In this document: positions 1 to 64,000 of the stretch, piece by piece
How positions within the stretch are numbered: the stretch's first letter is position 1
How the letters are laid out: each line of letters opens with the position of its first letter
From: an uncultured virus (IMG/VR IMGVR_UViG_2700989551_000001)
Taxonomy: Duplodnaviria; Heunggongvirae; Uroviricota; Caudoviricetes
Reading direction: 5' to 3' (one strand)
Virus record (IMG/VR): IMGVR_UViG_2700989551_000001
DNA length: 64,000 nt
Notes under the pieces: model-generated
Seen by the model: only the letters and a program-made list of their open reading frames with translations
Told to the model about the DNA's origin: nothing
Databases searched by the model: none
Made by a program: the position numbers and the translations under genes

Positions 1-58
1 ATGATCCGGCGACCTTCCGCTTACGAGGCGGACGCTCTACCGGTTGAGCTACCGGGGC
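1..58 (-). tRNA. tRNA-Thr(CGT), 3' end cut by window edge
   Basis: Reverse complement GCCCCGG-TA-GCTC-AACCGGTA-GAGC-G-TCCGC-CT-CGT-AA-GCGGA-AGGTC-GCCGG-ATCAT: D arm and anticodon arm pair. The T-loop starts ATC rather than TTC. Confidence 0.85.
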
Positions 59-247
59 GGATGCCGGAAACCCCCGGCCGTCCGGCGACGGCCCCCACGC
101 GCCCGTCACGGGCCATGGGGCCGGACCGGGAGGCGGGCATGCCGTCGTCCGGTCCGAGGGGCGCGCCGTTTCCGCGGCGCGGGCCGGCGCGGGCCCGCCG
201 TCCGGATCCCGCCGGGACCGGTCGCCCCGGCGGGATCCGCCGCTTCG

Positions 248-318
248 CGCGCCATGGAGGGGTCGAACCTCCGTCTACGGTTTTGGAGACCGTCGGGCTG
301 CCGCTGTCCCAATGGCGC
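248..318 (-). tRNA. tRNA-Trp(CCA)
   Basis: Reverse complement folds as a cloverleaf: acceptor GCGCCAT/ATGGCGC, anticodon arm ACGGT-CT-CCA-AA-ACCGT, T arm GGAGG-TTCGACC-CCTCC. No encoded CCA tail. Confidence 0.92.
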
Positions 319-424
319 GTTCATGTTTTCCGCTCTTCGGTTTTCAAGTCTCGTCGCCGACCGTCCGTGCGGTGGCATGCGACGGTATGCGTCCCCGGTC
401 GCGGGGATCCCCTATGCGGGCCGC

Positions 425-755
425 GTATGCATTCCGGGGCGCGTGTATGCATCCGTATGCATCAGGGGATGCATACGTTTCCGTTCTCCGTTTCGGCTTG
501 TTTCCAGCGTTCCGGGGATGGTCCGGAGGCGTGTATGCATTGTATGCATCATTCCCTTATAGGGGATTCGGGAAAAAGGAAGGAAACCCCATATATTGAT
601 GCATACAATGCATACAAGAGAAAGGAATTATATTTTTTCCTTTATTTATAAGGGTTTTCGGGCTTTTTCCGGGCTTTTTCTGTATGCATCCCCGGATGCA
701 TACAGATGCATACACGCATACAAAACGGGCCGGAAAACTTTACAATATTGTAAAG
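425..755. repeat. Iteron-like block, copy 1 (nested inverted repeats of GTATGCAT/ATGCATAC, AT-rich core); candidate replication origin
   Basis: Outer IR 443-476/682-715 (2 mismatches in 34 bp), inner perfect 20-bp IR 532-551/597-616, AT-rich tract ~617-660, palindrome CTTTACAATATTGTAAAG 738-755. Lies directly upstream of the primase-helicase gene. A second copy is at ~46035. Confidence 0.85.
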
Positions 756-790
756 GCCGGGACCATGCCCGTCCGGCCCCGCCCCCGCGT

Positions 791-799
791 GACGCATAC
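791..799 (+). promoter_or_regulatory. GACGCATAC motif, 9 nt from CGCATA to ATG (representative of an element-wide putative promoter motif)
   Basis: CGCATA 793-798, ATG at 808, no SD. The same spacing recurs at many genes (see findings). Confidence 0.7.
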
Positions 800-807
800 A
801 TGCGCGC

Positions 808-3351
808 ATGATCGAAAACCAGTACGGCCGTCCCGGCATCACGGGCCCGGCCACCCCCGGGCACGCGGACGGGGCGTTCCTCGCCCGCGTCGCCGACCAG
901 CACGTGCTGCTCAGAAACCCGACGGGCGTGACCGGCGTATGCAACACCATCCACCCCATGGCCGGCGACCCCGCGACCGACATGCCCGGCATCCCCATGC
1001 TGCGGAGCCTCGTGCAGAGGGACGGGGCGAGCACATGGACATGGACCGATCCGAGCGGCCTCATGCCCATGTGGGCGATCCGCATGATCAGCGAGATCGT
1101 GTGCCCCGACCCCGACCTGCGCGTCCTGCCCGACCCGCAGGCGCCCGGCAAGGGCATCCTCTACCGGCGCGTCCTGCCCGACCACACCGTCGAACGCGCG
1201 CCCAGCCGATGGGCGCCCATCGGACCCGTGCGCATCGCCTACGGCGGCTCCAAGGCCAAGGACGACCAATTGGACGGGGACGACGGATGGGTCAAGGACT
1301 CGCTCCTCCTCGCCGGACAGACCATACGCCGCGGATGCAGCTTCGTGTGCACGGACGGGGAGATCCGCTTCGAACACGACCCCGTGTCCGGCGCGTGGAC
1401 GCGCACCGAGACCCGATCCGGCGTCACCCGCTCCTGGACCGGCGCGAAAGACCTCGAATGCCGGGAACCGGATTTCAGGACGGCCACGCTCCGGGAGACG
1501 ACGCCGAACCGGGTCGACGAGCCCATGACCTACACGGTGGAGACCGGATGCACGTGCGAACAGGCCGCGACGCTCGCGAACGAGGCCGGATGGATCCTCG
1601 ACCAGTGGACCGGCCAGGACACGGACAGCACCCTCAACCTGCAACGCTCGCTCGCCGCCCCGTTCCTCCGCAGCCATCCGGAATGCGCGTACGTGTACCA
1701 GGGGCCGGGCGGCACCGGCAAAAGCACGCTCGCCAAGGACCTCATGGAGCATCTCGGCGACCAGGCCACGACCATGAGCCTCGACCTGCTCGCCCAGCCG
1801 ACCGCCATGAGCGCCGAAAACAAGATGGGCGACCTGATGAGCCACCTGCTCGCCCTGTCCGACGACTACGATCCGACCCACGGACGGTTCGAGAAGAGCC
1901 TGCCGAACCTGAAGACCCTCCTGACCGGGCTCCTCCCCTTCTCCGCGCGCCGCCAGGGCGAGAACAGCGTGGACGGCATGCCGCAAAGCACGCATCTGAT
2001 CACCACGAACTACCATCTGCCCGTGTCCAGCTCCGAGGCCGAACAACGCCGCTTCGCGTTCAGCACCATCGCCTCGCAGACGACGCGCGCCCGCCACTAT
2101 CTCCCGTTCCGCCGCAAACACGGTTTCTGGCCGTTCATGCTGGTCGGCGCGATCACATGGCTGACGATCGGCGACCGGCAATGCCGGTCCGTCGCGTTCG
2201 TCGACCTGGAAAGCCTGTCCGACATGGAGGTCGCCGCCATCCGCAGCGTGCTCGACACGGGCGTCGTGATCCCCGACCCCGGCATGCGCGTCAACTGGAA
2301 GAACATCGGCCTGGTGCGCACCAGCACGCGTATCGGCAGCGAGGACGGGCGTCCGCACACCGCGTACCGGCCCGCCCCCGAGGGCGACGGCCTGCACGCC
2401 GTATGGAAGGCGTGCGCGGCCGCCGTGTCCGGCATGCCCGCCGACGAGCCCGAGATCCGGCCCGTCCCCGACCGGGATCTCAAGGTCACGGACCCGGACG
2501 GGTGGGCGGACATGATCCGGGAGGCGGATCCGCGGATCTTCCCCTGCCATGCGGACAAGAGCCCGTCCAGCGACGTGCCCCACCATTCGTGGAAGGACGC
2601 GTGCCAGGATCCGCGGGTGGACATGTCGCACCGGATCGACCCGTCGAAGCCGATCTACGGGACGACCGTCGCCGACGACTACATGTGGGTGGACCTCGAC
2701 TGCCACAAGCAGGATCAGACGTCCGGCTGGGAGCAGATCCAGACGGACGTCGGCCCGTACGGGACGCCGCTCCTGCCGCGCACGTTCGCGGTGCGCACCC
2801 CGTCCGGCGGCGTCCACCTCCTCTACCACATCCCTGACGGGGCGCGCCTGAAATCCAGGACGCACAACGGAGGCCAGATCGACTTCAAAATCGGCCGCGA
2901 CGGCTACGTGGTCATGGGCGGGTCCGTCCTGCCCGACGGGCGGCGCTACACGCCGATAGACCGGCCCGAGGATCGGATCCCCGACCTGTCCGACGCGTTC
3001 CTGCGCTGGGCGGAACGCGTCGACGCGACCGACAAACCCCGTCGCCCCGCCCCCGCGCGGACGGCGGCCGCGCCGGCGGGCGGCGCGTACGATCCGCTGG
3101 CCGCGTTCGACCTGCCCTCCCCCGGCGTGGCCGGGGGCCCGGAGGGGGAGCCGGACATGAGCCCCATCCCCGAGGGGCGGCGCAACGACACGCTCTACCG
3201 GTGGGGGTACGGGCGTTGGAAGAACCATCCCGAGGACGGGGAGCGGATCGCGCGGGACATCATGGAACGCGGACGGATCAGCGGGCTGCCCGACCGCGAG
3301 ACGCTCCGGATCGTGAAAAGCGTGAGAAGCTCGGTGGAAGGAGACCGATGA
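808..3351 (+). CDS. Replication protein: SF3/D5-like helicase + bifunctional primase-polymerase (Prim-Pol) + PriCT-like C-terminus
   Basis: Walker A YQGPGGTGKST, Walker B-like LALSDD, sensor ITTN; Prim-Pol motifs WVDLDC, VRTPSGGVHLLY, IDFK..GYVV; C-terminal IPEGRRNDTLYRWG. Confidence 0.85.
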   Translation: MIENQYGRPGITGPATPGHADGAFLARVADQHVLLRNPTGVTGVCNTIHPMAGDPATDMPGIPMLRSLVQRDGASTWTWTDPSGLMPMWAIRMISEIVCPDPDLRVLPDPQAPGKGILYRRVLPDHTVERAPSRWAPIGPVRIAYGGSKAKDDQLDGDDGWVKDSLLLAGQTIRRGCSFVCTDGEIRFEHDPVSGAWTRTETRSGVTRSWTGAKDLECREPDFRTATLRETTPNRVDEPMTYTVETGCTCEQAATLANEAGWILDQWTGQDTDSTLNLQRSLAAPFLRSHPECAYVYQGPGGTGKSTLAKDLMEHLGDQATTMSLDLLAQPTAMSAENKMGDLMSHLLALSDDYDPTHGRFEKSLPNLKTLLTGLLPFSARRQGENSVDGMPQSTHLITTNYHLPVSSSEAEQRRFAFSTIASQTTRARHYLPFRRKHGFWPFMLVGAITWLTIGDRQCRSVAFVDLESLSDMEVAAIRSVLDTGVVIPDPGMRVNWKNIGLVRTSTRIGSEDGRPHTAYRPAPEGDGLHAVWKACAAAVSGMPADEPEIRPVPDRDLKVTDPDGWADMIREADPRIFPCHADKSPSSDVPHHSWKDACQDPRVDMSHRIDPSKPIYGTTVADDYMWVDLDCHKQDQTSGWEQIQTDVGPYGTPLLPRTFAVRTPSGGVHLLYHIPDGARLKSRTHNGGQIDFKIGRDGYVVMGGSVLPDGRRYTPIDRPEDRIPDLSDAFLRWAERVDATDKPRRPAPARTAAAPAGGAYDPLAAFDLPSPGVAGGPEGEPDMSPIPEGRRNDTLYRWGYGRWKNHPEDGERIARDIMERGRISGLPDRETLRIVKSVRSSVEGDR

Positions 3352-3418
3352 TGGGCATGAGCACGGACGATTGACTTCCTCCCCTGCCTGAAGGCGGAGG
3401 ATTCCTACTCCGGTCGGC

Positions 3419-4705
3419 TTAATGAAGCCTTGCGGTTCGGCGGGTTCCCGCTTCACGGGCGTCTGCGTTGCGACCGGCTTGCGCCAGTCCCCGTCTTACG
3501 TCGCCTCTACGGGCGTTTAACGACTCCGCGAGTCCCGCGGCGTCGAGGATGTTCAGTGCGGCGTTCCAATCACGGTCGAGCCGTATGCCGCAGTTCGGGC
3601 ATTCCCATTCGCGTATGTCCAACGGTTTCCTGCCATCCCTGTGTCCGCATTGGGAGCAGATTTGGCTGCTGGGATACCAGCGGTCGATGCGAGTGACGGT
3701 TCTGCCGTATTGGACGCCCAATTGTTGAATGCGGTCGATGATGCGCGTCCAGTTCGCGTCCAACAGGCTTTTCGCCATGCGGGTGCGCGCCAGTCCCTTG
3801 ACGTTCAGGGTCTCCAAGGCGATGGCTTGGTTCTCGCCCGCCACCCGGAATGCCAGCTTGTACGCCATGTCCCTGCGTTGGTTCCGTATCCGACCGTAGG
3901 TCTTGGCCTTCAGGAGTCGTGTCTTCGCATGGTTGTTCGAGCCTTTCTTCTCTCTTGCCAGTCGTTTGTCGAGTTTGCGCAGTCGGCGCGTCTTGTGTTT
4001 CAGGGTGTGTGGGTGGGGTATCTTCTCGCGTGTGCCGTCCGTGTAGACGATGCTCATGAGCGAGCCAAGCCCCATGTCGATGCCGCACGCCTCATGCAGC
4101 GGCTTGGGGGCGTCGGTCTTGTCATCGACTTGCACGGTGAGGCTCGCCTCGTAGGAGCCGTCCGCATGTCTCATGATGGTGACGGTGTTCGGCGTGGACG
4201 GCAGTTCGCGCGTCCAACGGAGCTTGACCCGCCCTATTTTCGGGAGCGTCAGGAACGCCCACTTGCATCCGTCCGCATGCCCGACCTTGAATCGCGCGGA
4301 TTTGGTGAACTCGGCCGACTGTTCGCCGTCCCTGCGGCTCTTGTACCGGGGCAGCCCCGTGCGACGCTTCTTCCCGGTACGGCGGTTGGTCACAATATGC
4401 GTCCTGCCCGCCTTGTAGAGGCGAAGGAAGTTCCGGTAGGCCATGTCCGCGTGGCGTATCGACTGCTGTAAAGGCGTGGATGATACGGCCAGAAGCCATT
4501 CCATGCCGGGTTCTCGCTTCCATAGGGTGAACATGTTGCTCAACTGCGTGCAGGACTGCATTCGCCCATGTCGGCGACGCATAAGCTCCCGCTGGTCGAG
4601 CGTCCAATTGTACGCGTACCGGCATGCGCCGTACAGGCATGACAATGCCTCGCGCTGCCCTTGCGTTGGGTAGGCGCGGTAGTTGTATCGCCTGTAGGAA
4701 CACAT
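3419..4705 (-). CDS. tnpB: RNA-guided endonuclease TnpB
   Basis: N-terminal YNYRAYPT; RuvC motifs GIDMG, ALETLN, DRDWNAA; zinc ribbon CSQC..CPNC. Catalytic D/E/D all present. Confidence 0.95.
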   Translation of the reverse strand: MCSYRRYNYRAYPTQGQREALSCLYGACRYAYNWTLDQRELMRRRHGRMQSCTQLSNMFTLWKREPGMEWLLAVSSTPLQQSIRHADMAYRNFLRLYKAGRTHIVTNRRTGKKRRTGLPRYKSRRDGEQSAEFTKSARFKVGHADGCKWAFLTLPKIGRVKLRWTRELPSTPNTVTIMRHADGSYEASLTVQVDDKTDAPKPLHEACGIDMGLGSLMSIVYTDGTREKIPHPHTLKHKTRRLRKLDKRLAREKKGSNNHAKTRLLKAKTYGRIRNQRRDMAYKLAFRVAGENQAIALETLNVKGLARTRMAKSLLDANWTRIIDRIQQLGVQYGRTVTRIDRWYPSSQICSQCGHRDGRKPLDIREWECPNCGIRLDRDWNAALNILDAAGLAESLNARRGDVRRGLAQAGRNADAREAGTRRTARLH

Positions 4706-4729
4706 GTTTGGTATTAATACTTGGTCTCT

Positions 4730-5146
4730 ATGGATAAGACAAACGATATTCGTAAGGGACGGCACTGCGTCTACGATTTGCATGCGCACTTGGTCTTCGT
4801 CACCAAATACCGGCACGACGTGTTCACCGACGAGCACCTGAAGGCGTTGGAACGCATATTCTCCGACGTGTGCGCCTCGTTCGACTGCCGGTTGGAGGAG
4901 TTCAACGGCGAAACCGACCACGTGCACCTGCTCATATCATTCCCGCCGACCGTGGAGCTCAGCCGACTCGTCAACAGCCTCAAGGGAGTGTCCAGCCGAT
5001 ACATGCGCCGCGACTATCCCGAACTCGCGCGACACTATTGGAGGGCGCAGCGCCTCTGGTCGCCCAGCTACTACGCGGGCACGGCGGGAGGCGCACCGTT
5101 GGACACGTTGAAACGGTACATAGAGAACCAGAACAGGCCCGCGTGA
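4730..5146 (+). CDS. tnpA: IS200-type Y1 HUH transposase
   Basis: HLVFVTKYR, DHVHLL (HUH), LKGVSSR, LWSPSYY, YIENQ. Confidence 0.96.
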   Translation: MDKTNDIRKGRHCVYDLHAHLVFVTKYRHDVFTDEHLKALERIFSDVCASFDCRLEEFNGETDHVHLLISFPPTVELSRLVNSLKGVSSRYMRRDYPELARHYWRAQRLWSPSYYAGTAGGAPLDTLKRYIENQNRPA

Positions 5147-5188
5147 TCCCCCACCGTCCTGAAGGACGGTGTACCCTCACTCAAAACG

Positions 5189-5548
5189 ATGGCGGACACG
5201 CGGGCCGTCCGCCGTCCCGCGGAACGATGGTTCCACGAGGCCGGACCCCTGCGTCTCGACCGGTACATGCGCGGCGGCATGGGCGACGTGGCGCGCATGA
5301 TCGTCCACGACCGGCTGCACCCGGACATGCCCGTCCTGGCGGGACGCCGCCTGGACGAGCTGATCGACGCCCACGCGTACGACGCGCTCATCGCGACGGG
5401 CATGGGCGACATGCTCACCGTCGCCCAATGGACGAGTATCGCCCGCCACGGCGATCCGGCCGCATGCCGGATCCTCGACGGGATGCGACGCGGCATGGAC
5501 GACGCGTTCGCCTGCAGGCGTCTGCGTGGCATGTGCACGCCCGCATAG
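5189..5548 (+). CDS. Hypothetical protein, probably 5'-disrupted by the IS
   Basis: ORF with coding-like GC3. A start with SD (AAGGAG..ATGATG at 3348) overlapping the rep stop lies on the other side of the IS. Confidence 0.55.
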   Translation: MADTRAVRRPAERWFHEAGPLRLDRYMRGGMGDVARMIVHDRLHPDMPVLAGRRLDELIDAHAYDALIATGMGDMLTVAQWTSIARHGDPAACRILDGMRRGMDDAFACRRLRGMCTPA

Positions 5549-5595
5549 GCCCTCTCCGGCGGATCCCGCGCGCGCGGGACGCCGGAAAGGGAACC

Positions 5596-7323
5596 ATGAG
5601 GAACAACAAGATCGTGACGGCAATGGCCTGCGCGACCGCGAGCATGCTGGCCGGCCTGGCACTGGCCCCATCCGCAATGGCGGCCGACACGACCATCACA
5701 CTGCAAGGTGCAGACGGAGCAAGCCTGGCCGGACACACGTTCAACGTCTACCAGATAGGCACATACACCGGAGTGGTGCTGAAAGGCAACCAGATCTCCA
5801 GCCTCGGAATCCAAGGCACCACCGAATCCAACGCATGGGCGGATGACGCCATCACCATCGCCAACGGCTACGACAAGGACACGTCCGACGACATCACCAA
5901 GGTCGGCGGATACGATGCCGCAGGCAGCATCGCCGCCATCGACATGGCCAAGCAGGCCAAGCAGCTGAGCAACATCCAAGCCGCCCTCAACGCCTCCAGC
6001 AGGAAGCCGGCCACCGTCGCGGGCGGAGCCGACCTGACCACGCAGGATGCCACCCTGAACATCACCGTGCCGGAAGAAGGCCTCTACTACATCACCGACT
6101 CCGCAGGCAGCCCGATCATCATCGGCACAAAATCCGGTGCAGGCACCGCCATGAGCGGCGCCCCCGGCCGAACCCTCGGCGTCGCGGTCATCAAGTCGAA
6201 GATCGTGACAACCGACAAGAAGGTCGTCGTGGACCGTGACGGCCGACAGGTCTCCAAGCAGGGTGATGCCGCCGACCCGGTGGCCGTGACCGTGGGCGAT
6301 ACCGTCACCCACACCATCGACGTGACTGTTCCGAACACGGCCGTCAAATTCAAGCTCGCCGACGCCCCTGCCGGACAGGAATACGTGAAAGGCAGCCTGA
6401 AGGTGGCTTTGAGCGGGACTGCCACTGACGTGACCGCCGATACCGTCATCTACGACGGCGAAACCCAGCACGGCGCGAAAACCCTGCCGGGCGACACCAC
6501 TCTCAAGAAGGAAAACGGAACCCCGGCCGACCCGGATATCACCGTTCCGGCCGGAGGCTGGGCTCTGGACGCCATCAAGCTCATCACCACGCAGGGCGGC
6601 AAGAAGATCACCATCACCTACCAGAGCGTCGTCACCAAGGCCACGGCCGAGAAACCATCCGAAAACTCGGTTTCCGGCACCGCCATCTTCAAGGACGGAG
6701 CCCACTACACCGTCGTCACCAATGGCGACAAGGTTGACCTGAAATCCTACGATTTCACCCTCAAGAAGGTGAGCGCAGCCGACGTGAACACGCTCGTGGA
6801 TGGAGCTGAATTCCAGATCCAACGCGGAGACAAATACCTGAAGCTGGATACGACGACCGGCGAATGGTCCGAAGCCGCCGACCAGGCTTCCGCGACCACA
6901 TTCACCACCGGTGACTCCAACAACGACGGCAAGGTCGACCATAAGGACAATGCCGCGCAAAAGGGTCTTATCGCATTCAAGGGTCTCGGCTACGGCACCT
7001 ATACGGTGACCGAAACCAAGGAGCCCGCCGGCTATGCCTCCTATGCGAAGCCGAGCTTCACCGTCACCATCGACGATGCAGGCACCGCCATCAGGTTCGC
7101 CGGCAAGGATCAGCCGGGCCTGACCACCGGTATCGACAACAACACGGTCCAAGTCAAGAACATCACCAACCTGACCCAATTGCCGCAGACCGGTGGAGCC
7201 TTGGCCTTCGCCTTCTGGCTGGCGGTCTCCTGCCCATTGTGGGGCAGTGGAATCGTCCTCGCCGAACGCAGCCTGAAGAACCGTCGCAAGGCAGTCAATC
7301 TGGCCGGCAACGGTCTCGCCTGA
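5596..7323 (+). CDS. Sortase-dependent pilus major (backbone) pilin
   Basis: SD GAAAGGG, signal peptide ending AMA-A, E-box YTVTETKEPAGY, LPQTG + TM + basic tail; adjacent to a class C sortase. Confidence 0.88.
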   Translation: MRNNKIVTAMACATASMLAGLALAPSAMAADTTITLQGADGASLAGHTFNVYQIGTYTGVVLKGNQISSLGIQGTTESNAWADDAITIANGYDKDTSDDITKVGGYDAAGSIAAIDMAKQAKQLSNIQAALNASSRKPATVAGGADLTTQDATLNITVPEEGLYYITDSAGSPIIIGTKSGAGTAMSGAPGRTLGVAVIKSKIVTTDKKVVVDRDGRQVSKQGDAADPVAVTVGDTVTHTIDVTVPNTAVKFKLADAPAGQEYVKGSLKVALSGTATDVTADTVIYDGETQHGAKTLPGDTTLKKENGTPADPDITVPAGGWALDAIKLITTQGGKKITITYQSVVTKATAEKPSENSVSGTAIFKDGAHYTVVTNGDKVDLKSYDFTLKKVSAADVNTLVDGAEFQIQRGDKYLKLDTTTGEWSEAADQASATTFTTGDSNNDGKVDHKDNAAQKGLIAFKGLGYGTYTVTETKEPAGYASYAKPSFTVTIDDAGTAIRFAGKDQPGLTTGIDNNTVQVKNITNLTQLPQTGGALAFAFWLAVSCPLWGSGIVLAERSLKNRRKAVNLAGNGLA

Positions 7324-7441
7324 TCCAAGAGAGACCATGACGCGGGACGTGCGTCGGAAACGAAAACCCGTCGAACGTCCCGCTCAATACCTTTTTTCCA
7401 AAACCATGCCGAACATGAGATTCAAGGGAAGAGAAAACACA

Positions 7442-10400
7442 ATGCACAGCATATTGAAACGTTCCGCCGCACTGATCGCATCCGCGGCCACGCTTCTCGG
7501 CGGAGGCCTGCTCATGGCGGGCACCGCGCAGGCGGACGGGATCGGCCTGCCGGTCATGACCATCCATCCGGCCGCGAGCACATCGTATCCGAAGGAGCTG
7601 GTCAACGGCGGTTTCCAGACGTTCGGCAACCGGATCGTCGACAAACGTTCCGGCGGCTGGCAGTACCTCTCGTTCGTCGACGGCAACGGCATGGCCATGG
7701 AAGGCTCGAGCGAGCGACCATGGGCGAAGGTGGACGGCTGGGATGCCGTGAAATTCGGCTGGAAATCCAATGATTCCGTCAGCGGGCACAGAGGGATCGT
7801 GGAAGTCCAACGCTTTAGGACGGCCGTCAAAGGCAGCACGGGCAACGTGTGGGGCGAGATCGCGGCCGCCACGCAGGGCAAATACCTCTACCAGGACATC
7901 GACACGGCGAACACATCCGACGCCATGTACACGGTCCGTCTGAAGCACGCCAGCCGCAACAAGGACGCCAGGGACAGCATGCAGGTGCTCGTCGGCGCGC
8001 CCGGCCGGGAGAAGCCGGTCACGATGCGCCGCACCATCGCCAATGCGGGCGACAAGGCCGGCGAGGAATCCACCACGATCACGTCCACGGGAACCGGCCA
8101 GGACGACCAGTGGGACACGTACGAGGGCACGGTCCTCGTCCCCAGGGGACAGGATGTCACACGGTTCACGTTCAAAAGCGTGGCCGATTCGAACAGTGCC
8201 GGCCGTCCCGACAGCGCGGAAGGCAACCTGATCGACGATGTCGTGTTCACCAAGGCCTACCAGCTCACGTACGACGCGAACGGAGGCGTGAAAACCCGGA
8301 CCAGCCAGATCGACTACACGACAGGCGGTGAAACCCGGGGCAAGGTGAAGACCGTGCGGGATTCGCCCGCACCGCCCGCAGGCCAAGAGAAGATCGTCAA
8401 CGGCGACTTCGAATACTCGGGGACCGGGGCGGGCCTGTCCGACTCCCCGTTTAACTACGTGAGCCTGAGCCGGAAATCCTACTATTACAAGGATTCCAGG
8501 AACGTCAACCACCGTGTCGCCCTGCCCGCCGGATTCGACGCGAAACGGTTCGCATGGAAAAGCGACCAGACCGGCAAGGATCTAGGCAACCCGCCCTACG
8601 AACAGGCCGGCGACGTGCAGGTGTGGAACAGGTACGACGGCTCCAACCATTACGCCGAACTCACGGCCGCCCAGGCCGGATCGGCCATCTACCAGGACAT
8701 CGACACCGAATCCGACAGCGACGTGCAGTACATCGTCAGCCTCAGGCACGCGAGCCTGAACGCCAGCCACCTGGACAGCATGCAGGTGCTCATCGGCGCT
8801 CCCGGCCACGAGACCCCGGTAACCATGACCCGCGTGACCGCCAACGGGTACGGCGACAAGGTTGGCGAATCCTCCGACACGATCGCCACCAGGGTGTCCA
8901 ACCCGAAACCCGCGGACAGGGAGGACTCCGACCATACAGGCCAATGGGAGACGTACACGGGAACCGTGACCGTGCCCGCTGGGCGGCCGGTCACCCGGTT
9001 CACGTTCCGCAACGTGTCGTCGAAGAGCGCATGGAACGGCAACCTCATCGACGACATCGCGTTCACGAAAGCCCGCAGGCTCGACTATGACGCGAACGGG
9101 GGAACCAAAGCGCAGGCCAGCCAGATCGGCTACAGGACCGACGCGACCCAAGGCGCGGTGGAGACCGTCGCATCCAAGACCCTTCCCACCGAACTGGTGA
9201 ACGGTTCGTTCGATTATCTGCTGGATGGCGGTTGGGATACTATCAGCCCGGTAGGTCGTGGCGGATACGCTGATGACCGTGGTTGGGGCAGGTTCACAAG
9301 TGTGGACCCCGCTAGCGGCGAATACATCCAGAACGCCGGACAGAATCCGGCAACATTCGATTCCACCGGCAAGTGGGTGAAGTGGCCCGGTTTCGATGCT
9401 GCGAAGTTCGGCTGGGCTTCGGACCAAAAGGGCGGACAGCCGCAAGGCGGAGTCGGGTTGACCGACCGGCCCAATGCGGTCGAATTGCAGCAGGATTCCG
9501 TGACAGGCAACACGTATGCGGAGATCGTCGGCTCGGAGAGGGGCAAGGCGATCCTACAGAAGATCGACACGCAGCATGATTCGGACACCGTATACACGGT
9601 GCGTTTCGACCATGCGAGCCTGTCCAAGGAGCACGCGGACTCGATGCAGGTTTTGGTCAACGGCAAGCCCGTGACCATGACCCGCGTCACCAGCAACAAG
9701 GCGGGTGACGAACAGGGTTGGACCGGTACGAGCATCACCACGCACGCGACCAACACCAACCGTTTCCAGCATGACGGCCAGTGGGCGACCTACGAGGGCA
9801 AGGTCACGATCCCGGCGAACACGCCTGTCAGCACGTTCACTTTCAAAGCCCTGAACGCCGTGGACCCGACCAAGGGCAACCTGATCGACAATCTGACGTT
9901 CAAGATCGCATACAGGCTCAGCTACGACGCGAACGGCGGCACGAAGGCGAAGGCCAGCCAAATCAGTTCCATGACCGAGGGCAAGGCGTCCGAGACCGAC
10001 GGCAAGGTGAGGACGGTGGCGGACGAGAACGTCCGGTACGGTTCCCTCGCTAATGGCGATTTCTCCTACCCCTCGTTCTCCGATATTCAGGAGAACGAGC
10101 AGGGAACCGATGCCGATCTGCGCACGTTCCTCAAATCGGATGACGGCACGCTTTGGTACAACATGTCCGTCACCGATCTTTCCAAGTACGGAAAGATCGG
10201 GCAGATCCCCGGTTTCGACTCTTCCAGGTTCGCATGGTCCAGTACCGAGAACGGTTCAAGGGTCGAATTGCAGCAGGATCGCAACACCAAGAACACGTAT
10301 GCGGAGATCGTCGCCCAACAGGACAACACCAGCATCTACCAGAACGTGTCCACCTGCAACGGCGGAGTACTGTACAAGATCCGGCTCAAGCACGCCAGCC

Positions 10401-13400
10401 GCCAATCCTCCCATGCCGACAGGATGCAGGTCCTCGTGGGCTCCGACACGGACCACGCGACGCCTGTGGAGATGACCCGCGTCACCTCTAACGGCCATGG
10501 CGACAAGGTGGGCGGGAAGTCCACGATCATCACCACAAAGGTATCCAACACCGATCCCCGAGACCATGGCAGCCAGTGGGAGACGTACGAAGGCTATTAC
10601 CAGGTGCCCGAAGGACAGAAGAACACGGTATTCATGTTCAAGAGCCTCGAAGGGTTCAAAGAGGTTGAGACCCTGCCCGGCAACAACGTCGGCAATCTCG
10701 TGGACGACATCGAGTTCTCCCGTTCCTACAAGTTGACCTATGACAAGAACGCGTCCGACGCGACCGGCAAAGTCCCGTCGAATCAGCGCGGCAAGGAGAA
10801 CGCCGTCGAGCCCGCCGAATCGAAGACTACCGGAAACGTGAAGACGGTGGCGGATAATACGTCGAATCTGCCGGACCATCTGGTGAACGGCACGTTCGAT
10901 TATCGCGGCAACGAGATCATCAACGAGAACCAGAGGGTCTACGGCCAGCACGACACAACCTACCTCGCCATAATCAGCGCGAAGACCGGCGTCATCGGCA
11001 ACCCGCTGCACAGCAAGCTCGACAATTGGGATTCCGGCAAGTTCGGCTGGAAATCCAACGACGACACCGCCGGTGCCGACACCGTCGAGGTGCAGCGCCG
11101 CAACCACACCCCGTATCCGACCAACGCGGGCAACGTGTGGGGCGAGATCGCCGCAGCCAAGCGAGGCAAGTACATCTACCAGGACATCGCCACCACGCCC
11201 GGCGTCGTGTACAAGTGGAGCCTCAAGCACGCGTCCCGCAACGCGGACCAGGACGACAGCATGCAGGTCATGATCGGCGAACCCGGCAAGACCGTCGCAC
11301 AGCAGGCGACCCGCACCACATCCAACGGGTCGGACAAGACCGGCAGCGTCGGCACCACGATCACCACGCACGGCACCGCGCAGGACGGCAGATGGGAGAC
11401 CTATACCGGCGACTACCTCGCCACCTCGACCACGACCCGCTTCACGTTCAGGAGCGTCAGGGACTCCAACGGTCAGGGCCTCGACTTCACCGCCGAAGGC
11501 AACTGCGTCGACGACCTAAGCTTCGACAAGGCGTACAAGCTCTCTTACGACAAGAATTCTTCGGACGCGACCGGCAGCGTGCCATCCAATCAATACGGCA
11601 AGGAGAACACCGTACAGCCCGCCAAGTCCAAGACCACGGGCAGTGTCGGACTCGCGGCTGACAAAACCGTTTCCGGCCTGACGGTGCATGATCTGAAGAA
11701 GAACGACAAGGGCAAGGTGCCCTCCAGTTCGAAGGCGGATTCCACGCAGCCGGCCGCGTTCAAGGCTCCGGACGCCAAGGTGGAGGCCATCGCCTCCAGG
11801 GCCGCGGGTGACGAGATGGCCGTGAACGGCGGGTTCGACACCCCGAAGTGGAGCATCGCGAAGGAGGGGCAGGGCCTGCCCTGGGTGTATGTGAAGCCCA
11901 ATGCGGGCACGATCCGCTCCTACGCGCAGGCCATGGCCGGACAGACGGGCGTGAAGGCCGGCGGCCTGACCGCCGCCACGTTCGCCTGGCAGGACGTGGA
12001 CGCCACCGGCGGCAACCAGAACTTCGAACTGCACCGGGAGAAGGACGGGAACACGGCCGCCGACGTGCACGCGGGCCGTACGGTCGCCCAGACCGTCGCC
12101 ACGACGCCGGGAGCCGCCTACACGTTCAGCATCCGCCACTCCGGCCGCAGCAAGGGCAACGCGGGCGGCGTGACATTGCTCACCGGCTCCGACAAGGACC
12201 ATCTCACCCCAGTCAAACTGACCCGCACCACGGTCTCCAAGACCGGAGCGAAATACGGTGACAGGACCGGCGACGTGGGGACCGTAGCCTACACGCACTC
12301 CGACTCCACCGACGCCACGGAAGGCGGCCACGAACCGTGGGACCATTCCGACGACTGGGAATCCTACGAGGGCACGGTCATTATCCCAGCCGGACAATCC
12401 CGCACGATGATCGCCTACAGGGGCGTCGCCAAGGACGGTACTCTTACTGCCTCCGCCAATGACAGCATCATCGACGACCTGAGCTTCCGCCTCGCCTACA
12501 AGCTCAGCTACGACGCGAACGGCGGGGCCAAGACGAACGCCAGCAAGATCAGCGCATCCTCGAACGGCACGGTCCGACTCGCCGCGACCAGGACGTCCGT
12601 CCCATCCCATGCCCTGGAGGACACGGACGTGCCCGCCGACTGCCGGAGCTTCACGTTCGACACCACCAGAACCAGACTGGCCGACGCCCGGTTCGACGGG
12701 AACTGGACCACCACCCGGGACGAGGCCGGCGGCAGCATCCACTGGCCGACCAGACTCGGCGCATCCGCCACCCTGCCGAATACGGGCACGTGGACGGATC
12801 CGGACGGTGTCGAACACCGGATCAACGCGACCATTGCGCTGAAACAGTGGAATGGCGGCAACATCGGACAGTTGAACAGGTTCGACGGGAACGGGAAGAT
12901 CGTCGGCGACGGCCTGTTCTGGATCAACGTCGTCTACGACAACACCAAGGTGCCCGCCAGCGTGCGCAAGGCTCTGGGCGGCATCGACACGTCGAAACGC
13001 GTCGGCTGCCAGTGGACCGTCAGCTTCACGTACGAGGACGGCACGCCCGTGCCCTCCACGTTCAAAGGCGTCACCGGATTCAACGACCTGGACGGATTCG
13101 ACGCGCGGCCGGACCTGAAATTCGAGGGCGTGCAGCTGCTCTCCGGATTCGACGGAGCCTACCGGACACGGGACGCGGAACTCGCATCCTACGGGACCAA
13201 CGGGTACGCGGGCATCAAGCACGATGCGGGCGACGAGTCGAACCTGAACGGCGCGCAGCAGGTCAGACACCGTCTGGCCGCCACTTGGACCGGCCCCACG
13301 TTCACCTACTCGTACGACCTTGAGAACCCGACGGGACGCACGGACGGCGTGCGCATGACGTTCGGCATGCCGGTCACCCGCACCCAGGTCCTCACCTACA

Positions 13401-16078
13401 AGGCGAACGGCGGAACCGGCCAGGTGCCCTCGCGCACCGAGGCCGGCAAAACCGAAACCGCCGCCTCCAGGATGAACGGCACGGTCAGGCTTGCGGCCGA
13501 CAGGGACACCGAACCGGAGTCCGGAACCACCACCGACGATCGCAAGGTGCTGACCGACACGATCGCCAGACAGGATGACGGGACCAGTCAGCGGACGATC
13601 ACCCGATCCGACGGCAGCGTGCAGGTGCAGACCATCGCCGACACGGGCGCCGTATCCGGCTGCCAGGTGTACTATCCGGCCGGCGCCAAGATCACCCTGG
13701 CGACCGCGAAAGCCGACTCCGACTGCTGGGATTCCAGCCAGATCAGCAAGACCAACCGCACGTTCTACGGGTGGAGCGCGAACACGGACGCCAACGACAA
13801 GGACGTGCCCGTCGCCGACACCATGGACCGCGCCACCCTGGATGCGAACGCGGAAACCCAGATCACCATGCCGGCCAGGGCGAAGACCGTATACGCGTTG
13901 TGGGCCATCAACCCGACCCTCACCTATGACGTGAACGCGCCGGCTGGCACAAACGCCCCCGTCGCCCCGGCATCCAAGACCGTGCCCTACAACACGGCCG
14001 CCACGGATACGAGCGGCTGGGTCGCGGGCGATGCGGGCAAGATCACCGGATACACGTTCCAGGGCTGGTATACAGGCAAGGACGGCGCCGCCAAATATGA
14101 TTTTACCGCCAAGCTCACTTCCGATGCGACCGTATACGCGAAATGGACGGCGAACGCCTGCACCGTGAAATACGATGCGGGCGGAGGCCAAGGCAGCATG
14201 CCCGACCAGAAGTTCACGTTCGGCGTGCCTCAGAACCTGACCCGCAACACGTTCACCCGCAGCGGGTGGGCGTTCACCGGCTGGAAGCGCGCCGACACCG
14301 GCGACGCATATCAGGATGGCCAGCAGGTCGCCAACCTGATATGCACGCCCAACGGCGGGGCCCCCTTTGTTGCCCAATGGACGCCCAACGCGGCCGCCAT
14401 CAACTACAACGCGAACCCGCCGGCTGGCAGGACCGCAGGCGGCCAAGGCACGGCCAACTGGACCGGCCACACCGGCGACACTCAGGCCATCGGAGCGAAC
14501 GGCTGGACGGTGGACGGCTACACGTTCATCGGCTGGAACACCAGCGCCGACGGCAAAGGCACGGCGTACGCGCCCGGCACCACGTGGATCGCGAACGGCA
14601 CGCTGACCCTGTACGCGCAATGGACGCCCGGCCAGGCCGGCCTCACCTACGACGGCAACGGCGCGACCGGCGGTAAGACCGACCCTCAGCCGGGCAAGAC
14701 CGACGAGAAGATCAACGTCCGCGACAACGGGTTCACCCGCGACGGATACATGTTCGTCACGTGGAACACCCAAGCCGGATGCAAGGGCAAGGCCGTCGAC
14801 CCGGGCGACGAGTGGACGCTGCAAGGTTCCGGCACCCTGTACGCCTGCTGGGCCGGTACCGTGCAAACCCTTGCCTATCACGGCAACGGCGCGACCGGCG
14901 GCAACACGGCTGTACAATCCGGCAAGACCGGTGACGAGCTGACCACAAACGCCAATGGTTTCACCCGCGACGGATACACGTTCGTTCGTTGGGACACCGC
15001 CAAGGACGGTTCCGGCACCGCATACGGCGAAGGCAAGAACGGCGTCAGCCAGTACACGATGAAGCCTGCAGGCAACGACCTGTACGCCATCTGGAAGGCG
15101 AACCCGGCCAGCATCGTCTACCGCAACGGCTACCCGAACACCACAGGCAGCACGCCCGACACCACCGGCAGCACGGGAGACACGGTCACCGTCAGCCAGA
15201 ACGGTTTCGACCGTCCCGGCTACACGTTCACCGGATGGAGCACCAGCAAGCGCGGCGATCCGAGCCTTAACCCCGGCGACAAGCACACGCTGGAACCCGG
15301 CACCACCACCGTGTGGGCCCAGTGGAAGGCCAACCCCGCACACTTGGTGTACAACAGCAACGTCGGCGGCATTGGCTCGGAAACCAGGACGGTGGACGGT
15401 GTCGTTGACCAGACCGTGAAGACGATCGACAATCCGTTCGACCGTCCCGGCTACACGTTCTCCGGATGGAACACGCAGGCCGACGGCAAGGGCAAGGCAT
15501 ACGATCCGGGCGCGGACTGCACGCTGACCGCGAACGACAAATCCACGCCGAAGAACACCTCGGTGCTCTACGCGCAATGGACGATCAACAAGGTCACGTT
15601 GAAGTTCGACCCGAACGGCGGCGTGGGTGGATACCCATCCATCAACACGGACGCATTCGGTTCGGTCACCATCCCCAAGGATGCCAAGGAGCCGAAGGTC
15701 ACACGCCCCGGCTTCCGCTTCACCGGCTGGAGCCTGAAGAAAACCCCGGACAAGGATGAGACCCTGCTGACCCCCGGCAAGGATACGGTCAGCATGCCGG
15801 CCGAAGGCGAGGTCGCCGTATACGCGCAATGGGAGCCGGCCATGACCACGCTCCCGTTCACCGGCGGCAACGCTCAGATTCCGACCATCTGGCTGTGGGC
15901 CGGCCTCGCGTTCCTGATCATCGCGGCAGGAGCCTTCTCCCCGATGATCCGACTGCGCATGGGAGCCGGTAGCAAAGGCCGTCACGCCGGACGCCGACCA
16001 TTGGAAGGCATTCCCGGTGAGCATGGCCGTAGCGACATCGCGGGACGTGTGGGAGTCCATGCGTCTCGCCGTCGATGA
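7442..16078 (+). CDS. Giant pilus-associated adhesin: six tandem ~270-aa domains, one distinct domain, multiple Listeria-Bacteroides (InlB B-type) repeats, LPFTG anchor
   Basis: Signal peptide (AQA-D); repeated xVNGxF...YQDI...LKHAS...MQVL...WETYEG...GNLIDD units; YDxNGG...GYTFxGW...LYAQW repeats; LPFTG + TM. Confidence 0.88.
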   Translation: MHSILKRSAALIASAATLLGGGLLMAGTAQADGIGLPVMTIHPAASTSYPKELVNGGFQTFGNRIVDKRSGGWQYLSFVDGNGMAMEGSSERPWAKVDGWDAVKFGWKSNDSVSGHRGIVEVQRFRTAVKGSTGNVWGEIAAATQGKYLYQDIDTANTSDAMYTVRLKHASRNKDARDSMQVLVGAPGREKPVTMRRTIANAGDKAGEESTTITSTGTGQDDQWDTYEGTVLVPRGQDVTRFTFKSVADSNSAGRPDSAEGNLIDDVVFTKAYQLTYDANGGVKTRTSQIDYTTGGETRGKVKTVRDSPAPPAGQEKIVNGDFEYSGTGAGLSDSPFNYVSLSRKSYYYKDSRNVNHRVALPAGFDAKRFAWKSDQTGKDLGNPPYEQAGDVQVWNRYDGSNHYAELTAAQAGSAIYQDIDTESDSDVQYIVSLRHASLNASHLDSMQVLIGAPGHETPVTMTRVTANGYGDKVGESSDTIATRVSNPKPADREDSDHTGQWETYTGTVTVPAGRPVTRFTFRNVSSKSAWNGNLIDDIAFTKARRLDYDANGGTKAQASQIGYRTDATQGAVETVASKTLPTELVNGSFDYLLDGGWDTISPVGRGGYADDRGWGRFTSVDPASGEYIQNAGQNPATFDSTGKWVKWPGFDAAKFGWASDQKGGQPQGGVGLTDRPNAVELQQDSVTGNTYAEIVGSERGKAILQKIDTQHDSDTVYTVRFDHASLSKEHADSMQVLVNGKPVTMTRVTSNKAGDEQGWTGTSITTHATNTNRFQHDGQWATYEGKVTIPANTPVSTFTFKALNAVDPTKGNLIDNLTFKIAYRLSYDANGGTKAKASQISSMTEGKASETDGKVRTVADENVRYGSLANGDFSYPSFSDIQENEQGTDADLRTFLKSDDGTLWYNMSVTDLSKYGKIGQIPGFDSSRFAWSSTENGSRVELQQDRNTKNTYAEIVAQQDNTSIYQNVSTCNGGVLYKIRLKHASRQSSHADRMQVLVGSDTDHATPVEMTRVTSNGHGDKVGGKSTIITTKVSNTDPRDHGSQWETYEGYYQVPEGQKNTVFMFKSLEGFKEVETLPGNNVGNLVDDIEFSRSYKLTYDKNASDATGKVPSNQRGKENAVEPAESKTTGNVKTVADNTSNLPDHLVNGTFDYRGNEIINENQRVYGQHDTTYLAIISAKTGVIGNPLHSKLDNWDSGKFGWKSNDDTAGADTVEVQRRNHTPYPTNAGNVWGEIAAAKRGKYIYQDIATTPGVVYKWSLKHASRNADQDDSMQVMIGEPGKTVAQQATRTTSNGSDKTGSVGTTITTHGTAQDGRWETYTGDYLATSTTTRFTFRSVRDSNGQGLDFTAEGNCVDDLSFDKAYKLSYDKNSSDATGSVPSNQYGKENTVQPAKSKTTGSVGLAADKTVSGLTVHDLKKNDKGKVPSSSKADSTQPAAFKAPDAKVEAIASRAAGDEMAVNGGFDTPKWSIAKEGQGLPWVYVKPNAGTIRSYAQAMAGQTGVKAGGLTAATFAWQDVDATGGNQNFELHREKDGNTAADVHAGRTVAQTVATTPGAAYTFSIRHSGRSKGNAGGVTLLTGSDKDHLTPVKLTRTTVSKTGAKYGDRTGDVGTVAYTHSDSTDATEGGHEPWDHSDDWESYEGTVIIPAGQSRTMIAYRGVAKDGTLTASANDSIIDDLSFRLAYKLSYDANGGAKTNASKISASSNGTVRLAATRTSVPSHALEDTDVPADCRSFTFDTTRTRLADARFDGNWTTTRDEAGGSIHWPTRLGASATLPNTGTWTDPDGVEHRINATIALKQWNGGNIGQLNRFDGNGKIVGDGLFWINVVYDNTKVPASVRKALGGIDTSKRVGCQWTVSFTYEDGTPVPSTFKGVTGFNDLDGFDARPDLKFEGVQLLSGFDGAYRTRDAELASYGTNGYAGIKHDAGDESNLNGAQQVRHRLAATWTGPTFTYSYDLENPTGRTDGVRMTFGMPVTRTQVLTYKANGGTGQVPSRTEAGKTETAASRMNGTVRLAADRDTEPESGTTTDDRKVLTDTIARQDDGTSQRTITRSDGSVQVQTIADTGAVSGCQVYYPAGAKITLATAKADSDCWDSSQISKTNRTFYGWSANTDANDKDVPVADTMDRATLDANAETQITMPARAKTVYALWAINPTLTYDVNAPAGTNAPVAPASKTVPYNTAATDTSGWVAGDAGKITGYTFQGWYTGKDGAAKYDFTAKLTSDATVYAKWTANACTVKYDAGGGQGSMPDQKFTFGVPQNLTRNTFTRSGWAFTGWKRADTGDAYQDGQQVANLICTPNGGAPFVAQWTPNAAAINYNANPPAGRTAGGQGTANWTGHTGDTQAIGANGWTVDGYTFIGWNTSADGKGTAYAPGTTWIANGTLTLYAQWTPGQAGLTYDGNGATGGKTDPQPGKTDEKINVRDNGFTRDGYMFVTWNTQAGCKGKAVDPGDEWTLQGSGTLYACWAGTVQTLAYHGNGATGGNTAVQSGKTGDELTTNANGFTRDGYTFVRWDTAKDGSGTAYGEGKNGVSQYTMKPAGNDLYAIWKANPASIVYRNGYPNTTGSTPDTTGSTGDTVTVSQNGFDRPGYTFTGWSTSKRGDPSLNPGDKHTLEPGTTTVWAQWKANPAHLVYNSNVGGIGSETRTVDGVVDQTVKTIDNPFDRPGYTFSGWNTQADGKGKAYDPGADCTLTANDKSTPKNTSVLYAQWTINKVTLKFDPNGGVGGYPSINTDAFGSVTIPKDAKEPKVTRPGFRFTGWSLKKTPDKDETLLTPGKDTVSMPAEGEVAVYAQWEPAMTTLPFTGGNAQIPTIWLWAGLAFLIIAAGAFSPMIRLRMGAGSKGRHAGRRPLEGIPGEHGRSDIAGRVGVHASRRR

Positions 16079-16988
16079 CAGGCGGGCCCGTGACAACCGG
16101 GTCCGTCTGCTCATCCGCCGTTCACGCGTATACGCCACCGCCGCTCTCATCTGCGTGGCATTGGGGCTGATACTCATTGGCATGCCCCGAATCCAGCAGC
16201 TCATCGGAGATAGGGAGACCGACGCTCAGGCCCGTTCCGTCAGTCAGTCCGCATCACTGTTTCCTGAGGGTAGCCGTCAGAGCGCGATCAAATCAGCAAT
16301 CGAATACAACCAGCGACTTTACGAGTCGGGACAACCTCAAATCGGCGAACCTGTTTTTGATGGAAAAGTCAAGGGAAACTTCGAGGGCGACGACGAATAC
16401 CGGCGCCAACTGTCCGTCAACGGGTTGGACGCGATGGGTGAACTGCTGATCCCGAAAATCAGTGTGGATCTGCCTATCATGCACGGCGCGAGCCAGGATG
16501 TGCTCGAACATGCTGCGGGTCATCTGGCTGGCACGAGTCTGCCTGTCGGAGGCAAGAACACTCGTGCCGTGATTACCGGGCATTCGAACCTGAAGGGGGC
16601 GACCCTGTTCACCCGACTCGGGGAACTCGATGAGGGGGACCCGTTCTATATCAAGGTCATGGGCAACACGCTCGCCTACCGGGTCAACGACATCCGCATT
16701 GTCAGCCCCACGGACACGAAGGTGTTGAAGATCCGGAAAGGACGGGACGAGGTCACGCTGCTGACCTGCACCGGGCAGGGCAACACGCTCCGTCTCCTCG
16801 TCACCGGGGAACGCAACAGCATGCCCGACCAGGCCCCATTGCCCGGCGATGCGCCGAGCGACACGAAACAGGCGATCGTCATCTCGCTGATCGTCATGGC
16901 CGGCGTGCTGATCATCGGGTTCGCGGCCTGCCGCAGCCGGGATGTGTTCGGCCGGCATGTTGGAGGTCATGGGAACGGAAGTCGATAG
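16017..16988 (+). CDS. Class C (pilus) sortase
   Basis: IPKI..LPI.HG, AGHL.GTSLPVGG, ITGHS, TLLTC, LRLLV; N- and C-terminal TM segments. Confidence 0.95.
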   Translation: MSMAVATSRDVWESMRLAVDDRRARDNRVRLLIRRSRVYATAALICVALGLILIGMPRIQQLIGDRETDAQARSVSQSASLFPEGSRQSAIKSAIEYNQRLYESGQPQIGEPVFDGKVKGNFEGDDEYRRQLSVNGLDAMGELLIPKISVDLPIMHGASQDVLEHAAGHLAGTSLPVGGKNTRAVITGHSNLKGATLFTRLGELDEGDPFYIKVMGNTLAYRVNDIRIVSPTDTKVLKIRKGRDEVTLLTCTGQGNTLRLLVTGERNSMPDQAPLPGDAPSDTKQAIVISLIVMAGVLIIGFAACRSRDVFGRHVGGHGNGSR

Positions 16989-17001
16989 CCGTCCCATACG
17001 G

Positions 17002-17056
17002 ATCAAGGACCCGTCTCATCCGTGATGTTGCTTCGCGGATGAGACGGGTCCTTGAT
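17002..17056. terminator. Long hairpin between convergent genes
   Basis: Perfect 21-bp IR ATCAAGGACCCGTCTCATCCG / CGGATGAGACGGGTCCTTGAT. Confidence 0.75.
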
Positions 17057-17078
17057 GTTCCCGGCGGATTGGAATCCG

Positions 17079-20003
17079 TCAGTCGTTCACATGCCATCCG
17101 TCCGCATGCTTGGCGGCACGCACCCTCACGAGCACGCAGCCAGCGCCCGCGATGGTCATGATCGCCGCCAATGTGGCGATTGCGGTGGTGTCCGATCCGG
17201 TGGAGGCCAGACCGTCGCCGGTCACGCCTGCGGCCTGCTTCCTGGCCTGTTCGGCCTTCTGCTTCTTGGCTTCGGCATCCTTCTTGGCTTGGTCGGCCTT
17301 CTTCTGGGCTTCCTGCTGCTTCTTGGCTTCCTCCTCGGCCTTCTTCTGGGCTTCGGCTTCGGCCTTCTTGGCGGCGGCGAGCTCCTTGTCGGACGCCTGC
17401 TTGTCGGCGAGCTTGGCGTCATAGTCGGCCTTGGCGTTGGCGTATGCCTTGTCGGCCTCATCCTTGGCCTTGTTCGCCTCATCCAGCTTGGACTGCGCTT
17501 CCGTCAGCTTCGCGTTCGCCTTCTTGAGGTTCTCCTCGGCGTTCTGCAGACGCTTGATGGTGTTCTGGGCGTCGTGGAGCTTGCCGGTGGCCGTGTTGAG
17601 GTCGTCCTTCGCCTTCGCGTATGCGGCCTTGGCGTCGGCGATGGCCTCGTCGGCGGCCTTGACCTGCTTGTCGGCGGCTTCAACCTTCGCGTCGGAAACG
17701 GTCTTGGCGTCGAGCGCGGCCTGCTTGGCCTTCTCGGCCTCGGCCTTCGCGGCCTTGGCGGCGGCCAGGTCGGCTGCGGCCTTCGTCTTGTCCGTGTTCG
17801 CCTGCTTGATCGCGGCTTCCGCATCCGTCTTGTTCCTGGCGGCGGTCTGGGCCAGCTTGTCGGCGGTATCGATCTTCGCCTGTGCGGCGGCGACTGCCGT
17901 GTTCGCCTTGTCCACTGCCGTCTGGGCTGTGGTCTGGGCGTCGGTGGCGGTGGCGGCTGCGGTCTGGGCTTCCTTGGTGGCCTGCTGGGCGGCGGAGTAC
18001 GCTTCGTTCTTCGCCGTCTGATCCTTCCTGGCTTCCTCCAACGCCTTGGCCTTGTCCTCGTTCGCCTTCACGGCCTCGTCATAGGCTTTCTGCGCCTCGT
18101 CGGCGGCAGCCTGCAAATCCCTGGCCTTCTGCGCGGCCTGCTGGGCTTCCTCAGCGGCCTTCCGTGCGGACTGCTGGGCGGCGGCCAGCGCCTTGGCCGC
18201 GGCGGAGGCGTCCTGTGCGGCCTGCTTGCTCTTGGACAATGCGGCCTGCCAGTTCGCGTCCGCGTTGGTCAGCGAATCACGCCATGCGGTCAGATCCGCC
18301 AGATACGCGTCCACGTCCATGACACGCCCCGACTGGTCGGGGGCCGCGTACTGGAACGTCTGCCCGTGCGTGGTCCCGAAGCCGAGCGTCCCGTTCTGGC
18401 TGATCGCGAAACCGGTGACCGTGTAGCCCTTGTTGACGACATTCAGATAATGGCCGGTCTCGCCCACCGCGTTCCCGTCCTTGTCCTTGCCGTCCAGCAC
18501 GCCGTCGGTCATGTCCTTCTCGTAATTGGCCTTCTCGGTCGTGTACCAGCCGTCGAACGGGTCCTTGTAACCCCAGGCCATGTTCTCGCCGACGTCGAAC
18601 TGGCCGGAATGGCCGATGTTGTCGTCGGACCAGTCGACGTTCGCCATGCTCATCGCCATGAGCGTGTCCGACACCTTCAACGGGGCCAATCCCTCCTTGG
18701 CGCGAAGCTGGTTGATCTCCTTGATGAACGCGAGGGACGCGATCATGTTGTCGATGCTGGTCGCGTCGCCCTTCTGGCCGTTCTTGATGCTGGACAGGTA
18801 AAGCGTCGTGTCCTCGTCGGTGAGGACCTTGACCGCGTCGGACGCGTTCCTGTCGCCGAAGTAGGCGACCGCGCCCTGCGAGAGCTTCGACTGCGCCTGG
18901 TCGGCGATCTGCTTCAGCCGGTCAGCCTCGGCCTTCGCCTGTTCGGCGGCCTGCCGTTTCGCCGTGGCGTTCGCCGAAGCGTCGGATGCCGCCTTGTCGG
19001 CCGCCTGCTGCGCCTGTTCCGCCTTCTGCTGGGCGGCGGCGGCATCGGCTGCGGCCTTCTTCGCGGCCTTGAGCTTCGCGGCCAGGTCGGAAAGACCTCC
19101 ATCATCCTTGGACAATTGCTCGACCTTGGCATCGGCCTTCTGCTTGGCTTCAAGCGCCTTGGCCTCGGCCTGCTCGGCCGCGGCCAGCTTGGCTTGCGCG
19201 GCGTTCGCCGCCTCGTCGGCCTTCGTCTTGTCGCCGGTCGCCGTGGCCTGCTGCTTCTTGGCTTCGGCCAGCTCCTTCTCGGCGGCTGCCTTGTCGCTCG
19301 CGGCCTGCTTTGCGTCCGCGTCGGCCCGGTCGGCCTTCTTCTGCGCATCACTGATGGCGGTATCCGCCTGATCGGCCTTCTTCTGCGCGTCCGTGGCCTG
19401 CTTGTCGGCCGCATCGATATCGGTCTGGGCCTTGTCGGCGTCCTTCTGATGGGAGGCGGATTCGGCGGAGGCCTCATCCTTCGCGGTCTGTGCGGTCTGC
19501 TTGGCGGCTTCTGCCTTCGACTGGCCGGCGGAGGCCTGCTGCATGGCCTTGTTGGCGTCGTTGATGGCGTTGGATGCGTTGTTCGCGGCCTGTTGGGCGG
19601 CGGCGATTTTGTCGGCCGTGTTGGTCGCATCCTGTGCGGCCTGCTGCTGGGCCTTGCTGGCATCGTCGTAGTTCGTCTGCGCCTGCTGCTGGTTGTTTGC
19701 GGCTGTCTGCTGCTGGGCGGCGGCGTTGTCGAGGTTCCGCTTGGCGGTGTCCAACGCGGCTGCGGCGGCGTCGGCCTTGGCCTGCGCCTCGGTCACGCCC
19801 GTCGGGGATGCCTGCGCGATCGCCTGATTGGCTTCCGCCGTGCTCTGCTGGGCCTGTGCGACGCTGTCCTGCGCCTGCGCGATCGCCTGACCGGCCTGAT
19901 CGCCCGTGGTCGTGGTCTCGTCGGCCATGGCGACCGCGGGGGCGGCGAGCGTGGCGAGCGTGGCCGTCGCGGCCACCGCGACTGATGTGAGTTTGCGTGA
20001 CAT
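17079..20003 (-). CDS. Cell-wall-anchored coiled-coil protein with central CAP/SCP domain
   Basis: Signal peptide, long Ala/Gln/Lys heptad regions, INQLRAKEGLAPL..GENMAWG..TGHYLNVVN, LASTG + TM. Confidence 0.88.
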   Translation of the reverse strand: MSRKLTSVAVAATATLATLAAPAVAMADETTTTGDQAGQAIAQAQDSVAQAQQSTAEANQAIAQASPTGVTEAQAKADAAAAALDTAKRNLDNAAAQQQTAANNQQQAQTNYDDASKAQQQAAQDATNTADKIAAAQQAANNASNAINDANKAMQQASAGQSKAEAAKQTAQTAKDEASAESASHQKDADKAQTDIDAADKQATDAQKKADQADTAISDAQKKADRADADAKQAASDKAAAEKELAEAKKQQATATGDKTKADEAANAAQAKLAAAEQAEAKALEAKQKADAKVEQLSKDDGGLSDLAAKLKAAKKAAADAAAAQQKAEQAQQAADKAASDASANATAKRQAAEQAKAEADRLKQIADQAQSKLSQGAVAYFGDRNASDAVKVLTDEDTTLYLSSIKNGQKGDATSIDNMIASLAFIKEINQLRAKEGLAPLKVSDTLMAMSMANVDWSDDNIGHSGQFDVGENMAWGYKDPFDGWYTTEKANYEKDMTDGVLDGKDKDGNAVGETGHYLNVVNKGYTVTGFAISQNGTLGFGTTHGQTFQYAAPDQSGRVMDVDAYLADLTAWRDSLTNADANWQAALSKSKQAAQDASAAAKALAAAQQSARKAAEEAQQAAQKARDLQAAADEAQKAYDEAVKANEDKAKALEEARKDQTAKNEAYSAAQQATKEAQTAAATATDAQTTAQTAVDKANTAVAAAQAKIDTADKLAQTAARNKTDAEAAIKQANTDKTKAAADLAAAKAAKAEAEKAKQAALDAKTVSDAKVEAADKQVKAADEAIADAKAAYAKAKDDLNTATGKLHDAQNTIKRLQNAEENLKKANAKLTEAQSKLDEANKAKDEADKAYANAKADYDAKLADKQASDKELAAAKKAEAEAQKKAEEEAKKQQEAQKKADQAKKDAEAKKQKAEQARKQAAGVTGDGLASTGSDTTAIATLAAIMTIAGAGCVLVRVRAAKHADGWHVND

Positions 20004-20342
20004 GTTCGAATCCTTTCTTCCGGAGTCACCCCCATTCTAGGAGGGGGGATGCGTGTCCGGCGGCCCCGGTCCGGAATCCGGCCCATAGACCCGCCGGCAT
20101 GCCGTATGCGTCCCGGACGCATCTATCTTGACGGGCATGTCCACGCCCGGCCAACTGCCCGCCCCAGGCATGCCCGTGCTCGCCTCCCCGGCGGCATTGC
20201 CCGGCTGCGCGCCCACGATGCGCGTCGCGTCGGCGCGCATCGTCGAACGGCATCGGCATGATCCCGGCGTCCGAGTCTCATACGATCCGGACGGGCGCAT
20301 GGACGAATCCTACAGGCCTGCCCTGCCGCCCGTACGCCTTTC

Positions 20343-23300
20343 CTAGTCGAGCACCCACCCGTCGTCCGGATCCGCGGCGACGCTCACCGTCACATCCCCG
20401 TCCGTGTCCGACGATTGGTCGACGACGCCCACCGGTTTCGGCCTGGCCGGCATGAGATCCGACCAGTCGACCGGCGTCGCGTCCGGCACGCCCGCCATGC
20501 GGGCCCGCACGTCCGCGTTCGGACCGCACCACCAGCATTGCACCATCTGCAGGCCGCGCCCCATGCGCTCGTACACGCCCCTGCCTTTCGGCATGCCGCC
20601 CGAATCCATGGCCTGACGGATCAGCCGGTTCCCCTCCCTCTCGTTCTGCGCGCTCACGTTCCCCCTCACGTCGCCCGCGCCGACGAACAGGCGGCCCATC
20701 TGGTTCTTCGCCAGGCCCGCGTCCGGCAAAGCGTCCATGCTCTCCGCCTTCATCATCTGCGAGCCCAGGATCATCGTAATCCCCTGGGAGCGATGCTGGG
20801 TGAGGATATGGCTCACCGACGCGCCGATCCGGCGTTTCAGCCGGTCGCGCCACGCGTCCATCATGATCATGTTGTCCACATCCGGGTCGCCCGTCGGATT
20901 CCGTTTCACGCCCTTCGACAGTTCCAGGAGGCTCACGAACTCGTCCAGAAACACGATGATGCGCGGCGGGCGGATGCCGGCCGGCAGCATGTCGATGTTC
21001 TCCGCCCCATGCTCCTTCTGCAATGCGAGCCGGCGCCGCCCCTCACGGTCGATCCAGTCGAGCATGGCCGCGCACTCGTCCAACCCGGTCGCGAACCCGG
21101 ACAGTTTGCCTTTCACGGGCGCGAAATCGTTGCCCGACTTCACCGGATCGCCGACGAACGCCTGCCAGCCGTGCAACAGGGCGGCGTTCACCAGGGTGAC
21201 GGCCGCGCTCGTCTTGCCGCTCATCGTCTGCCCGGTGATCAGCAGATGCGCCGTGTCATGAGGGTCGAACAGGACCGTGCGCCCGTCGTCGCCGACCGCG
21301 AACGGCAGGCCCGTCGAATCCGGGTCCGCGCCCATGAGCCGCCAGTCCGCCATGACCCGTTCCGGCAGCGGATCCATGCGTGACAGGAGGAGCGTGAGCG
21401 GCGCATCTCCCCTGACGCGGCGCGCGTACATGAACCCGCCGGTCGCGCGGAACGCGTCCAGACGGCCCATCGCGCCCTCCACGCCCAGGCCGGCCGGCAG
21501 GGCGAACGACGCCTTGACGAGCCGGCCGCCCCCGTCCTCGACGCGCAGCGTGGTCACGGGACGCCCGTCCGCGCCCGTCGCCTTGGACGCGGCCCACGCC
21601 TCGTCCAGGCGCAGCCTGATCATCCGGTCCATGTCCCGGCGGGAACGCCAGTCGCGCGCGTCCATGCTCGGCACGCCGCCCGCCCACAGGATCGCATGCC
21701 CCTGGTCGCGCCACTCCCACAGCGTCTCGTCCGCACCCATCGCGCTTTTCAGACGTTCCTGCACGCGACGCAGATCCGACGCGGTCAGCCCGCCCTCCAG
21801 GCGGATCGGGATACGCCATGCGCTGTTCGCGCCCACGCCCAACTGGCTTGCGGCCCCGACCGTGGGCGGCGTTTTCAGGGCGAGCGCGCACGCGTGCGAC
21901 ACGATGACGCGCGCCAGGAGGCTGCGCGCCCTCGAATCGCCGGTCAGGGCGCGCAGCGTGTCCGGCATCCCCCGGTTGTCGTCCGTGTTGGGCGCGTGCA
22001 CGAACTGGAGGAGCCGGGAGCGGGGCCGGTCTCCTTCCAGCCAGGGCAGGAAGTCCGCGATCGGGCTTTCCGAGAACGCGCCGCGCAGGTTCGAACGCAT
22101 GTAGTCGGCGGCCGTGTACGCGCGGCCTATCGCCATCGCGTACGATGTGATCCGCCAGCCGGCCGGATCGGCGATGGTTTCCGTGTTGTCGTGGAAGATC
22201 GTTTCGGGGGCGGGCAGTTTCACGGGTTCCAGGCCGCCCGACATGATCGATTTCAACCGTTTGTCCTCGCCGATCAGCCGCATGTAGCGGACCGGATCGT
22301 CATGGCGGCGGGTCAGCGTGTCGGACATGAGCGGCCGCATCGTCTTCGGATCCCAGTCATAGGAGTCCCAGTCCGCGTCCACGCTCACCCAGCCGTGCCC
22401 GCCGCCCGGATCCGCGGTCACCAGTATGTTCTCCGTGTTCATCCAGTCGCCGAACGCGCCGGGCGCGGCCCCTTTCAGCCAGTCGCGGGAGATCATGTCC
22501 CAGTCGGCGTTCGACCCGTCGATGCGGAACGAGCGGACCGCGGGCCTGCCGTCCCGGGACGCGACGATCCTCACGTCCGTGACGCGTCCGGGGAACGCGC
22601 CGTACATGGCGCCCATGCGCGTCTCGTCGACCATGAGGCGCGCTTCGAGCATCGTCCGGTCGGCGAGCAGGTCCGCCGGGTCGGGCGCGTCCGCGGGGCA
22701 GACGGCGACCGTGACCCGCGTCCTGTCGCGCCCCATGAACGCGAAGCCCGCAAGCATGCCGTCCGCCTGGGTGACGGGCGTGAACGTCTTCATGGTCGAA
22801 TCGTTCGCCCATTGGACGGCGTTCGACACGTCCAGTTGGAAGACGCGCGACCCGTCCGCGCCGACACGCGTGTCGTGCGCGCCGCCGGGCAGCGCGTCGA
22901 ACGGCGGCTTGTTCAGGCCCGCGATCCACCGGCCGACCATGAGGCGGCTCTCATAATCCGTATGGAAGCGTTTCCGGTTCGCCCGCCATGCGGGCCACAT
23001 GGGGGCGGCGGCGCCCAGGCACATGAGCATGGGCATGGGCCACCAGACGCCCGTCCACGCGGATTGGAGGACGCCGAGAACGAGTCCCGCGCCCAGTCCC
23101 GTGAGTATCCACGGCAGCCGTTTCCTCGCCCATCTGACGCGCATGCGCCGCATGTTCGAATCCAGGCCGCGCACGGTGCAGGTCATGTCGCGGCGCTGCT
23201 GGCCGACGCCCATGACGGCCAGCCAGCAGGCCAGCATGTCCGCGCCCGCCATGATCGGACGCCACGTGCCGGACGCGGACGATATCCACCCGTAGTCGAG

Positions 23301-23636
23301 GCATGCGATCGCCATGGCGGGCATCGCGTCCGCATACAGGGGAGACAGCCCGCCGTCGAGCCAACGGGAGGCGCGACGCCATGACGCCTCCATGCGCCGC
23401 TCCCTCTCGTCCCCGGGCGCCGGCCGGCCGTCCAGACCCTTGCCGGACAGGACGGGACGCCGGGCCGTCAGACGGGCCGCCAGCCAGCCCAGGCACCAGA
23501 CGGTCATGCCCGGCAGACGGAACGCGGTCAGCATGAGCGCGACGACGAGCGTGAGGACACGGACGAACGCGTGCGGGCTGGACGGTTCGTCCCGTTTCGT
23601 TTTCGGCCGCGACCGGCCGTTCCGACGGTATGCCAT
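20343..23636 (-). CDS. FtsK/SpoIIIE-family membrane ATPase (TcpA/coupling-like)
   Basis: N-terminal TM helices; HLLITGQTMSGKT, DPVK, IIVFLDEF, RSQGITMILGSQ, KGRG. Confidence 0.85.
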   Translation of the reverse strand: MAYRRNGRSRPKTKRDEPSSPHAFVRVLTLVVALMLTAFRLPGMTVWCLGWLAARLTARRPVLSGKGLDGRPAPGDERERRMEASWRRASRWLDGGLSPLYADAMPAMAIACLDYGWISSASGTWRPIMAGADMLACWLAVMGVGQQRRDMTCTVRGLDSNMRRMRVRWARKRLPWILTGLGAGLVLGVLQSAWTGVWWPMPMLMCLGAAAPMWPAWRANRKRFHTDYESRLMVGRWIAGLNKPPFDALPGGAHDTRVGADGSRVFQLDVSNAVQWANDSTMKTFTPVTQADGMLAGFAFMGRDRTRVTVAVCPADAPDPADLLADRTMLEARLMVDETRMGAMYGAFPGRVTDVRIVASRDGRPAVRSFRIDGSNADWDMISRDWLKGAAPGAFGDWMNTENILVTADPGGGHGWVSVDADWDSYDWDPKTMRPLMSDTLTRRHDDPVRYMRLIGEDKRLKSIMSGGLEPVKLPAPETIFHDNTETIADPAGWRITSYAMAIGRAYTAADYMRSNLRGAFSESPIADFLPWLEGDRPRSRLLQFVHAPNTDDNRGMPDTLRALTGDSRARSLLARVIVSHACALALKTPPTVGAASQLGVGANSAWRIPIRLEGGLTASDLRRVQERLKSAMGADETLWEWRDQGHAILWAGGVPSMDARDWRSRRDMDRMIRLRLDEAWAASKATGADGRPVTTLRVEDGGGRLVKASFALPAGLGVEGAMGRLDAFRATGGFMYARRVRGDAPLTLLLSRMDPLPERVMADWRLMGADPDSTGLPFAVGDDGRTVLFDPHDTAHLLITGQTMSGKTSAAVTLVNAALLHGWQAFVGDPVKSGNDFAPVKGKLSGFATGLDECAAMLDWIDREGRRRLALQKEHGAENIDMLPAGIRPPRIIVFLDEFVSLLELSKGVKRNPTGDPDVDNMIMMDAWRDRLKRRIGASVSHILTQHRSQGITMILGSQMMKAESMDALPDAGLAKNQMGRLFVGAGDVRGNVSAQNEREGNRLIRQAMDSGGMPKGRGVYERMGRGLQMVQCWWCGPNADVRARMAGVPDATPVDWSDLMPARPKPVGVVDQSSDTDGDVTVSVAADPDDGWVLD

Positions 23637-23700
23637 GCGCGCCGCCTATGCCGGCCCGCGCATAGGCGCCCCCCGCAGACGACCACGGAAAGGAGCCATC

Positions 23701-24975
23701 ATGGGCGTGGACAGGAACGGGAGGAGCCACAGGCCGAGCGGACTGCCGCAGGGGTATGCGGGCACGTTCGACAGGACGGGCGGGGATGCGGGCGGCGACG
23801 TGGCCCCGCCCGACCCGCTGATCGCCATGGCGAGCGAAAGCATGCGCATGCGCGCGCTGACCGACCATACGCAGGTGAAAAGCGCGTCGGAGACGCGGGG
23901 CCTGCTCGACATGGCCGACCATGTCGAATACGGGCCGGACGGCGCGATCCTGTACGACGGGGACGGGAACATCCTGTTCCGTGAGGATCCGTCCGTGCCC
24001 GGACTCGACTCGACGGTGATGCGGCACGATCCGAAAACGCAGGCCGCGGTTCGAGCCGCGTTCCAGGCGGACCTGGGCGAATACCCGGCCGCCGGCCGGC
24101 GCGCCCTGATCCGTGCCGCGAACCGGCATGCGAGCGCGTATTCACGGCGCCGCGCCATCGATTCGAGCCCGAACCGCAGGTATCTGCCCGCATCCACGAT
24201 CGCGTCGAGCCTCGCCCGGCGTGCCGACCGGGACACGGCGGACCGGATCCTGCGCGAACTGCACTACGAGGACGCGAACGCGAGCGCGAACGTGATCCGC
24301 GCCGGCTACCCGGACGACAAGGCGAGCGCGTTCAAATTCATCAACTACACGAAGATCCGACGCGACAAGGACGGCAGGCCGGTGCACGGCGAATGGACCG
24401 ACCGGGACGGGAAGCGCAAGAGCGGGATCATGCCCGAACCGCGGGGGGCCGCGTCCCGCGCCTACCTCAGGATGCTGTACCAGCCGACCGACGGCGTCCC
24501 CTCGAAGCAGGAGTGCGACCGCATGGCCCACGTGTTCGCCCGCATGGACGATCCGGACATCCAGGCCAGGGCGTTCTGGAACCTGTGCCACGGCAACGCG
24601 AACCCGGACGACCGGTGGGACGACGTGAACTTCGAAATCGGGCTGATCGGCCAGAAAAGGACGGACAGGGGCGGCGCCGCGCTGCTCGACGCGTACAGCC
24701 GGCGCAAAGGCGGTCAGGGCAACGCGGCGCGCATGCTCGCCTACAGGAAATGCATGAGCCGTGACGCGGCCGTCCGTTTCCTCGCCATGGACGACATGGA
24801 CGCGCGGCGCGCGCACACCCAGTACACGCGCCGCCGTCGCAGCAGGACGACGGGGCTCATGGAGGACGTGAAGCCGAAACGGCTCACCGAGATGCGCGCG
24901 TTCATCCACGCGGTCTACCAGATCCCCAACCGTGAGGTCGACGAGTACCGGGCCGTACGGGACGCGGACGCGTGA
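23701..24975 (+). CDS. Hypothetical protein with N-terminal DRNxRSHRxxGLPQGxAGTF motif
   Basis: SD GAAAGGAG. The N-terminus is shared with the ORF at 61527. Confidence 0.75.
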   Translation: MGVDRNGRSHRPSGLPQGYAGTFDRTGGDAGGDVAPPDPLIAMASESMRMRALTDHTQVKSASETRGLLDMADHVEYGPDGAILYDGDGNILFREDPSVPGLDSTVMRHDPKTQAAVRAAFQADLGEYPAAGRRALIRAANRHASAYSRRRAIDSSPNRRYLPASTIASSLARRADRDTADRILRELHYEDANASANVIRAGYPDDKASAFKFINYTKIRRDKDGRPVHGEWTDRDGKRKSGIMPEPRGAASRAYLRMLYQPTDGVPSKQECDRMAHVFARMDDPDIQARAFWNLCHGNANPDDRWDDVNFEIGLIGQKRTDRGGAALLDAYSRRKGGQGNAARMLAYRKCMSRDAAVRFLAMDDMDARRAHTQYTRRRRSRTTGLMEDVKPKRLTEMRAFIHAVYQIPNREVDEYRAVRDADA

Positions 24976-24989
24976 CGATCATGGAAGAA

Positions 24990-25052
24990 AAGAGGGGGGC
25001 CGTCCGGTTCCCGCCTGCCCCGATGGGGTTGCGGGACCGGACGGCCCCTCTT
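24990..25052. terminator. Hairpin between convergent genes
   Basis: AAGAGG..GGCCGTCCGGT.CCCGC / GCGGGACCGGACGGCCCCTCTT. Confidence 0.6.
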
Positions 25053-25071
25053 CCTGTGCCGGAACGGCCCG

Positions 25072-25365
25072 TCATGCGACGGGTCGGGGTTCGGCGGGCT
25101 CCCAGTCCTCGCCGATCTCCTCCTCGTTGACCCAGTCGCGCTCCCACAGGGAGTAGCCGCCGGCCAGCGCGTATTCCACGCCGGTCAGCCCGTTCAGGTC
25201 GGCCACGTGCAACGCGTCCTCCTTGGACGCGCACCATGTGGCGTTCTGCGCGTCCGGCTCCCATGCGCCGTCCGTGCCGTCAAGGTCGGCGTCGTACAGC
25301 CATGCGCCGTCCATATCGCGGCGCACCGCGTATTCGACGCCGCCCTTACCGTTCAATCGGACCAT
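25072..25365 (-). CDS. Small acidic hypothetical protein
   Basis: SD AAAGGAAG, natural composition, upstream GACGCATAG motif. Confidence 0.7.
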   Translation of the reverse strand: MVRLNGKGGVEYAVRRDMDGAWLYDADLDGTDGAWEPDAQNATWCASKEDALHVADLNGLTGVEYALAGGYSLWERDWVNEEEIGEDWEPAEPRPVA

Positions 25366-25410
25366 GTCGTCTTCCTTTCGTCCATGATTGATGCCGTTTT
25401 CCGAAGCCCG

Positions 25411-27117
25411 CTATGCGTCCCCGCGCAGCATGCGCGTGGATTCGGCGAGCATGAGGGCCGCGAGGCGTCCCGCGGCGCGGATGCGTTCCAGCCGGGCGTC
25501 CAGCGTCCCCTCCCCGTCCCCGTCATGGTCGAGGATGAGGCGCAGCACGCGTTCCACGTCGCGGGCGAGCGTGGAGTCCAGCCACGCGAACAGGGCGGCC
25601 CGTTCCGGCCGGCCTTCGGCCAGTCCGGGCACGTCGGGCACGATCGGCCCGTACGCCTTGCGCGCCGCCGCCCATTGGACGCGCAGCAGTTCCAGCGCGA
25701 TCGGGCGGATGCGTTCCGTATGCCCGTCGGCGAGCAGGCCGGCGCGGGCGAACGTGAGCGTCAGCTGCGTGAACCCGTATCCGGCGACGTTGAACCCGTG
25801 TTCCGACCAGGACGGGTCGTACGGCCTGCGCTCCGCGAGCGTCACCTCCGGCACGGGCTCCGGCTCGGATGCGGCGGATTCCGGCACCTGTTCCGGCACG
25901 GGTTCCGGCTTCGCCTCCGGATCCGTCGCGGGTTCCGTCCCGGATGCGACGGGTTCCGGCTTCGGCGTCGGATTCCACGGATCCTCGCCCGGACCCGAAC
26001 CCATCCACCGGTCCATCGTCTCACGCCCCTGCGGCGTCTCCCACGGATCCGGCGCCGGTTCGGGCAGACCGGCGCGCGGACGCGCCGCGGCCGCGCGCTT
26101 CACCTCCCCGGTTTCCGCCTCCGGGGCGGCGGCGTCCAATCCGAACAGGTCCAACATCACAGGCTCCTTCCTCACATGATTCCAACCACCGGTATGCGTC
26201 CCCACGAACCCGACGCGCGGATCGTCCGGGCCGACGCTCGACAAGGCGTCCCGCCGGCCCGACGGTATGATCCGGGCCAGCGGGCAGGCGCGCGCCACCG
26301 GACACCAGGCGCACAGGCCCGACGGCCTCAACGGCAGGACGCCGTCCCCGTCCGCGCCCGTCGCGCGCACAATCCCGTCCCACGCATGACGGAAACGGGA
26401 CACGGTGTCCGTGCACGCCGCATCCGACAGGTCCGCGGCCGCCCACGCATGATGCTCCACATACACGTCACGCGCCGCACGCACCTCGCACACGCCGTTC
26501 GCCTCCAGCATCAGCCGGTACAGGCGCAGCTGGTCCGCATGCCGCCGGCGGGCGTCACGGTACTTCGGCGTGCCGCCCGTCTTCCAATCCACCACCGTGC
26601 CGTCCACGTCACGATAGTCCACGGCGCCACGCAACGGGATGCCGTCGACATCCGCCTCCAGATCCTGCTCCAACGCGGCCGGCTCCAACACGCGGCCCAA
26701 CGCGTCCGTCAAAACGAACCCCGACAGCTTCGCCGCCGCGGCCCCCACCCAATCATCCTGCGTGGCGGGCGAACCGTCCGGCATCGCCACGCCGGGCGGG
26801 ATCGGCTCATCGCCCCAACCCCGCGCCCTCCACCGCTCGTACTCCACGCCGACGCCCCTGGCGCACAGGGCCCGCCAATCCGGGGCGACACGATCCGGCG
26901 TACGGCAGGCAAGCTCCAACGCGGCGTGCGCGATGCCGCCCAGGACGAGCGGACTGCCCCACAGACGGGGCTTCGGCATCAGCTTCTCCGCCGCCCAACG
27001 CGCCGGGCACGACATCCACTTGTCCAACGCGCTGAACGACGCGTGCGAGGGACGCGCCAGACGCGCACGGGCGACACCCGCCCCCATATCGAACGTCATC
27101 AACAGTTCATCACTCAT
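25411..27117 (-). CDS. PD-(D/E)XK nuclease (AddB/RecB/Cas4-like, four-Cys) fused to an unrelated C-terminal region
   Basis: FSALDKWMSCPARW, LRGAVDY, VVDWKTG, QLRLY, CAWCPVARACP. Internal promoter motif, SD and ATG at 26157. Confidence 0.8.
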   Translation of the reverse strand: MSDELLMTFDMGAGVARARLARPSHASFSALDKWMSCPARWAAEKLMPKPRLWGSPLVLGGIAHAALELACRTPDRVAPDWRALCARGVGVEYERWRARGWGDEPIPPGVAMPDGSPATQDDWVGAAAAKLSGFVLTDALGRVLEPAALEQDLEADVDGIPLRGAVDYRDVDGTVVDWKTGGTPKYRDARRRHADQLRLYRLMLEANGVCEVRAARDVYVEHHAWAAADLSDAACTDTVSRFRHAWDGIVRATGADGDGVLPLRPSGLCAWCPVARACPLARIIPSGRRDALSSVGPDDPRVGFVGTHTGGWNHVRKEPVMLDLFGLDAAAPEAETGEVKRAAAARPRAGLPEPAPDPWETPQGRETMDRWMGSGPGEDPWNPTPKPEPVASGTEPATDPEAKPEPVPEQVPESAASEPEPVPEVTLAERRPYDPSWSEHGFNVAGYGFTQLTLTFARAGLLADGHTERIRPIALELLRVQWAAARKAYGPIVPDVPGLAEGRPERAALFAWLDSTLARDVERVLRLILDHDGDGEGTLDARLERIRAAGRLAALMLAESTRMLRGDA

Positions 27118-27219
27118 ACGCGCGCTTATGCGTCCCCCGAAAAAAAACAGGCCGGGGCCCGCCGGCCCCCTCCCGGAAAAGGAAGGGGACGACGGGCCCC
27201 GGCCTATGCCGCCGCCGGT

Positions 27220-27537
27220 TCAGGCGGCGAGCCTCCACGCATGGTCCAGGCACTCCCACAAGGGGCAGTACCGGCGCGACGCCCACTCGAACCCCCTGAA
27301 CGGGGGGACGGTCAGTCGCGGGTCGATCCGCGCGAGCTCCCTGTCGCACAACGGGACGCCCAGACGGCGCAGCCACGGCAGACGCGCCATCGCCGCCCTC
27401 ACCATGCGCGCGTCATACGAGCCGTCCGCCGACGGCCGGGGCAGCGCATGATGTTCGGACAGGAGCGGGAGGAACGATTCCGGCACGTCCAAAAGACGCG
27501 CCGTCTGGCCCGCGGCCAGCATGCCCGGCATCACCAT
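27220..27537 (-). CDS. Hypothetical protein, possible MerR/excisionase-like HTH
   Basis: LAAGQTARLLDVPESFL resembles an HTH; start overlaps the upstream stop. Confidence 0.55.
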   Translation of the reverse strand: MVMPGMLAAGQTARLLDVPESFLPLLSEHHALPRPSADGSYDARMVRAAMARLPWLRRLGVPLCDRELARIDPRLTVPPFRGFEWASRRYCPLWECLDHAWRLAA

Positions 27538-28106
27538 CAGGCCAGCCCCCTGACCGCATCCACATCCAGGCCGGGCGCGGCGGACGCCAGCGCGTACTGC
27601 AGGTCGGTGGGCGACGAGCCCGTCGGCTTGACCGAACCCGCCAGATCCGGGTCGAGCGCGAGCGCGACCCTGGCGGCGCGCCTGACGCCCGCCATGTCCT
27701 TCTCCAACGCCTGGCCGACCAGGATCGCGCGTCGCAGCGGATCCGTCTCGTCATGCCATGCGACAAGCAGGCCGACCGGCGCCGACAGGCCGCCCTTCAA
27801 CACGGCCAGGGCGAGACGGTCCGCATCGTCCGCGTCCACGTCCGCGGCGGACGCGACCACGCGGCGCGTCCGCCCGTCGTCCAGCAGGGCCAGCGCCTCG
27901 CGCGCCTGACGCACCCGATCCGCGGTCCACGCGAACGCGGGGCGCGCGCGTTTCGGACGCGGCCTCGCCTCCACGGCCTTCGGCTCCGCCGGCCCCGCGT
28001 CGGCCTGCGGTTCCGGCGCGGCCGGAACATCCGGCACGGGTTCCGGCACGGGTTCCGGCTGCGGGTCGAAACCGTTCCAACCCCGATCACCATCGAACAT
28101 CGACAT
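27537..28106 (-). CDS. Hypothetical protein
   Basis: SD GAAGGAG; Pro/Glu-rich N-terminus followed by a helical domain. Confidence 0.7.
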   Translation of the reverse strand: MSMFDGDRGWNGFDPQPEPVPEPVPDVPAAPEPQADAGPAEPKAVEARPRPKRARPAFAWTADRVRQAREALALLDDGRTRRVVASAADVDADDADRLALAVLKGGLSAPVGLLVAWHDETDPLRRAILVGQALEKDMAGVRRAARVALALDPDLAGSVKPTGSSPTDLQYALASAAPGLDVDAVRGLA

Positions 28107-28229
28107 GCTATTGCTCCTTCAATCCAGGGACGGATATCGTCACGCCGCCCCTATGCGCGTGCGACGCATCATGCCACGCCCCGTCGAACAGACGGCGGCG
28201 CGGCCCCCGGGCGTCCGGCGCACGCCGCG

Positions 28230-28415
28230 GACGAAAACGAAAAAAAGGAGACAAAGAAAAGGAAAAAGAGAAAAAGAGCAAAAGAGGAAAACACGATACG
28301 ACACCATCCCATCAGCCATCAGAAAAGAAAAAAGACAGGACACCGACACCCAGGAACACACGCGACGGACACCACACCACGACGGAAACCACACCACAAA
28401 ACAGCATCACATCAA
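28230..28415. other. Strongly strand-asymmetric A/C-rich non-coding tract (candidate ori, oriT or centromere)
   Basis: About 5 T in 180 nt on the + strand, A-runs and ACACC repeats; lies between divergent genes. Confidence 0.55.
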
Positions 28416-28474
28416 GGGGAGGGATCGTTTTCCCTTGCAAAAAACCGGGTTTCGGGGGCGCATAGCCGCCCGCC

Positions 28475-29266
28475 ATGACTCAGGCGGCTATCACGTTCGT
28501 GACCGGCGGATCCGGCGGCATCGGCAAAAGCACCGCCGCCCGCATGCTCGCCCACGCGCTCGGCTCCGCCCGGCTGCGCACCGCGCTCGTCGACGGCAAC
28601 CCCGGACAGCAGTCCCAACGCGCCTGGCTGAACGTCCCCGATTCGAAGGCGTTGGAATACGCGTTCGTCGACGGATTGCAGTCCGCGCTCGTCCGGCCCC
28701 GGGACACGGGCGGCATGTTCGCACTGCTCGCCGGACCCGCCGACCCGCATTCCAAGGACATGACCCACGACTACCTGGAAGCGGTCATCGGACTGCGGGC
28801 CATGTGCGACATGATCGTCGTGGACGCGGACCGTGTCGACGGGCGCCTGTGGGACGATCCCGCTTCGTTCGCGGGCGGCGTCATGCGGCCCATGGTCGAG
28901 ACGGGCGGGGCGCGCATCCTGTTCAGGATCGGCCAGTCCGGCTCGCAGACGGACGACGGGCTCGCCGCATTGGACGCGATCCGCCGGCCGGACCGGATCC
29001 GCGCGGTGGCGGTCGCGCCTCCCGGCGTGAAGCCGTGGCCGGCCCGCCGCTGGCGGGCATTGCTCGACGGGCTCGCCGAATACGGGGGCGTGGACGAGTG
29101 GGATGAGGCGAGCCGCCGGCTCATCGACTCGCATGCGTGCGGATGGGCGCATGGCATGGAACCGGATTGGCTGCGCGGCGCATGCATATGGATGGGCGTC
29201 GACCCTCATGCATGGAACCCGGCGGAGGGGGGACGATCATGGCTGCCATGGTCCCGGACGCGATGA
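28475..29266 (+). CDS. ParA/MinD/CpaE-like P-loop ATPase
   Basis: ITFVTGGSGGIGKST, TALVDGN, DMIVVDAD. Lacks the signature Lys of canonical ParA. Confidence 0.8.
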   Translation: MTQAAITFVTGGSGGIGKSTAARMLAHALGSARLRTALVDGNPGQQSQRAWLNVPDSKALEYAFVDGLQSALVRPRDTGGMFALLAGPADPHSKDMTHDYLEAVIGLRAMCDMIVVDADRVDGRLWDDPASFAGGVMRPMVETGGARILFRIGQSGSQTDDGLAALDAIRRPDRIRAVAVAPPGVKPWPARRWRALLDGLAEYGGVDEWDEASRRLIDSHACGWAHGMEPDWLRGACIWMGVDPHAWNPAEGGRSWLPWSRTR

Positions 29267-29673
29267 GCGGCGTCCAGGCGGCGCGGGACGCGAACCTGAT
29301 ACGCGCGGAGGCTTTGGTCGCGGTGCGCGCGAAGGCGGAGCGCGGGGATTTCACGCATGCCCTGTCCGACCTGCTGCGTGACGCGTTGGGATCGAGGCCG
29401 CTGCTGCGCCTGCACATCTGGCGTGTCGAACAGGCCGCGTTCGACAATCGGACGGCGACATGCAAACGGCATGCGCGCATCGCGGCCGGATGGTGCGGGG
29501 TGGACGGGGCGCGCGCCGGATCCCTGACGCTCGCCTGGCTGTTGGACGAGCGGACGGGCGGCGCGAGGCTCGCCGCATGGCTGCTCGCCATCAGCCTGGA
29601 CATGCGTGACGCGCATGGCGGGCACGCGTTCCGCCTGTCCGGCCCGGACCCGTTCGCGCATGTACGCTCCTAG
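29263..29673 (+). CDS. Hypothetical protein
   Basis: ATGA overlap with the ATPase stop; alternative start at 29239. Confidence 0.6.
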   Translation: MSGVQAARDANLIRAEALVAVRAKAERGDFTHALSDLLRDALGSRPLLRLHIWRVEQAAFDNRTATCKRHARIAAGWCGVDGARAGSLTLAWLLDERTGGARLAAWLLAISLDMRDAHGGHAFRLSGPDPFAHVRS

Positions 29674-30620
29674 TCGCTGATCAGGCGGGCGGCCATGGTG
29701 CCGAGCTCCCTGATCACGTCGAATTCGGTGACGTCGTTGGCGGCGGCGACCCGTTGGACGGCGCGTTTCAGGTCGGGCTGCCAGACGCGCCGCCGGCTGG
29801 TCTGCGTCGGCCAGTAGAGGCGGACGGCGTCATGCATGCCGGTCCACGGATGCGGGTCGTGTTCGAGGAGTGGCGCCATGTCCTGCGGGATGGGGGCGAG
29901 CATGAGCATGCACGCGGTGTTCGCGTCGAGCCTGTCGAGCGTATGGTCCCACAGGCCCGCGTCGCGTGCGATTCGGATCGCGTCCTCGCATGTGCCGTCG
30001 GTCACGGCGCGCATCATCTGCTCCCTGATCCGGCCGACGGGGCGCGGCACCCTGAGCGTCGGATCGCGTTCGAACGGGGCGGACGCCATGCTGCCGCCGG
30101 CCACGCTCGTGCTCGACGCGTCGTCGTACACGGGATTATGCCCGTCCTCGGTCTCGAACGCGCTCGCGCTGGGCGTCCTGGTTTTGAGCACGCGTTTCGC
30201 GTTCCACTGGGCGAGCGGCAGGCTGATGCGCCGAACCCATCCGCAGAAGCTGGTGGGTTCGGTCGGATCCCACAGACCGTTCCAGTTCCATTGCGTGCTT
30301 TTCGATTCGACGGGCACGCCCGTGATCTTCTCGAACACGCGGACCGTGACCCAGCGGGTCATGGTGTCCCGCTGCTCCTCGACCGGGTAGAGGCGTCGCA
30401 TCTCGCCTTCCACGAGGTCGGTCTGCTGCATCCACGCGGCGGCCAGCATCCGTTCCCGGGATCCGAATTCGACGGCCCTGTCGGTCCAGTCGATGCCGCG
30501 CACATGCCGGTCGAGCTCCTCCCTGGCGGCCGGATCGTCGGCCAGCCTGTGTTTCGGCTTCCATTCGCCCATCATGCGTCCGATCGAGGTCGCGATCCCG
30601 TGCCGCGCATCCGCCCCCAT
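29670..30620 (-). CDS. Putative highly diverged sigma-70-family (group 3/ECF-like) factor
   Basis: SD AAAGGAGG. Region-2-like LVEGEMRRLY..RDTMTRWVTVRVFEKI..WDPTEPTSFCGWVRRIS; C-terminal region-4-like VAAANDVTEFDVIRELGTMAARL. By-eye similarity only. Confidence 0.5.
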   Translation of the reverse strand: MGADARHGIATSIGRMMGEWKPKHRLADDPAAREELDRHVRGIDWTDRAVEFGSRERMLAAAWMQQTDLVEGEMRRLYPVEEQRDTMTRWVTVRVFEKITGVPVESKSTQWNWNGLWDPTEPTSFCGWVRRISLPLAQWNAKRVLKTRTPSASAFETEDGHNPVYDDASSTSVAGGSMASAPFERDPTLRVPRPVGRIREQMMRAVTDGTCEDAIRIARDAGLWDHTLDRLDANTACMLMLAPIPQDMAPLLEHDPHPWTGMHDAVRLYWPTQTSRRRVWQPDLKRAVQRVAAANDVTEFDVIRELGTMAARLISD

Positions 30621-30668
30621 CGGCCTCCTTTCACGCGCGCGTATGCGTTCCGGGGCATAGGGGCGGGC

Positions 30669-33038
30669 ATGTGGTTCGAACTGGTTCCCGCGCCGCGCGC
30701 GGATGAGACGGATGACGATGTGAGGTTCCAGCGTGACGCGAAGGCCATGGCCGACGCGATCGGCTTGTCGTCGCGTCCCGGATGGCTGGACTGGTGGAGG
30801 CATGACGACGGGTGCCGTCTGGTGGCGGCCGGGGAACGCCGTTGGGTGGAGGTGTCCGACCGGTATGGGCAGAAGGCGGGCGAACTGGCGGCGCGTGCGG
30901 CGAACGCGTCGATCCGCGCGTGCGGGCGGCCGGACGTGCTGGACCGTCCCCGCGTGTGGGCGCACGCGTTCGTGCCGATCAGCGCGTCCCTGGCGCGTAC
31001 GGCGCGCGACGGGGAGCCGAGCATGGAGCGTCCCCGCCTGGATGCGGGCGAGGACACGGTGATCGTGGTGAACGTGCGCCGGCTCGGCTGGGTCGAGTCG
31101 GGCCGCCTGTCGGATTGGCTGGGCGACGAGTACAACATGCAGGCGGACACGTCGAAGCTCAGGGGCGAGGGGTTGGGCGCGTGCCGTGTGATGGCGGGCG
31201 GCGCGGATCCGCGTACGGCGATGGATCAGGCGAAGCGGGCGGCGAACGCGTTGAACCTGGGCCTGGTGCCGGGCCTGTCCGCGCATGTGAGCCGTCCCGG
31301 CCTGGGGTTCCTCCTGTGCATGCTCCTCCTGACGGCCGTGTCCGTGCCTGCCGTCATGCTCCCGCCCATGGCGCCCGGCTGGCTCATGGCCGTGCCTCTG
31401 CCCATGCTCGCCATGACGGCGGGGGCGGCGATCCGCTGGCGTCTGGTCCATGATCCCGTGAACGACCTGGCCCAGAGGCCCCGCCATTACTGGTGGCGTG
31501 CGCGCAGACGATGGGCGCGCGCCGCCGACCTGAAGACCCGGATGGCGGGCGACGATCAGAACGCGGACGGGCCGGACCGGAAGCGCCGCGTCCACGCGTA
31601 CACGTTCCAACGGTCCACGCTGCCGTTGCCGTGCGGCGCGCTGGCCGCCCTGGCGGCCCCGTCGGGCCGGCGCAACGCGTCGGTGAGCGCGCTGACGGTC
31701 ATGCCCGACCAGTTGGACGGGTGCGACGGTCCCGTCCTGGGCGTGGACGCGGAACGGCGCACGGTGCGCATGAGCGTGGACGCGTTGTACGGCGGCGTGT
31801 TCCTCATGGGCGAGCCCGGCGGCGGGAAAAGCAACATGATGCATGGGGTGGCCGGGTGGATGGGCGGCCGGCATCGGACGGGCGACGTGCTCGTCGACTT
31901 CGAATCGAAGGGCGTGGACGCGCAGCCCGTGCTGAAGCGTCTCATCCCGGGCCTGCTCGTCGTGGACGTGAACGATCCGGGCACGCCGATGATCGACCTG
32001 CTGGGCGCCGGGTCGAACGTGGAGCGTGCGGGCCGGTTCGCGGATCTCATGCAGGCCGCGTTGGGCGTCCAGCAGATCGGCCCCCAGTCGCGCATCCAGT
32101 TGCGTGACGCGACGTTCGTCGCCCTGGAGGGTCTGGCGGCGGCGGATCTGGGGGCGCGGTGCAACGCGTGCTCCGTTCCCGTGCCGGATGGCTGGGTCGA
32201 ATATGCGGCGCGCCTTTTGGGACGTAACGGGGTGATGGATGCGCGCATGCTGGGCCGTGCGAGCGTGTTCGCGTGCGACACGCGTGGGGTGCGGGACGCG
32301 GTGGAGCGATTGCATGGCGGCGTGTCGGACAAGGGGACGCCGAAGATCCGCGACGGGGAGCTCGCCGGCCTGCTGCGCGCGCCCATGAACAAGATGGACG
32401 TGCTCGCGTCCGCGGGCCGCGTGTTCGCGCCGTCCCGGCGCGTCCTGTCCTGGGCGTCCGTGATCCGCCGGTCCGCGCATGCGGGCGACGTGCGCATCAT
32501 GGTCAACCTGGGCGCCGCGATCCGGACGGGCGCGGACGGCCGGCATGCGGATCTGCCCGACGGGGCGCGCCGCCTGATCGGCGCGCTCCTGTTCCGCGGC
32601 CTGAAGGACGAGATCGTCGCCTCCTGCGCGGGCTGGCAGGCGCGGGGGCGCGCGGCGCGCATCCTGGTCGACGAGCTGACGGACGTGCTAGGCGCGGACG
32701 GCGACACGGGTGGCGGCAACGCGGACATCCTCGCCTGGCTGCGTGAGAAGGGGCGCGCGTACGGCGTGCAGCTGGTGGCGGGCACGCAGAACGCGGTCCA
32801 GTTGGAGGGCGGGCTGCTCGCCTCGGTGACCGGCCTGATGACGGTCGGCACGTTCGTGTTGCGCGCGGATCTGACGGCGGGCCCGTCCGCCGTGGCGGTC
32901 GGGTCGGATCCGGCGACGGTGCGCGGCCTGCCGTTGCACACGGTGCTGGTGCGCACCGTCGGCCCTCCCCCGGACATGGCGGGCCTGCCTCCCATGATCC
33001 TGTCCGTCCCCCATTTCGACGCGGGCGCGCCCGTGTGA
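30669..33038 (+). CDS. VirD4/TraD-like coupling ATPase
   Basis: Two TM helices; VFLMGEPGGGKS, DFESKG, ILVDEL, EKGRAYGVQLVAGTQ. Confidence 0.75.
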   Translation: MWFELVPAPRADETDDDVRFQRDAKAMADAIGLSSRPGWLDWWRHDDGCRLVAAGERRWVEVSDRYGQKAGELAARAANASIRACGRPDVLDRPRVWAHAFVPISASLARTARDGEPSMERPRLDAGEDTVIVVNVRRLGWVESGRLSDWLGDEYNMQADTSKLRGEGLGACRVMAGGADPRTAMDQAKRAANALNLGLVPGLSAHVSRPGLGFLLCMLLLTAVSVPAVMLPPMAPGWLMAVPLPMLAMTAGAAIRWRLVHDPVNDLAQRPRHYWWRARRRWARAADLKTRMAGDDQNADGPDRKRRVHAYTFQRSTLPLPCGALAALAAPSGRRNASVSALTVMPDQLDGCDGPVLGVDAERRTVRMSVDALYGGVFLMGEPGGGKSNMMHGVAGWMGGRHRTGDVLVDFESKGVDAQPVLKRLIPGLLVVDVNDPGTPMIDLLGAGSNVERAGRFADLMQAALGVQQIGPQSRIQLRDATFVALEGLAAADLGARCNACSVPVPDGWVEYAARLLGRNGVMDARMLGRASVFACDTRGVRDAVERLHGGVSDKGTPKIRDGELAGLLRAPMNKMDVLASAGRVFAPSRRVLSWASVIRRSAHAGDVRIMVNLGAAIRTGADGRHADLPDGARRLIGALLFRGLKDEIVASCAGWQARGRAARILVDELTDVLGADGDTGGGNADILAWLREKGRAYGVQLVAGTQNAVQLEGGLLASVTGLMTVGTFVLRADLTAGPSAVAVGSDPATVRGLPLHTVLVRTVGPPPDMAGLPPMILSVPHFDAGAPV

Positions 33039-33080
33039 CGCATACCCGGGTCGCAAACCGTTGTTTTGTGTGGAAAGGAC

Positions 33081-34157
33081 ATGATGGTGAGGGTATTGGT
33101 CGATGCGAGGGAGTTCGCGAACATGGTCGCGCATGCGGCGCGCGTGCTGGAGCGCGACAACCCGTATGTCGCGTTGGATGCCGCGGATGACGGCCTGGCG
33201 ATCGGCGCGGCGGGCGACAGCCAGTGGTCGCATGGCCGTGTGGACGCGACCGTCCTGGAGGCGGGTTCCGCGGTCGTGTCGGGCCTGTGGCTGAACGCGT
33301 TGGCGAACGCGATGCCGTCGGGCGAGATCGGCGTGGAGGCGGATGGCGTGTATCTGACGTTGCGTGGCGGCGAGGCGTCGCTGCGCATGCGTGTGGGCGA
33401 TGAGGGGGATCGTCCGGCCGAACCGGCCGCCCCGGAGCGGATGGTGCCCGTGGATGCCGACGCGTACGCCGCGTTGTGCGGCAGCGTCGCCCCGGAGGCG
33501 GGCAGCACGAGGGACCAGCCGGTCCTCGCGTCCGTCAGGTTCGTCGCGGCCGGCGGCCTGCTGACGGCGACGGCCACGAACCGGTACATGGCCGGCCGCA
33601 GGTCCATCCCGGTCGGCGGCGTGCCGGACGGCGAATGGCTGGCGGACGCGGATTGGGTGAAACGCAATGCGAAGGGGGTGAACGCGATCGGGTTCACGGA
33701 CCGGATGATGGTCGTGGATACGGGCGGGTTCACGGACGCGATCGTGCTGACCGCCGGACAGTATCCGATGGTGGACCGCCTGTTCGACAGGCCGGGGGAT
33801 CCGGCGGGCGTGGCGGTCGTGGACAGGCGTGCCCTGATGGATGCGGCGCGCATGCTGAAAAGCGTCTGCTTCGACTCGCGCATGGGCATCATCCCGCTGA
33901 TCCTGGACGAGCGGGACGGGATGCTTCGCGTCCGGTATGCGGGCGACGGGCAGGATGCGGATTCGCAGGGCGTGCGTCTCCTGGAGGCGGACATCACCGG
34001 GGATGTGGACGTGAAACTGAACGCGGATTACCTGCTGACCGTGCTTGCGGGCATGGATGCGGACAGGGTGTCGGTGGTGAAGACCCGTGAGATGAGCCCC
34101 GTCCTGTTCGAACAGGACGATTCCGCGGTGGAGCAATTGGTGATGCCCGTCCGTTAG
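33081..34157 (+). CDS. dnaN: DNA polymerase III beta sliding clamp homolog
   Basis: About 358 aa; PVLASVRF, ATATNRY, GQYP, LNADYLL, C-terminal LVMPVR; SD GAAAGGA. Confidence 0.88.
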   Translation: MMVRVLVDAREFANMVAHAARVLERDNPYVALDAADDGLAIGAAGDSQWSHGRVDATVLEAGSAVVSGLWLNALANAMPSGEIGVEADGVYLTLRGGEASLRMRVGDEGDRPAEPAAPERMVPVDADAYAALCGSVAPEAGSTRDQPVLASVRFVAAGGLLTATATNRYMAGRRSIPVGGVPDGEWLADADWVKRNAKGVNAIGFTDRMMVVDTGGFTDAIVLTAGQYPMVDRLFDRPGDPAGVAVVDRRALMDAARMLKSVCFDSRMGIIPLILDERDGMLRVRYAGDGQDADSQGVRLLEADITGDVDVKLNADYLLTVLAGMDADRVSVVKTREMSPVLFEQDDSAVEQLVMPVR

Positions 34158-34179
34158 GATTGTCCCCGACATGCGGGGG

Positions 34180-34221
34180 AAAGGGTGTCGCGTCCGTCCG
34201 GACGCGACACCCTTTTTTTTT
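34180..34221 (+). terminator. Intrinsic terminator after dnaN
   Basis: AAAGGGTGTCGCGTCC-GTCC-GGACGCGACACCCTTT followed by a T run. Confidence 0.9.
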
Positions 34222-34236
34222 GTTCGGTCCGGGCCG

Positions 34237-34923
34237 TCAGGGGCGCGTGTCGTGCGCGGCGAGCATCCTGTCGGCGAGGCTGTCCCCGGCGTCGCCGAGG
34301 GCCTGCGCCCAGCGTTGCCCCAACGGCTCCCCGTCGGCCGGCCCGGGCGTGTCCGGTCCCGGTTCCGTATCGTGATCCGTCTCGATGACGGGTCCGGGGT
34401 CGTCCGGTCCGGGCGTGTCCGGTCCGGGCGTGATTCCGGGCGTGGGCTCCGGCGTCGGAGCCGCCGAAGGCCCGGCCGGCTCCGGCGACGCGGCCTCGGC
34501 CATGGCCTGCCGGTCGAACGTGCGGCCCGCGGCGAGCACGATCATGTGCGTGGTCGCGAGCAGGGCGACCGGCGGCACGGTCATGATGACCGGCGGCACC
34601 CAGTCGGGCAGCAGCATCCCGTTGACCCGCACCGGATGCGCGTGCAGCGCGTTGCCGGCCAGGCTGATCACGCTGAACAGGACGAGCATGAGCCACGGGT
34701 ACAGGGTGCCCATGCGCCGCGTCTTGAACGCCCACGCCGCCCACGTGAACGCGAGCGTCGACCCGTCGATGATGATCGGGAACATCCACGCCAGCGACGC
34801 GTTGATCCCGCACGCGAGCCCGACGGCGCGCAACGCGTCGAAGCTGATGATGAACGCGAGCAGGGCGAGCACGACCGCGACCGTCACGCCCGGCCACATG
34901 CGCGCCTCGCGCCCCCCGTTCAC
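34237..34923 (-). CDS. DUF2637-like (SpdA-like) membrane protein
   Basis: AFIISFDALRAVG, AWMFPIIIDG, SLAGNALH, VPPVALL; GTG start coupled to the upstream stop. Confidence 0.75.
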   Translation of the reverse strand: MNGGREARMWPGVTVAVVLALLAFIISFDALRAVGLACGINASLAWMFPIIIDGSTLAFTWAAWAFKTRRMGTLYPWLMLVLFSVISLAGNALHAHPVRVNGMLLPDWVPPVIMTVPPVALLATTHMIVLAAGRTFDRQAMAEAASPEPAGPSAAPTPEPTPGITPGPDTPGPDDPGPVIETDHDTEPGPDTPGPADGEPLGQRWAQALGDAGDSLADRMLAAHDTRP

Positions 34924-35195
34924 ATGGCCTCCGTGAGTTCCGCGGCGATCCGGTTCAGGAGATGCGCGTGCTCGAGATCGCCCGTCCTCACGCACGTGTC
35001 GTACAGGCCGAGCGCCAGGGTGGCCGCATGCGACGGGTCCGCCGCCCGGGCGACGCGGGCCGGCTCCACGCCCGCCTCTTTGAACAGGTTCAGGGCATGA
35101 CGCGCCCTCGCCCGGCGTCGATCGTACTCGTTGTCCTCAAGCCAGGCCTCAATGACGCCGGCCAGGCGGCGCATGTCCTCGATCGTCTCGTCCAT
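34920..35195 (-). CDS. Small hypothetical protein
   Basis: SD AAAGGGG; coupled to the DUF2637-like gene. Confidence 0.65.
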   Translation of the reverse strand: MDETIEDMRRLAGVIEAWLEDNEYDRRRARARHALNLFKEAGVEPARVARAADPSHAATLALGLYDTCVRTGDLEHAHLLNRIAAELTEAM

Positions 35196-35270
35196 GGGTG
35201 GTCCCCTTTCTCGATGGTCAACCGTCCGGCCTTGTATGCGTCCCCCGGCCCCGCGCATAGCCCGGCATGC

Positions 35271-36566
35271 ATGAAACGTCTCCTGCCCTTCCTACTCGCC
35301 GCCAGCCCGCCGGCGCTCGTCCTGCTGCTCGCGCTCGCCATGGTGGTCGTGGGCGCGCCCGCGGGCATGACCGCCACCACCATGGCCACCATGGCGGACA
35401 TGGCCGACTGTACGGACGACACAGACACGACGGCCGCGGCGGCGACGGGGACGACGGTCACGCCCAACGACGTGGCCGTGTCCCTCGCCAGGGCGTTCGC
35501 CAAGGCCGGGTATTCGAGGGCGAGCACGGCGGGCGTGCTCGGCGTCATCCAGTTCGAATCGGGCATGAACCCCGCGCAGGAGCAGATCGGCGAACCCGAT
35601 CCCATGCTGCGCGGCTACGGGCTGAACCAGTGGACGCCGCGAAGCAAGATCCGCGACTGGATGGACGCGAACCACGTGTCGGGCGAGGATTCCGACGCGG
35701 ACGTGCAGATCCGCATGCTCGTCGCCACCGCGCAGACCGACTTCAACAACCATTTCCTCGCCGCCGTCAGGGCCGAGGGGCACGAGCCCACCGACAACGA
35801 CCTGCGCACATGGTGGCTGAAGGCCGACAATCCCGAGGATGCGGCCGTCGCCTGGATGGCCGGCTACGGGCGCCCCTACTGGGCGGACCGGCATGAGAAG
35901 GAACGCGAGCAGTACGCGCGCTCCTACTACGATTCGAAGGAGCTCGCCGACATCGACTTCCCGTCCGAATCGAATCCGGACGGGAAGAAGGACGCCGCCT
36001 CCCCGTCGGACACGTCGGACACGGACGCGTCATGCGACGCGGACGCGGACGATTCGTCCGACGGGGACGCGAAATACGGGGATGTGGGCGGCGCTCCCAC
36101 GAACACGCATGACTTCGGCTGGATGTGCGCCACGAAGCTGAAGATCTGCCATGCCGGGGACATGGGCGCCCCTCCCCTCGACTGGCAGGCCATGGGCGAC
36201 TACCAGTGCTACTGGTATTGGCTGGCCCGCTCCTGGCTGGTGCATGACGGGGACGTCATCAACCCGCACACGGCGAACGGCGGGCAACTGTCCGACTGGG
36301 CGGCGGGCACGAAGGGGTGGACGCGTTCCGACGAGCCCAGGCCGGGCGCGGGCGTCTGCTTCTGGGGCGGCGGCAACAACCACGTCGCGTTCGTGGAGAA
36401 GGTGGACAAGGATCCGTCCGGCTGGAAGATCATGATCAGCGAGGGCAACTTCAACGACGGGGGCGCGGGCCTGTGGACCAGCTACAACGCGCGCTGGCTG
36501 ACGAAAGGCGAATACGCGGCCGCCTCCGGCAACGGGTTCTTCTGGAAGGACAGCTGGAAGCTCTAG
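35271..36566 (+). CDS. Conjugative peptidoglycan hydrolase (phage tail lysozyme-like + CHAP; VirB1-like)
   Basis: N-terminal TM; AGVLGVIQFESG, GYGLNQWT; CHAP motifs QCYWY, NHVAFVE, ISEGN. Confidence 0.87.
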   Translation: MKRLLPFLLAASPPALVLLLALAMVVVGAPAGMTATTMATMADMADCTDDTDTTAAAATGTTVTPNDVAVSLARAFAKAGYSRASTAGVLGVIQFESGMNPAQEQIGEPDPMLRGYGLNQWTPRSKIRDWMDANHVSGEDSDADVQIRMLVATAQTDFNNHFLAAVRAEGHEPTDNDLRTWWLKADNPEDAAVAWMAGYGRPYWADRHEKEREQYARSYYDSKELADIDFPSESNPDGKKDAASPSDTSDTDASCDADADDSSDGDAKYGDVGGAPTNTHDFGWMCATKLKICHAGDMGAPPLDWQAMGDYQCYWYWLARSWLVHDGDVINPHTANGGQLSDWAAGTKGWTRSDEPRPGAGVCFWGGGNNHVAFVEKVDKDPSGWKIMISEGNFNDGGAGLWTSYNARWLTKGEYAAASGNGFFWKDSWKL

Positions 36567-37486
36567 CAGTAGCCCGGGTTCTGGCAGGACTGGCCGTCGC
36601 CGACCCGCACGGGGATGCTCCCCCACAGGCTCATGTCCACGTTTTCGTCGGCCATGAACCGGGTTTCGGGCGGGATGACGGTCAGCCCGTCGCCGGTCAG
36701 CGCCCCCCAGTCGGGTTCGCCCCTCACGGGGATGCCGACCCTTCCCCGGCCGTTCATCCGGTCGCCGATGCCCGTGTCCCATACGCCGAGCCACGGGTCG
36801 ATCCACCAGGGGTCGGCCTGCCGGTGGCGGATCCCCGTGATCCGCCCGTCCCGGACCGTGAGCCTGTCGTCCACCGGATAGTCGATCCAGGTGGGCGTGA
36901 TCCCCCACCAGTCGTCCACGTGCAACGTGTTCGGGTTCTGGTTGCCGGCCAGGTACATGAAGCGGACGGTGCCGGTCACGCGTACGCCCGTCCCGTCCGC
37001 GGCCGCGTGGGGCCCGTCCGTCCACCGGCTCCCGTACCCCCAGGCGATGCGGGCGAGCCATGCGGCCGCGTCGAGCCCGTCCGCGCACCAGGCGCGTTCG
37101 CCCGTGTCGCCGACCTGGTCGAGCCGCCGGTAGGCGCGGCATGCGGGGTTGGCGGCGTGCGGGCCCGCGTCCGCCTGGCGGGCGGGCAGGTTCTCGCCCG
37201 TGGCCGGATCGTCCGCGGGCGGCGTGCCGTGCAGTGAGGCGAGCACGCTTCCCGCGTCCTTTCGCGCGAGCGTGTCGGCGCGGATGGTGCTGTCGGCGCC
37301 CCATTCGCGCAGGCGTCTCTCGAACGCCGCGGCGTGTTCGACGGTCTTCGCGTCGGGCGCGGCCGTCACGGCCTGCGGTTTCGTCCCGGTCTTCCCCGTG
37401 TCGGTCTCCTGCCGCGCGCATCCGGCGGTCAGGATGACGCCGGCGAGCGTGGCGACGGCTATGAGGGTGCGCGATTGTGGTCTCAT
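36563..37486 (-). CDS. Lipoprotein, probably transfer-associated
   Basis: Lipobox ILTAG-C after a hydrophobic stretch. Confidence 0.75.
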   Translation of the reverse strand: MRPQSRTLIAVATLAGVILTAGCARQETDTGKTGTKPQAVTAAPDAKTVEHAAAFERRLREWGADSTIRADTLARKDAGSVLASLHGTPPADDPATGENLPARQADAGPHAANPACRAYRRLDQVGDTGERAWCADGLDAAAWLARIAWGYGSRWTDGPHAAADGTGVRVTGTVRFMYLAGNQNPNTLHVDDWWGITPTWIDYPVDDRLTVRDGRITGIRHRQADPWWIDPWLGVWDTGIGDRMNGRGRVGIPVRGEPDWGALTGDGLTVIPPETRFMADENVDMSLWGSIPVRVGDGQSCQNPGYC

Positions 37487-37521
37487 GCGCGACGCCTATG
37501 CGCGCATAGGCGTCGCGCATG
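37484..37521. promoter_or_regulatory. Perfect 38-bp palindrome forming the whole intergenic region; back-to-back CGCATAG motifs
   Basis: CATGCGCGACGCCTATGCG|CGCATAGGCGTCGCGCATG; both ends are start codons of divergent genes. Confidence 0.85.
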
Positions 37522-38898
37522 CCGTTCAATCCTTTCGCCGCCGGTCCCGCCGAACCCGTCGCGGAGCCGTCGCCGGCGGAGCCGGCCGATGGGGGCGCGA
37601 CGCGGGAATCCGACGTCGACGACGGCTGGTGGGATTTCGGGAGCGGACCGGATGCGGCGGACGCGACGCCGGACCCCGATCCGGCGGACGCCGCGGCGGA
37701 CGACGGCCGGCGGGATGCGGACGGGAGGGGCGGGCAATCCGAAGACGCGCCCGATCCCATGCCGGACGACGGGGCGGACGACGACTGGTGGGGCATGGCC
37801 TCCGATGCGGGAGGGGACGACGCGCCCCCGGCCCGGACGGCGCGGGACCCCGCCGGACCCGCCGCCCATGCGGGCGACGACACGGATGCGGACGACGACT
37901 GGTGGGGCATGGCCGGCGGGGAGGCCATGCCGGGCCCGCCGGCCGGGATCCCGGCGCGCACGGGGACGGACGAGACCCCCGGCATGGACGCGGACGACGA
38001 CTGGTGGGGCATGGCCGGCGGGGACGGGCCGCGATCCGACGACGCCGATCCGACGCCGCGGCTCGTCAGCGTGCCCGGCACCAGCGTGCGCATCCCCGCG
38101 GACTTCGACTGGGGCACCGACACCCCCGCGGCCGGGCCGGCCGACGGCGTGCGGGAGCCCGCCCCGGCCCCCGCACGCCGGCCCGGCCCGTCGCGCCGCA
38201 TCCTCATCGCCGCCACGGCCGCCATCCTCGCCCTCGCCCTCCTGGCGGGCGGCGTCGTCGCGGCGCGCACGCTCATCGCCTCCGACCGGCAGCGGAAGGC
38301 CCACGACGAGGCGTGCGCGACGCTCACCGCGCAGGCCGGAACATGGGACGGGCTCGCACGGCAGGCGAAGACGCTCGGCGTGAAACCCGGCGACGGGCCC
38401 GACACGTCCTGCAAGGCGGACACGGACACGCTCAAGGCCCGGGCCCGCACGCTCAAGGCCCGGGCCCGCACCCTCGCCAGGGCGAACCGGAACGCGCTGG
38501 ACGCCGCATGGGAAAACCTGTCCGGCCGGATCGCGGCAAGCCGCAAGAACCATCCGAAGGCCGGCGGGCAGACGCTCGCCGCGCTCGAAACGCTCGCCGA
38601 GACCGCGCCCGAGGACGCGGACGGCCTGGCCGCGAAGGAACGCGAATTCGAACGGCTCGACAAGCAGGCCGGACAGGAGCAGCAGCAGGCCGAACAGGAG
38701 GAGAAGGCGGAGGCCGAGGCGCGACAGGAGGCCGAACGGGAGGCCGAGGCGCGACGGGAGGCCGAGGCGCAGGACACGCCCCAGGCCGCCGCCCCCACGC
38801 CGGCGCCCATGCCGCAGACCACCCCCACGCCGGCCCCGCAGCCCACGCCGACACCCACACCCACACCGGCGCCCGGCAACGCGGACGCCAGCATGTGA
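37519..38898 (+). CDS. Bitopic membrane protein with acidic disordered N-terminus (DDDWWGMA repeats)
   Basis: Three 27-bp repeats at 37774, 37888 and 37990; TM ILIAATAAILALALLAGGVV; PT-rich tail. Confidence 0.75.
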   Translation: MPFNPFAAGPAEPVAEPSPAEPADGGATRESDVDDGWWDFGSGPDAADATPDPDPADAAADDGRRDADGRGGQSEDAPDPMPDDGADDDWWGMASDAGGDDAPPARTARDPAGPAAHAGDDTDADDDWWGMAGGEAMPGPPAGIPARTGTDETPGMDADDDWWGMAGGDGPRSDDADPTPRLVSVPGTSVRIPADFDWGTDTPAAGPADGVREPAPAPARRPGPSRRILIAATAAILALALLAGGVVAARTLIASDRQRKAHDEACATLTAQAGTWDGLARQAKTLGVKPGDGPDTSCKADTDTLKARARTLKARARTLARANRNALDAAWENLSGRIAASRKNHPKAGGQTLAALETLAETAPEDADGLAAKEREFERLDKQAGQEQQQAEQEEKAEAEARQEAEREAEARREAEAQDTPQAAAPTPAPMPQTTPTPAPQPTPTPTPTPAPGNADASM

Positions 38899-38913
38899 CG
38901 CATACCCGACCCC

Positions 38914-39174
38914 ATGAACGACGCATACGAACGACTCACCATCGGCCAGGCGCAGACCCTGGCCCGCATCATCGACGGCCTGCGCGACCACGGGTTCGAC
39001 CCCGACGGGCAGGGCATCCACACGCCCAACCTGCACGTCGAACCCGGGGACGGGACACGCGTCAACTGGTGGCTCGACGGCGACACGGCGTTCGCCAACG
39101 GCAGCATGGACGCGCAGGGGCACGGCGTATGGTGGACGCGCCGCGCCTACGCGCCCACCCTGCGACGCTCCTAA
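38914..39174 (+). CDS. Small hypothetical protein
   Basis: Preceded by GACGCATAC at the 9-nt spacing; natural composition. Confidence 0.7.
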   Translation: MNDAYERLTIGQAQTLARIIDGLRDHGFDPDGQGIHTPNLHVEPGDGTRVNWWLDGDTAFANGSMDAQGHGVWWTRRAYAPTLRRS

Positions 39175-42100
39175 TCCAGGGAACCGTCGACGCGCACCAC
39201 CACCGGGATCGCGCTCGCCGCATCCCCCACCTGCAGGTAGGCGACCGACCCGCGCAGCAGCCCGCCCGTCTCCGGATCCCTCAACGGGTACAGGCTCTCC
39301 CAGTCCGGGGCCCGGGAATCCGGATCCACATACCTGTCATGCATCATGCGCGCATGCATGCGCCCGTCCAACGGCTGGTTCGCGAGCCGGCAGGCGGCCT
39401 GCGCCTGGCTGTCGCGGCCCGAACCCTCGTTGCGGGCCCCCACGGCCAGCACGTACACCTTGCCGACGAAATCCTCGATCCCCGCGTCCACGAACTCGTC
39501 GGCCTTCTGGGAGAGCATCATCACCATGTAATGCTGGTCGCGGGCCAGACGGCCCATACGGTCGACGACGCTCCGGCCGAACCGGTCCTGCAGCAGGCTC
39601 CACGCCTCGTCGATGACGACGGCCCCGTTGCGGCCGATCACCAGGCAGGAGGCGCCCAGCGCGGCCATGCGGCACACCCAGCGCTGCACGTCGGTGGGCG
39701 CGCCCTGGATCTCCTTGTCGGTGATCACGTTCAACGAGCCCGCGCTGATCAGGGTCATGCCCTGGCTCAGGGACAGGCGGCGCCCGCCCGGCTCCGTCCC
39801 GTAGATGAGCGGCATCAACGGGTCGTTCTTGACGGCACGGTCCAACACGGGCCGGATCCTTTCGACGAGCGGGTCGATGTCCTTCGCCTCCCGTCCCCTA
39901 TGGGAATACTCCTCCCAGGCGAGGCGCACGCATTCGCCCAGACAGTCGGCGCCATGGCGCAAACCGTAGCCGACGATGCTGGACACGCCCATCTCCCAGG
40001 CGCGGTCCGGGTTCGCGCCGCCCGTGATCTGGCTGAGCATCGCGACCGACGTCTGCACGATCGTGTCCGTCATATGCCTGGGGATGCAGCGCAGCGGGTC
40101 GAGGATGCCGCGCGCCTCCGGCCGGTCGAGCTTGACGACCACGCCGCCGCGTTTCCTCACGAACGGTTCGAAGTCGGATGATTTCGGTTTCGGATCCCAG
40201 AAGACGACGGGGATCTGCACGCCGGGATGCTCGGGGTCGGGCAGACGCCCCCATTGGGCGGCGACATGCAGGCCGAGCCGGGTGTTATGCGTGGGCACGT
40301 AGCCGCCGATCAGGTACGTGCGATCGGGGCTGGCAATGCTCAGACAACGGTGCGGGCAGTCGGCGATCGGCCGGATGCCTTTCACGTACAGCCATTTCGA
40401 GGTCTCACGCAATTCAGTGGGGAGAAGCGCGCGTTTGCGCGGCAGGGAGAACACGGGCAGGCTTGTGGTGAACGTGAGGCGCAGACGGTCGCGGGTCTCG
40501 TGGCGTTCCCCGTCCGCCGTGTATCCGGCCTTCGTGCGGGTGGCCTCGTGCACGACGACGCCCAGGGAGCGCAGAAGACGGGTCAGCCCGTCGACGATCG
40601 GCTTGTGGTCGATGGACTGGGTGAACTCGACGCTCCCGTTCCGGTCGATGGCGCCGTCCTGGTCGAGCAGGCCTCGCACGAGTTCGAGCCTCTGTTCGAC
40701 ATCGGCATGGAAATAGGGTTCGGGGATGTGCTTGTCGCCGTAAAGCCCGTTCGCCCGGAGCTGTCGGACAAGGCGTTTCGCGTAGGTCTTCTGCGGGTCG
40801 CACGCACTCCGGGTGACCTCGTATCCGGCGGTTCGCAGACGGTTCTCCAGATGGTCGAGGTCGCCGTTCGACGGGTCGGAAGCGAAGCCGCCGCCGGTCT
40901 TCGACCCGTCAGCCAGCCATGCGCCGAGCGTCCACGGGTCGATGGGCAGGTCCGTGCGGACGCCCTGGACGGGGGCCGTGGCGCGGATCGCCCAGTTCGC
41001 CTGCCCGCCGTCGGCGAGCAGCCCCTCGTCGAGCATCTCGCGGGTGGTGACGGTCTGTTCGCCGTGTCCGGACCCGGGTTCGTCCCGGTACCGCCAGCCG
41101 ATGCGGTCGGCGAGGCGGGCGAGGGCGAGCGGCGCGGGCCATGCGACGCGCATGCGACGGGCCGTTCCCGCAGGCTCCGCCCGCGGCCCGTCGTAGGATC
41201 TCAGGGCGGACTCGAACGCGCCTTTCGATACGCCGAGGTCCCCGAACCGTTCCAGGAGCCAAGCCGTGTCGATCGGTTCGGCGGGAGGGTCGGCGATGAG
41301 CCCGTCGAGCCTGGCGAGCCGCAGCGCCCTGGCTTCGACCCCGAAACCGTTGCCGACGGTGTGCTCCCACCTGTCGCGGATGTGCCCGAGCAGCGGGGCG
41401 GGCTCGTAGAAGCGTCCCCCGGGCCTGTTGCGCGCCCTGCCGGGCTGCATGCGGGAGGGCACGTCGGCGAAGCGGAGCGCGTTCCTCACCCACGTCTCCC
41501 CGCCCTTGCCCGCGAACGGCGCGACGAGGGGCCGGACCTCGCGCCAGATGCGTTCGCAGTCCCACCATTCGTCCATGCCGTGTCCGGCGGCCATGGCGCG
41601 CAGCCGTTCCTGCGCCTTCCGGACCCGTTCGCGGCGTTCGAGGCTCTTCCGGTGTTTGCCGGTGCGGGCGAAGTTGCGGTCGCGCCATGTCCACGCGCAC
41701 CATTGATGGTCGCCGCTGGCTTTGATCCTCTGCCCGTCGGACAGGACGATCTCGTACATGTCGTCGTCACCGATGGGGCTCATGCCGAGAATCGGGTAGG
41801 TTTTCCCGTCGCGCGCATAGAGCATGTCGCCGTCCTCGAGGTCGCGCAACGGCACGAGGCCGCCCTCGGGGAACCTTTTCTGCGGGGGGACGGGGAGAGA
41901 CGTGTCGAGGGAAACCGATTTTCCGGATCCTGTGCTGCCCACGATTATGGAAATCGCTTTCCCACTGCGTCTGGACGCGGCGAACGGCGAATCGTAGACC
42001 GGCTGCCCGTCCGCCTCCGTGACGCCCACGAACGCGCCCGGCAGGTCGGAGTCCAGGCCGCGCCCCGAATCGTCGCCCGTCATGGAACAGCCCGCGAGCC

Positions 42101-43319
42101 CGCTGAACGCGAGGATCGGGGCCGGCCAGTACAGGGGGGACGGATCGTATTCGATCATGTCGTCGGAACCGATCTGCATGTCCTCGAACGCGGCCTCCTG
42201 ACGGTCCGGGTTCAACCCGACGTGCCCCGGATAGGGGACGCGGTTCGACTGCTCCACGATCATGGGCAGTGCGGCGTGCGCGTGCGCCTGGACGAGCGTG
42301 GGCCACGGCTTGCCGTCCGCCTGGTATTCGCCGTTCGCCGCCTCCAGCTCGCGCGCCACGCCCAGGTTCGCCTTGCGGCCGCCCGCCGCCTGCTCGTACG
42401 CCTTGTCGAGCACCTTGTCCGCGTCCTTGTCCAATTGCTCGCGGGTCATCTCCCCCGGTTCGACCAGGCCCTTCACGCTGATCGCGACCGCCCCGCACCG
42501 GCTCGCGTCCAGGAGGCCGGCCGCCCAGTCGGAGCCGGGGGCGGTGTTGTTCTCGCCCTTGAAGGGGAGCACGCCGAGCGTGACCACGGTCAAAGGGTAG
42601 GAGCCGGGAATCCTCGCCGACCATTTGCGGCAGTCGTCGACCTTCTCGCGCATGCGGGCCGCGACGAACGCGGACCGGTAGTCGGGGAACGTGTGCATGT
42701 GGTCGTGCTCGACCATGACGGGCAATCCCTCGGGCTTGCGGTCGGTGGGCCAGAACGCCATGGCGCGGCGCATCGTCGCGTCGGACGGGATGCGGCAGCC
42801 CGCGTCCTCCATGAGGGCGCGCACATCCTCCAGATCGTGTTCGAACGCGTCGTCGGGCGTCCACCCGTCCTCGTCGGCGACGCCTTTCAGGAACCCTTTC
42901 ACGCCGCCCTGCCCGCCGCCCGTGTTCAGCCGGACGCCGAACAGGGTGAACCGGTCGCGCACGGCGAGCCCTTCCTGTTCGGCGGCGAGGCGCAGCCGGT
43001 TGTCCGGGTCGAGCGTGGGGCTGGGTTCGAAGGGGCGCGACCCGCTGACCGCGAGGATGTGGACCCGCCGGTACAGGCCCTTCATGGCCTTGCGTCCGGC
43101 GAATGGGACGCGCGGCGTCCGGTCGGCGAGCCCGCCGAGTATCGACAGCATGGGGCGGGCGGCCTTCAAACGCTCCTCCATGCCGGACGCGTCCGTGACG
43201 GACGGCTGGTCGGGCATCCTCATGTACAGCCATGCGGCGCCGTTGACCGTGCGCACGAACCCGCCGCCCATATGCCGGGCGAACGTGCCCGTCTCCCTGA
43301 CAATGCGTTTCCTCGTCAT
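39171..43319 (-). CDS. VirB4-like conjugative ATPase containing an intein
   Basis: Walker A GSTGSGK/T split by an intein; WDPK; Walker B VVIDEAW; RLARDQ..MLSQ. Confidence 0.82.
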   Translation of the reverse strand: MTRKRIVRETGTFARHMGGGFVRTVNGAAWLYMRMPDQPSVTDASGMEERLKAARPMLSILGGLADRTPRVPFAGRKAMKGLYRRVHILAVSGSRPFEPSPTLDPDNRLRLAAEQEGLAVRDRFTLFGVRLNTGGGQGGVKGFLKGVADEDGWTPDDAFEHDLEDVRALMEDAGCRIPSDATMRRAMAFWPTDRKPEGLPVMVEHDHMHTFPDYRSAFVAARMREKVDDCRKWSARIPGSYPLTVVTLGVLPFKGENNTAPGSDWAAGLLDASRCGAVAISVKGLVEPGEMTREQLDKDADKVLDKAYEQAAGGRKANLGVARELEAANGEYQADGKPWPTLVQAHAHAALPMIVEQSNRVPYPGHVGLNPDRQEAAFEDMQIGSDDMIEYDPSPLYWPAPILAFSGLAGCSMTGDDSGRGLDSDLPGAFVGVTEADGQPVYDSPFAASRRSGKAISIIVGSTGSGKSVSLDTSLPVPPQKRFPEGGLVPLRDLEDGDMLYARDGKTYPILGMSPIGDDDMYEIVLSDGQRIKASGDHQWCAWTWRDRNFARTGKHRKSLERRERVRKAQERLRAMAAGHGMDEWWDCERIWREVRPLVAPFAGKGGETWVRNALRFADVPSRMQPGRARNRPGGRFYEPAPLLGHIRDRWEHTVGNGFGVEARALRLARLDGLIADPPAEPIDTAWLLERFGDLGVSKGAFESALRSYDGPRAEPAGTARRMRVAWPAPLALARLADRIGWRYRDEPGSGHGEQTVTTREMLDEGLLADGGQANWAIRATAPVQGVRTDLPIDPWTLGAWLADGSKTGGGFASDPSNGDLDHLENRLRTAGYEVTRSACDPQKTYAKRLVRQLRANGLYGDKHIPEPYFHADVEQRLELVRGLLDQDGAIDRNGSVEFTQSIDHKPIVDGLTRLLRSLGVVVHEATRTKAGYTADGERHETRDRLRLTFTTSLPVFSLPRKRALLPTELRETSKWLYVKGIRPIADCPHRCLSIASPDRTYLIGGYVPTHNTRLGLHVAAQWGRLPDPEHPGVQIPVVFWDPKPKSSDFEPFVRKRGGVVVKLDRPEARGILDPLRCIPRHMTDTIVQTSVAMLSQITGGANPDRAWEMGVSSIVGYGLRHGADCLGECVRLAWEEYSHRGREAKDIDPLVERIRPVLDRAVKNDPLMPLIYGTEPGGRRLSLSQGMTLISAGSLNVITDKEIQGAPTDVQRWVCRMAALGASCLVIGRNGAVVIDEAWSLLQDRFGRSVVDRMGRLARDQHYMVMMLSQKADEFVDAGIEDFVGKVYVLAVGARNEGSGRDSQAQAACRLANQPLDGRMHARMMHDRYVDPDSRAPDWESLYPLRDPETGGLLRGSVAYLQVGDAASAIPVVVRVDGSLD
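40284..41918 (-). mobile_element. Intein (545 aa) with LAGLIDADG homing endonuclease
   Basis: Starts SVSLDT after GSGK; block B IKASGDHQW; LGAWLADG and VRGLLDQDG; ends VPTHN followed by Thr. Confidence 0.92.
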
Positions 43320-43350
43320 GCGGCGCGCCTATGCGCGCGTCGCATGACGG

Positions 43351-44563
43351 TCAGCCGAGCGTGGCGAGGATCACGCCCAGACCGTCCGGATCCGTCGGAT
43401 CCGAGCACAGGCGCGCCAGCAGGCCGGCCGCCTCGCGCATCGCGCGCCGCGCATCCGGCGACCCCGCAGCCAGCAGCCGCAACTGGCGTGGCGTGTAGCC
43501 GCCGTGCCGTCGGCACCGGTAGAGCACGTCCATCGCATGCGCGTCCGCGTAGGCGAGCAGCATGTCCACCTGCGCGGACGACAGGCCGTCGCCGAGGCGG
43601 GCGAGCGTGGCCGCGCCCGAACCACGTTCGAGGATCATGTCGACGCGGCGGGGCGTGAACATCTGCCTTTCGACGCTGAGGGAGAGGCGTTCCAGCAGGC
43701 CGGCCGACCCGTGCGCCGCCCAATGGTCGTACAGGGTTTCGGTCAGGCGTTCGCGGCGCGGATCGTCGTCGGGCATCCAGCCGGACAGGTAGGAGCCGAC
43801 CATGTCCGGGTCGCCGTGTTCGAGCAGGAGGCGGATGTCCTTCTCCGTGAGCGTGGGACGGTCCGAACCGTCGCGTGCCGCGGCGTCCGGCGCGTACAGG
43901 CTCCAGCACGCCCGGTCGGCCAGGCCGGATTCGACGATCCGGCGCAACAGGGCCGCGTCCGGCCGGCCGTACCGGAGCACGAGCCATGCGGCGTCCGGGC
44001 TTCCGGTTTCGAACAGGCGGACGGCGCGGTCGGCGATCCAGCCGGGGGCACGGTATTCGAGTTTCGTCAGGACCCCCGGGTCCGTCTCCTTGCCGAACAC
44101 GTGCAGACGGTCGTCGGGCGTATGGTCCACCAGTTCGAGGCGCACCGTCGGATCCGGATCGTCCAGGAACGAATCCAGCCGGCCGTCCGTCAGCATGCCC
44201 ATATGCTTCAACGCGTCCAGACGGATTTTCGGATCCGGGTCCGCGAGCACGAGGCCGGGTTCATGCGCGGCGAGCGCGCGGCGTATGGCCTTCGGGCAGC
44301 GGTTCGCCCGCCTCCGCCATGCGTATCGCGTCACGGGCCGTGTCGCGTCCCATGCCGGTGACGGTCAGGCGGCGCGCGCGCCAGCCTCCGGCCGCATCGT
44401 CCACGGCGAAGCAGCCGGTGCGGGCGGCCGCGCGCGCCGCGTTCGCGCTCGCCGCCTCGAACGAGTTCGGCACGGTCCCGCCCCATTGTTCGCGGGTCTC
44501 CGGCTCGCCGTAGTGGGCCATCAGCAGGTTCCATTGGCTTTCCGACAGTTTCCTAAGGCTCAT
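43351..44563 (-). pseudogene. Helical-repeat (HEAT/LRV-like) protein with one frameshift near 44295
   Basis: ORF 44563.. (MSLRKL..GEPLP) continues in another frame as KAIRRALAAHE..; LADPDPKIR and LDDPDPTVR repeats. May be a sequencing indel. Confidence 0.6.
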
Positions 44564-44643
44564 CGTGTTCTCCCGTCATCGCGCCCCGGCATCGTCGCCG
44601 CGACGCATGCGTCCCCCCGGCGGACGTTTTTTTTCAGCCCGAT

Positions 44644-46014
<1,371 letters not shown>

Positions 46015-46034
46015 TCAGTCGGCCTCCGGGCCGT

Positions 46035-46386
46035 GTATGCATTCCGGCCGGGCTGTATGCATCCGTATGCATCAGGGGATGCATACACGCCCGTTCTCCG
46101 TTTCGGCTTGTTTCCGGCGTTCCGGGGCGGCCTCCACGCGTGTATGCATTGTATGCATCATTCCCTTATAGAGGATTCGGGAAAAGGAAGGAAACCCCAT
46201 ATATTGATGCATACAATGCATACAAGATAAAGGAATTATATTTTTTCCTTTATTTATAAGGGTTTTCGGGCTTTTTCCGGGCTTTTTCTGTATGCATCCC
46301 CGGATGCATACAGATGCATACATCGGGGCGAGAATAATACTTTAAGGTATGATTTCGGATACGGGGCTTTACAATATTGTAAAGCC
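46035..46386. repeat. Iteron-like block, copy 2 (direct repeat of 425-755)
   Basis: Near-identical nested IRs and AT-rich core; palindrome GGCTTTACAATATTGTAAAGCC at 46365-46386. Confidence 0.88.
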
Positions 46387-46444
46387 GGAGAGCCGACGCC
46401 TATACTCCAAGGTATAGTCCGGCGGAACGAAAGGAACCCCGCAC

Positions 46445-46990
46445 ATGGACGAAACCGTCCGCATGCTCGCATCGAAAGGGATCGCCCAGGTCCCGACGGC
46501 CGACGGCCTCGTCTGCACGAACCCGCTGCTTCCGGACGGGCGGTGCGCGATCCTGTCCGACGACGACGGGCGCATCACCGTCCGGCTCTGCCGGCCCGGC
46601 GGAAGCGGACCGTCACGCATCGTGGCCGGCGCGGACGTGGCCGGCGCGGTGGCCGGATGGCTCACCGGCCTGGCCGCCGCCCGGCATTCGCGCGGGCTCA
46701 CGCAGGCCGAACTCGCCGCGGCGGCGGGCATTGCCCCCGCGCGGGTCAGCCGATACGAAACCGGCCGCATCCGCGACGCCGCCAACATCGCCGCCGGCAC
46801 GTTGGACCGGCTTGCCCGGGCGCTCCACATGGACATGGGCGACCTGTACCGGATCATGACCGGCAGGCTGGAGCCCCTGTCCGTACCCGTCAAGCCGTCC
46901 GACCCCCTCCCCGCGCCCGATTCCGCGAAGCCCATGCCCGAGCCTCCGGCGCGCGACCTCCCGTGGGATCCGGACCCGTGGAATGCGTGA
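46445..46990 (+). CDS. XRE-family HTH regulator
   Basis: LAAARHSRGLTQAELAAAAGIAPARVSRYETG..LDRLARAL; SD AAAGGA. Confidence 0.85.
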   Translation: MDETVRMLASKGIAQVPTADGLVCTNPLLPDGRCAILSDDDGRITVRLCRPGGSGPSRIVAGADVAGAVAGWLTGLAAARHSRGLTQAELAAAAGIAPARVSRYETGRIRDAANIAAGTLDRLARALHMDMGDLYRIMTGRLEPLSVPVKPSDPLPAPDSAKPMPEPPARDLPWDPDPWNA

Positions 46991-47005
46991 CGCATACCCG
47001 GGGGC

Positions 47006-47563
47006 ATGAGCACACACGACAATGACGACAAGCCGGTCCGCCTCCTGTGGGTGGACACGGAGACCACGGGCCTCGACCCACACAAGGATCCCATCCTCGA
47101 AATCGGCATGATCGCCACCGGCCCCGATCTGAAGCCGGTGGACGACGGGTTCCACACGACCGTCCACTGGGACGGGAAACCGTCCGAATTCATCCAGGGC
47201 ATGCACGGGCCAAACGGGCTGCTCGCCGAATGCGCGCACCCGAGCGCCCCCCACATGTTCGCCGCCGCCCTGTCCGCACGCGACTACGTGGCCCGACACC
47301 TCGACCAGGGGGTGCGGCTCCTGCCCGCCGGCAGCACCGTCCGCTTCGACCGGAACATGATCGACAGCTGGATGCCCGGCGTGCTCGACGGCTGCTCCCA
47401 CCGGTCCCTGGACATCAGCGCCGTCTGCGAGGCGGTCCGCATGTGGAACCCCGCGATCCTGCCCGACATGGAACCGTCCACCGACCACCGGGTCATGCAC
47501 TGCCTGGCCGACACGCTCCGCTACGCGCGCGCATACCGGGGGCTCATATGCTCGATCGGCTGA
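47006..47563 (+). CDS. orn: Oligoribonuclease (DEDDh exonuclease)
   Basis: LLWVDTETTGLD, ILEIG, MHGPNGL, AGSTVRFDR, HRSLDIS, HRVMHCL (last catalytic motif is divergent). Confidence 0.8.
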   Translation: MSTHDNDDKPVRLLWVDTETTGLDPHKDPILEIGMIATGPDLKPVDDGFHTTVHWDGKPSEFIQGMHGPNGLLAECAHPSAPHMFAAALSARDYVARHLDQGVRLLPAGSTVRFDRNMIDSWMPGVLDGCSHRSLDISAVCEAVRMWNPAILPDMEPSTDHRVMHCLADTLRYARAYRGLICSIG

Positions 47564-47847
47564 AACACGCGCCCGCCCGCCTGTGGGCGTGGCTGAAACG
47601 CCTCCCCCGCCGGATCGGCGCATGGACCATGTCCGAGCGCGGCCGCATCGTATGGACGCGCCTGCTCGCCGCCCTCCTCCTGCTCCCCCTCGCCCCGTCC
47701 CTGACCGTCGTATGGAAGATCATGTTCGAGGGCGGCACCGTCGCCGACCAGACCGTCGTCATCTACATCACGATCCTCATCCTCCTGATCCGGGGCATGC
47801 GACGCGGCCTGAAACGCCATCCCCGCGACAAGGAGGACGAGCGGTGA
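47548..47847 (+). CDS. Small membrane protein
   Basis: Two hydrophobic segments; CGCATAC 12 nt upstream. Confidence 0.6.
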   Translation: MLDRLKHAPARLWAWLKRLPRRIGAWTMSERGRIVWTRLLAALLLLPLAPSLTVVWKIMFEGGTVADQTVVIYITILILLIRGMRRGLKRHPRDKEDER

Positions 47848-48233
47848 GACGCCCGCCGCGCGGGTTCACCTCCTACGCCGCCTACGCCCTCTGGCATGCG
47901 GCCGTGTTCGCGTCCATGAACCTCCTGTACTGGCCGGCGGTCATCCCCGGACTCGCCGGAACGGTCCCGCCCGCGGCGGGCGTCCTGGTCGCGGGCATCG
48001 GGATCACGCTCGCCGCAGGCGTCGAATGCACGCAGGGATACGGTTTCGAGGAGGCACGCGAAGGCGGCTTCCATACCGGCCTCGCGGTCGCATGCCAGAT
48101 GCCCGCCGTCTGCTTCCGCCTCATCCTCCTGACCATGGGAACGCCGGACGGAACCCTGTTCTGGACGCGCACGCTCGCCGTCCTGGGCGTGCTCGCATGG
48201 CAGACATGCTGCATCGTCATGGACCGGCTGTGA
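47844..48233 (+). CDS. Four-TM membrane protein
   Basis: SD AAGGAGG, GTGA overlap, hydrophobic segments. Confidence 0.65.
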   Translation: MRRPPRGFTSYAAYALWHAAVFASMNLLYWPAVIPGLAGTVPPAAGVLVAGIGITLAAGVECTQGYGFEEAREGGFHTGLAVACQMPAVCFRLILLTMGTPDGTLFWTRTLAVLGVLAWQTCCIVMDRL

Positions 48234-48931
48234 CCACAATGGGACGCATGACCAGACTCATCGACTACGGGGCGTGGGCGTCGTCCCGCTCCGACCCGTC
48301 GAAACGCCGCACATGGCCGTTGCGCCGCGCCGGATGGCGTTTCGACCGCGCGTCCGGCGCATGGGACGGGCCGGACGGCGAACGGCTGACCGTATCCTTC
48401 CTCGGGTTCGCCATCCTCGAACGGGAGGACGCGGACTGGGAGCATCCCGGCACGGGCTACGGGACGCAATGGCATGGCGGCAGGTACGGCATGCCATATG
48501 CCCGACGCGTCGACGGCGACTGGAGGCCCCGCGTGGCCGTCATGCTCGCCCGGAACGCCGTCAAGGTCCAGGATCTGATGCTCTCCCGTCCCCTGACCGC
48601 CGTGTCCGCGGCGGACGCGCGCCGGCTCCTCGTCCGGTGCCGGCGCGCCGCCGACCTGTATCCGCCCGACGATCCGGACCTGTTCCGGCGTCTCATGGAC
48701 GGATTGGAGGAGAGGACGACGCGTATCGGATCGTACGCCATGGTGGAATACCGGCGGGGGTTCGCCGGCCCGGTCCTCGCCCTGGCGGGCGGCCTGCTCA
48801 CCCCGGTCGGCTCGTTCCTCCTCGGATCCGATCCGGCGGGGTTGGCGGGCATCGCCGCGCTCGCCGCCGGACTCGCCTGCTCCGGACTGTCCTCGCTGAT
48901 CGACGGGACGGAACGCGCGGGCGGCGCATAG
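48230..48931 (+). CDS. Hypothetical protein with C-terminal TM pair
   Basis: Coupled to the upstream stop; start could also be 48239 or 48248. Confidence 0.6.
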   Translation: MTTMGRMTRLIDYGAWASSRSDPSKRRTWPLRRAGWRFDRASGAWDGPDGERLTVSFLGFAILEREDADWEHPGTGYGTQWHGGRYGMPYARRVDGDWRPRVAVMLARNAVKVQDLMLSRPLTAVSAADARRLLVRCRRAADLYPPDDPDLFRRLMDGLEERTTRIGSYAMVEYRRGFAGPVLALAGGLLTPVGSFLLGSDPAGLAGIAALAAGLACSGLSSLIDGTERAGGA

Positions 48932-48975
48932 GCGTCGCGCCGACGGCATGATCCGTTCATGAAAAGCGATATGCC

Positions 48976-49312
48976 ATGACCAATCCGAACCCAACCAATC
49001 TCAATACGCGCAACCGCAACCAGCCTACGGGCAGCCGAACTATGCGCCGCCAGTTCAACCCCGTATACCCGCAGCCCACGGCATCCTATGGGAGAACCCC
49101 CTCCGACACAGGCTCCTTCGGTTTGGGCTGTTCTCGGCTTCTTCATTCCTCTGGTCGGGCTTATTCTGTGGATGATCTGGAAGAACGACCGTCCTGGTGA
49201 TGCGGGCATGGCAGGCAAAGGCGCACTGGTTTCAGCGATCATCAACGTCGTGCTCTTCATCCTATGGATCGTGTTCGCAGGCATCCTATTCGCCGCATCC
49301 GGCTCCTACTAA
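48976..49312 (+). pseudogene. Gln/Pro-rich two-TM membrane protein, frameshifted
   Basis: QYAQPQPAYGQP, DTGSFG and WAVLGFFIPLVGLILW lie in different frames, with shifts at short homopolymers. Confidence 0.6.
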
Positions 49313-49404
49313 AGAGACAAACCGAAACGACAGTCCCATAAAAGACGAGGGCGGCACATCCCATGAGAATAGGATGCGTCGCCCTCGCTCCTGAAAAGGA
49401 TAGG

Positions 49405-50406
49405 TTAACTGCAGGGAACTTGGACGCCCGGCTTGCCACTGGTATCAATCACCCAGCAATCTTCATAATAACCGTCATCACCACCAGAGGAGCCTCCGTT
49501 GCCGCCGCCCTGGGAAGGCTGCTGTGGCTGCGGCTGTGGCGTCGGCGTATAGCCGCCTCCGTTACCGGTGGGCTGCTGTGGCATGTACGTGTAGCCGCCG
49601 CCCTGGGATTGCGTGTAGCCTCCGCCCGTGTATCCGGTGTAGCCACCGGTCGTATCGCCCGTGTAGGAGGAGCCGTTGTCCGGCGCCTGGGCGGCATTGT
49701 CGGCCGCCTGCTTCTCCTTTTCGGCCTTGGCCTTCGCGTCCGCATCCGACTTCGCCTTGATGGAGTCGTTGACCGTCTTCATGGCGTCCGAGATCGCCTT
49801 CCCGTCCTTCGATTTGATGGCGTTCTCCAATGCGGCGCGAACCTTGTCGTCCTTCACCCTGCCCTTCGAATCATTCAGGATTCTGGTCGCGTCGGCGACG
49901 GTCTTGTCGAGCTTCGAGGCGTTCACGGCCTCGGCCTTGCCCTTGACCTCGCCTACGGTCTTCGCATACGCGGTCGCGGTCTTGTCGAGCCACGCGGTCA
50001 CGGCCTTGATGTCCTTCAACCCATCCGCCGGGCATCCGGGGATATCGGTCTTCGTCTTCGAGGCCGTCTTCACGGTCGAAGCCAACGTCCCGACCGTTTT
50101 CGCGTCCTTGACCTCCGAATCCTTGACCCTGATTGCGGTCTTCAAGGCGTCCGACTTCAGGTATTCCGTCAGCTTCTTCCGCGCCTTCACCGCCCTGTCG
50201 TATGAGGTGGCGCATTCCTCCGAAGCCGCCGTCAACCGATCATGGTTCCAATACAGGCATCCGCCGATACCGCCCGCCGCGAGGACGACGGCGCATCCGC
50301 CCGCGATCACCGGCACCAGCCACTTCGGGCGCTTCGGTTTCGAGGCGGCGCGGGCGGCCCCCGACGGTTCCGTCGGGGGCTGGGGCACGGGATTCGATCC
50401 GCTCAT
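49405..50406 (-). CDS. Membrane-anchored helical surface protein, tandem copy A
   Basis: N-terminal TM, Lys/Ala-rich helices, Gly/Tyr/Thr-rich tail; near-identical to 50526-51536. Confidence 0.8.
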   Translation of the reverse strand: MSGSNPVPQPPTEPSGAARAASKPKRPKWLVPVIAGGCAVVLAAGGIGGCLYWNHDRLTAASEECATSYDRAVKARKKLTEYLKSDALKTAIRVKDSEVKDAKTVGTLASTVKTASKTKTDIPGCPADGLKDIKAVTAWLDKTATAYAKTVGEVKGKAEAVNASKLDKTVADATRILNDSKGRVKDDKVRAALENAIKSKDGKAISDAMKTVNDSIKAKSDADAKAKAEKEKQAADNAAQAPDNGSSYTGDTTGGYTGYTGGGYTQSQGGGYTYMPQQPTGNGGGYTPTPQPQPQQPSQGGGNGGSSGGDDGYYEDCWVIDTSGKPGVQVPCS

Positions 50407-50465
50407 GTTATGTTCCTCTTTCATGTTTCCGCTACGCGCACGATGATAAATCATCAAAACAATAA

Positions 50466-50506
50466 AGAGGTGTGGCATATCCCATTATGGGATATGCCAC
50501 ACCTCT
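50466..50506. terminator. Perfect hairpin between the tandem paralogs
   Basis: AGAGGTGTGGCATATCCCA-TTA-TGGGATATGCCACACCTCT. Confidence 0.75.
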
Positions 50507-50525
50507 CACGCGGAAAGAGGAATGA

Positions 50526-51536
50526 TCAACTGCAGGGAACTTGGACGCCCGGCTTGCCACTGGTATCAACCGTAAAGCAGGTGTCCCATCCATCATCTCC
50601 ACCGGTTGAACCGCCGCCGTTGCCTCCTTGGGATGGCTGCGGGGTCGGTTGTGGCGTCGGCTGCGGTGCGGGAGTGTACCCGCCTCCGTTGCCGGTGGGC
50701 TGCTGTGGCATGTACGCGTACCCGCCGCCCTGGGATTGCGTGTAGCCTCCGCCCGTGTATCCGGTGTAGCCTCCGGTTGTATCGCCCGTGTAGGAGCCGC
50801 TGTTATCCGTCTGCGCCTGGGCGGCATTGTCGGCCGCCTGCTTCTCCTTTTCGGCCCTGGCCTTCGCGTCCGCGTCGGATTTCGCCTTGATGGAGTCGTT
50901 GACCGTCTTCACCGCATCCGAGATCGTCTTCCCGTCCTTCGATTTGATGGCGTGCTCCAATGCGGCGCGAACCTTGTCGTCCTTCACCCTGCCCTTCGAA
51001 TCATTCAGGATCCTGGTCGCGTCGGCGACGGTCTTGTCGGTCTTCGAGGCGTTGACCGCATCCGCCTTGCCCTTGACCTCGTTCACGGTCTTCGCATATG
51101 CGGTCGCAAGACCGTCGATCTCCTTCGTCGTCGCCTCGATATCGGCCCGATTGCCGGAGGGGCATTCCGGAACGGTCGTCTTCGTCTTCTCGGCGGCCTT
51201 TACCGTCGAGGCCAACGTCCCGACCGTTTTCGCGTCCTTGACCTCCGAATCCTTGACCGTGACCGCGGTCTGCAGGGCGTCCGACTTCAGGTATTCCGTC
51301 AGCTTCTTCCGCGCCTTCACCGCCTTGTCGTATGAGGTGGCGCATTCCTCTGAAGCCGCCGTCAACCGATCATGGTTCCAATACAGGTATCCGCCGATAC
51401 CGCCCGCCGCGAGGACGACGGCGCATCCGCCCGCGATCACCGGCACCAGCCATTTCGGACGCTTCGGTTTCGAGGCGGCGCGGGCGGCCCCCGACGGTTC
51501 CGTCGGGGGCTGGGGCACGGGATTCGATCCGCTCAT
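50526..51536 (-). CDS. Membrane-anchored helical surface protein, tandem copy B
   Basis: SD AAAGAGGA before MSGSNP; paralog of copy A. Confidence 0.8.
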   Translation of the reverse strand: MSGSNPVPQPPTEPSGAARAASKPKRPKWLVPVIAGGCAVVLAAGGIGGYLYWNHDRLTAASEECATSYDKAVKARKKLTEYLKSDALQTAVTVKDSEVKDAKTVGTLASTVKAAEKTKTTVPECPSGNRADIEATTKEIDGLATAYAKTVNEVKGKADAVNASKTDKTVADATRILNDSKGRVKDDKVRAALEHAIKSKDGKTISDAVKTVNDSIKAKSDADAKARAEKEKQAADNAAQAQTDNSGSYTGDTTGGYTGYTGGGYTQSQGGGYAYMPQQPTGNGGGYTPAPQPTPQPTPQPSQGGNGGGSTGGDDGWDTCFTVDTSGKPGVQVPCS

Positions 51537-51782
51537 GTTATGTTCCTCTTTCATGTTTCCGCTACGCGCACGATGATAGCATCATGCGTGGCTTGTTCCG
51601 GTCGGTTTCCTCACATCCCGGGGATTCATCCATTCCTGGCGCTTGCCCCGGCTTCAATCATCCCACGGTATGCGTCCCTCGGGAAGCCAACGGATTTAAA
51701 CCATGAAAGTGAACCGGGTGCCGCATCCCCTGCGGCCCGTCATGGGCCGGGGGGGATGCGGCACCCCTTGCCGTCCCGCGTG

Positions 51783-54728
51783 TCAGGCGCGCCTGCGGTT
51801 GCGCAGCGCGAACGCGGCGCCCAGGCCGGCGAGCAGCATGCCGGCCGCGACGGCGGGCAGGACGCCCGTGCCGGTGGAGGCGAGCTGCTTCTCCCTGACG
51901 GTCACGGTCTCGTTCGGCTTGCGCGCGTCGCCATAGGAGACGAGCTTGCCCGTCTGGTCGTACACCTTCTCACGCCAGTAGTAGGTGCCGGTCTCCTTGA
52001 CGGTCACGGTCGGCGAGTGGACGCCGTCCACGGCGTCGATCTTGCCGGTGACGGTGATGAGCACGTCTCCCGACTGGTCTCCGTTGGCCTGCTTCCACAG
52101 TTCGAATTCGGCCTTGGCTGCCTGCTCGCAGTTCCTGAGCAGGAGCTCGTCGTGCAGGTCGGCCCTGCCGTTCTCCATCGTGACCTCGCCCTGGCTCCTG
52201 GTGGACACCTCGCACTTCGGTGTTTCGGGCTTCCGGACGCGCACGATCTCGGATGCGAGGCCGAAAGCGTGCTGCACCTTGCCGTGGGTGAGCTGACGCC
52301 ATGCGAGGGCGGCGAGCGGATTATGGTTCTGGTCGCCGGTCAGACTCGGTGTCATGACCCAATGCCAAGCGTAGGTGCCCGATTCGGTCAGGGTGAACGA
52401 GTCGGTCGTGTAGGTGCCGAACCCGGTGACGTCCTTGATGTCGGCCTCGTGAACCTTCACCGCGTTTTCGGGCACGGTGTCGGTCTGCTCGATCGCGGAG
52501 GACGGGTCGTCACTCACCTTGTAGAGGACGCCGTGGAAGTCGAGGCTCAACGGGGTGCCCTTCGGGGTTTCGCCTTCGGTGACGTTCGACTGCGGGTAGG
52601 TGGGCCACACGTCCTTTTCGTTGGTCTTGGCGACGACGAGCCTGTCAATGGTGGTCTCACCCGCCTTGACTTCCTTGCTGGACACTGTGGAGTCGAGCTT
52701 CGGGGTGAGGCGGAACATGACGGTCTCATCCGCGGTGAACGGAGCCTCATGAACATCCTTGGCGAACGGATAGTCCCTGGACGGTTCGATGCCGGTCTGG
52801 TTTTCCGTGTCCTGATCCTTGTTCGCGATGTCGAACACGAACGTGGCGTATCCGGATGGCAGGTTCGTCAGATCCACACCATCCTCGGCCTTCCATTGGG
52901 CGACAGGCTTGTCCTCGTCACTGCTGGAAATCAGGTAGTCGCCGGCCTTGTTCGTGGTGAACGTGGCGGTGGCGAGCTTCACGGCCTGCTTGGGCAGTTC
53001 GACGGTCTTGCCCGCGGCGGTATCCTTCTGAGCCTGTTCGGCCTGTTCGCGGGTCATGCCACCGTAGATGGCGCCATTCACGGTAAGCGTGATCTGGTTG
53101 TCTTCCGTTTCCTTGCCTTCGCCCTGACCGTCCTTGGTGTGCAGCCAGTCCTGGGTGTCGACCTTGCCGTCACCGTTCACGTCGGTCACGCCCAGCGTGA
53201 CCTTATCACGGATGACGCTGCCCTTTTCAAGGTAGACGACATCGGTCTTGTCGGACGCGGCCGCGGAGCCGATTTGCACGCTCGGACGTTCGGTGCCGTC
53301 GGCGCCGGCCACCGTGCTCTGATCGGTCTTGTAGGCGGCGCTCACACTCGACTTGATGGTCGGCTGCATGTTGCGCACATGCTGAGTGGATTCCGCTTCC
53401 AGCACGTTGTCAGACCAGTCGTAGTCCGTGGACAGGTACTGCTTCATGTTGGCGTCCTGCATGTCGGGCGTGATCTGCCACACCCACGTGTACCAGCCGG
53501 TGTCCGGCAGGCTCGACGGGGTGGCTCCCGGGTGCGCCTTCACGAAGCCGGGGTCCATGGTGATGGAGGCGGCGTCCACATGATTGGTGGCGCCATCCCT
53601 GTCGCCGGTGACGGTCGCGGTCGCGGCCTTCACCCCGTCCTTGACGGTCGTCTGGCCTTCGACCGGCTTCTTCGCGAAGTAGTAGAGGGTGCCGGTGCTC
53701 TTGATGGTCGCGCCTTCAATCCAGTCGCCGCCCGTCGGGTCCACATGCCAGGTCAGATCGTCTTCGGGCGCATGCCCGTATTCGATGCGATGGTCCGACT
53801 GGTCGGACTGGATGGTCGGCTTGAAGTTGTTTAGCACCTCGAACTGGATGTTCTTCGACACGGTCTCGGGATCGGTCGGGGCCATCAGATTCTGGTTCGG
53901 GGAGGTCAGCTTGCGGGCCTGATAGCCTTTGTAGCTGACAGACGACGTTACTTTGCCGTTGCCGGTGGCGGTCCATGCGAAATCCTGCTTCTTGTTGGTA
54001 GTCGTGCCGTCAATCGTGTTCGTGCCAGTCTGGTCGAACACGGCCGGACCCTGGAGCATGATCCTGAACGGCATGCCGGACATGTATTGGCCGTTCTCGT
54101 TCGTGATGCTCGGGGTGACCATTCCCTTGCGTTTGCCGATGGTGTACTGGTATCTCATGTCGAGGTTCGAGGGCGTGTTGGCGACCGCCTCATTCCACAG
54201 GCTGTTCATTTTGGCCGTGTACGTGTCCCAGGTGGTGCCGTCTTTCCAGCCGAGGCGTTGGAGGCCATTCAGGTATTCGTTGCCCATCGGGTCGAGCTTC
54301 TGGTGGATGAGGCCCGCGATCGCGGCCTGCGTGAGGTCGTCCCTGTCGTTGTTGTACTTGTCGGTCAGCCAGGCGAGCTTCTGCGCGTCCGGTTTCGTCT
54401 TCGCGTCGGTCCACTCGCCCCACGTGCCCGCCGTGCCCGTGTAGAGCGTGTCGGCCTGGATGCAGTACACGTTCTTCCCGTTGACCTTGTCGACCACGCC
54501 GAGCGACTGCTCCATGTCCTCGTACTTGTGTCCGTTGCTGAACGTGATCGTGCCCATGTTCGCCCACAGGCCCGGGTTGCCGTTCTGAATGGAGCGCTCA
54601 AACGGATCACGCATGTCGGCCGCGTCCGCCGTGCCCGCGACGAGCATGCCCGCCGCCAGGGTGGCGGCTGCCGCGACGCCCGCGGCGAGCGTGCGCGCCC
54701 AGTGTCTGTCGTTATGAGTCGAACCCAT
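51783..54728 (-). CDS. Cell-wall-anchored adhesin with probable thioester (TED/TQXA) domain
   Basis: Signal peptide, VYCIQ, LTQAAI, Ig-like stalk repeats (Y.W.W / PNETV), LASTG + TM + RNRRR. Confidence 0.75.
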   Translation of the reverse strand: MGSTHNDRHWARTLAAGVAAAATLAAGMLVAGTADAADMRDPFERSIQNGNPGLWANMGTITFSNGHKYEDMEQSLGVVDKVNGKNVYCIQADTLYTGTAGTWGEWTDAKTKPDAQKLAWLTDKYNNDRDDLTQAAIAGLIHQKLDPMGNEYLNGLQRLGWKDGTTWDTYTAKMNSLWNEAVANTPSNLDMRYQYTIGKRKGMVTPSITNENGQYMSGMPFRIMLQGPAVFDQTGTNTIDGTTTNKKQDFAWTATGNGKVTSSVSYKGYQARKLTSPNQNLMAPTDPETVSKNIQFEVLNNFKPTIQSDQSDHRIEYGHAPEDDLTWHVDPTGGDWIEGATIKSTGTLYYFAKKPVEGQTTVKDGVKAATATVTGDRDGATNHVDAASITMDPGFVKAHPGATPSSLPDTGWYTWVWQITPDMQDANMKQYLSTDYDWSDNVLEAESTQHVRNMQPTIKSSVSAAYKTDQSTVAGADGTERPSVQIGSAAASDKTDVVYLEKGSVIRDKVTLGVTDVNGDGKVDTQDWLHTKDGQGEGKETEDNQITLTVNGAIYGGMTREQAEQAQKDTAAGKTVELPKQAVKLATATFTTNKAGDYLISSSDEDKPVAQWKAEDGVDLTNLPSGYATFVFDIANKDQDTENQTGIEPSRDYPFAKDVHEAPFTADETVMFRLTPKLDSTVSSKEVKAGETTIDRLVVAKTNEKDVWPTYPQSNVTEGETPKGTPLSLDFHGVLYKVSDDPSSAIEQTDTVPENAVKVHEADIKDVTGFGTYTTDSFTLTESGTYAWHWVMTPSLTGDQNHNPLAALAWRQLTHGKVQHAFGLASEIVRVRKPETPKCEVSTRSQGEVTMENGRADLHDELLLRNCEQAAKAEFELWKQANGDQSGDVLITVTGKIDAVDGVHSPTVTVKETGTYYWREKVYDQTGKLVSYGDARKPNETVTVREKQLASTGTGVLPAVAAGMLLAGLGAAFALRNRRRA

Positions 54729-54858
54729 AAGGATGTTTCCTTTCTGTCGGATAGGGGACGGCGTACGTCCGCCCCCGCACGCGCGTCTATGCGGGCCGGA
54801 AAGGCACATGATCGTCCCGGGACATGGAAGAACGGCATGGGATTGGATTTGACGGTTT

Positions 54859-55779
54859 CTAGCCGAGCGCGTCCCTGACCTTGACGACGATGTCGAGCAA
54901 CGGGGACAGGAGACCCGTCGGCCCGTACGTCCTTCGCAGCCGATCGTATTCGACGCACGCGTCCCGGACGGTCACGTCCCAGCCCTCACGGGCGATTAGC
55001 GGATACCGGCCGGCCGTGTTCAGGCTGCGGCGCACCGGCCCGAACATCAACCGGTATCGGAGCCATGCGAGACGCGGCCGCGCGGAATCCTCCAACGTTC
55101 GCGCCCGGTCGAGGATGAGCGTCGCACCGTAACGCAGCATGCAGGCGCGAACCGTCATGTCAAGGTCCTCCGCGTCGCCGGTCCGGTACGTCCACCCGGG
55201 GTATGGGACGCGACGGGAGCGCATGCCGTCCATCAGGCCGCGCCGTTCCCGCCCGGCCACGCATACGCTGGCGCTTAGGCCGGTGGCCCGGCCCATGACC
55301 ATGAGCATCGCGGAATCCCCCGCCGTCCGCCCCATGACCAGGCTCCGCTCGGAATAGCGGAACGGGGACCGATCCCGTCTCCACGAGGCGTCCCGATGGA
55401 AGTAGCGCGCCGGGTTCGCGTCGAACACGCCGTGCCCGATGAGGAACGGCCGTATCGTGATATGCCCCTGTCCCGTCATGGCGGCCCATGGTACGCGCGT
55501 CCGAACCGGCCGGTCCCGTCGTGTCCCGTGATGCGGCCGGGGGATGGCATCCCAGCCGGCCGCGTAGCCGACGGCCAGGAGCATGAGGCGCGGAGCCCAC
55601 ACGCCGCCGGCGGCGAACGGGGCGAGCACGGCGGCGAACAGGGCGAGACGCGCGGGCCATGGGCCGGGGCCCGCCGCCCGCGCCCACCGTTCCCGGCCCG
55701 CGTCCAGGAGCATGAGGGGGACGAGCCAGCGCAGCAGGATTCCCGCGGCCGGCCAGAACAGGATGACGATCGGGGTCAT
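54859..55779 (-). CDS. Membrane-anchored hypothetical protein, paralog 1
   Basis: N-terminal TMs; RPFL, GRATGLSA, PYPGW, ACMLRYGA, YGP shared with 56643-57560. Confidence 0.7.
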   Translation of the reverse strand: MTPIVILFWPAAGILLRWLVPLMLLDAGRERWARAAGPGPWPARLALFAAVLAPFAAGGVWAPRLMLLAVGYAAGWDAIPRPHHGTRRDRPVRTRVPWAAMTGQGHITIRPFLIGHGVFDANPARYFHRDASWRRDRSPFRYSERSLVMGRTAGDSAMLMVMGRATGLSASVCVAGRERRGLMDGMRSRRVPYPGWTYRTGDAEDLDMTVRACMLRYGATLILDRARTLEDSARPRLAWLRYRLMFGPVRRSLNTAGRYPLIAREGWDVTVRDACVEYDRLRRTYGPTGLLSPLLDIVVKVRDALG

Positions 55780-55867
55780 GCCTCCCGTATGCGTCCGTCC
55801 GGAACGCATACGGGAGGCATGCAGCAGGGGACGCCCGTCCCCGCACCCACAAGGAAAGGAAACCGTC

Positions 55868-56563
55868 ATGACCGATCAGGAGCCGGGAGCCCAGCTCACC
55901 CAATCATACGAATCCCAGTCATACGCGCCGCAGGAGAGCAAGCGCCCCGAAATCGCGACCGTCGCGTTCGGCGGATACCGGACGGAGGATGTGGACCGTC
56001 TGGTCGACCAGTACGAGGAGAGGATGGCCGGATACCGGCGCAGCCTCGCCCGGCAGATCGCGATCGCCGACAACCTGAGGAACCTGAACACGCGGCTGAC
56101 CGCCCAATTGGAGGCCGCCTGCCGGGAACGCGACGAACTGCGCCACCGGGCGGAAAGCCCGTTCGAGGCGGCCGGCAAGGCCGCGCAGGACCTCGTCGAC
56201 AACGCGAGGAACACGGCGCGCGACACGATCGCGGAGGCGCGGGCGCAGGCAAAAGGCATCCTCGACGAGGCGAACGCGAAGGCGGGGGACGTCGTCGCGT
56301 CCGCGAAGCAGACCGCCGACGGGCTCGCCGAGGAACACAAGAGGGAGCATGACAAGGCGATGGCCGACCTCGCCGAGCAACGCGACGCGTTGAAGACGGA
56401 GCACGCGAAGGCCATGGCCGACATCGAAACGCGCCGCAAGGACGCGCAGGCCGCGATCGCGGAACGCGAACGACGGGCGGGGGAACTCGAACAACGGGCC
56501 AGAGGGACGGTGGACGAGATCCGGGAGACCCTGAAGAACGCGATCCGCACGCTCGACGACTGA
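55868..56563 (+). CDS. DivIVA-like coiled-coil protein
   Basis: FGGYRTEDVDRLVD N-terminal motif followed by long heptad repeats; SD AAGGAAAGGA. Confidence 0.72.
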   Translation: MTDQEPGAQLTQSYESQSYAPQESKRPEIATVAFGGYRTEDVDRLVDQYEERMAGYRRSLARQIAIADNLRNLNTRLTAQLEAACRERDELRHRAESPFEAAGKAAQDLVDNARNTARDTIAEARAQAKGILDEANAKAGDVVASAKQTADGLAEEHKREHDKAMADLAEQRDALKTEHAKAMADIETRRKDAQAAIAERERRAGELEQRARGTVDEIRETLKNAIRTLDD

Positions 56564-56642
56564 AAACAAACGGGATCAAAGGGATGCGGGTGCCGGGCTT
56601 GAACGGCGACGGGCCCGGCACGCTTCGATAGGATGGCCGGGA

Positions 56643-57560
56643 TCAGCCGCGCACCGTCCTGCGGAACCCTCCTATCAGATCGGCCAGGCGCCGCACCGCC
56701 CCGACGGGCCCGTATTCGTGCAACGTCGCGTCATACAGTTCGCAGGCGAGCCCGATGTCCTCGCCCCAGCCGTTCGCCCCGATCAGCGGGTTGAAACGAT
56801 CCGCATGCGCCAACGCCCGGCGGATCGGGGCGCAACGGCATCGCATGACCAGGCACGCCAGACGCGGATGGGCGTCACGGCACGCGTCACGGGACAGGCG
56901 GGTCAGCACGTCGGCCCCGTAGCGCAGCATGCACGCGTCAGCGAACATGCCGGGATCCGCGCCCCTCGTCCGGCACGTCCAATCCGGATACGGCAGGATA
57001 CGGGTCGCCATCATGCGTATCGCCGGATGTTCGGCGGGCCGGCCGTAACCGATGCAGGCGGACAGTCCGGTGACCCGGCCGACCACGAACACAAGGCCCA
57101 TCCGACGAAGGACCGTGGACCGTTCCGGCAGTCCGCGCCCGTCCGGAACCCGTTTCCACCCCCTGCCGAGGAAACGGGAGGGCATGCCCGCGAACGGCCC
57201 GTTGTCTTTGAGGAACGGCCTCACTTCGATCTCGTCGTCTTCCATGGGCCCGTATGATACGCGGCCAGGCAGGTTCCTCGCGCCCGTCCCGTCACGATCC
57301 GGACGTCCGGACGCATGCGGCGGGGACGGGAGCCGGCCGCCGACGGCGACGCCGATCGTCAGGCAGGCGAGCCGCATCCCCCACACGTCCGCGCCCAGCA
57401 GCCAGGCGAGGATTGCCGCGCACGCGGATACGTGGACGAGACCGTGCCGTCCCATCCATGCGCCGGACCGGATCAGACCGATCCGGCGCATGGACGCGGG
57501 TATGGCCGGGCGGACGGCGACGCCCAGGAGCATCCACGCCCAGACGTTGACGGGCGTCAA
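56643..57560 (-). CDS. Membrane-anchored hypothetical protein, paralog 2
   Basis: TTG start overlapping the MTase stop (MTPVNV vs MTPIVI); shared motifs with paralog 1. Confidence 0.68.
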   Translation of the reverse strand: MTPVNVWAWMLLGVAVRPAIPASMRRIGLIRSGAWMGRHGLVHVSACAAILAWLLGADVWGMRLACLTIGVAVGGRLPSPPHASGRPDRDGTGARNLPGRVSYGPMEDDEIEVRPFLKDNGPFAGMPSRFLGRGWKRVPDGRGLPERSTVLRRMGLVFVVGRVTGLSACIGYGRPAEHPAIRMMATRILPYPDWTCRTRGADPGMFADACMLRYGADVLTRLSRDACRDAHPRLACLVMRCRCAPIRRALAHADRFNPLIGANGWGEDIGLACELYDATLHEYGPVGAVRRLADLIGGFRRTVRG

Positions 57561-58867
57561 ACGGCGAGCCTTTCGCGTACGCGGAGCGCCCAGTCGACCG
57601 CCATGGCGGCCTGCGGGGGCACGACCCCGTTGCCCAAGGCGCGCAGTTGGAGGTTCCTGTGATTGCCGTCCACATGCCGCCAGATCGCCGGATCGGTGAC
57701 CCAGCCGTCCTCCAGGCCCATCATCCATTCCACGAACCTCGGGGATAGGTGGGCGGCCGACGGGAACCGGGGGCCTTCGAATCGGGTCTTCCAATAACCG
57801 AGCACGCTTTTGTCGGGCAGACGGGTCGCGGGGATCGGGATGTCCGGGTCCATGTCCTTGCAGCCGGGCCAGAACATGGGGTCGATGAGGCTCATCCCCC
57901 GGTCGGTTTCACGCCAGAGCGCGAGCATGCGGTCGCGCATCGGCTGGTCCAGCCGGGCTTTCGGATGCGCGTCGAACGGGGCGTGGCGGGCGAGCCAGTA
58001 CGGTTCGAACAGCGTGGGGTCGTCGGCGTTCGCCCCGACCCAGCGGCGCAGGCCGCCGGTCGCCTGCGTGGGGCAGGGGGCGGGACGGCCGGACACCCGC
58101 TCCCAGCGGCGGATCGCGGCGGCGAACCGGCCGAAGCGCACGCCCCGCCCGTCGTCCAGACCCCAGAGTCCCCCATGGTAGGGGCCGGGCGCGGGGATCG
58201 CGCGCGTCCCCTGTTCGACGGCGCCGGTCATGCATGTCTGGTCGTTCCTCTGATTGCGGCCTTTCACGTCGCTGGCGCGCGGCGTGGGCATCATATCCAC
58301 ATCATCCGTCATCACGTCCTCCCTCAGGTTCCCGGTCGAATCGCGTCGGCTCCCGTCCCGGTCGCCGCGACGCAGGACGCGTTCCAACGCGGCCCCGTCG
58401 CGGGGCGCGATCGCATCCATGCAGTTCGGCGTGGCGAACAGGCGGGCTTCCGGCAGGATGTCGATGTCGTCGCTCTTCTCCGCCCAGTCGGCGCACGTGA
58501 CCGCATGCCCCATGGCCGCGCGGCGTTCCGGGATCATCGTGCCCCCGTTCCACTCGTTCGACGTGGGCGTGGGCAGGTGGTCGATGTCGTCGCGCAGGTT
58601 CCGGTAGCCGGCGCCTTTTCCGGCGCGCGGCCGTTCCGCATCCGCATGCGGGGGCAGCATGTCCATACAGTTCGGCGTGCCCGGCAGTTCGTTTTCGCTC
58701 ATGCCCGTCGTATGCGTTCCCATGATCCGGATCTCCCCCGCGTCGAGGATCGCGTTCACCAGGGCGACGCCCCGCCAGTTCTCCCCCGGCCGCCAGCAGC
58801 CGCGCACCGTATGCCGGGTCGCGTCCATCACCGTCGGCGTGGGCAGCCACAGATCGTCATCAGTCAT
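57557..58867 (-). CDS. C5-cytosine DNA methyltransferase, C-terminal subunit (LPTP repeats + motifs IX/X)
   Basis: LSPRFVEWMMGL, LRALGNGVVP; five xPTP/xTP repeats; no motif I or IV. Confidence 0.8.
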   Translation of the reverse strand: MTDDDLWLPTPTVMDATRHTVRGCWRPGENWRGVALVNAILDAGEIRIMGTHTTGMSENELPGTPNCMDMLPPHADAERPRAGKGAGYRNLRDDIDHLPTPTSNEWNGGTMIPERRAAMGHAVTCADWAEKSDDIDILPEARLFATPNCMDAIAPRDGAALERVLRRGDRDGSRRDSTGNLREDVMTDDVDMMPTPRASDVKGRNQRNDQTCMTGAVEQGTRAIPAPGPYHGGLWGLDDGRGVRFGRFAAAIRRWERVSGRPAPCPTQATGGLRRWVGANADDPTLFEPYWLARHAPFDAHPKARLDQPMRDRMLALWRETDRGMSLIDPMFWPGCKDMDPDIPIPATRLPDKSVLGYWKTRFEGPRFPSAAHLSPRFVEWMMGLEDGWVTDPAIWRHVDGNHRNLQLRALGNGVVPPQAAMAVDWALRVRERLAV

Positions 58868-58970
58868 GGCCACGGGTATGCGTCAGGCGGGGCAGGCGTA
58901 TCGGATCATGGAAACGGGACGGTCCCCGCCGTTCCAGACCCTTAGTCTTGGCCGCATGGACATCATCCGC

Positions 58971-59012
58971 TTGACTTCCTCCCCCGCCTAAAGAGGCGGG
59001 AGTCTGCGCCAC
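58971..59012 (-). mobile_element. Solitary IS200/IS605-type end or minimal palindromic remnant
   Basis: TTGACTTCCTCCCC matches 3371-3384, followed by hairpin CCCGCCT-AAAG-AGGCGGG; no transposase. Confidence 0.7.
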
Positions 59013-59341
59013 CCAAACAAAGATCGAGACTCCCAGTATTTCCTTCATGCCCGATCCTCCCCCATGCCAATCCAATCTCACGAAATCGCGGGAATGGCCG
59101 AACAAGGTCTTCCCCTGATGGTCACGAACATGGACGGGTGGTCGCCCATGTGGTCAAATACGCGAACGAGGCGGGGCGAGCCCATGCCGCTGCGATCCCG
59201 GTTCGGGTATCCGCTTTCCATACGAGGATCGCGCGATCCGGCTGGAATGGCGCGAGACGGGGCCCGAAGGGCCTATGGACAAAGAAACCCGGCATGCCCG
59301 CGATTTCTCCATGCGCAACGAAGCCGACCATGCCCCGGGTC

Positions 59342-60871
59342 CTACAGGAGATTGATCGCATCCGCCAATCCGAGCTGCGCGCCCCGCCTCCGGCGGCGGA
59401 CCGCATCCTCCGCTGTGCCCGCCTTCACGCTGTCGTACAACGCGTTCGGCGTGGGCAGCATGACGGCCGCCGTCCGCAAATCCGGCGCCCCGTCCCCGTG
59501 CACGCCCGCCCCGTTCGCATCGTTCGCCCTCGGGGTCGGCAGCTTCGAATCATGCTCCCTGACCTTCTCCGGGTCCATACGGCCCGGCAGGTCCATGAGA
59601 CGCACCTGCGTGGACAGGAACGTGCTCCTGCCCAACGGGCGCCCCGACGTGGCCGGGGCGGCGAACACCCCGTCCGACTGCTTCGGCGTGTACAGGAACC
59701 CGTCGGCCGGGATCCCCGCAGCCTGCGCGGGCAGGGGCGCATCCCCCGTCCCATACGCCTGGCCCGGGCCGCCCTTCGCCCCGTCGGACGCCTTCGGCGT
59801 CGCCAAAACGGAACCGGCCGCCGGCTCCGGGACCTTCAGCCACGATTCGGGCACCGTATACACGCGGCCGGCGGCCATCACGCCGGACTTCGGCCACGCG
59901 TCCATGAACACGTCCACGTCCCCGAACAGATCCGGCTCGCCCGTCGTCCACACATCCCTGTCCGCATCCCACACGCCCCATGCGCGCCCCCTCGGCCTCA
60001 TGGGCGGCAGTTGGGCGAGACGCCTCAGCCGGGCGTTCGACGGTTCGCGCGCCGACTTCGGATCGCGCGGCCATGCGGTCACGAAGATGCGCAGCCTGTG
60101 GTGGGGGGCGCCGATGTCGGCCGCCTCAAGGCCTCGCCACACCGCGTCGTAGCCCAGATTCGCCAGATCGCCCAGCACACGGCCGAGCGCCCGGATCGTG
60201 GGCGCCGTATGCACGCCGGACAACCGTTCGTCATCCGCCAGCACCATGTCGCCCCTCACCTCGAACACGCGGCGGCCGCACTGCCTGCACGTGACGGGCG
60301 AGCACCGCTCCGGATCCGCATGCAGGAAACCGCGCAGGACGACGGCCAGGGGCTGCGAGGTTTCCTCCTTGGGATCCGGGGCTTCGAATCCGTCGGGCAG
60401 TTCGAGGTCCGGAATTTCGCAGGAGCATAATCCGGCCTTGTCCAACGCTTCGGAGCGGAGCGCGTCCATGCGCTCGTCCTCCTTGGAGACGCTGATGCCG
60501 CTCAGGAGTCCGGCCACGTTCTCCGCGACCACGAGACTGGGGCGGATGATGCCGATTCCCTTGGCGTAGTCGAGCCACAGGCCGCTTCGCGTTCCCGCCT
60601 TCAACCCGGCACGGAACCCCGCAAGAGAAAGGGACTGGCAGCAGAATCCGCCAGCCATCACCTCGATGTCCTTGTATTTCTCCCAGTCGATTTTCGTGAT
60701 GTCGCCCAATCGGCGGGCTTTCGGCGCGTGATGGGAGCCAAGGGCGAGAGGCCCGGGTTCGATGTCGGACCATCCGACCAGTTCCCCCTCGCCGATCGCC
60801 TTGGATACGCCGATGTCGAGGCCGAGATAGCCGGAGAACAGGGAAATCGTCTTGTATGTCTTGTTCTGCAT
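59342..60871 (-). CDS. C5-cytosine DNA methyltransferase, N-terminal subunit (motifs I-VIII + LPTP repeats)
   Basis: SLFSGYLG, GDITKID, GGFCCQSLSLAG, RSGLW, ENVAGL, GAPHHRLRIF; lacks motifs IX/X. Confidence 0.85.
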   Translation of the reverse strand: MQNKTYKTISLFSGYLGLDIGVSKAIGEGELVGWSDIEPGPLALGSHHAPKARRLGDITKIDWEKYKDIEVMAGGFCCQSLSLAGFRAGLKAGTRSGLWLDYAKGIGIIRPSLVVAENVAGLLSGISVSKEDERMDALRSEALDKAGLCSCEIPDLELPDGFEAPDPKEETSQPLAVVLRGFLHADPERCSPVTCRQCGRRVFEVRGDMVLADDERLSGVHTAPTIRALGRVLGDLANLGYDAVWRGLEAADIGAPHHRLRIFVTAWPRDPKSAREPSNARLRRLAQLPPMRPRGRAWGVWDADRDVWTTGEPDLFGDVDVFMDAWPKSGVMAAGRVYTVPESWLKVPEPAAGSVLATPKASDGAKGGPGQAYGTGDAPLPAQAAGIPADGFLYTPKQSDGVFAAPATSGRPLGRSTFLSTQVRLMDLPGRMDPEKVREHDSKLPTPRANDANGAGVHGDGAPDLRTAAVMLPTPNALYDSVKAGTAEDAVRRRRRGAQLGLADAINLL

Positions 60872-60970
60872 ACGCGGCTGTATGCGTTCCGAGGCATTCG
60901 AAAAAACCCGTCAGCCGTTGCAGATGACTTCGCCCTAGCGACAAGCTAAAACAAAGTCATCTGCAACGGA

Positions 60971-61375
60971 TCAATCCTCGACGATCCCGTCGAGCGTCCA
61001 TTCGCATGCATAATAGGGTCCGTTGTCGGTCATCCACCCGTCCTTCCCGTCCGCCGGACGCCCCTCGTAGCGGCTGATGTCGGCGATGGCCGGATCGTCG
61101 GTCTTGTGGAGGCGGATGAGGTCGCCCGGCTCCGGTTCGCGCCGTACGGCCTCGGGCAGCACGGCGTCCGGGTCGGGGAACGCGGAGCCGTCCCCGATCC
61201 AATGGTCGGTGCAGTCCGAGTCCACGATGTAGGGTTCGCCCGCATCGGTCCTGCCGGCCAATGCGGGGCGGAAGCGCGTCCATTCGTCGCCGTCCCGTTG
61301 GATCAAGATCCCGCCTTTGATGCGGTCGAGGAGGCTTGCGGGCAGGTTCTCCCAACCGATGATGTCCTCGTTCAT
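60971..61375 (-). CDS. Acidic hypothetical protein
   Basis: Start MNEDII with variant GACGCATG at the 9-nt spacing. Confidence 0.65.
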   Translation of the reverse strand: MNEDIIGWENLPASLLDRIKGGILIQRDGDEWTRFRPALAGRTDAGEPYIVDSDCTDHWIGDGSAFPDPDAVLPEAVRREPEPGDLIRLHKTDDPAIADISRYEGRPADGKDGWMTDNGPYYACEWTLDGIVED

Positions 61376-61526
61376 GCCCGCGCGCATGCGTCCCCGACGC
61401 ATGGCCTCCGGTTCCGCGGCCCGCCGTTCCGGAAGGGCGACGTGGCGCGCCTGCTGGCCGAGGGGCATGTCACGCACGTCCCCGTCGGACGGTTCCGGGT
61501 CGGGCGGGGGCGCATAGCCGGATCGC

Positions 61527-62606
61527 ATGGTCATGGACAGGAACAATCGAAGCCACCGGGCGAAGGGCCTCCCCCAAGGGTGTGCGGGCACCTTCGAGCC
61601 GGCGTCCGGCACGGCGGGCGGAGACGTCATGCCGCCCGCCGCCGAGGATCTCGACCCGAAACGCTACGGGCACAAGAGGGCCGTCAGGCTTGTGAACTGG
61701 CGGGTCGAACACGATCCGACCAGCCTGTGGCTGCAAGACCGGCTCAAGGCCACCATGCCCGGCGTGGACGCGGACGGCAACCCGTTCGACTACCGGGACG
61801 AGCCGGTGCTCGACCCGGCGGCCGAGGCGCGCATGATCGACGACGCGGTCTACCGGGAGGATGCGGACGGACGCCCGCACTACGGGCGGATCATGCGCGC
61901 CCTCGCCTCCTGGTATCCGAACGAGGCGGAACGCTTCGACATGGCGCGCAGGATCGCGGAGGACCGGTGCGACGCGCTGCGACGCAACGTGATCGGCGAC
62001 CCGGCCCGATGCTACTCCGCCAGGCTCGTCGGCTACGCGCTCACCCGCCCCGTGCGCATGGAGGCGATCCTCGCCCGTCCGCCCTACAATCTGAGCGCGC
62101 ACCGGATGCGCGTCGGCAAACGGTACATGGACCGGATCGGCGCGTACGCGCGCGAACACGGCGGACGACTGCCCGACAAAAGGCAGCGCGACCGGATCTG
62201 GGACGAGAACATGGGCGACTTCATCCACGAGAAGATCGCGAAGGGCGTCCAGTACGGGCGCGGCATGTACTATTCCGACGGGTCGAACGCGCGCCCCGAA
62301 TACCATGGACGCCCGCCCCGTCTGGACGCGGACGGGAACCCGTTCAACGCGCGCGAGGACTTCGAACGCATGCTGGCCGCCGGACGTGCGGAGCTCGGTC
62401 GGACGCCCGCCGAATTCGACGACGTGGTCAACAGGATGGACGCGCATGCGGCGTTCGCCCCGGGGGGCGCGGACGCGCACGCCGCATGGGCGGAGGCGCG
62501 CCGGCGCGGCCTGGACGTGCGCCTGGTCGAGGCCGCGCTCGACGTGGACGCGTCGGACGCGGCCGCATGGGAGGCGGAGTATCAGGCGAGCTCGGGCACC
62601 CGGTAG
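61527..62606 (+). CDS. Hypothetical protein with N-terminal DRNxRSHRxxGLPQGxAGTF motif
   Basis: CGCATA-N10-ATG (CATAG type); N-terminus shared with 23701. Confidence 0.75.
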   Translation: MVMDRNNRSHRAKGLPQGCAGTFEPASGTAGGDVMPPAAEDLDPKRYGHKRAVRLVNWRVEHDPTSLWLQDRLKATMPGVDADGNPFDYRDEPVLDPAAEARMIDDAVYREDADGRPHYGRIMRALASWYPNEAERFDMARRIAEDRCDALRRNVIGDPARCYSARLVGYALTRPVRMEAILARPPYNLSAHRMRVGKRYMDRIGAYAREHGGRLPDKRQRDRIWDENMGDFIHEKIAKGVQYGRGMYYSDGSNARPEYHGRPPRLDADGNPFNAREDFERMLAAGRAELGRTPAEFDDVVNRMDAHAAFAPGGADAHAAWAEARRRGLDVRLVEAALDVDASDAAAWEAEYQASSGTR

Positions 62607-63103
62607 GTGCGGGGCACGGCCGCGCCCGCGGGCCACATGTCATGGTCGCGGGCGAACCTGACCGTCACGTTGACGACGGTCCCGGGCATGGGGCGGGCGA
62701 GCATCGCGTCCAGGCCCTTTTTGTCGCCGGCCAGCCAGAACACGAGGAGCGCGAGGTCCATGGCGCCGGCCGCGCATCCGGGCCTCGTCCCGACGAGCGT
62801 CGAAAGCGTGTCGCGCGCGGCCGTCAGCCGGCCGGGCCTGGGCGTGACGGGGATGGGACGGCGGCGCAGCACGTCCATCGCCTCCCCCATGCCGGCGGGC
62901 AGGCGCGGGTGATCCGCGGCGCGTGCGGCGAGCGTGCGCGCGTCGCACGTCGGGTCGAGGAGGGCGAGCGCCATCATGTCGCGTCCCCTGGGATCGTTCA
63001 GGCCGGCGGCGAGCCGGTCGGCGGTCTGGTCGTTCATCCACGTGCCCGCGCCGCCTTCGAGGCGCGCGATCCACTCGTTGGCCAGGTTCATGTAGTCTTC
63101 CAT
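62582..63103 (-). CDS. Hypothetical protein, weakly DUF4192-like
   Basis: SD GGAGGA; LNDPRGRDMM, LALLVFWLAGD. Confidence 0.55.
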   Translation of the reverse strand: MEDYMNLANEWIARLEGGAGTWMNDQTADRLAAGLNDPRGRDMMALALLDPTCDARTLAARAADHPRLPAGMGEAMDVLRRRPIPVTPRPGRLTAARDTLSTLVGTRPGCAAGAMDLALLVFWLAGDKKGLDAMLARPMPGTVVNVTVRFARDHDMWPAGAAVPRTYRVPELA

Positions 63104-63159
63104 TGCCGTTCCTCCGTTTCGACGGTGTTGTGCGCCCCCGGGTATGCGTTCCCCGTCCG

Positions 63160-64000
63160 TCAGAAGAGCGGGAGGCTTGCGGGGCGTTCGAGCCGGTCGG
63201 CCGTGAGCGGCAGGTACGTGGGGTCGAGCTCCGTGGCCGCGCACCGCAGGCCTTCCCGCCGGCATGCGTCCAGTGTGGTGCCGGAGCCGGCGAACGGGTC
63301 GAGGACGAGGCCGTGGGGCGGGCATGCGAGGCGGGCGAGCCATCGGGTCAGGTCCAGGGGTTTGACGGTCGGGTGGGCGAGCCGTCTTTCGCCCGCCGGC
63401 ACGGTCAGGGCGAGCGCCGCCGTGTCGAGCAGGCACGCGGGGTACGCGTCCGCCCCGGATTCGAGTCCCAGGCGCGCGCAGCACGCCTTCCACGCCTTGT
63501 CCCGTGTCCGGGGGCGGACGATGCGTTCCAGGACGCGCACGGGCCTGTCCTGCGCTTTCGGGCAGTAGTAGAAGCGCGGCGCGTCCGCGGGCAGGAGCCG
63601 GGCCATGGCCTTGTCCATGAGGACGTTCGACGGGTGGCGGCCCGGTATGCGCGGCCCCATGGGCCTGGGCGTGTCCGAATCGCGGAACGTGTCGCCGCCG
63701 CGCGGCGCGTCCGGACGCCCCCCGGCGGTCGCGTTGAGCCGGTAGCGGCGCCCCAGCTCCCCCATGTCCGCGTCCAGGGCGCAGGCGGCCACGTTCAGGG
63801 CGCCCGTCCCGTGGTCCATGAGGTTGCGGCCGAGCATGGACTCGCGGGGGCGCTGGGCGACGAGGATCGGCTCCCATGCGGGTTTGAGCGCCGGGTTGAA
63901 CCCGCGCCAGGGCCGCGCCTCGCGGGTCTTCGCCTCGTAGCGTTCCGTGTAGGCGACGTTGCGTTCCAGGGACGCGGAGTCGCGTATGACGCCGGTCCGG
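63160..64000 (-). CDS. N6-adenine/N4-cytosine DNA methyltransferase (beta class), 5' part outside the window
   Basis: LKPAWEPILVAQRP, RFYYCPKA, HPTVKPLDL, VLDPFAGSGTT. Confidence 0.88.
   Translation of the reverse strand, partial: RTGVIRDSASLERNVAYTERYEAKTREARPWRGFNPALKPAWEPILVAQRPRESMLGRNLMDHGTGALNVAACALDADMGELGRRYRLNATAGGRPDAPRGGDTFRDSDTPRPMGPRIPGRHPSNVLMDKAMARLLPADAPRFYYCPKAQDRPVRVLERIVRPRTRDKAWKACCARLGLESGADAYPACLLDTAALALTVPAGERRLAHPTVKPLDLTRWLARLACPPHGLVLDPFAGSGTTLDACRREGLRCAATELDPTYLPLTADRLERPASLPLF

What the first reader, a model, noticed from the sequence alone, without database searches (positions are those of the whole stretch)
385..63150. Element-wide private promoter motif: (C/G)GCATA fixed 9-10 nt upstream of leaderless starts
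Seen in sequence: the hexamer is followed by exactly 9 nt and then ATG at 808(+), 27117(-), 30669(+), 38914(+), 45999(-), 47006(+), 58867(-) and 60871(-), plus variant CGCATG at 61375(-). The spacing is 10 nt at 23636(-), 28475(+), 37486(-), 37519(+), 43319(-) and 61527(+), 11 nt at 35271 and 8 nt at 55779. None of these starts has a clear SD. Where an SD exists (5596, 23701, 25365, 28106, 30620, 33081, 35195, 54728, 55868, 63103), and before the tRNAs (~385), the motif sits further upstream, which argues for a promoter rather than a ribosome-binding signal. The TA falls near -12/-11 if transcription starts at the ATG, but there is no -7 T and no visible -35, so it does not match the housekeeping TANNNT. 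CATA-type -10 boxes are known for alternative sigma factors such as the Bacillus sporulation sigmas. Inference: most transcription units of this element use a dedicated, non-host promoter.
Basis: partly seen in the sequence, partly recalled or inferred. Interest (0 to 1): 0.92.

Follow-up and report, generated by a model that had tools for sequence, protein, structure and literature searches.

The report
Mobile element's two private sigma factors
A large transferable DNA element in gut bifidobacteria seems to switch on its genes with two private versions of a short start signal, one for DNA-copying genes and one for transfer genes, probably read by two unrecognised sigma-factor-like proteins that the element itself carries.

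The parts
61527..62606 (+). Sigma-like paralogue II (359 aa): N-terminal tag, predicted sigma2/sigma3-like helices, C-terminal HTH; candidate reader of class II promoters
   Evidence: paralogue I lies outside the window at G001 C1 1240932-1241969 (L011:932-1969)
61511..61517 (+). Class II site 10 nt before the sigma-like II start (candidate self-promoter)
   Evidence: same class in 7 of 7 genomes
386..391 (-). Class I site upstream of tRNA-Trp (247-318) and the tRNA array
793..798 (+). Class I site, 9 nt before primase-polymerase gene 808-3351
5542..5547 (+). Class II site, leadered, before SpaA pilin-domain gene 5596
23647..23664 (.). Back-to-back class II pair: FtsK-like ATPase 23636(-) leaderless, tagged protein 23701(+) leadered
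25412..25417 (-). Hybrid I/II site, leadered, before 25365(-)
27127..27132 (-). Class I site, 9 nt before PD-(D/E)XK nuclease 27117(-)
28152..28157 (-). Class II site, leadered, before 28106(-)
28459..28464 (+). Class II site, 10 nt before ParA-like ATPase 28475
30642..30659 (.). Back-to-back pair: class I for 30620(-), class II (9 nt) for 789-aa protein 30669(+)
33039..33044 (+). Class I site, leadered, before DnaN (beta-clamp)-like gene 33081
35235..35259 (.). Back-to-back pair: class I for 35195(-), class II (11 nt) for lysozyme/CHAP wall hydrolase 35271(+)
37497..37508 (.). Two abutting class II sites forming a 12-bp palindrome between starts 37486(-) and 37519(+), only 32 nt apart
38899..38904 (+). 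Class I site, 9 nt before 38914
43330..43335 (-). Class II site, 10 nt before the intein-bearing VirB4-like transfer ATPase 39171-43319(-)
46009..46014 (-). Class I site, 9 nt before PIF1-like helicase 45999(-)
46991..46996 (+). Class I site, 9 nt before exonuclease 47006
54788..54793 (-). Class II site, leadered, before 981-aa protein 54728(-), whose plasmid homologue is annotated cell surface protein
55788..55810 (.). Back-to-back class I pair for 55779(-) (8 nt) and 55868(+) (leadered)
58877..58882 (-). Class I site, 9 nt before methyltransferase-like gene 58867(-)
60881..60886 (-). Class I site, 9 nt before C5 cytosine methylase 60871(-)
61385..61390 (-). Class I variant CGCATG, 9 nt before 61375(-)
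63143..63148 (-). Class I site, leadered, before 63103(-)

Best explanation
The motif is the -10 element, with an upstream extension, of element-private promoters that have no -35 box. Shown: two sequence classes at fixed distance from leaderless ATGs, tied to different gene sets and conserved across the element family; two paralogous proteins co-occur with the motif, each gene preceded by one class. Inferred: transcription starts at or next to the A of the ATG, putting the TA at -12/-11 (class II) or -11/-10 (class I); the two proteins are highly divergent sigma70-family factors that bind host core RNA polymerase; paralogue I reads class I (excision, replication, methylation, tRNAs) and paralogue II reads class II (mating apparatus); each drives its own gene, giving positive feedback, so the integrated element is largely silent until one is made.
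Confidence: 0.68

Rival explanations
1. The motif is a promoter element, but the element proteins (these two, or WhiB/Xre) are activators that bind it and recruit host sigmaA holoenzyme, as SetCD does for SXT/R391.
For: The TA sits where the sigmaA TANNNT would; both proteins hold HTH-like helices; sigma homology is not statistically significant. The element has a WhiB gene and Xre genes.
Against: The site lies on the -10 region itself, where an activator would clash with sigma (established knowledge). The -7 T is absent. WhiB is also on the motif-less plasmid and the Xre genes are not among genes shared with distant kin. Long structural alignments go to sigma chains only.
Confidence: 0.14
2. 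One factor (or either paralogue) reads a single GCATA core; the two classes are strength or timing variants, not separate regulons.
For: Shared core; hybrid sites are common in kin; class II heptamers are not more frequent overall than in host (2.55 vs 2.05 per 10 kb).
Against: Spacing differs by class, class follows gene function across lineages, and each paralogue keeps its own class. The residue aligned with the region 3.0 histidine is H in 22 of 23 II proteins and in 0 of 21 I proteins.
Confidence: 0.1
3. A host alternative sigma factor reads the motif.
For: G001 has a second, ECF-type sigma70 gene; only about a fifth of the chromosome was sampled, so a small host regulon could be missed.
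Against: No enrichment in host samples of five genomes; no motif in the 3.2-kb loci around either host sigma gene on the coding strand; ECF promoters normally have a -35 box (recalled); the motif follows the element across genera.
Confidence: 0.04
4. The motif is a repressor, silencer or stoperator-type site, or a translation signal, not a promoter.
For: Oriented sites near gene starts are known from mycobacteriophage stoperators (recalled); the element is nearly silent in culture RNA.
Against: Six to eight bases is short for an operator; most motif genes have no host -10 to repress; the distance is fixed only for starts without SD, and the motif precedes tRNA genes.
Confidence: 0.04

Closest known systems
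SigN (ZpdN) of Bacillus subtilis plasmid pBS32 (PMC6751061, passages read)
   Same: Mobile-element-encoded, weakly recognisable sigma factor; regulon mostly confined to the element; activates its own gene.
   Different: One sigma with -35 and -10 boxes and a LexA-repressed sigmaA priming promoter. Here two paralogues, no -35 signal, no host -10 seen close to either gene, and the regulon is excision, replication and transfer.
T4 gp55 late promoters (PMC1524935, passages read)
   Same: Divergent sigma reading a single short box at -13..-6 with no -35; a chain of the gp45-dependent complex is among the structural rows. The element also has a sliding-clamp-like gene under class I.
   Different: Lytic phage, AT-rich box, needs gp45 and gp33; no gp33 equivalent was looked for here; clamp dependence is untested.
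ICE master activators SetCD (SXT/R391) and Orf7/Orf8 (Tn916) (PMC5812530, passages read)
   Same: Element-encoded positive regulators of integrase, excisionase and transfer genes; Orf7/8 activate their own transcription.
   Different: SetCD is an FlhDC-like activator; Tn916 uses read-through from one promoter. Here dozens of separate promoters in two classes.
pMP7017-type bifidobacterial megaplasmids (PMC10832533, passages read; NZ_CP065398.1)
   Same: Similar size, tRNA array, distant transfer ATPase (33%), many cargo genes at 70-98% identity.
   Different: Reported to use canonical TTGACA/TATAAT promoters plus a 34-bp motif over the -10; lacks this motif and both sigma-like genes.

Membership tests
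sigma70 family (the two paralogues) | Sequence match to Sigma70_r2/r3/r4 profiles | tested here: not met
   No match; own profile E 0.11
sigma70 family (the two paralogues) | sigma2 four-helix fold followed by sigma3 helices | tested here: inconclusive
sigma70 family (the two paralogues) | C-terminal sigma4 helix-turn-helix | tested here: inconclusive
   Paralogue II residues 309-359 match generic HTH/homeodomain folds and align colinearly with sigma C-termini; paralogue I C-terminus barely tested
sigma70 family (the two paralogues) | Binds core RNA polymerase and directs promoter-specific initiation | not testable with these tools
   Needs biochemistry; no complex prediction was available
gp55-like single-box promoter | Conserved box near -10 and no -35 element | tested here: met
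   No column above null upstream in either class; position relative to +1 assumes leaderless starts
gp55-like single-box promoter | Start site mapped just downstream of the box | tested here: inconclusive
   RNA runs too shallow or unstranded; not a 5'-end method
Housekeeping sigmaA promoter (TANNNT) | -7 T and TTGACA-like -35 | tested here: not met
   T in 2 of 42 sites; no -35
Integrative conjugative element | Tyrosine integrase, excisionase-like gene, flanking direct repeat, transfer ATPase, wall hydrolase | tested here: met
   20-bp perfect direct repeat at both ends in G001, 172.7 kb apart. A relaxase was not identified
pMP7017-type megaplasmid | Close backbone identity and canonical promoters | tested here: not met
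   No megablast match; transfer ATPase 33%; motif absent from the plasmid
Element-encoded RNA polymerase | Catalytic DxDGD motif in a large protein or an RNAP family match | tested here: not met

The most novel reading that the evidence does not exclude
A conjugative element runs a phage-like two-sigma programme that has no nearby host-sigma promoter: both sigma genes are self-driven switches. Paralogue II carries an N-terminal peptide (18 of 23 II proteins, 0 of 21 I proteins) shared with 11 other element proteins; if this is a transfer signal, the element injects its own sigma factor into the recipient to start transcription of the incoming DNA.
Probability: 0.15. Interest if true: 0.95.

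Novelty: new variant of a known kind. Interest (0 to 1): 0.82.

Why it matters
It would add a sigma family that standard profile libraries miss, and show an integrative conjugative element with a staged, insulated transcription programme of a kind known mainly from lytic phages. It names the switch for excision and transfer of a large element of human-gut bifidobacteria, and offers two orthogonal sigma-promoter pairs with 7-8 base, -35-free promoters for a genus short of expression tools. Each claim is testable with simple reporters.

Tried and rejected
Element-encoded RNA polymerase: no fitting DxDGD protein; the 1063-aa intein protein is FtsK-like. Recognisable sigma in the element: none by Pfam. 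Control hexamers CGCATG, TGCATA, CGTATA, CCCATA, CGCATC show no ATG spacing in the window. TGCATA excess comes from a dispersed repeat. Foldseek against PDB and BFVD gave nothing at E <= 0.001. hmmsearch with my sigma profile ranked paralogue I fifteenth of 181 element proteins and did not show II in the printed rows. The family was found only in G001 among 401 phylum and 401 order genomes sampled, in no plasmid record, and in no viral contig other than record G002. G588 has one partial match and no element genes in 60 kb; left out of the motif counts. RNA: run X22 looks unstranded like DNA; contigs X1 and X5 cannot show starts; X21 has one strong 247-nt species at 33501-33747 without a motif. 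Whether the proteins bind the polymerase clamp remains open. A recalled name for a B. longum island family was not found in print.

Full report
Observation. SGCATA is about twice as frequent as in shuffles (74 vs 32.6). The informative test is spacing. An all-hexamer scan puts ACGCAT, CGCATA and GCATAG on top in the element only. With gene calls made without the motif, 61 of 103 operon-first element genes have it within 120 nt, against 2 of 48 host flank genes; some misses are start miscalls, IS genes and toxin-antitoxin modules.

Context. The window's own assembly is not held. Genome G001 and record G002 carry near-identical DNA. In G001 the element runs from a tyrosine integrase to an excisionase-like HTH gene between perfect 20-bp direct repeats 172.7 kb apart. 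It has a VirB4-like ATPase, FtsK-like ATPases, wall hydrolases, sortases, a tRNA array, primase, helicases and methylases. Named relatives are Bifidobacterium. It is an integrative conjugative element, distantly related to pMP7017-type megaplasmids (ATPase 33%); no relaxase was identified.

Two classes. Among 42 anchored sites the flanks split. Class I, consensus g(g/t)gACGCATRc, lies 8-9 nt before ATG; class II, SGCATAG without the preceding A, lies mostly 10 nt before. C after the hexamer goes with 8-9 nt in 21 of 22 cases, G with 10-11 nt in 14 of 18 (p 2e-6). Class I precedes primase, PIF1 helicase, nucleases, DnaN-like clamp, ssDNA-binding protein, SNF2 helicase, methylases, integrase, the excisionase-like gene and tRNAs. 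Class II precedes the transfer ATPase, both FtsK-like genes, ParA-like, the lysozyme/CHAP hydrolase, pilin and surface proteins. Several sites form back-to-back pairs; at 37497-37508 two starts are 32 nt apart, leaving no non-coding room for -35 boxes. No upstream column exceeds a random null in 58 class I and 42 class II sites from five elements.

Conservation. A profile of the family described below hit 8 of 236 Bifidobacteriaceae genomes. I fetched 60-200 kb around seven. Six hold related elements (about 25-55% protein identity for five, over 90% for G461); in all six GCATA words are at or near the top of the spacing scan beside the SD words, including one at 44% GC in another genus, and in none of four host samples. 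G439 and G448 are near-identical, as are G001 and G461, so there are about five lineages. At orthologues the class is kept while flanks are not, and genes switch between leaderless and SD-led forms with the motif retained: the transfer ATPase is leaderless in G001, G439, G448, G461 and G583 and leadered in G427 and G440. That argues for a transcription signal, not a translation signal. One exception: gene 1239835 is class II in G001 and class I in G427 and G440. The plasmid NZ_CP065398.1 shares many genes at 70-98% identity yet lacks the motif, and such recently shared genes mostly lack it in the element too (5 of 18 vs 56 of 85).

The reader of the motif. Pfam finds no sigma factor or polymerase among 49 window proteins and 150 of 152 listed further proteins. 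Reading the unannotated proteins showed two paralogues: window 61527-62606 (II) and G001 1240932-1241969 (I), blastp E 7e-11. The profile search returned 97 proteins, about 70 matching beyond the N-terminal tag; none of 53 scanned matched a sigma profile; 44 aligned members form two clades with support 1.0. Both paralogues occur in 7 of the 8 positive genomes and in G002. Of element genes present in all five distant kin, only these two and a 98-aa hydrophobic protein are absent from the plasmid; kin sequences are partial, so other shared genes may be missed. Gene II is preceded by GCATAG at 9-10 nt in 7 of 7 genomes and in 11 of 12 metagenome loci (the twelfth was not displayed); gene I by GGACGCATA at 8-9 nt in 6 of 7, none found in G440, and in three genomes this site is a hybrid of both classes. 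No TANNNT lies in 400 nt upstream of gene I, and one at -297 for gene II.

Expression. One stranded RNA run from a related strain (about 12% read) covers window 25000-44900 at depth mostly 2-17 with no read starts at motifs; another looks like DNA; contig runs cannot show starts. This fits a quiet integrated element but neither supports nor refutes the start sites.

Mechanism and odds. Motif is a promoter element: about 0.85. Read directly by these proteins as sigma factors: about 0.75. One paralogue per class: about 0.6. How the first sigma molecule is made is unexplained; read-through, circularisation or delivery of protein II through the mating pore are candidates. The last rests on an N-terminal peptide found on 12 G001 element proteins including II, on several proteins of four kin elements in variant form, on 18 of 23 II and 0 of 21 I proteins; all 8 tagged genes with a motif have the GCATAG form.

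Comparison. Closest are SigN of pBS32 (PMC6751061, passages: element-restricted regulon, autoactivation, but -35/-10 promoters and a LexA-controlled primer), T4 gp55 (PMC1524935, passages: single box at -13..-6), and ICE activators SetCD and Orf7/8 (PMC5812530, passages). pMP7017 uses canonical promoters and a different 34-bp motif (PMC10832533, passages). Passages of PMC4537262 and PMC5512222 held nothing on this. Ten searches (listings and abstract starts only) showed no description of this motif, protein family or element; the library lacks most subscription papers and no supplements were read, so prior description is not excluded. Two-sigma cascades in phage SPO1 are recalled, not checked. 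Earlier scan notes describe analogous private boxes on unrelated elements; none matched these proteins.

Verdict. Observation confirmed and extended; a new variant of a known kind, with a probable new sigma family. Interest 0.82.

Noticed in passing
window 417-764 and 46027-46322; 9 copies in the G001 element: A 300-340 bp dispersed repeat rich in TGCATA, with inverted ends and often followed by a TTTACAATATTGTAAA palindrome; present in G461, not found in the fetched parts of distant kin or the plasmid. MITE-like or origin-like; unexplained.
   Followed up: partly
window 23701 and 61527 starts; 12 proteins in the G001 element: Shared N-terminal peptide (D-R-N-N-R-S-H-R-P-x-G-x-P ... G-x-F/Y) on otherwise unrelated proteins, among them a Fic and an LPD28 protein; a variant form recurs in kin elements. 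Possible transfer or targeting signal.
   Followed up: partly
L005:580-9037; window 1-318: Array of 21 tRNA calls in G001, one with a CTA anticodon; the window begins at its edge.
   Followed up: no
window 39171-43319; L010:2620-5811: Both the VirB4-like ATPase and an FtsK-like ATPase carry related homing-endonuclease inteins.
   Followed up: no
window 33501-33747: Discrete 247-nt RNA species in run X21, probably antisense to the DnaN-like gene, depth about 130-160, no motif nearby.
   Followed up: partly
L004:19754-19993, L005:178-324, L004:11878-12117, L003:14056-15324: Element carries SecG- and SecE-like, WhiB, FemAB and RNA ligase genes, shared with pMP7017-type plasmids.
   Followed up: no
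window 49405-51554: Tandemly duplicated 1.13-kb gene, copies 86-92% alike; G002 has more copies.
   Followed up: no
L039/L052 (G461 C1 1400633-1400839); L176, L177: A short third frame with a weak match to the sigma-like family lies beside paralogue II in G461 and two metagenome loci, behind a class I site; possibly a fragment acting as regulator.
   Followed up: no
L010:11711-13198, L005:6907-8394, L007:12821-14284; window 3419-5146: IS21-type and IS200/IS605 insertions differ between window and G001; one interrupts the PIF1 helicase in G001.
   Followed up: no
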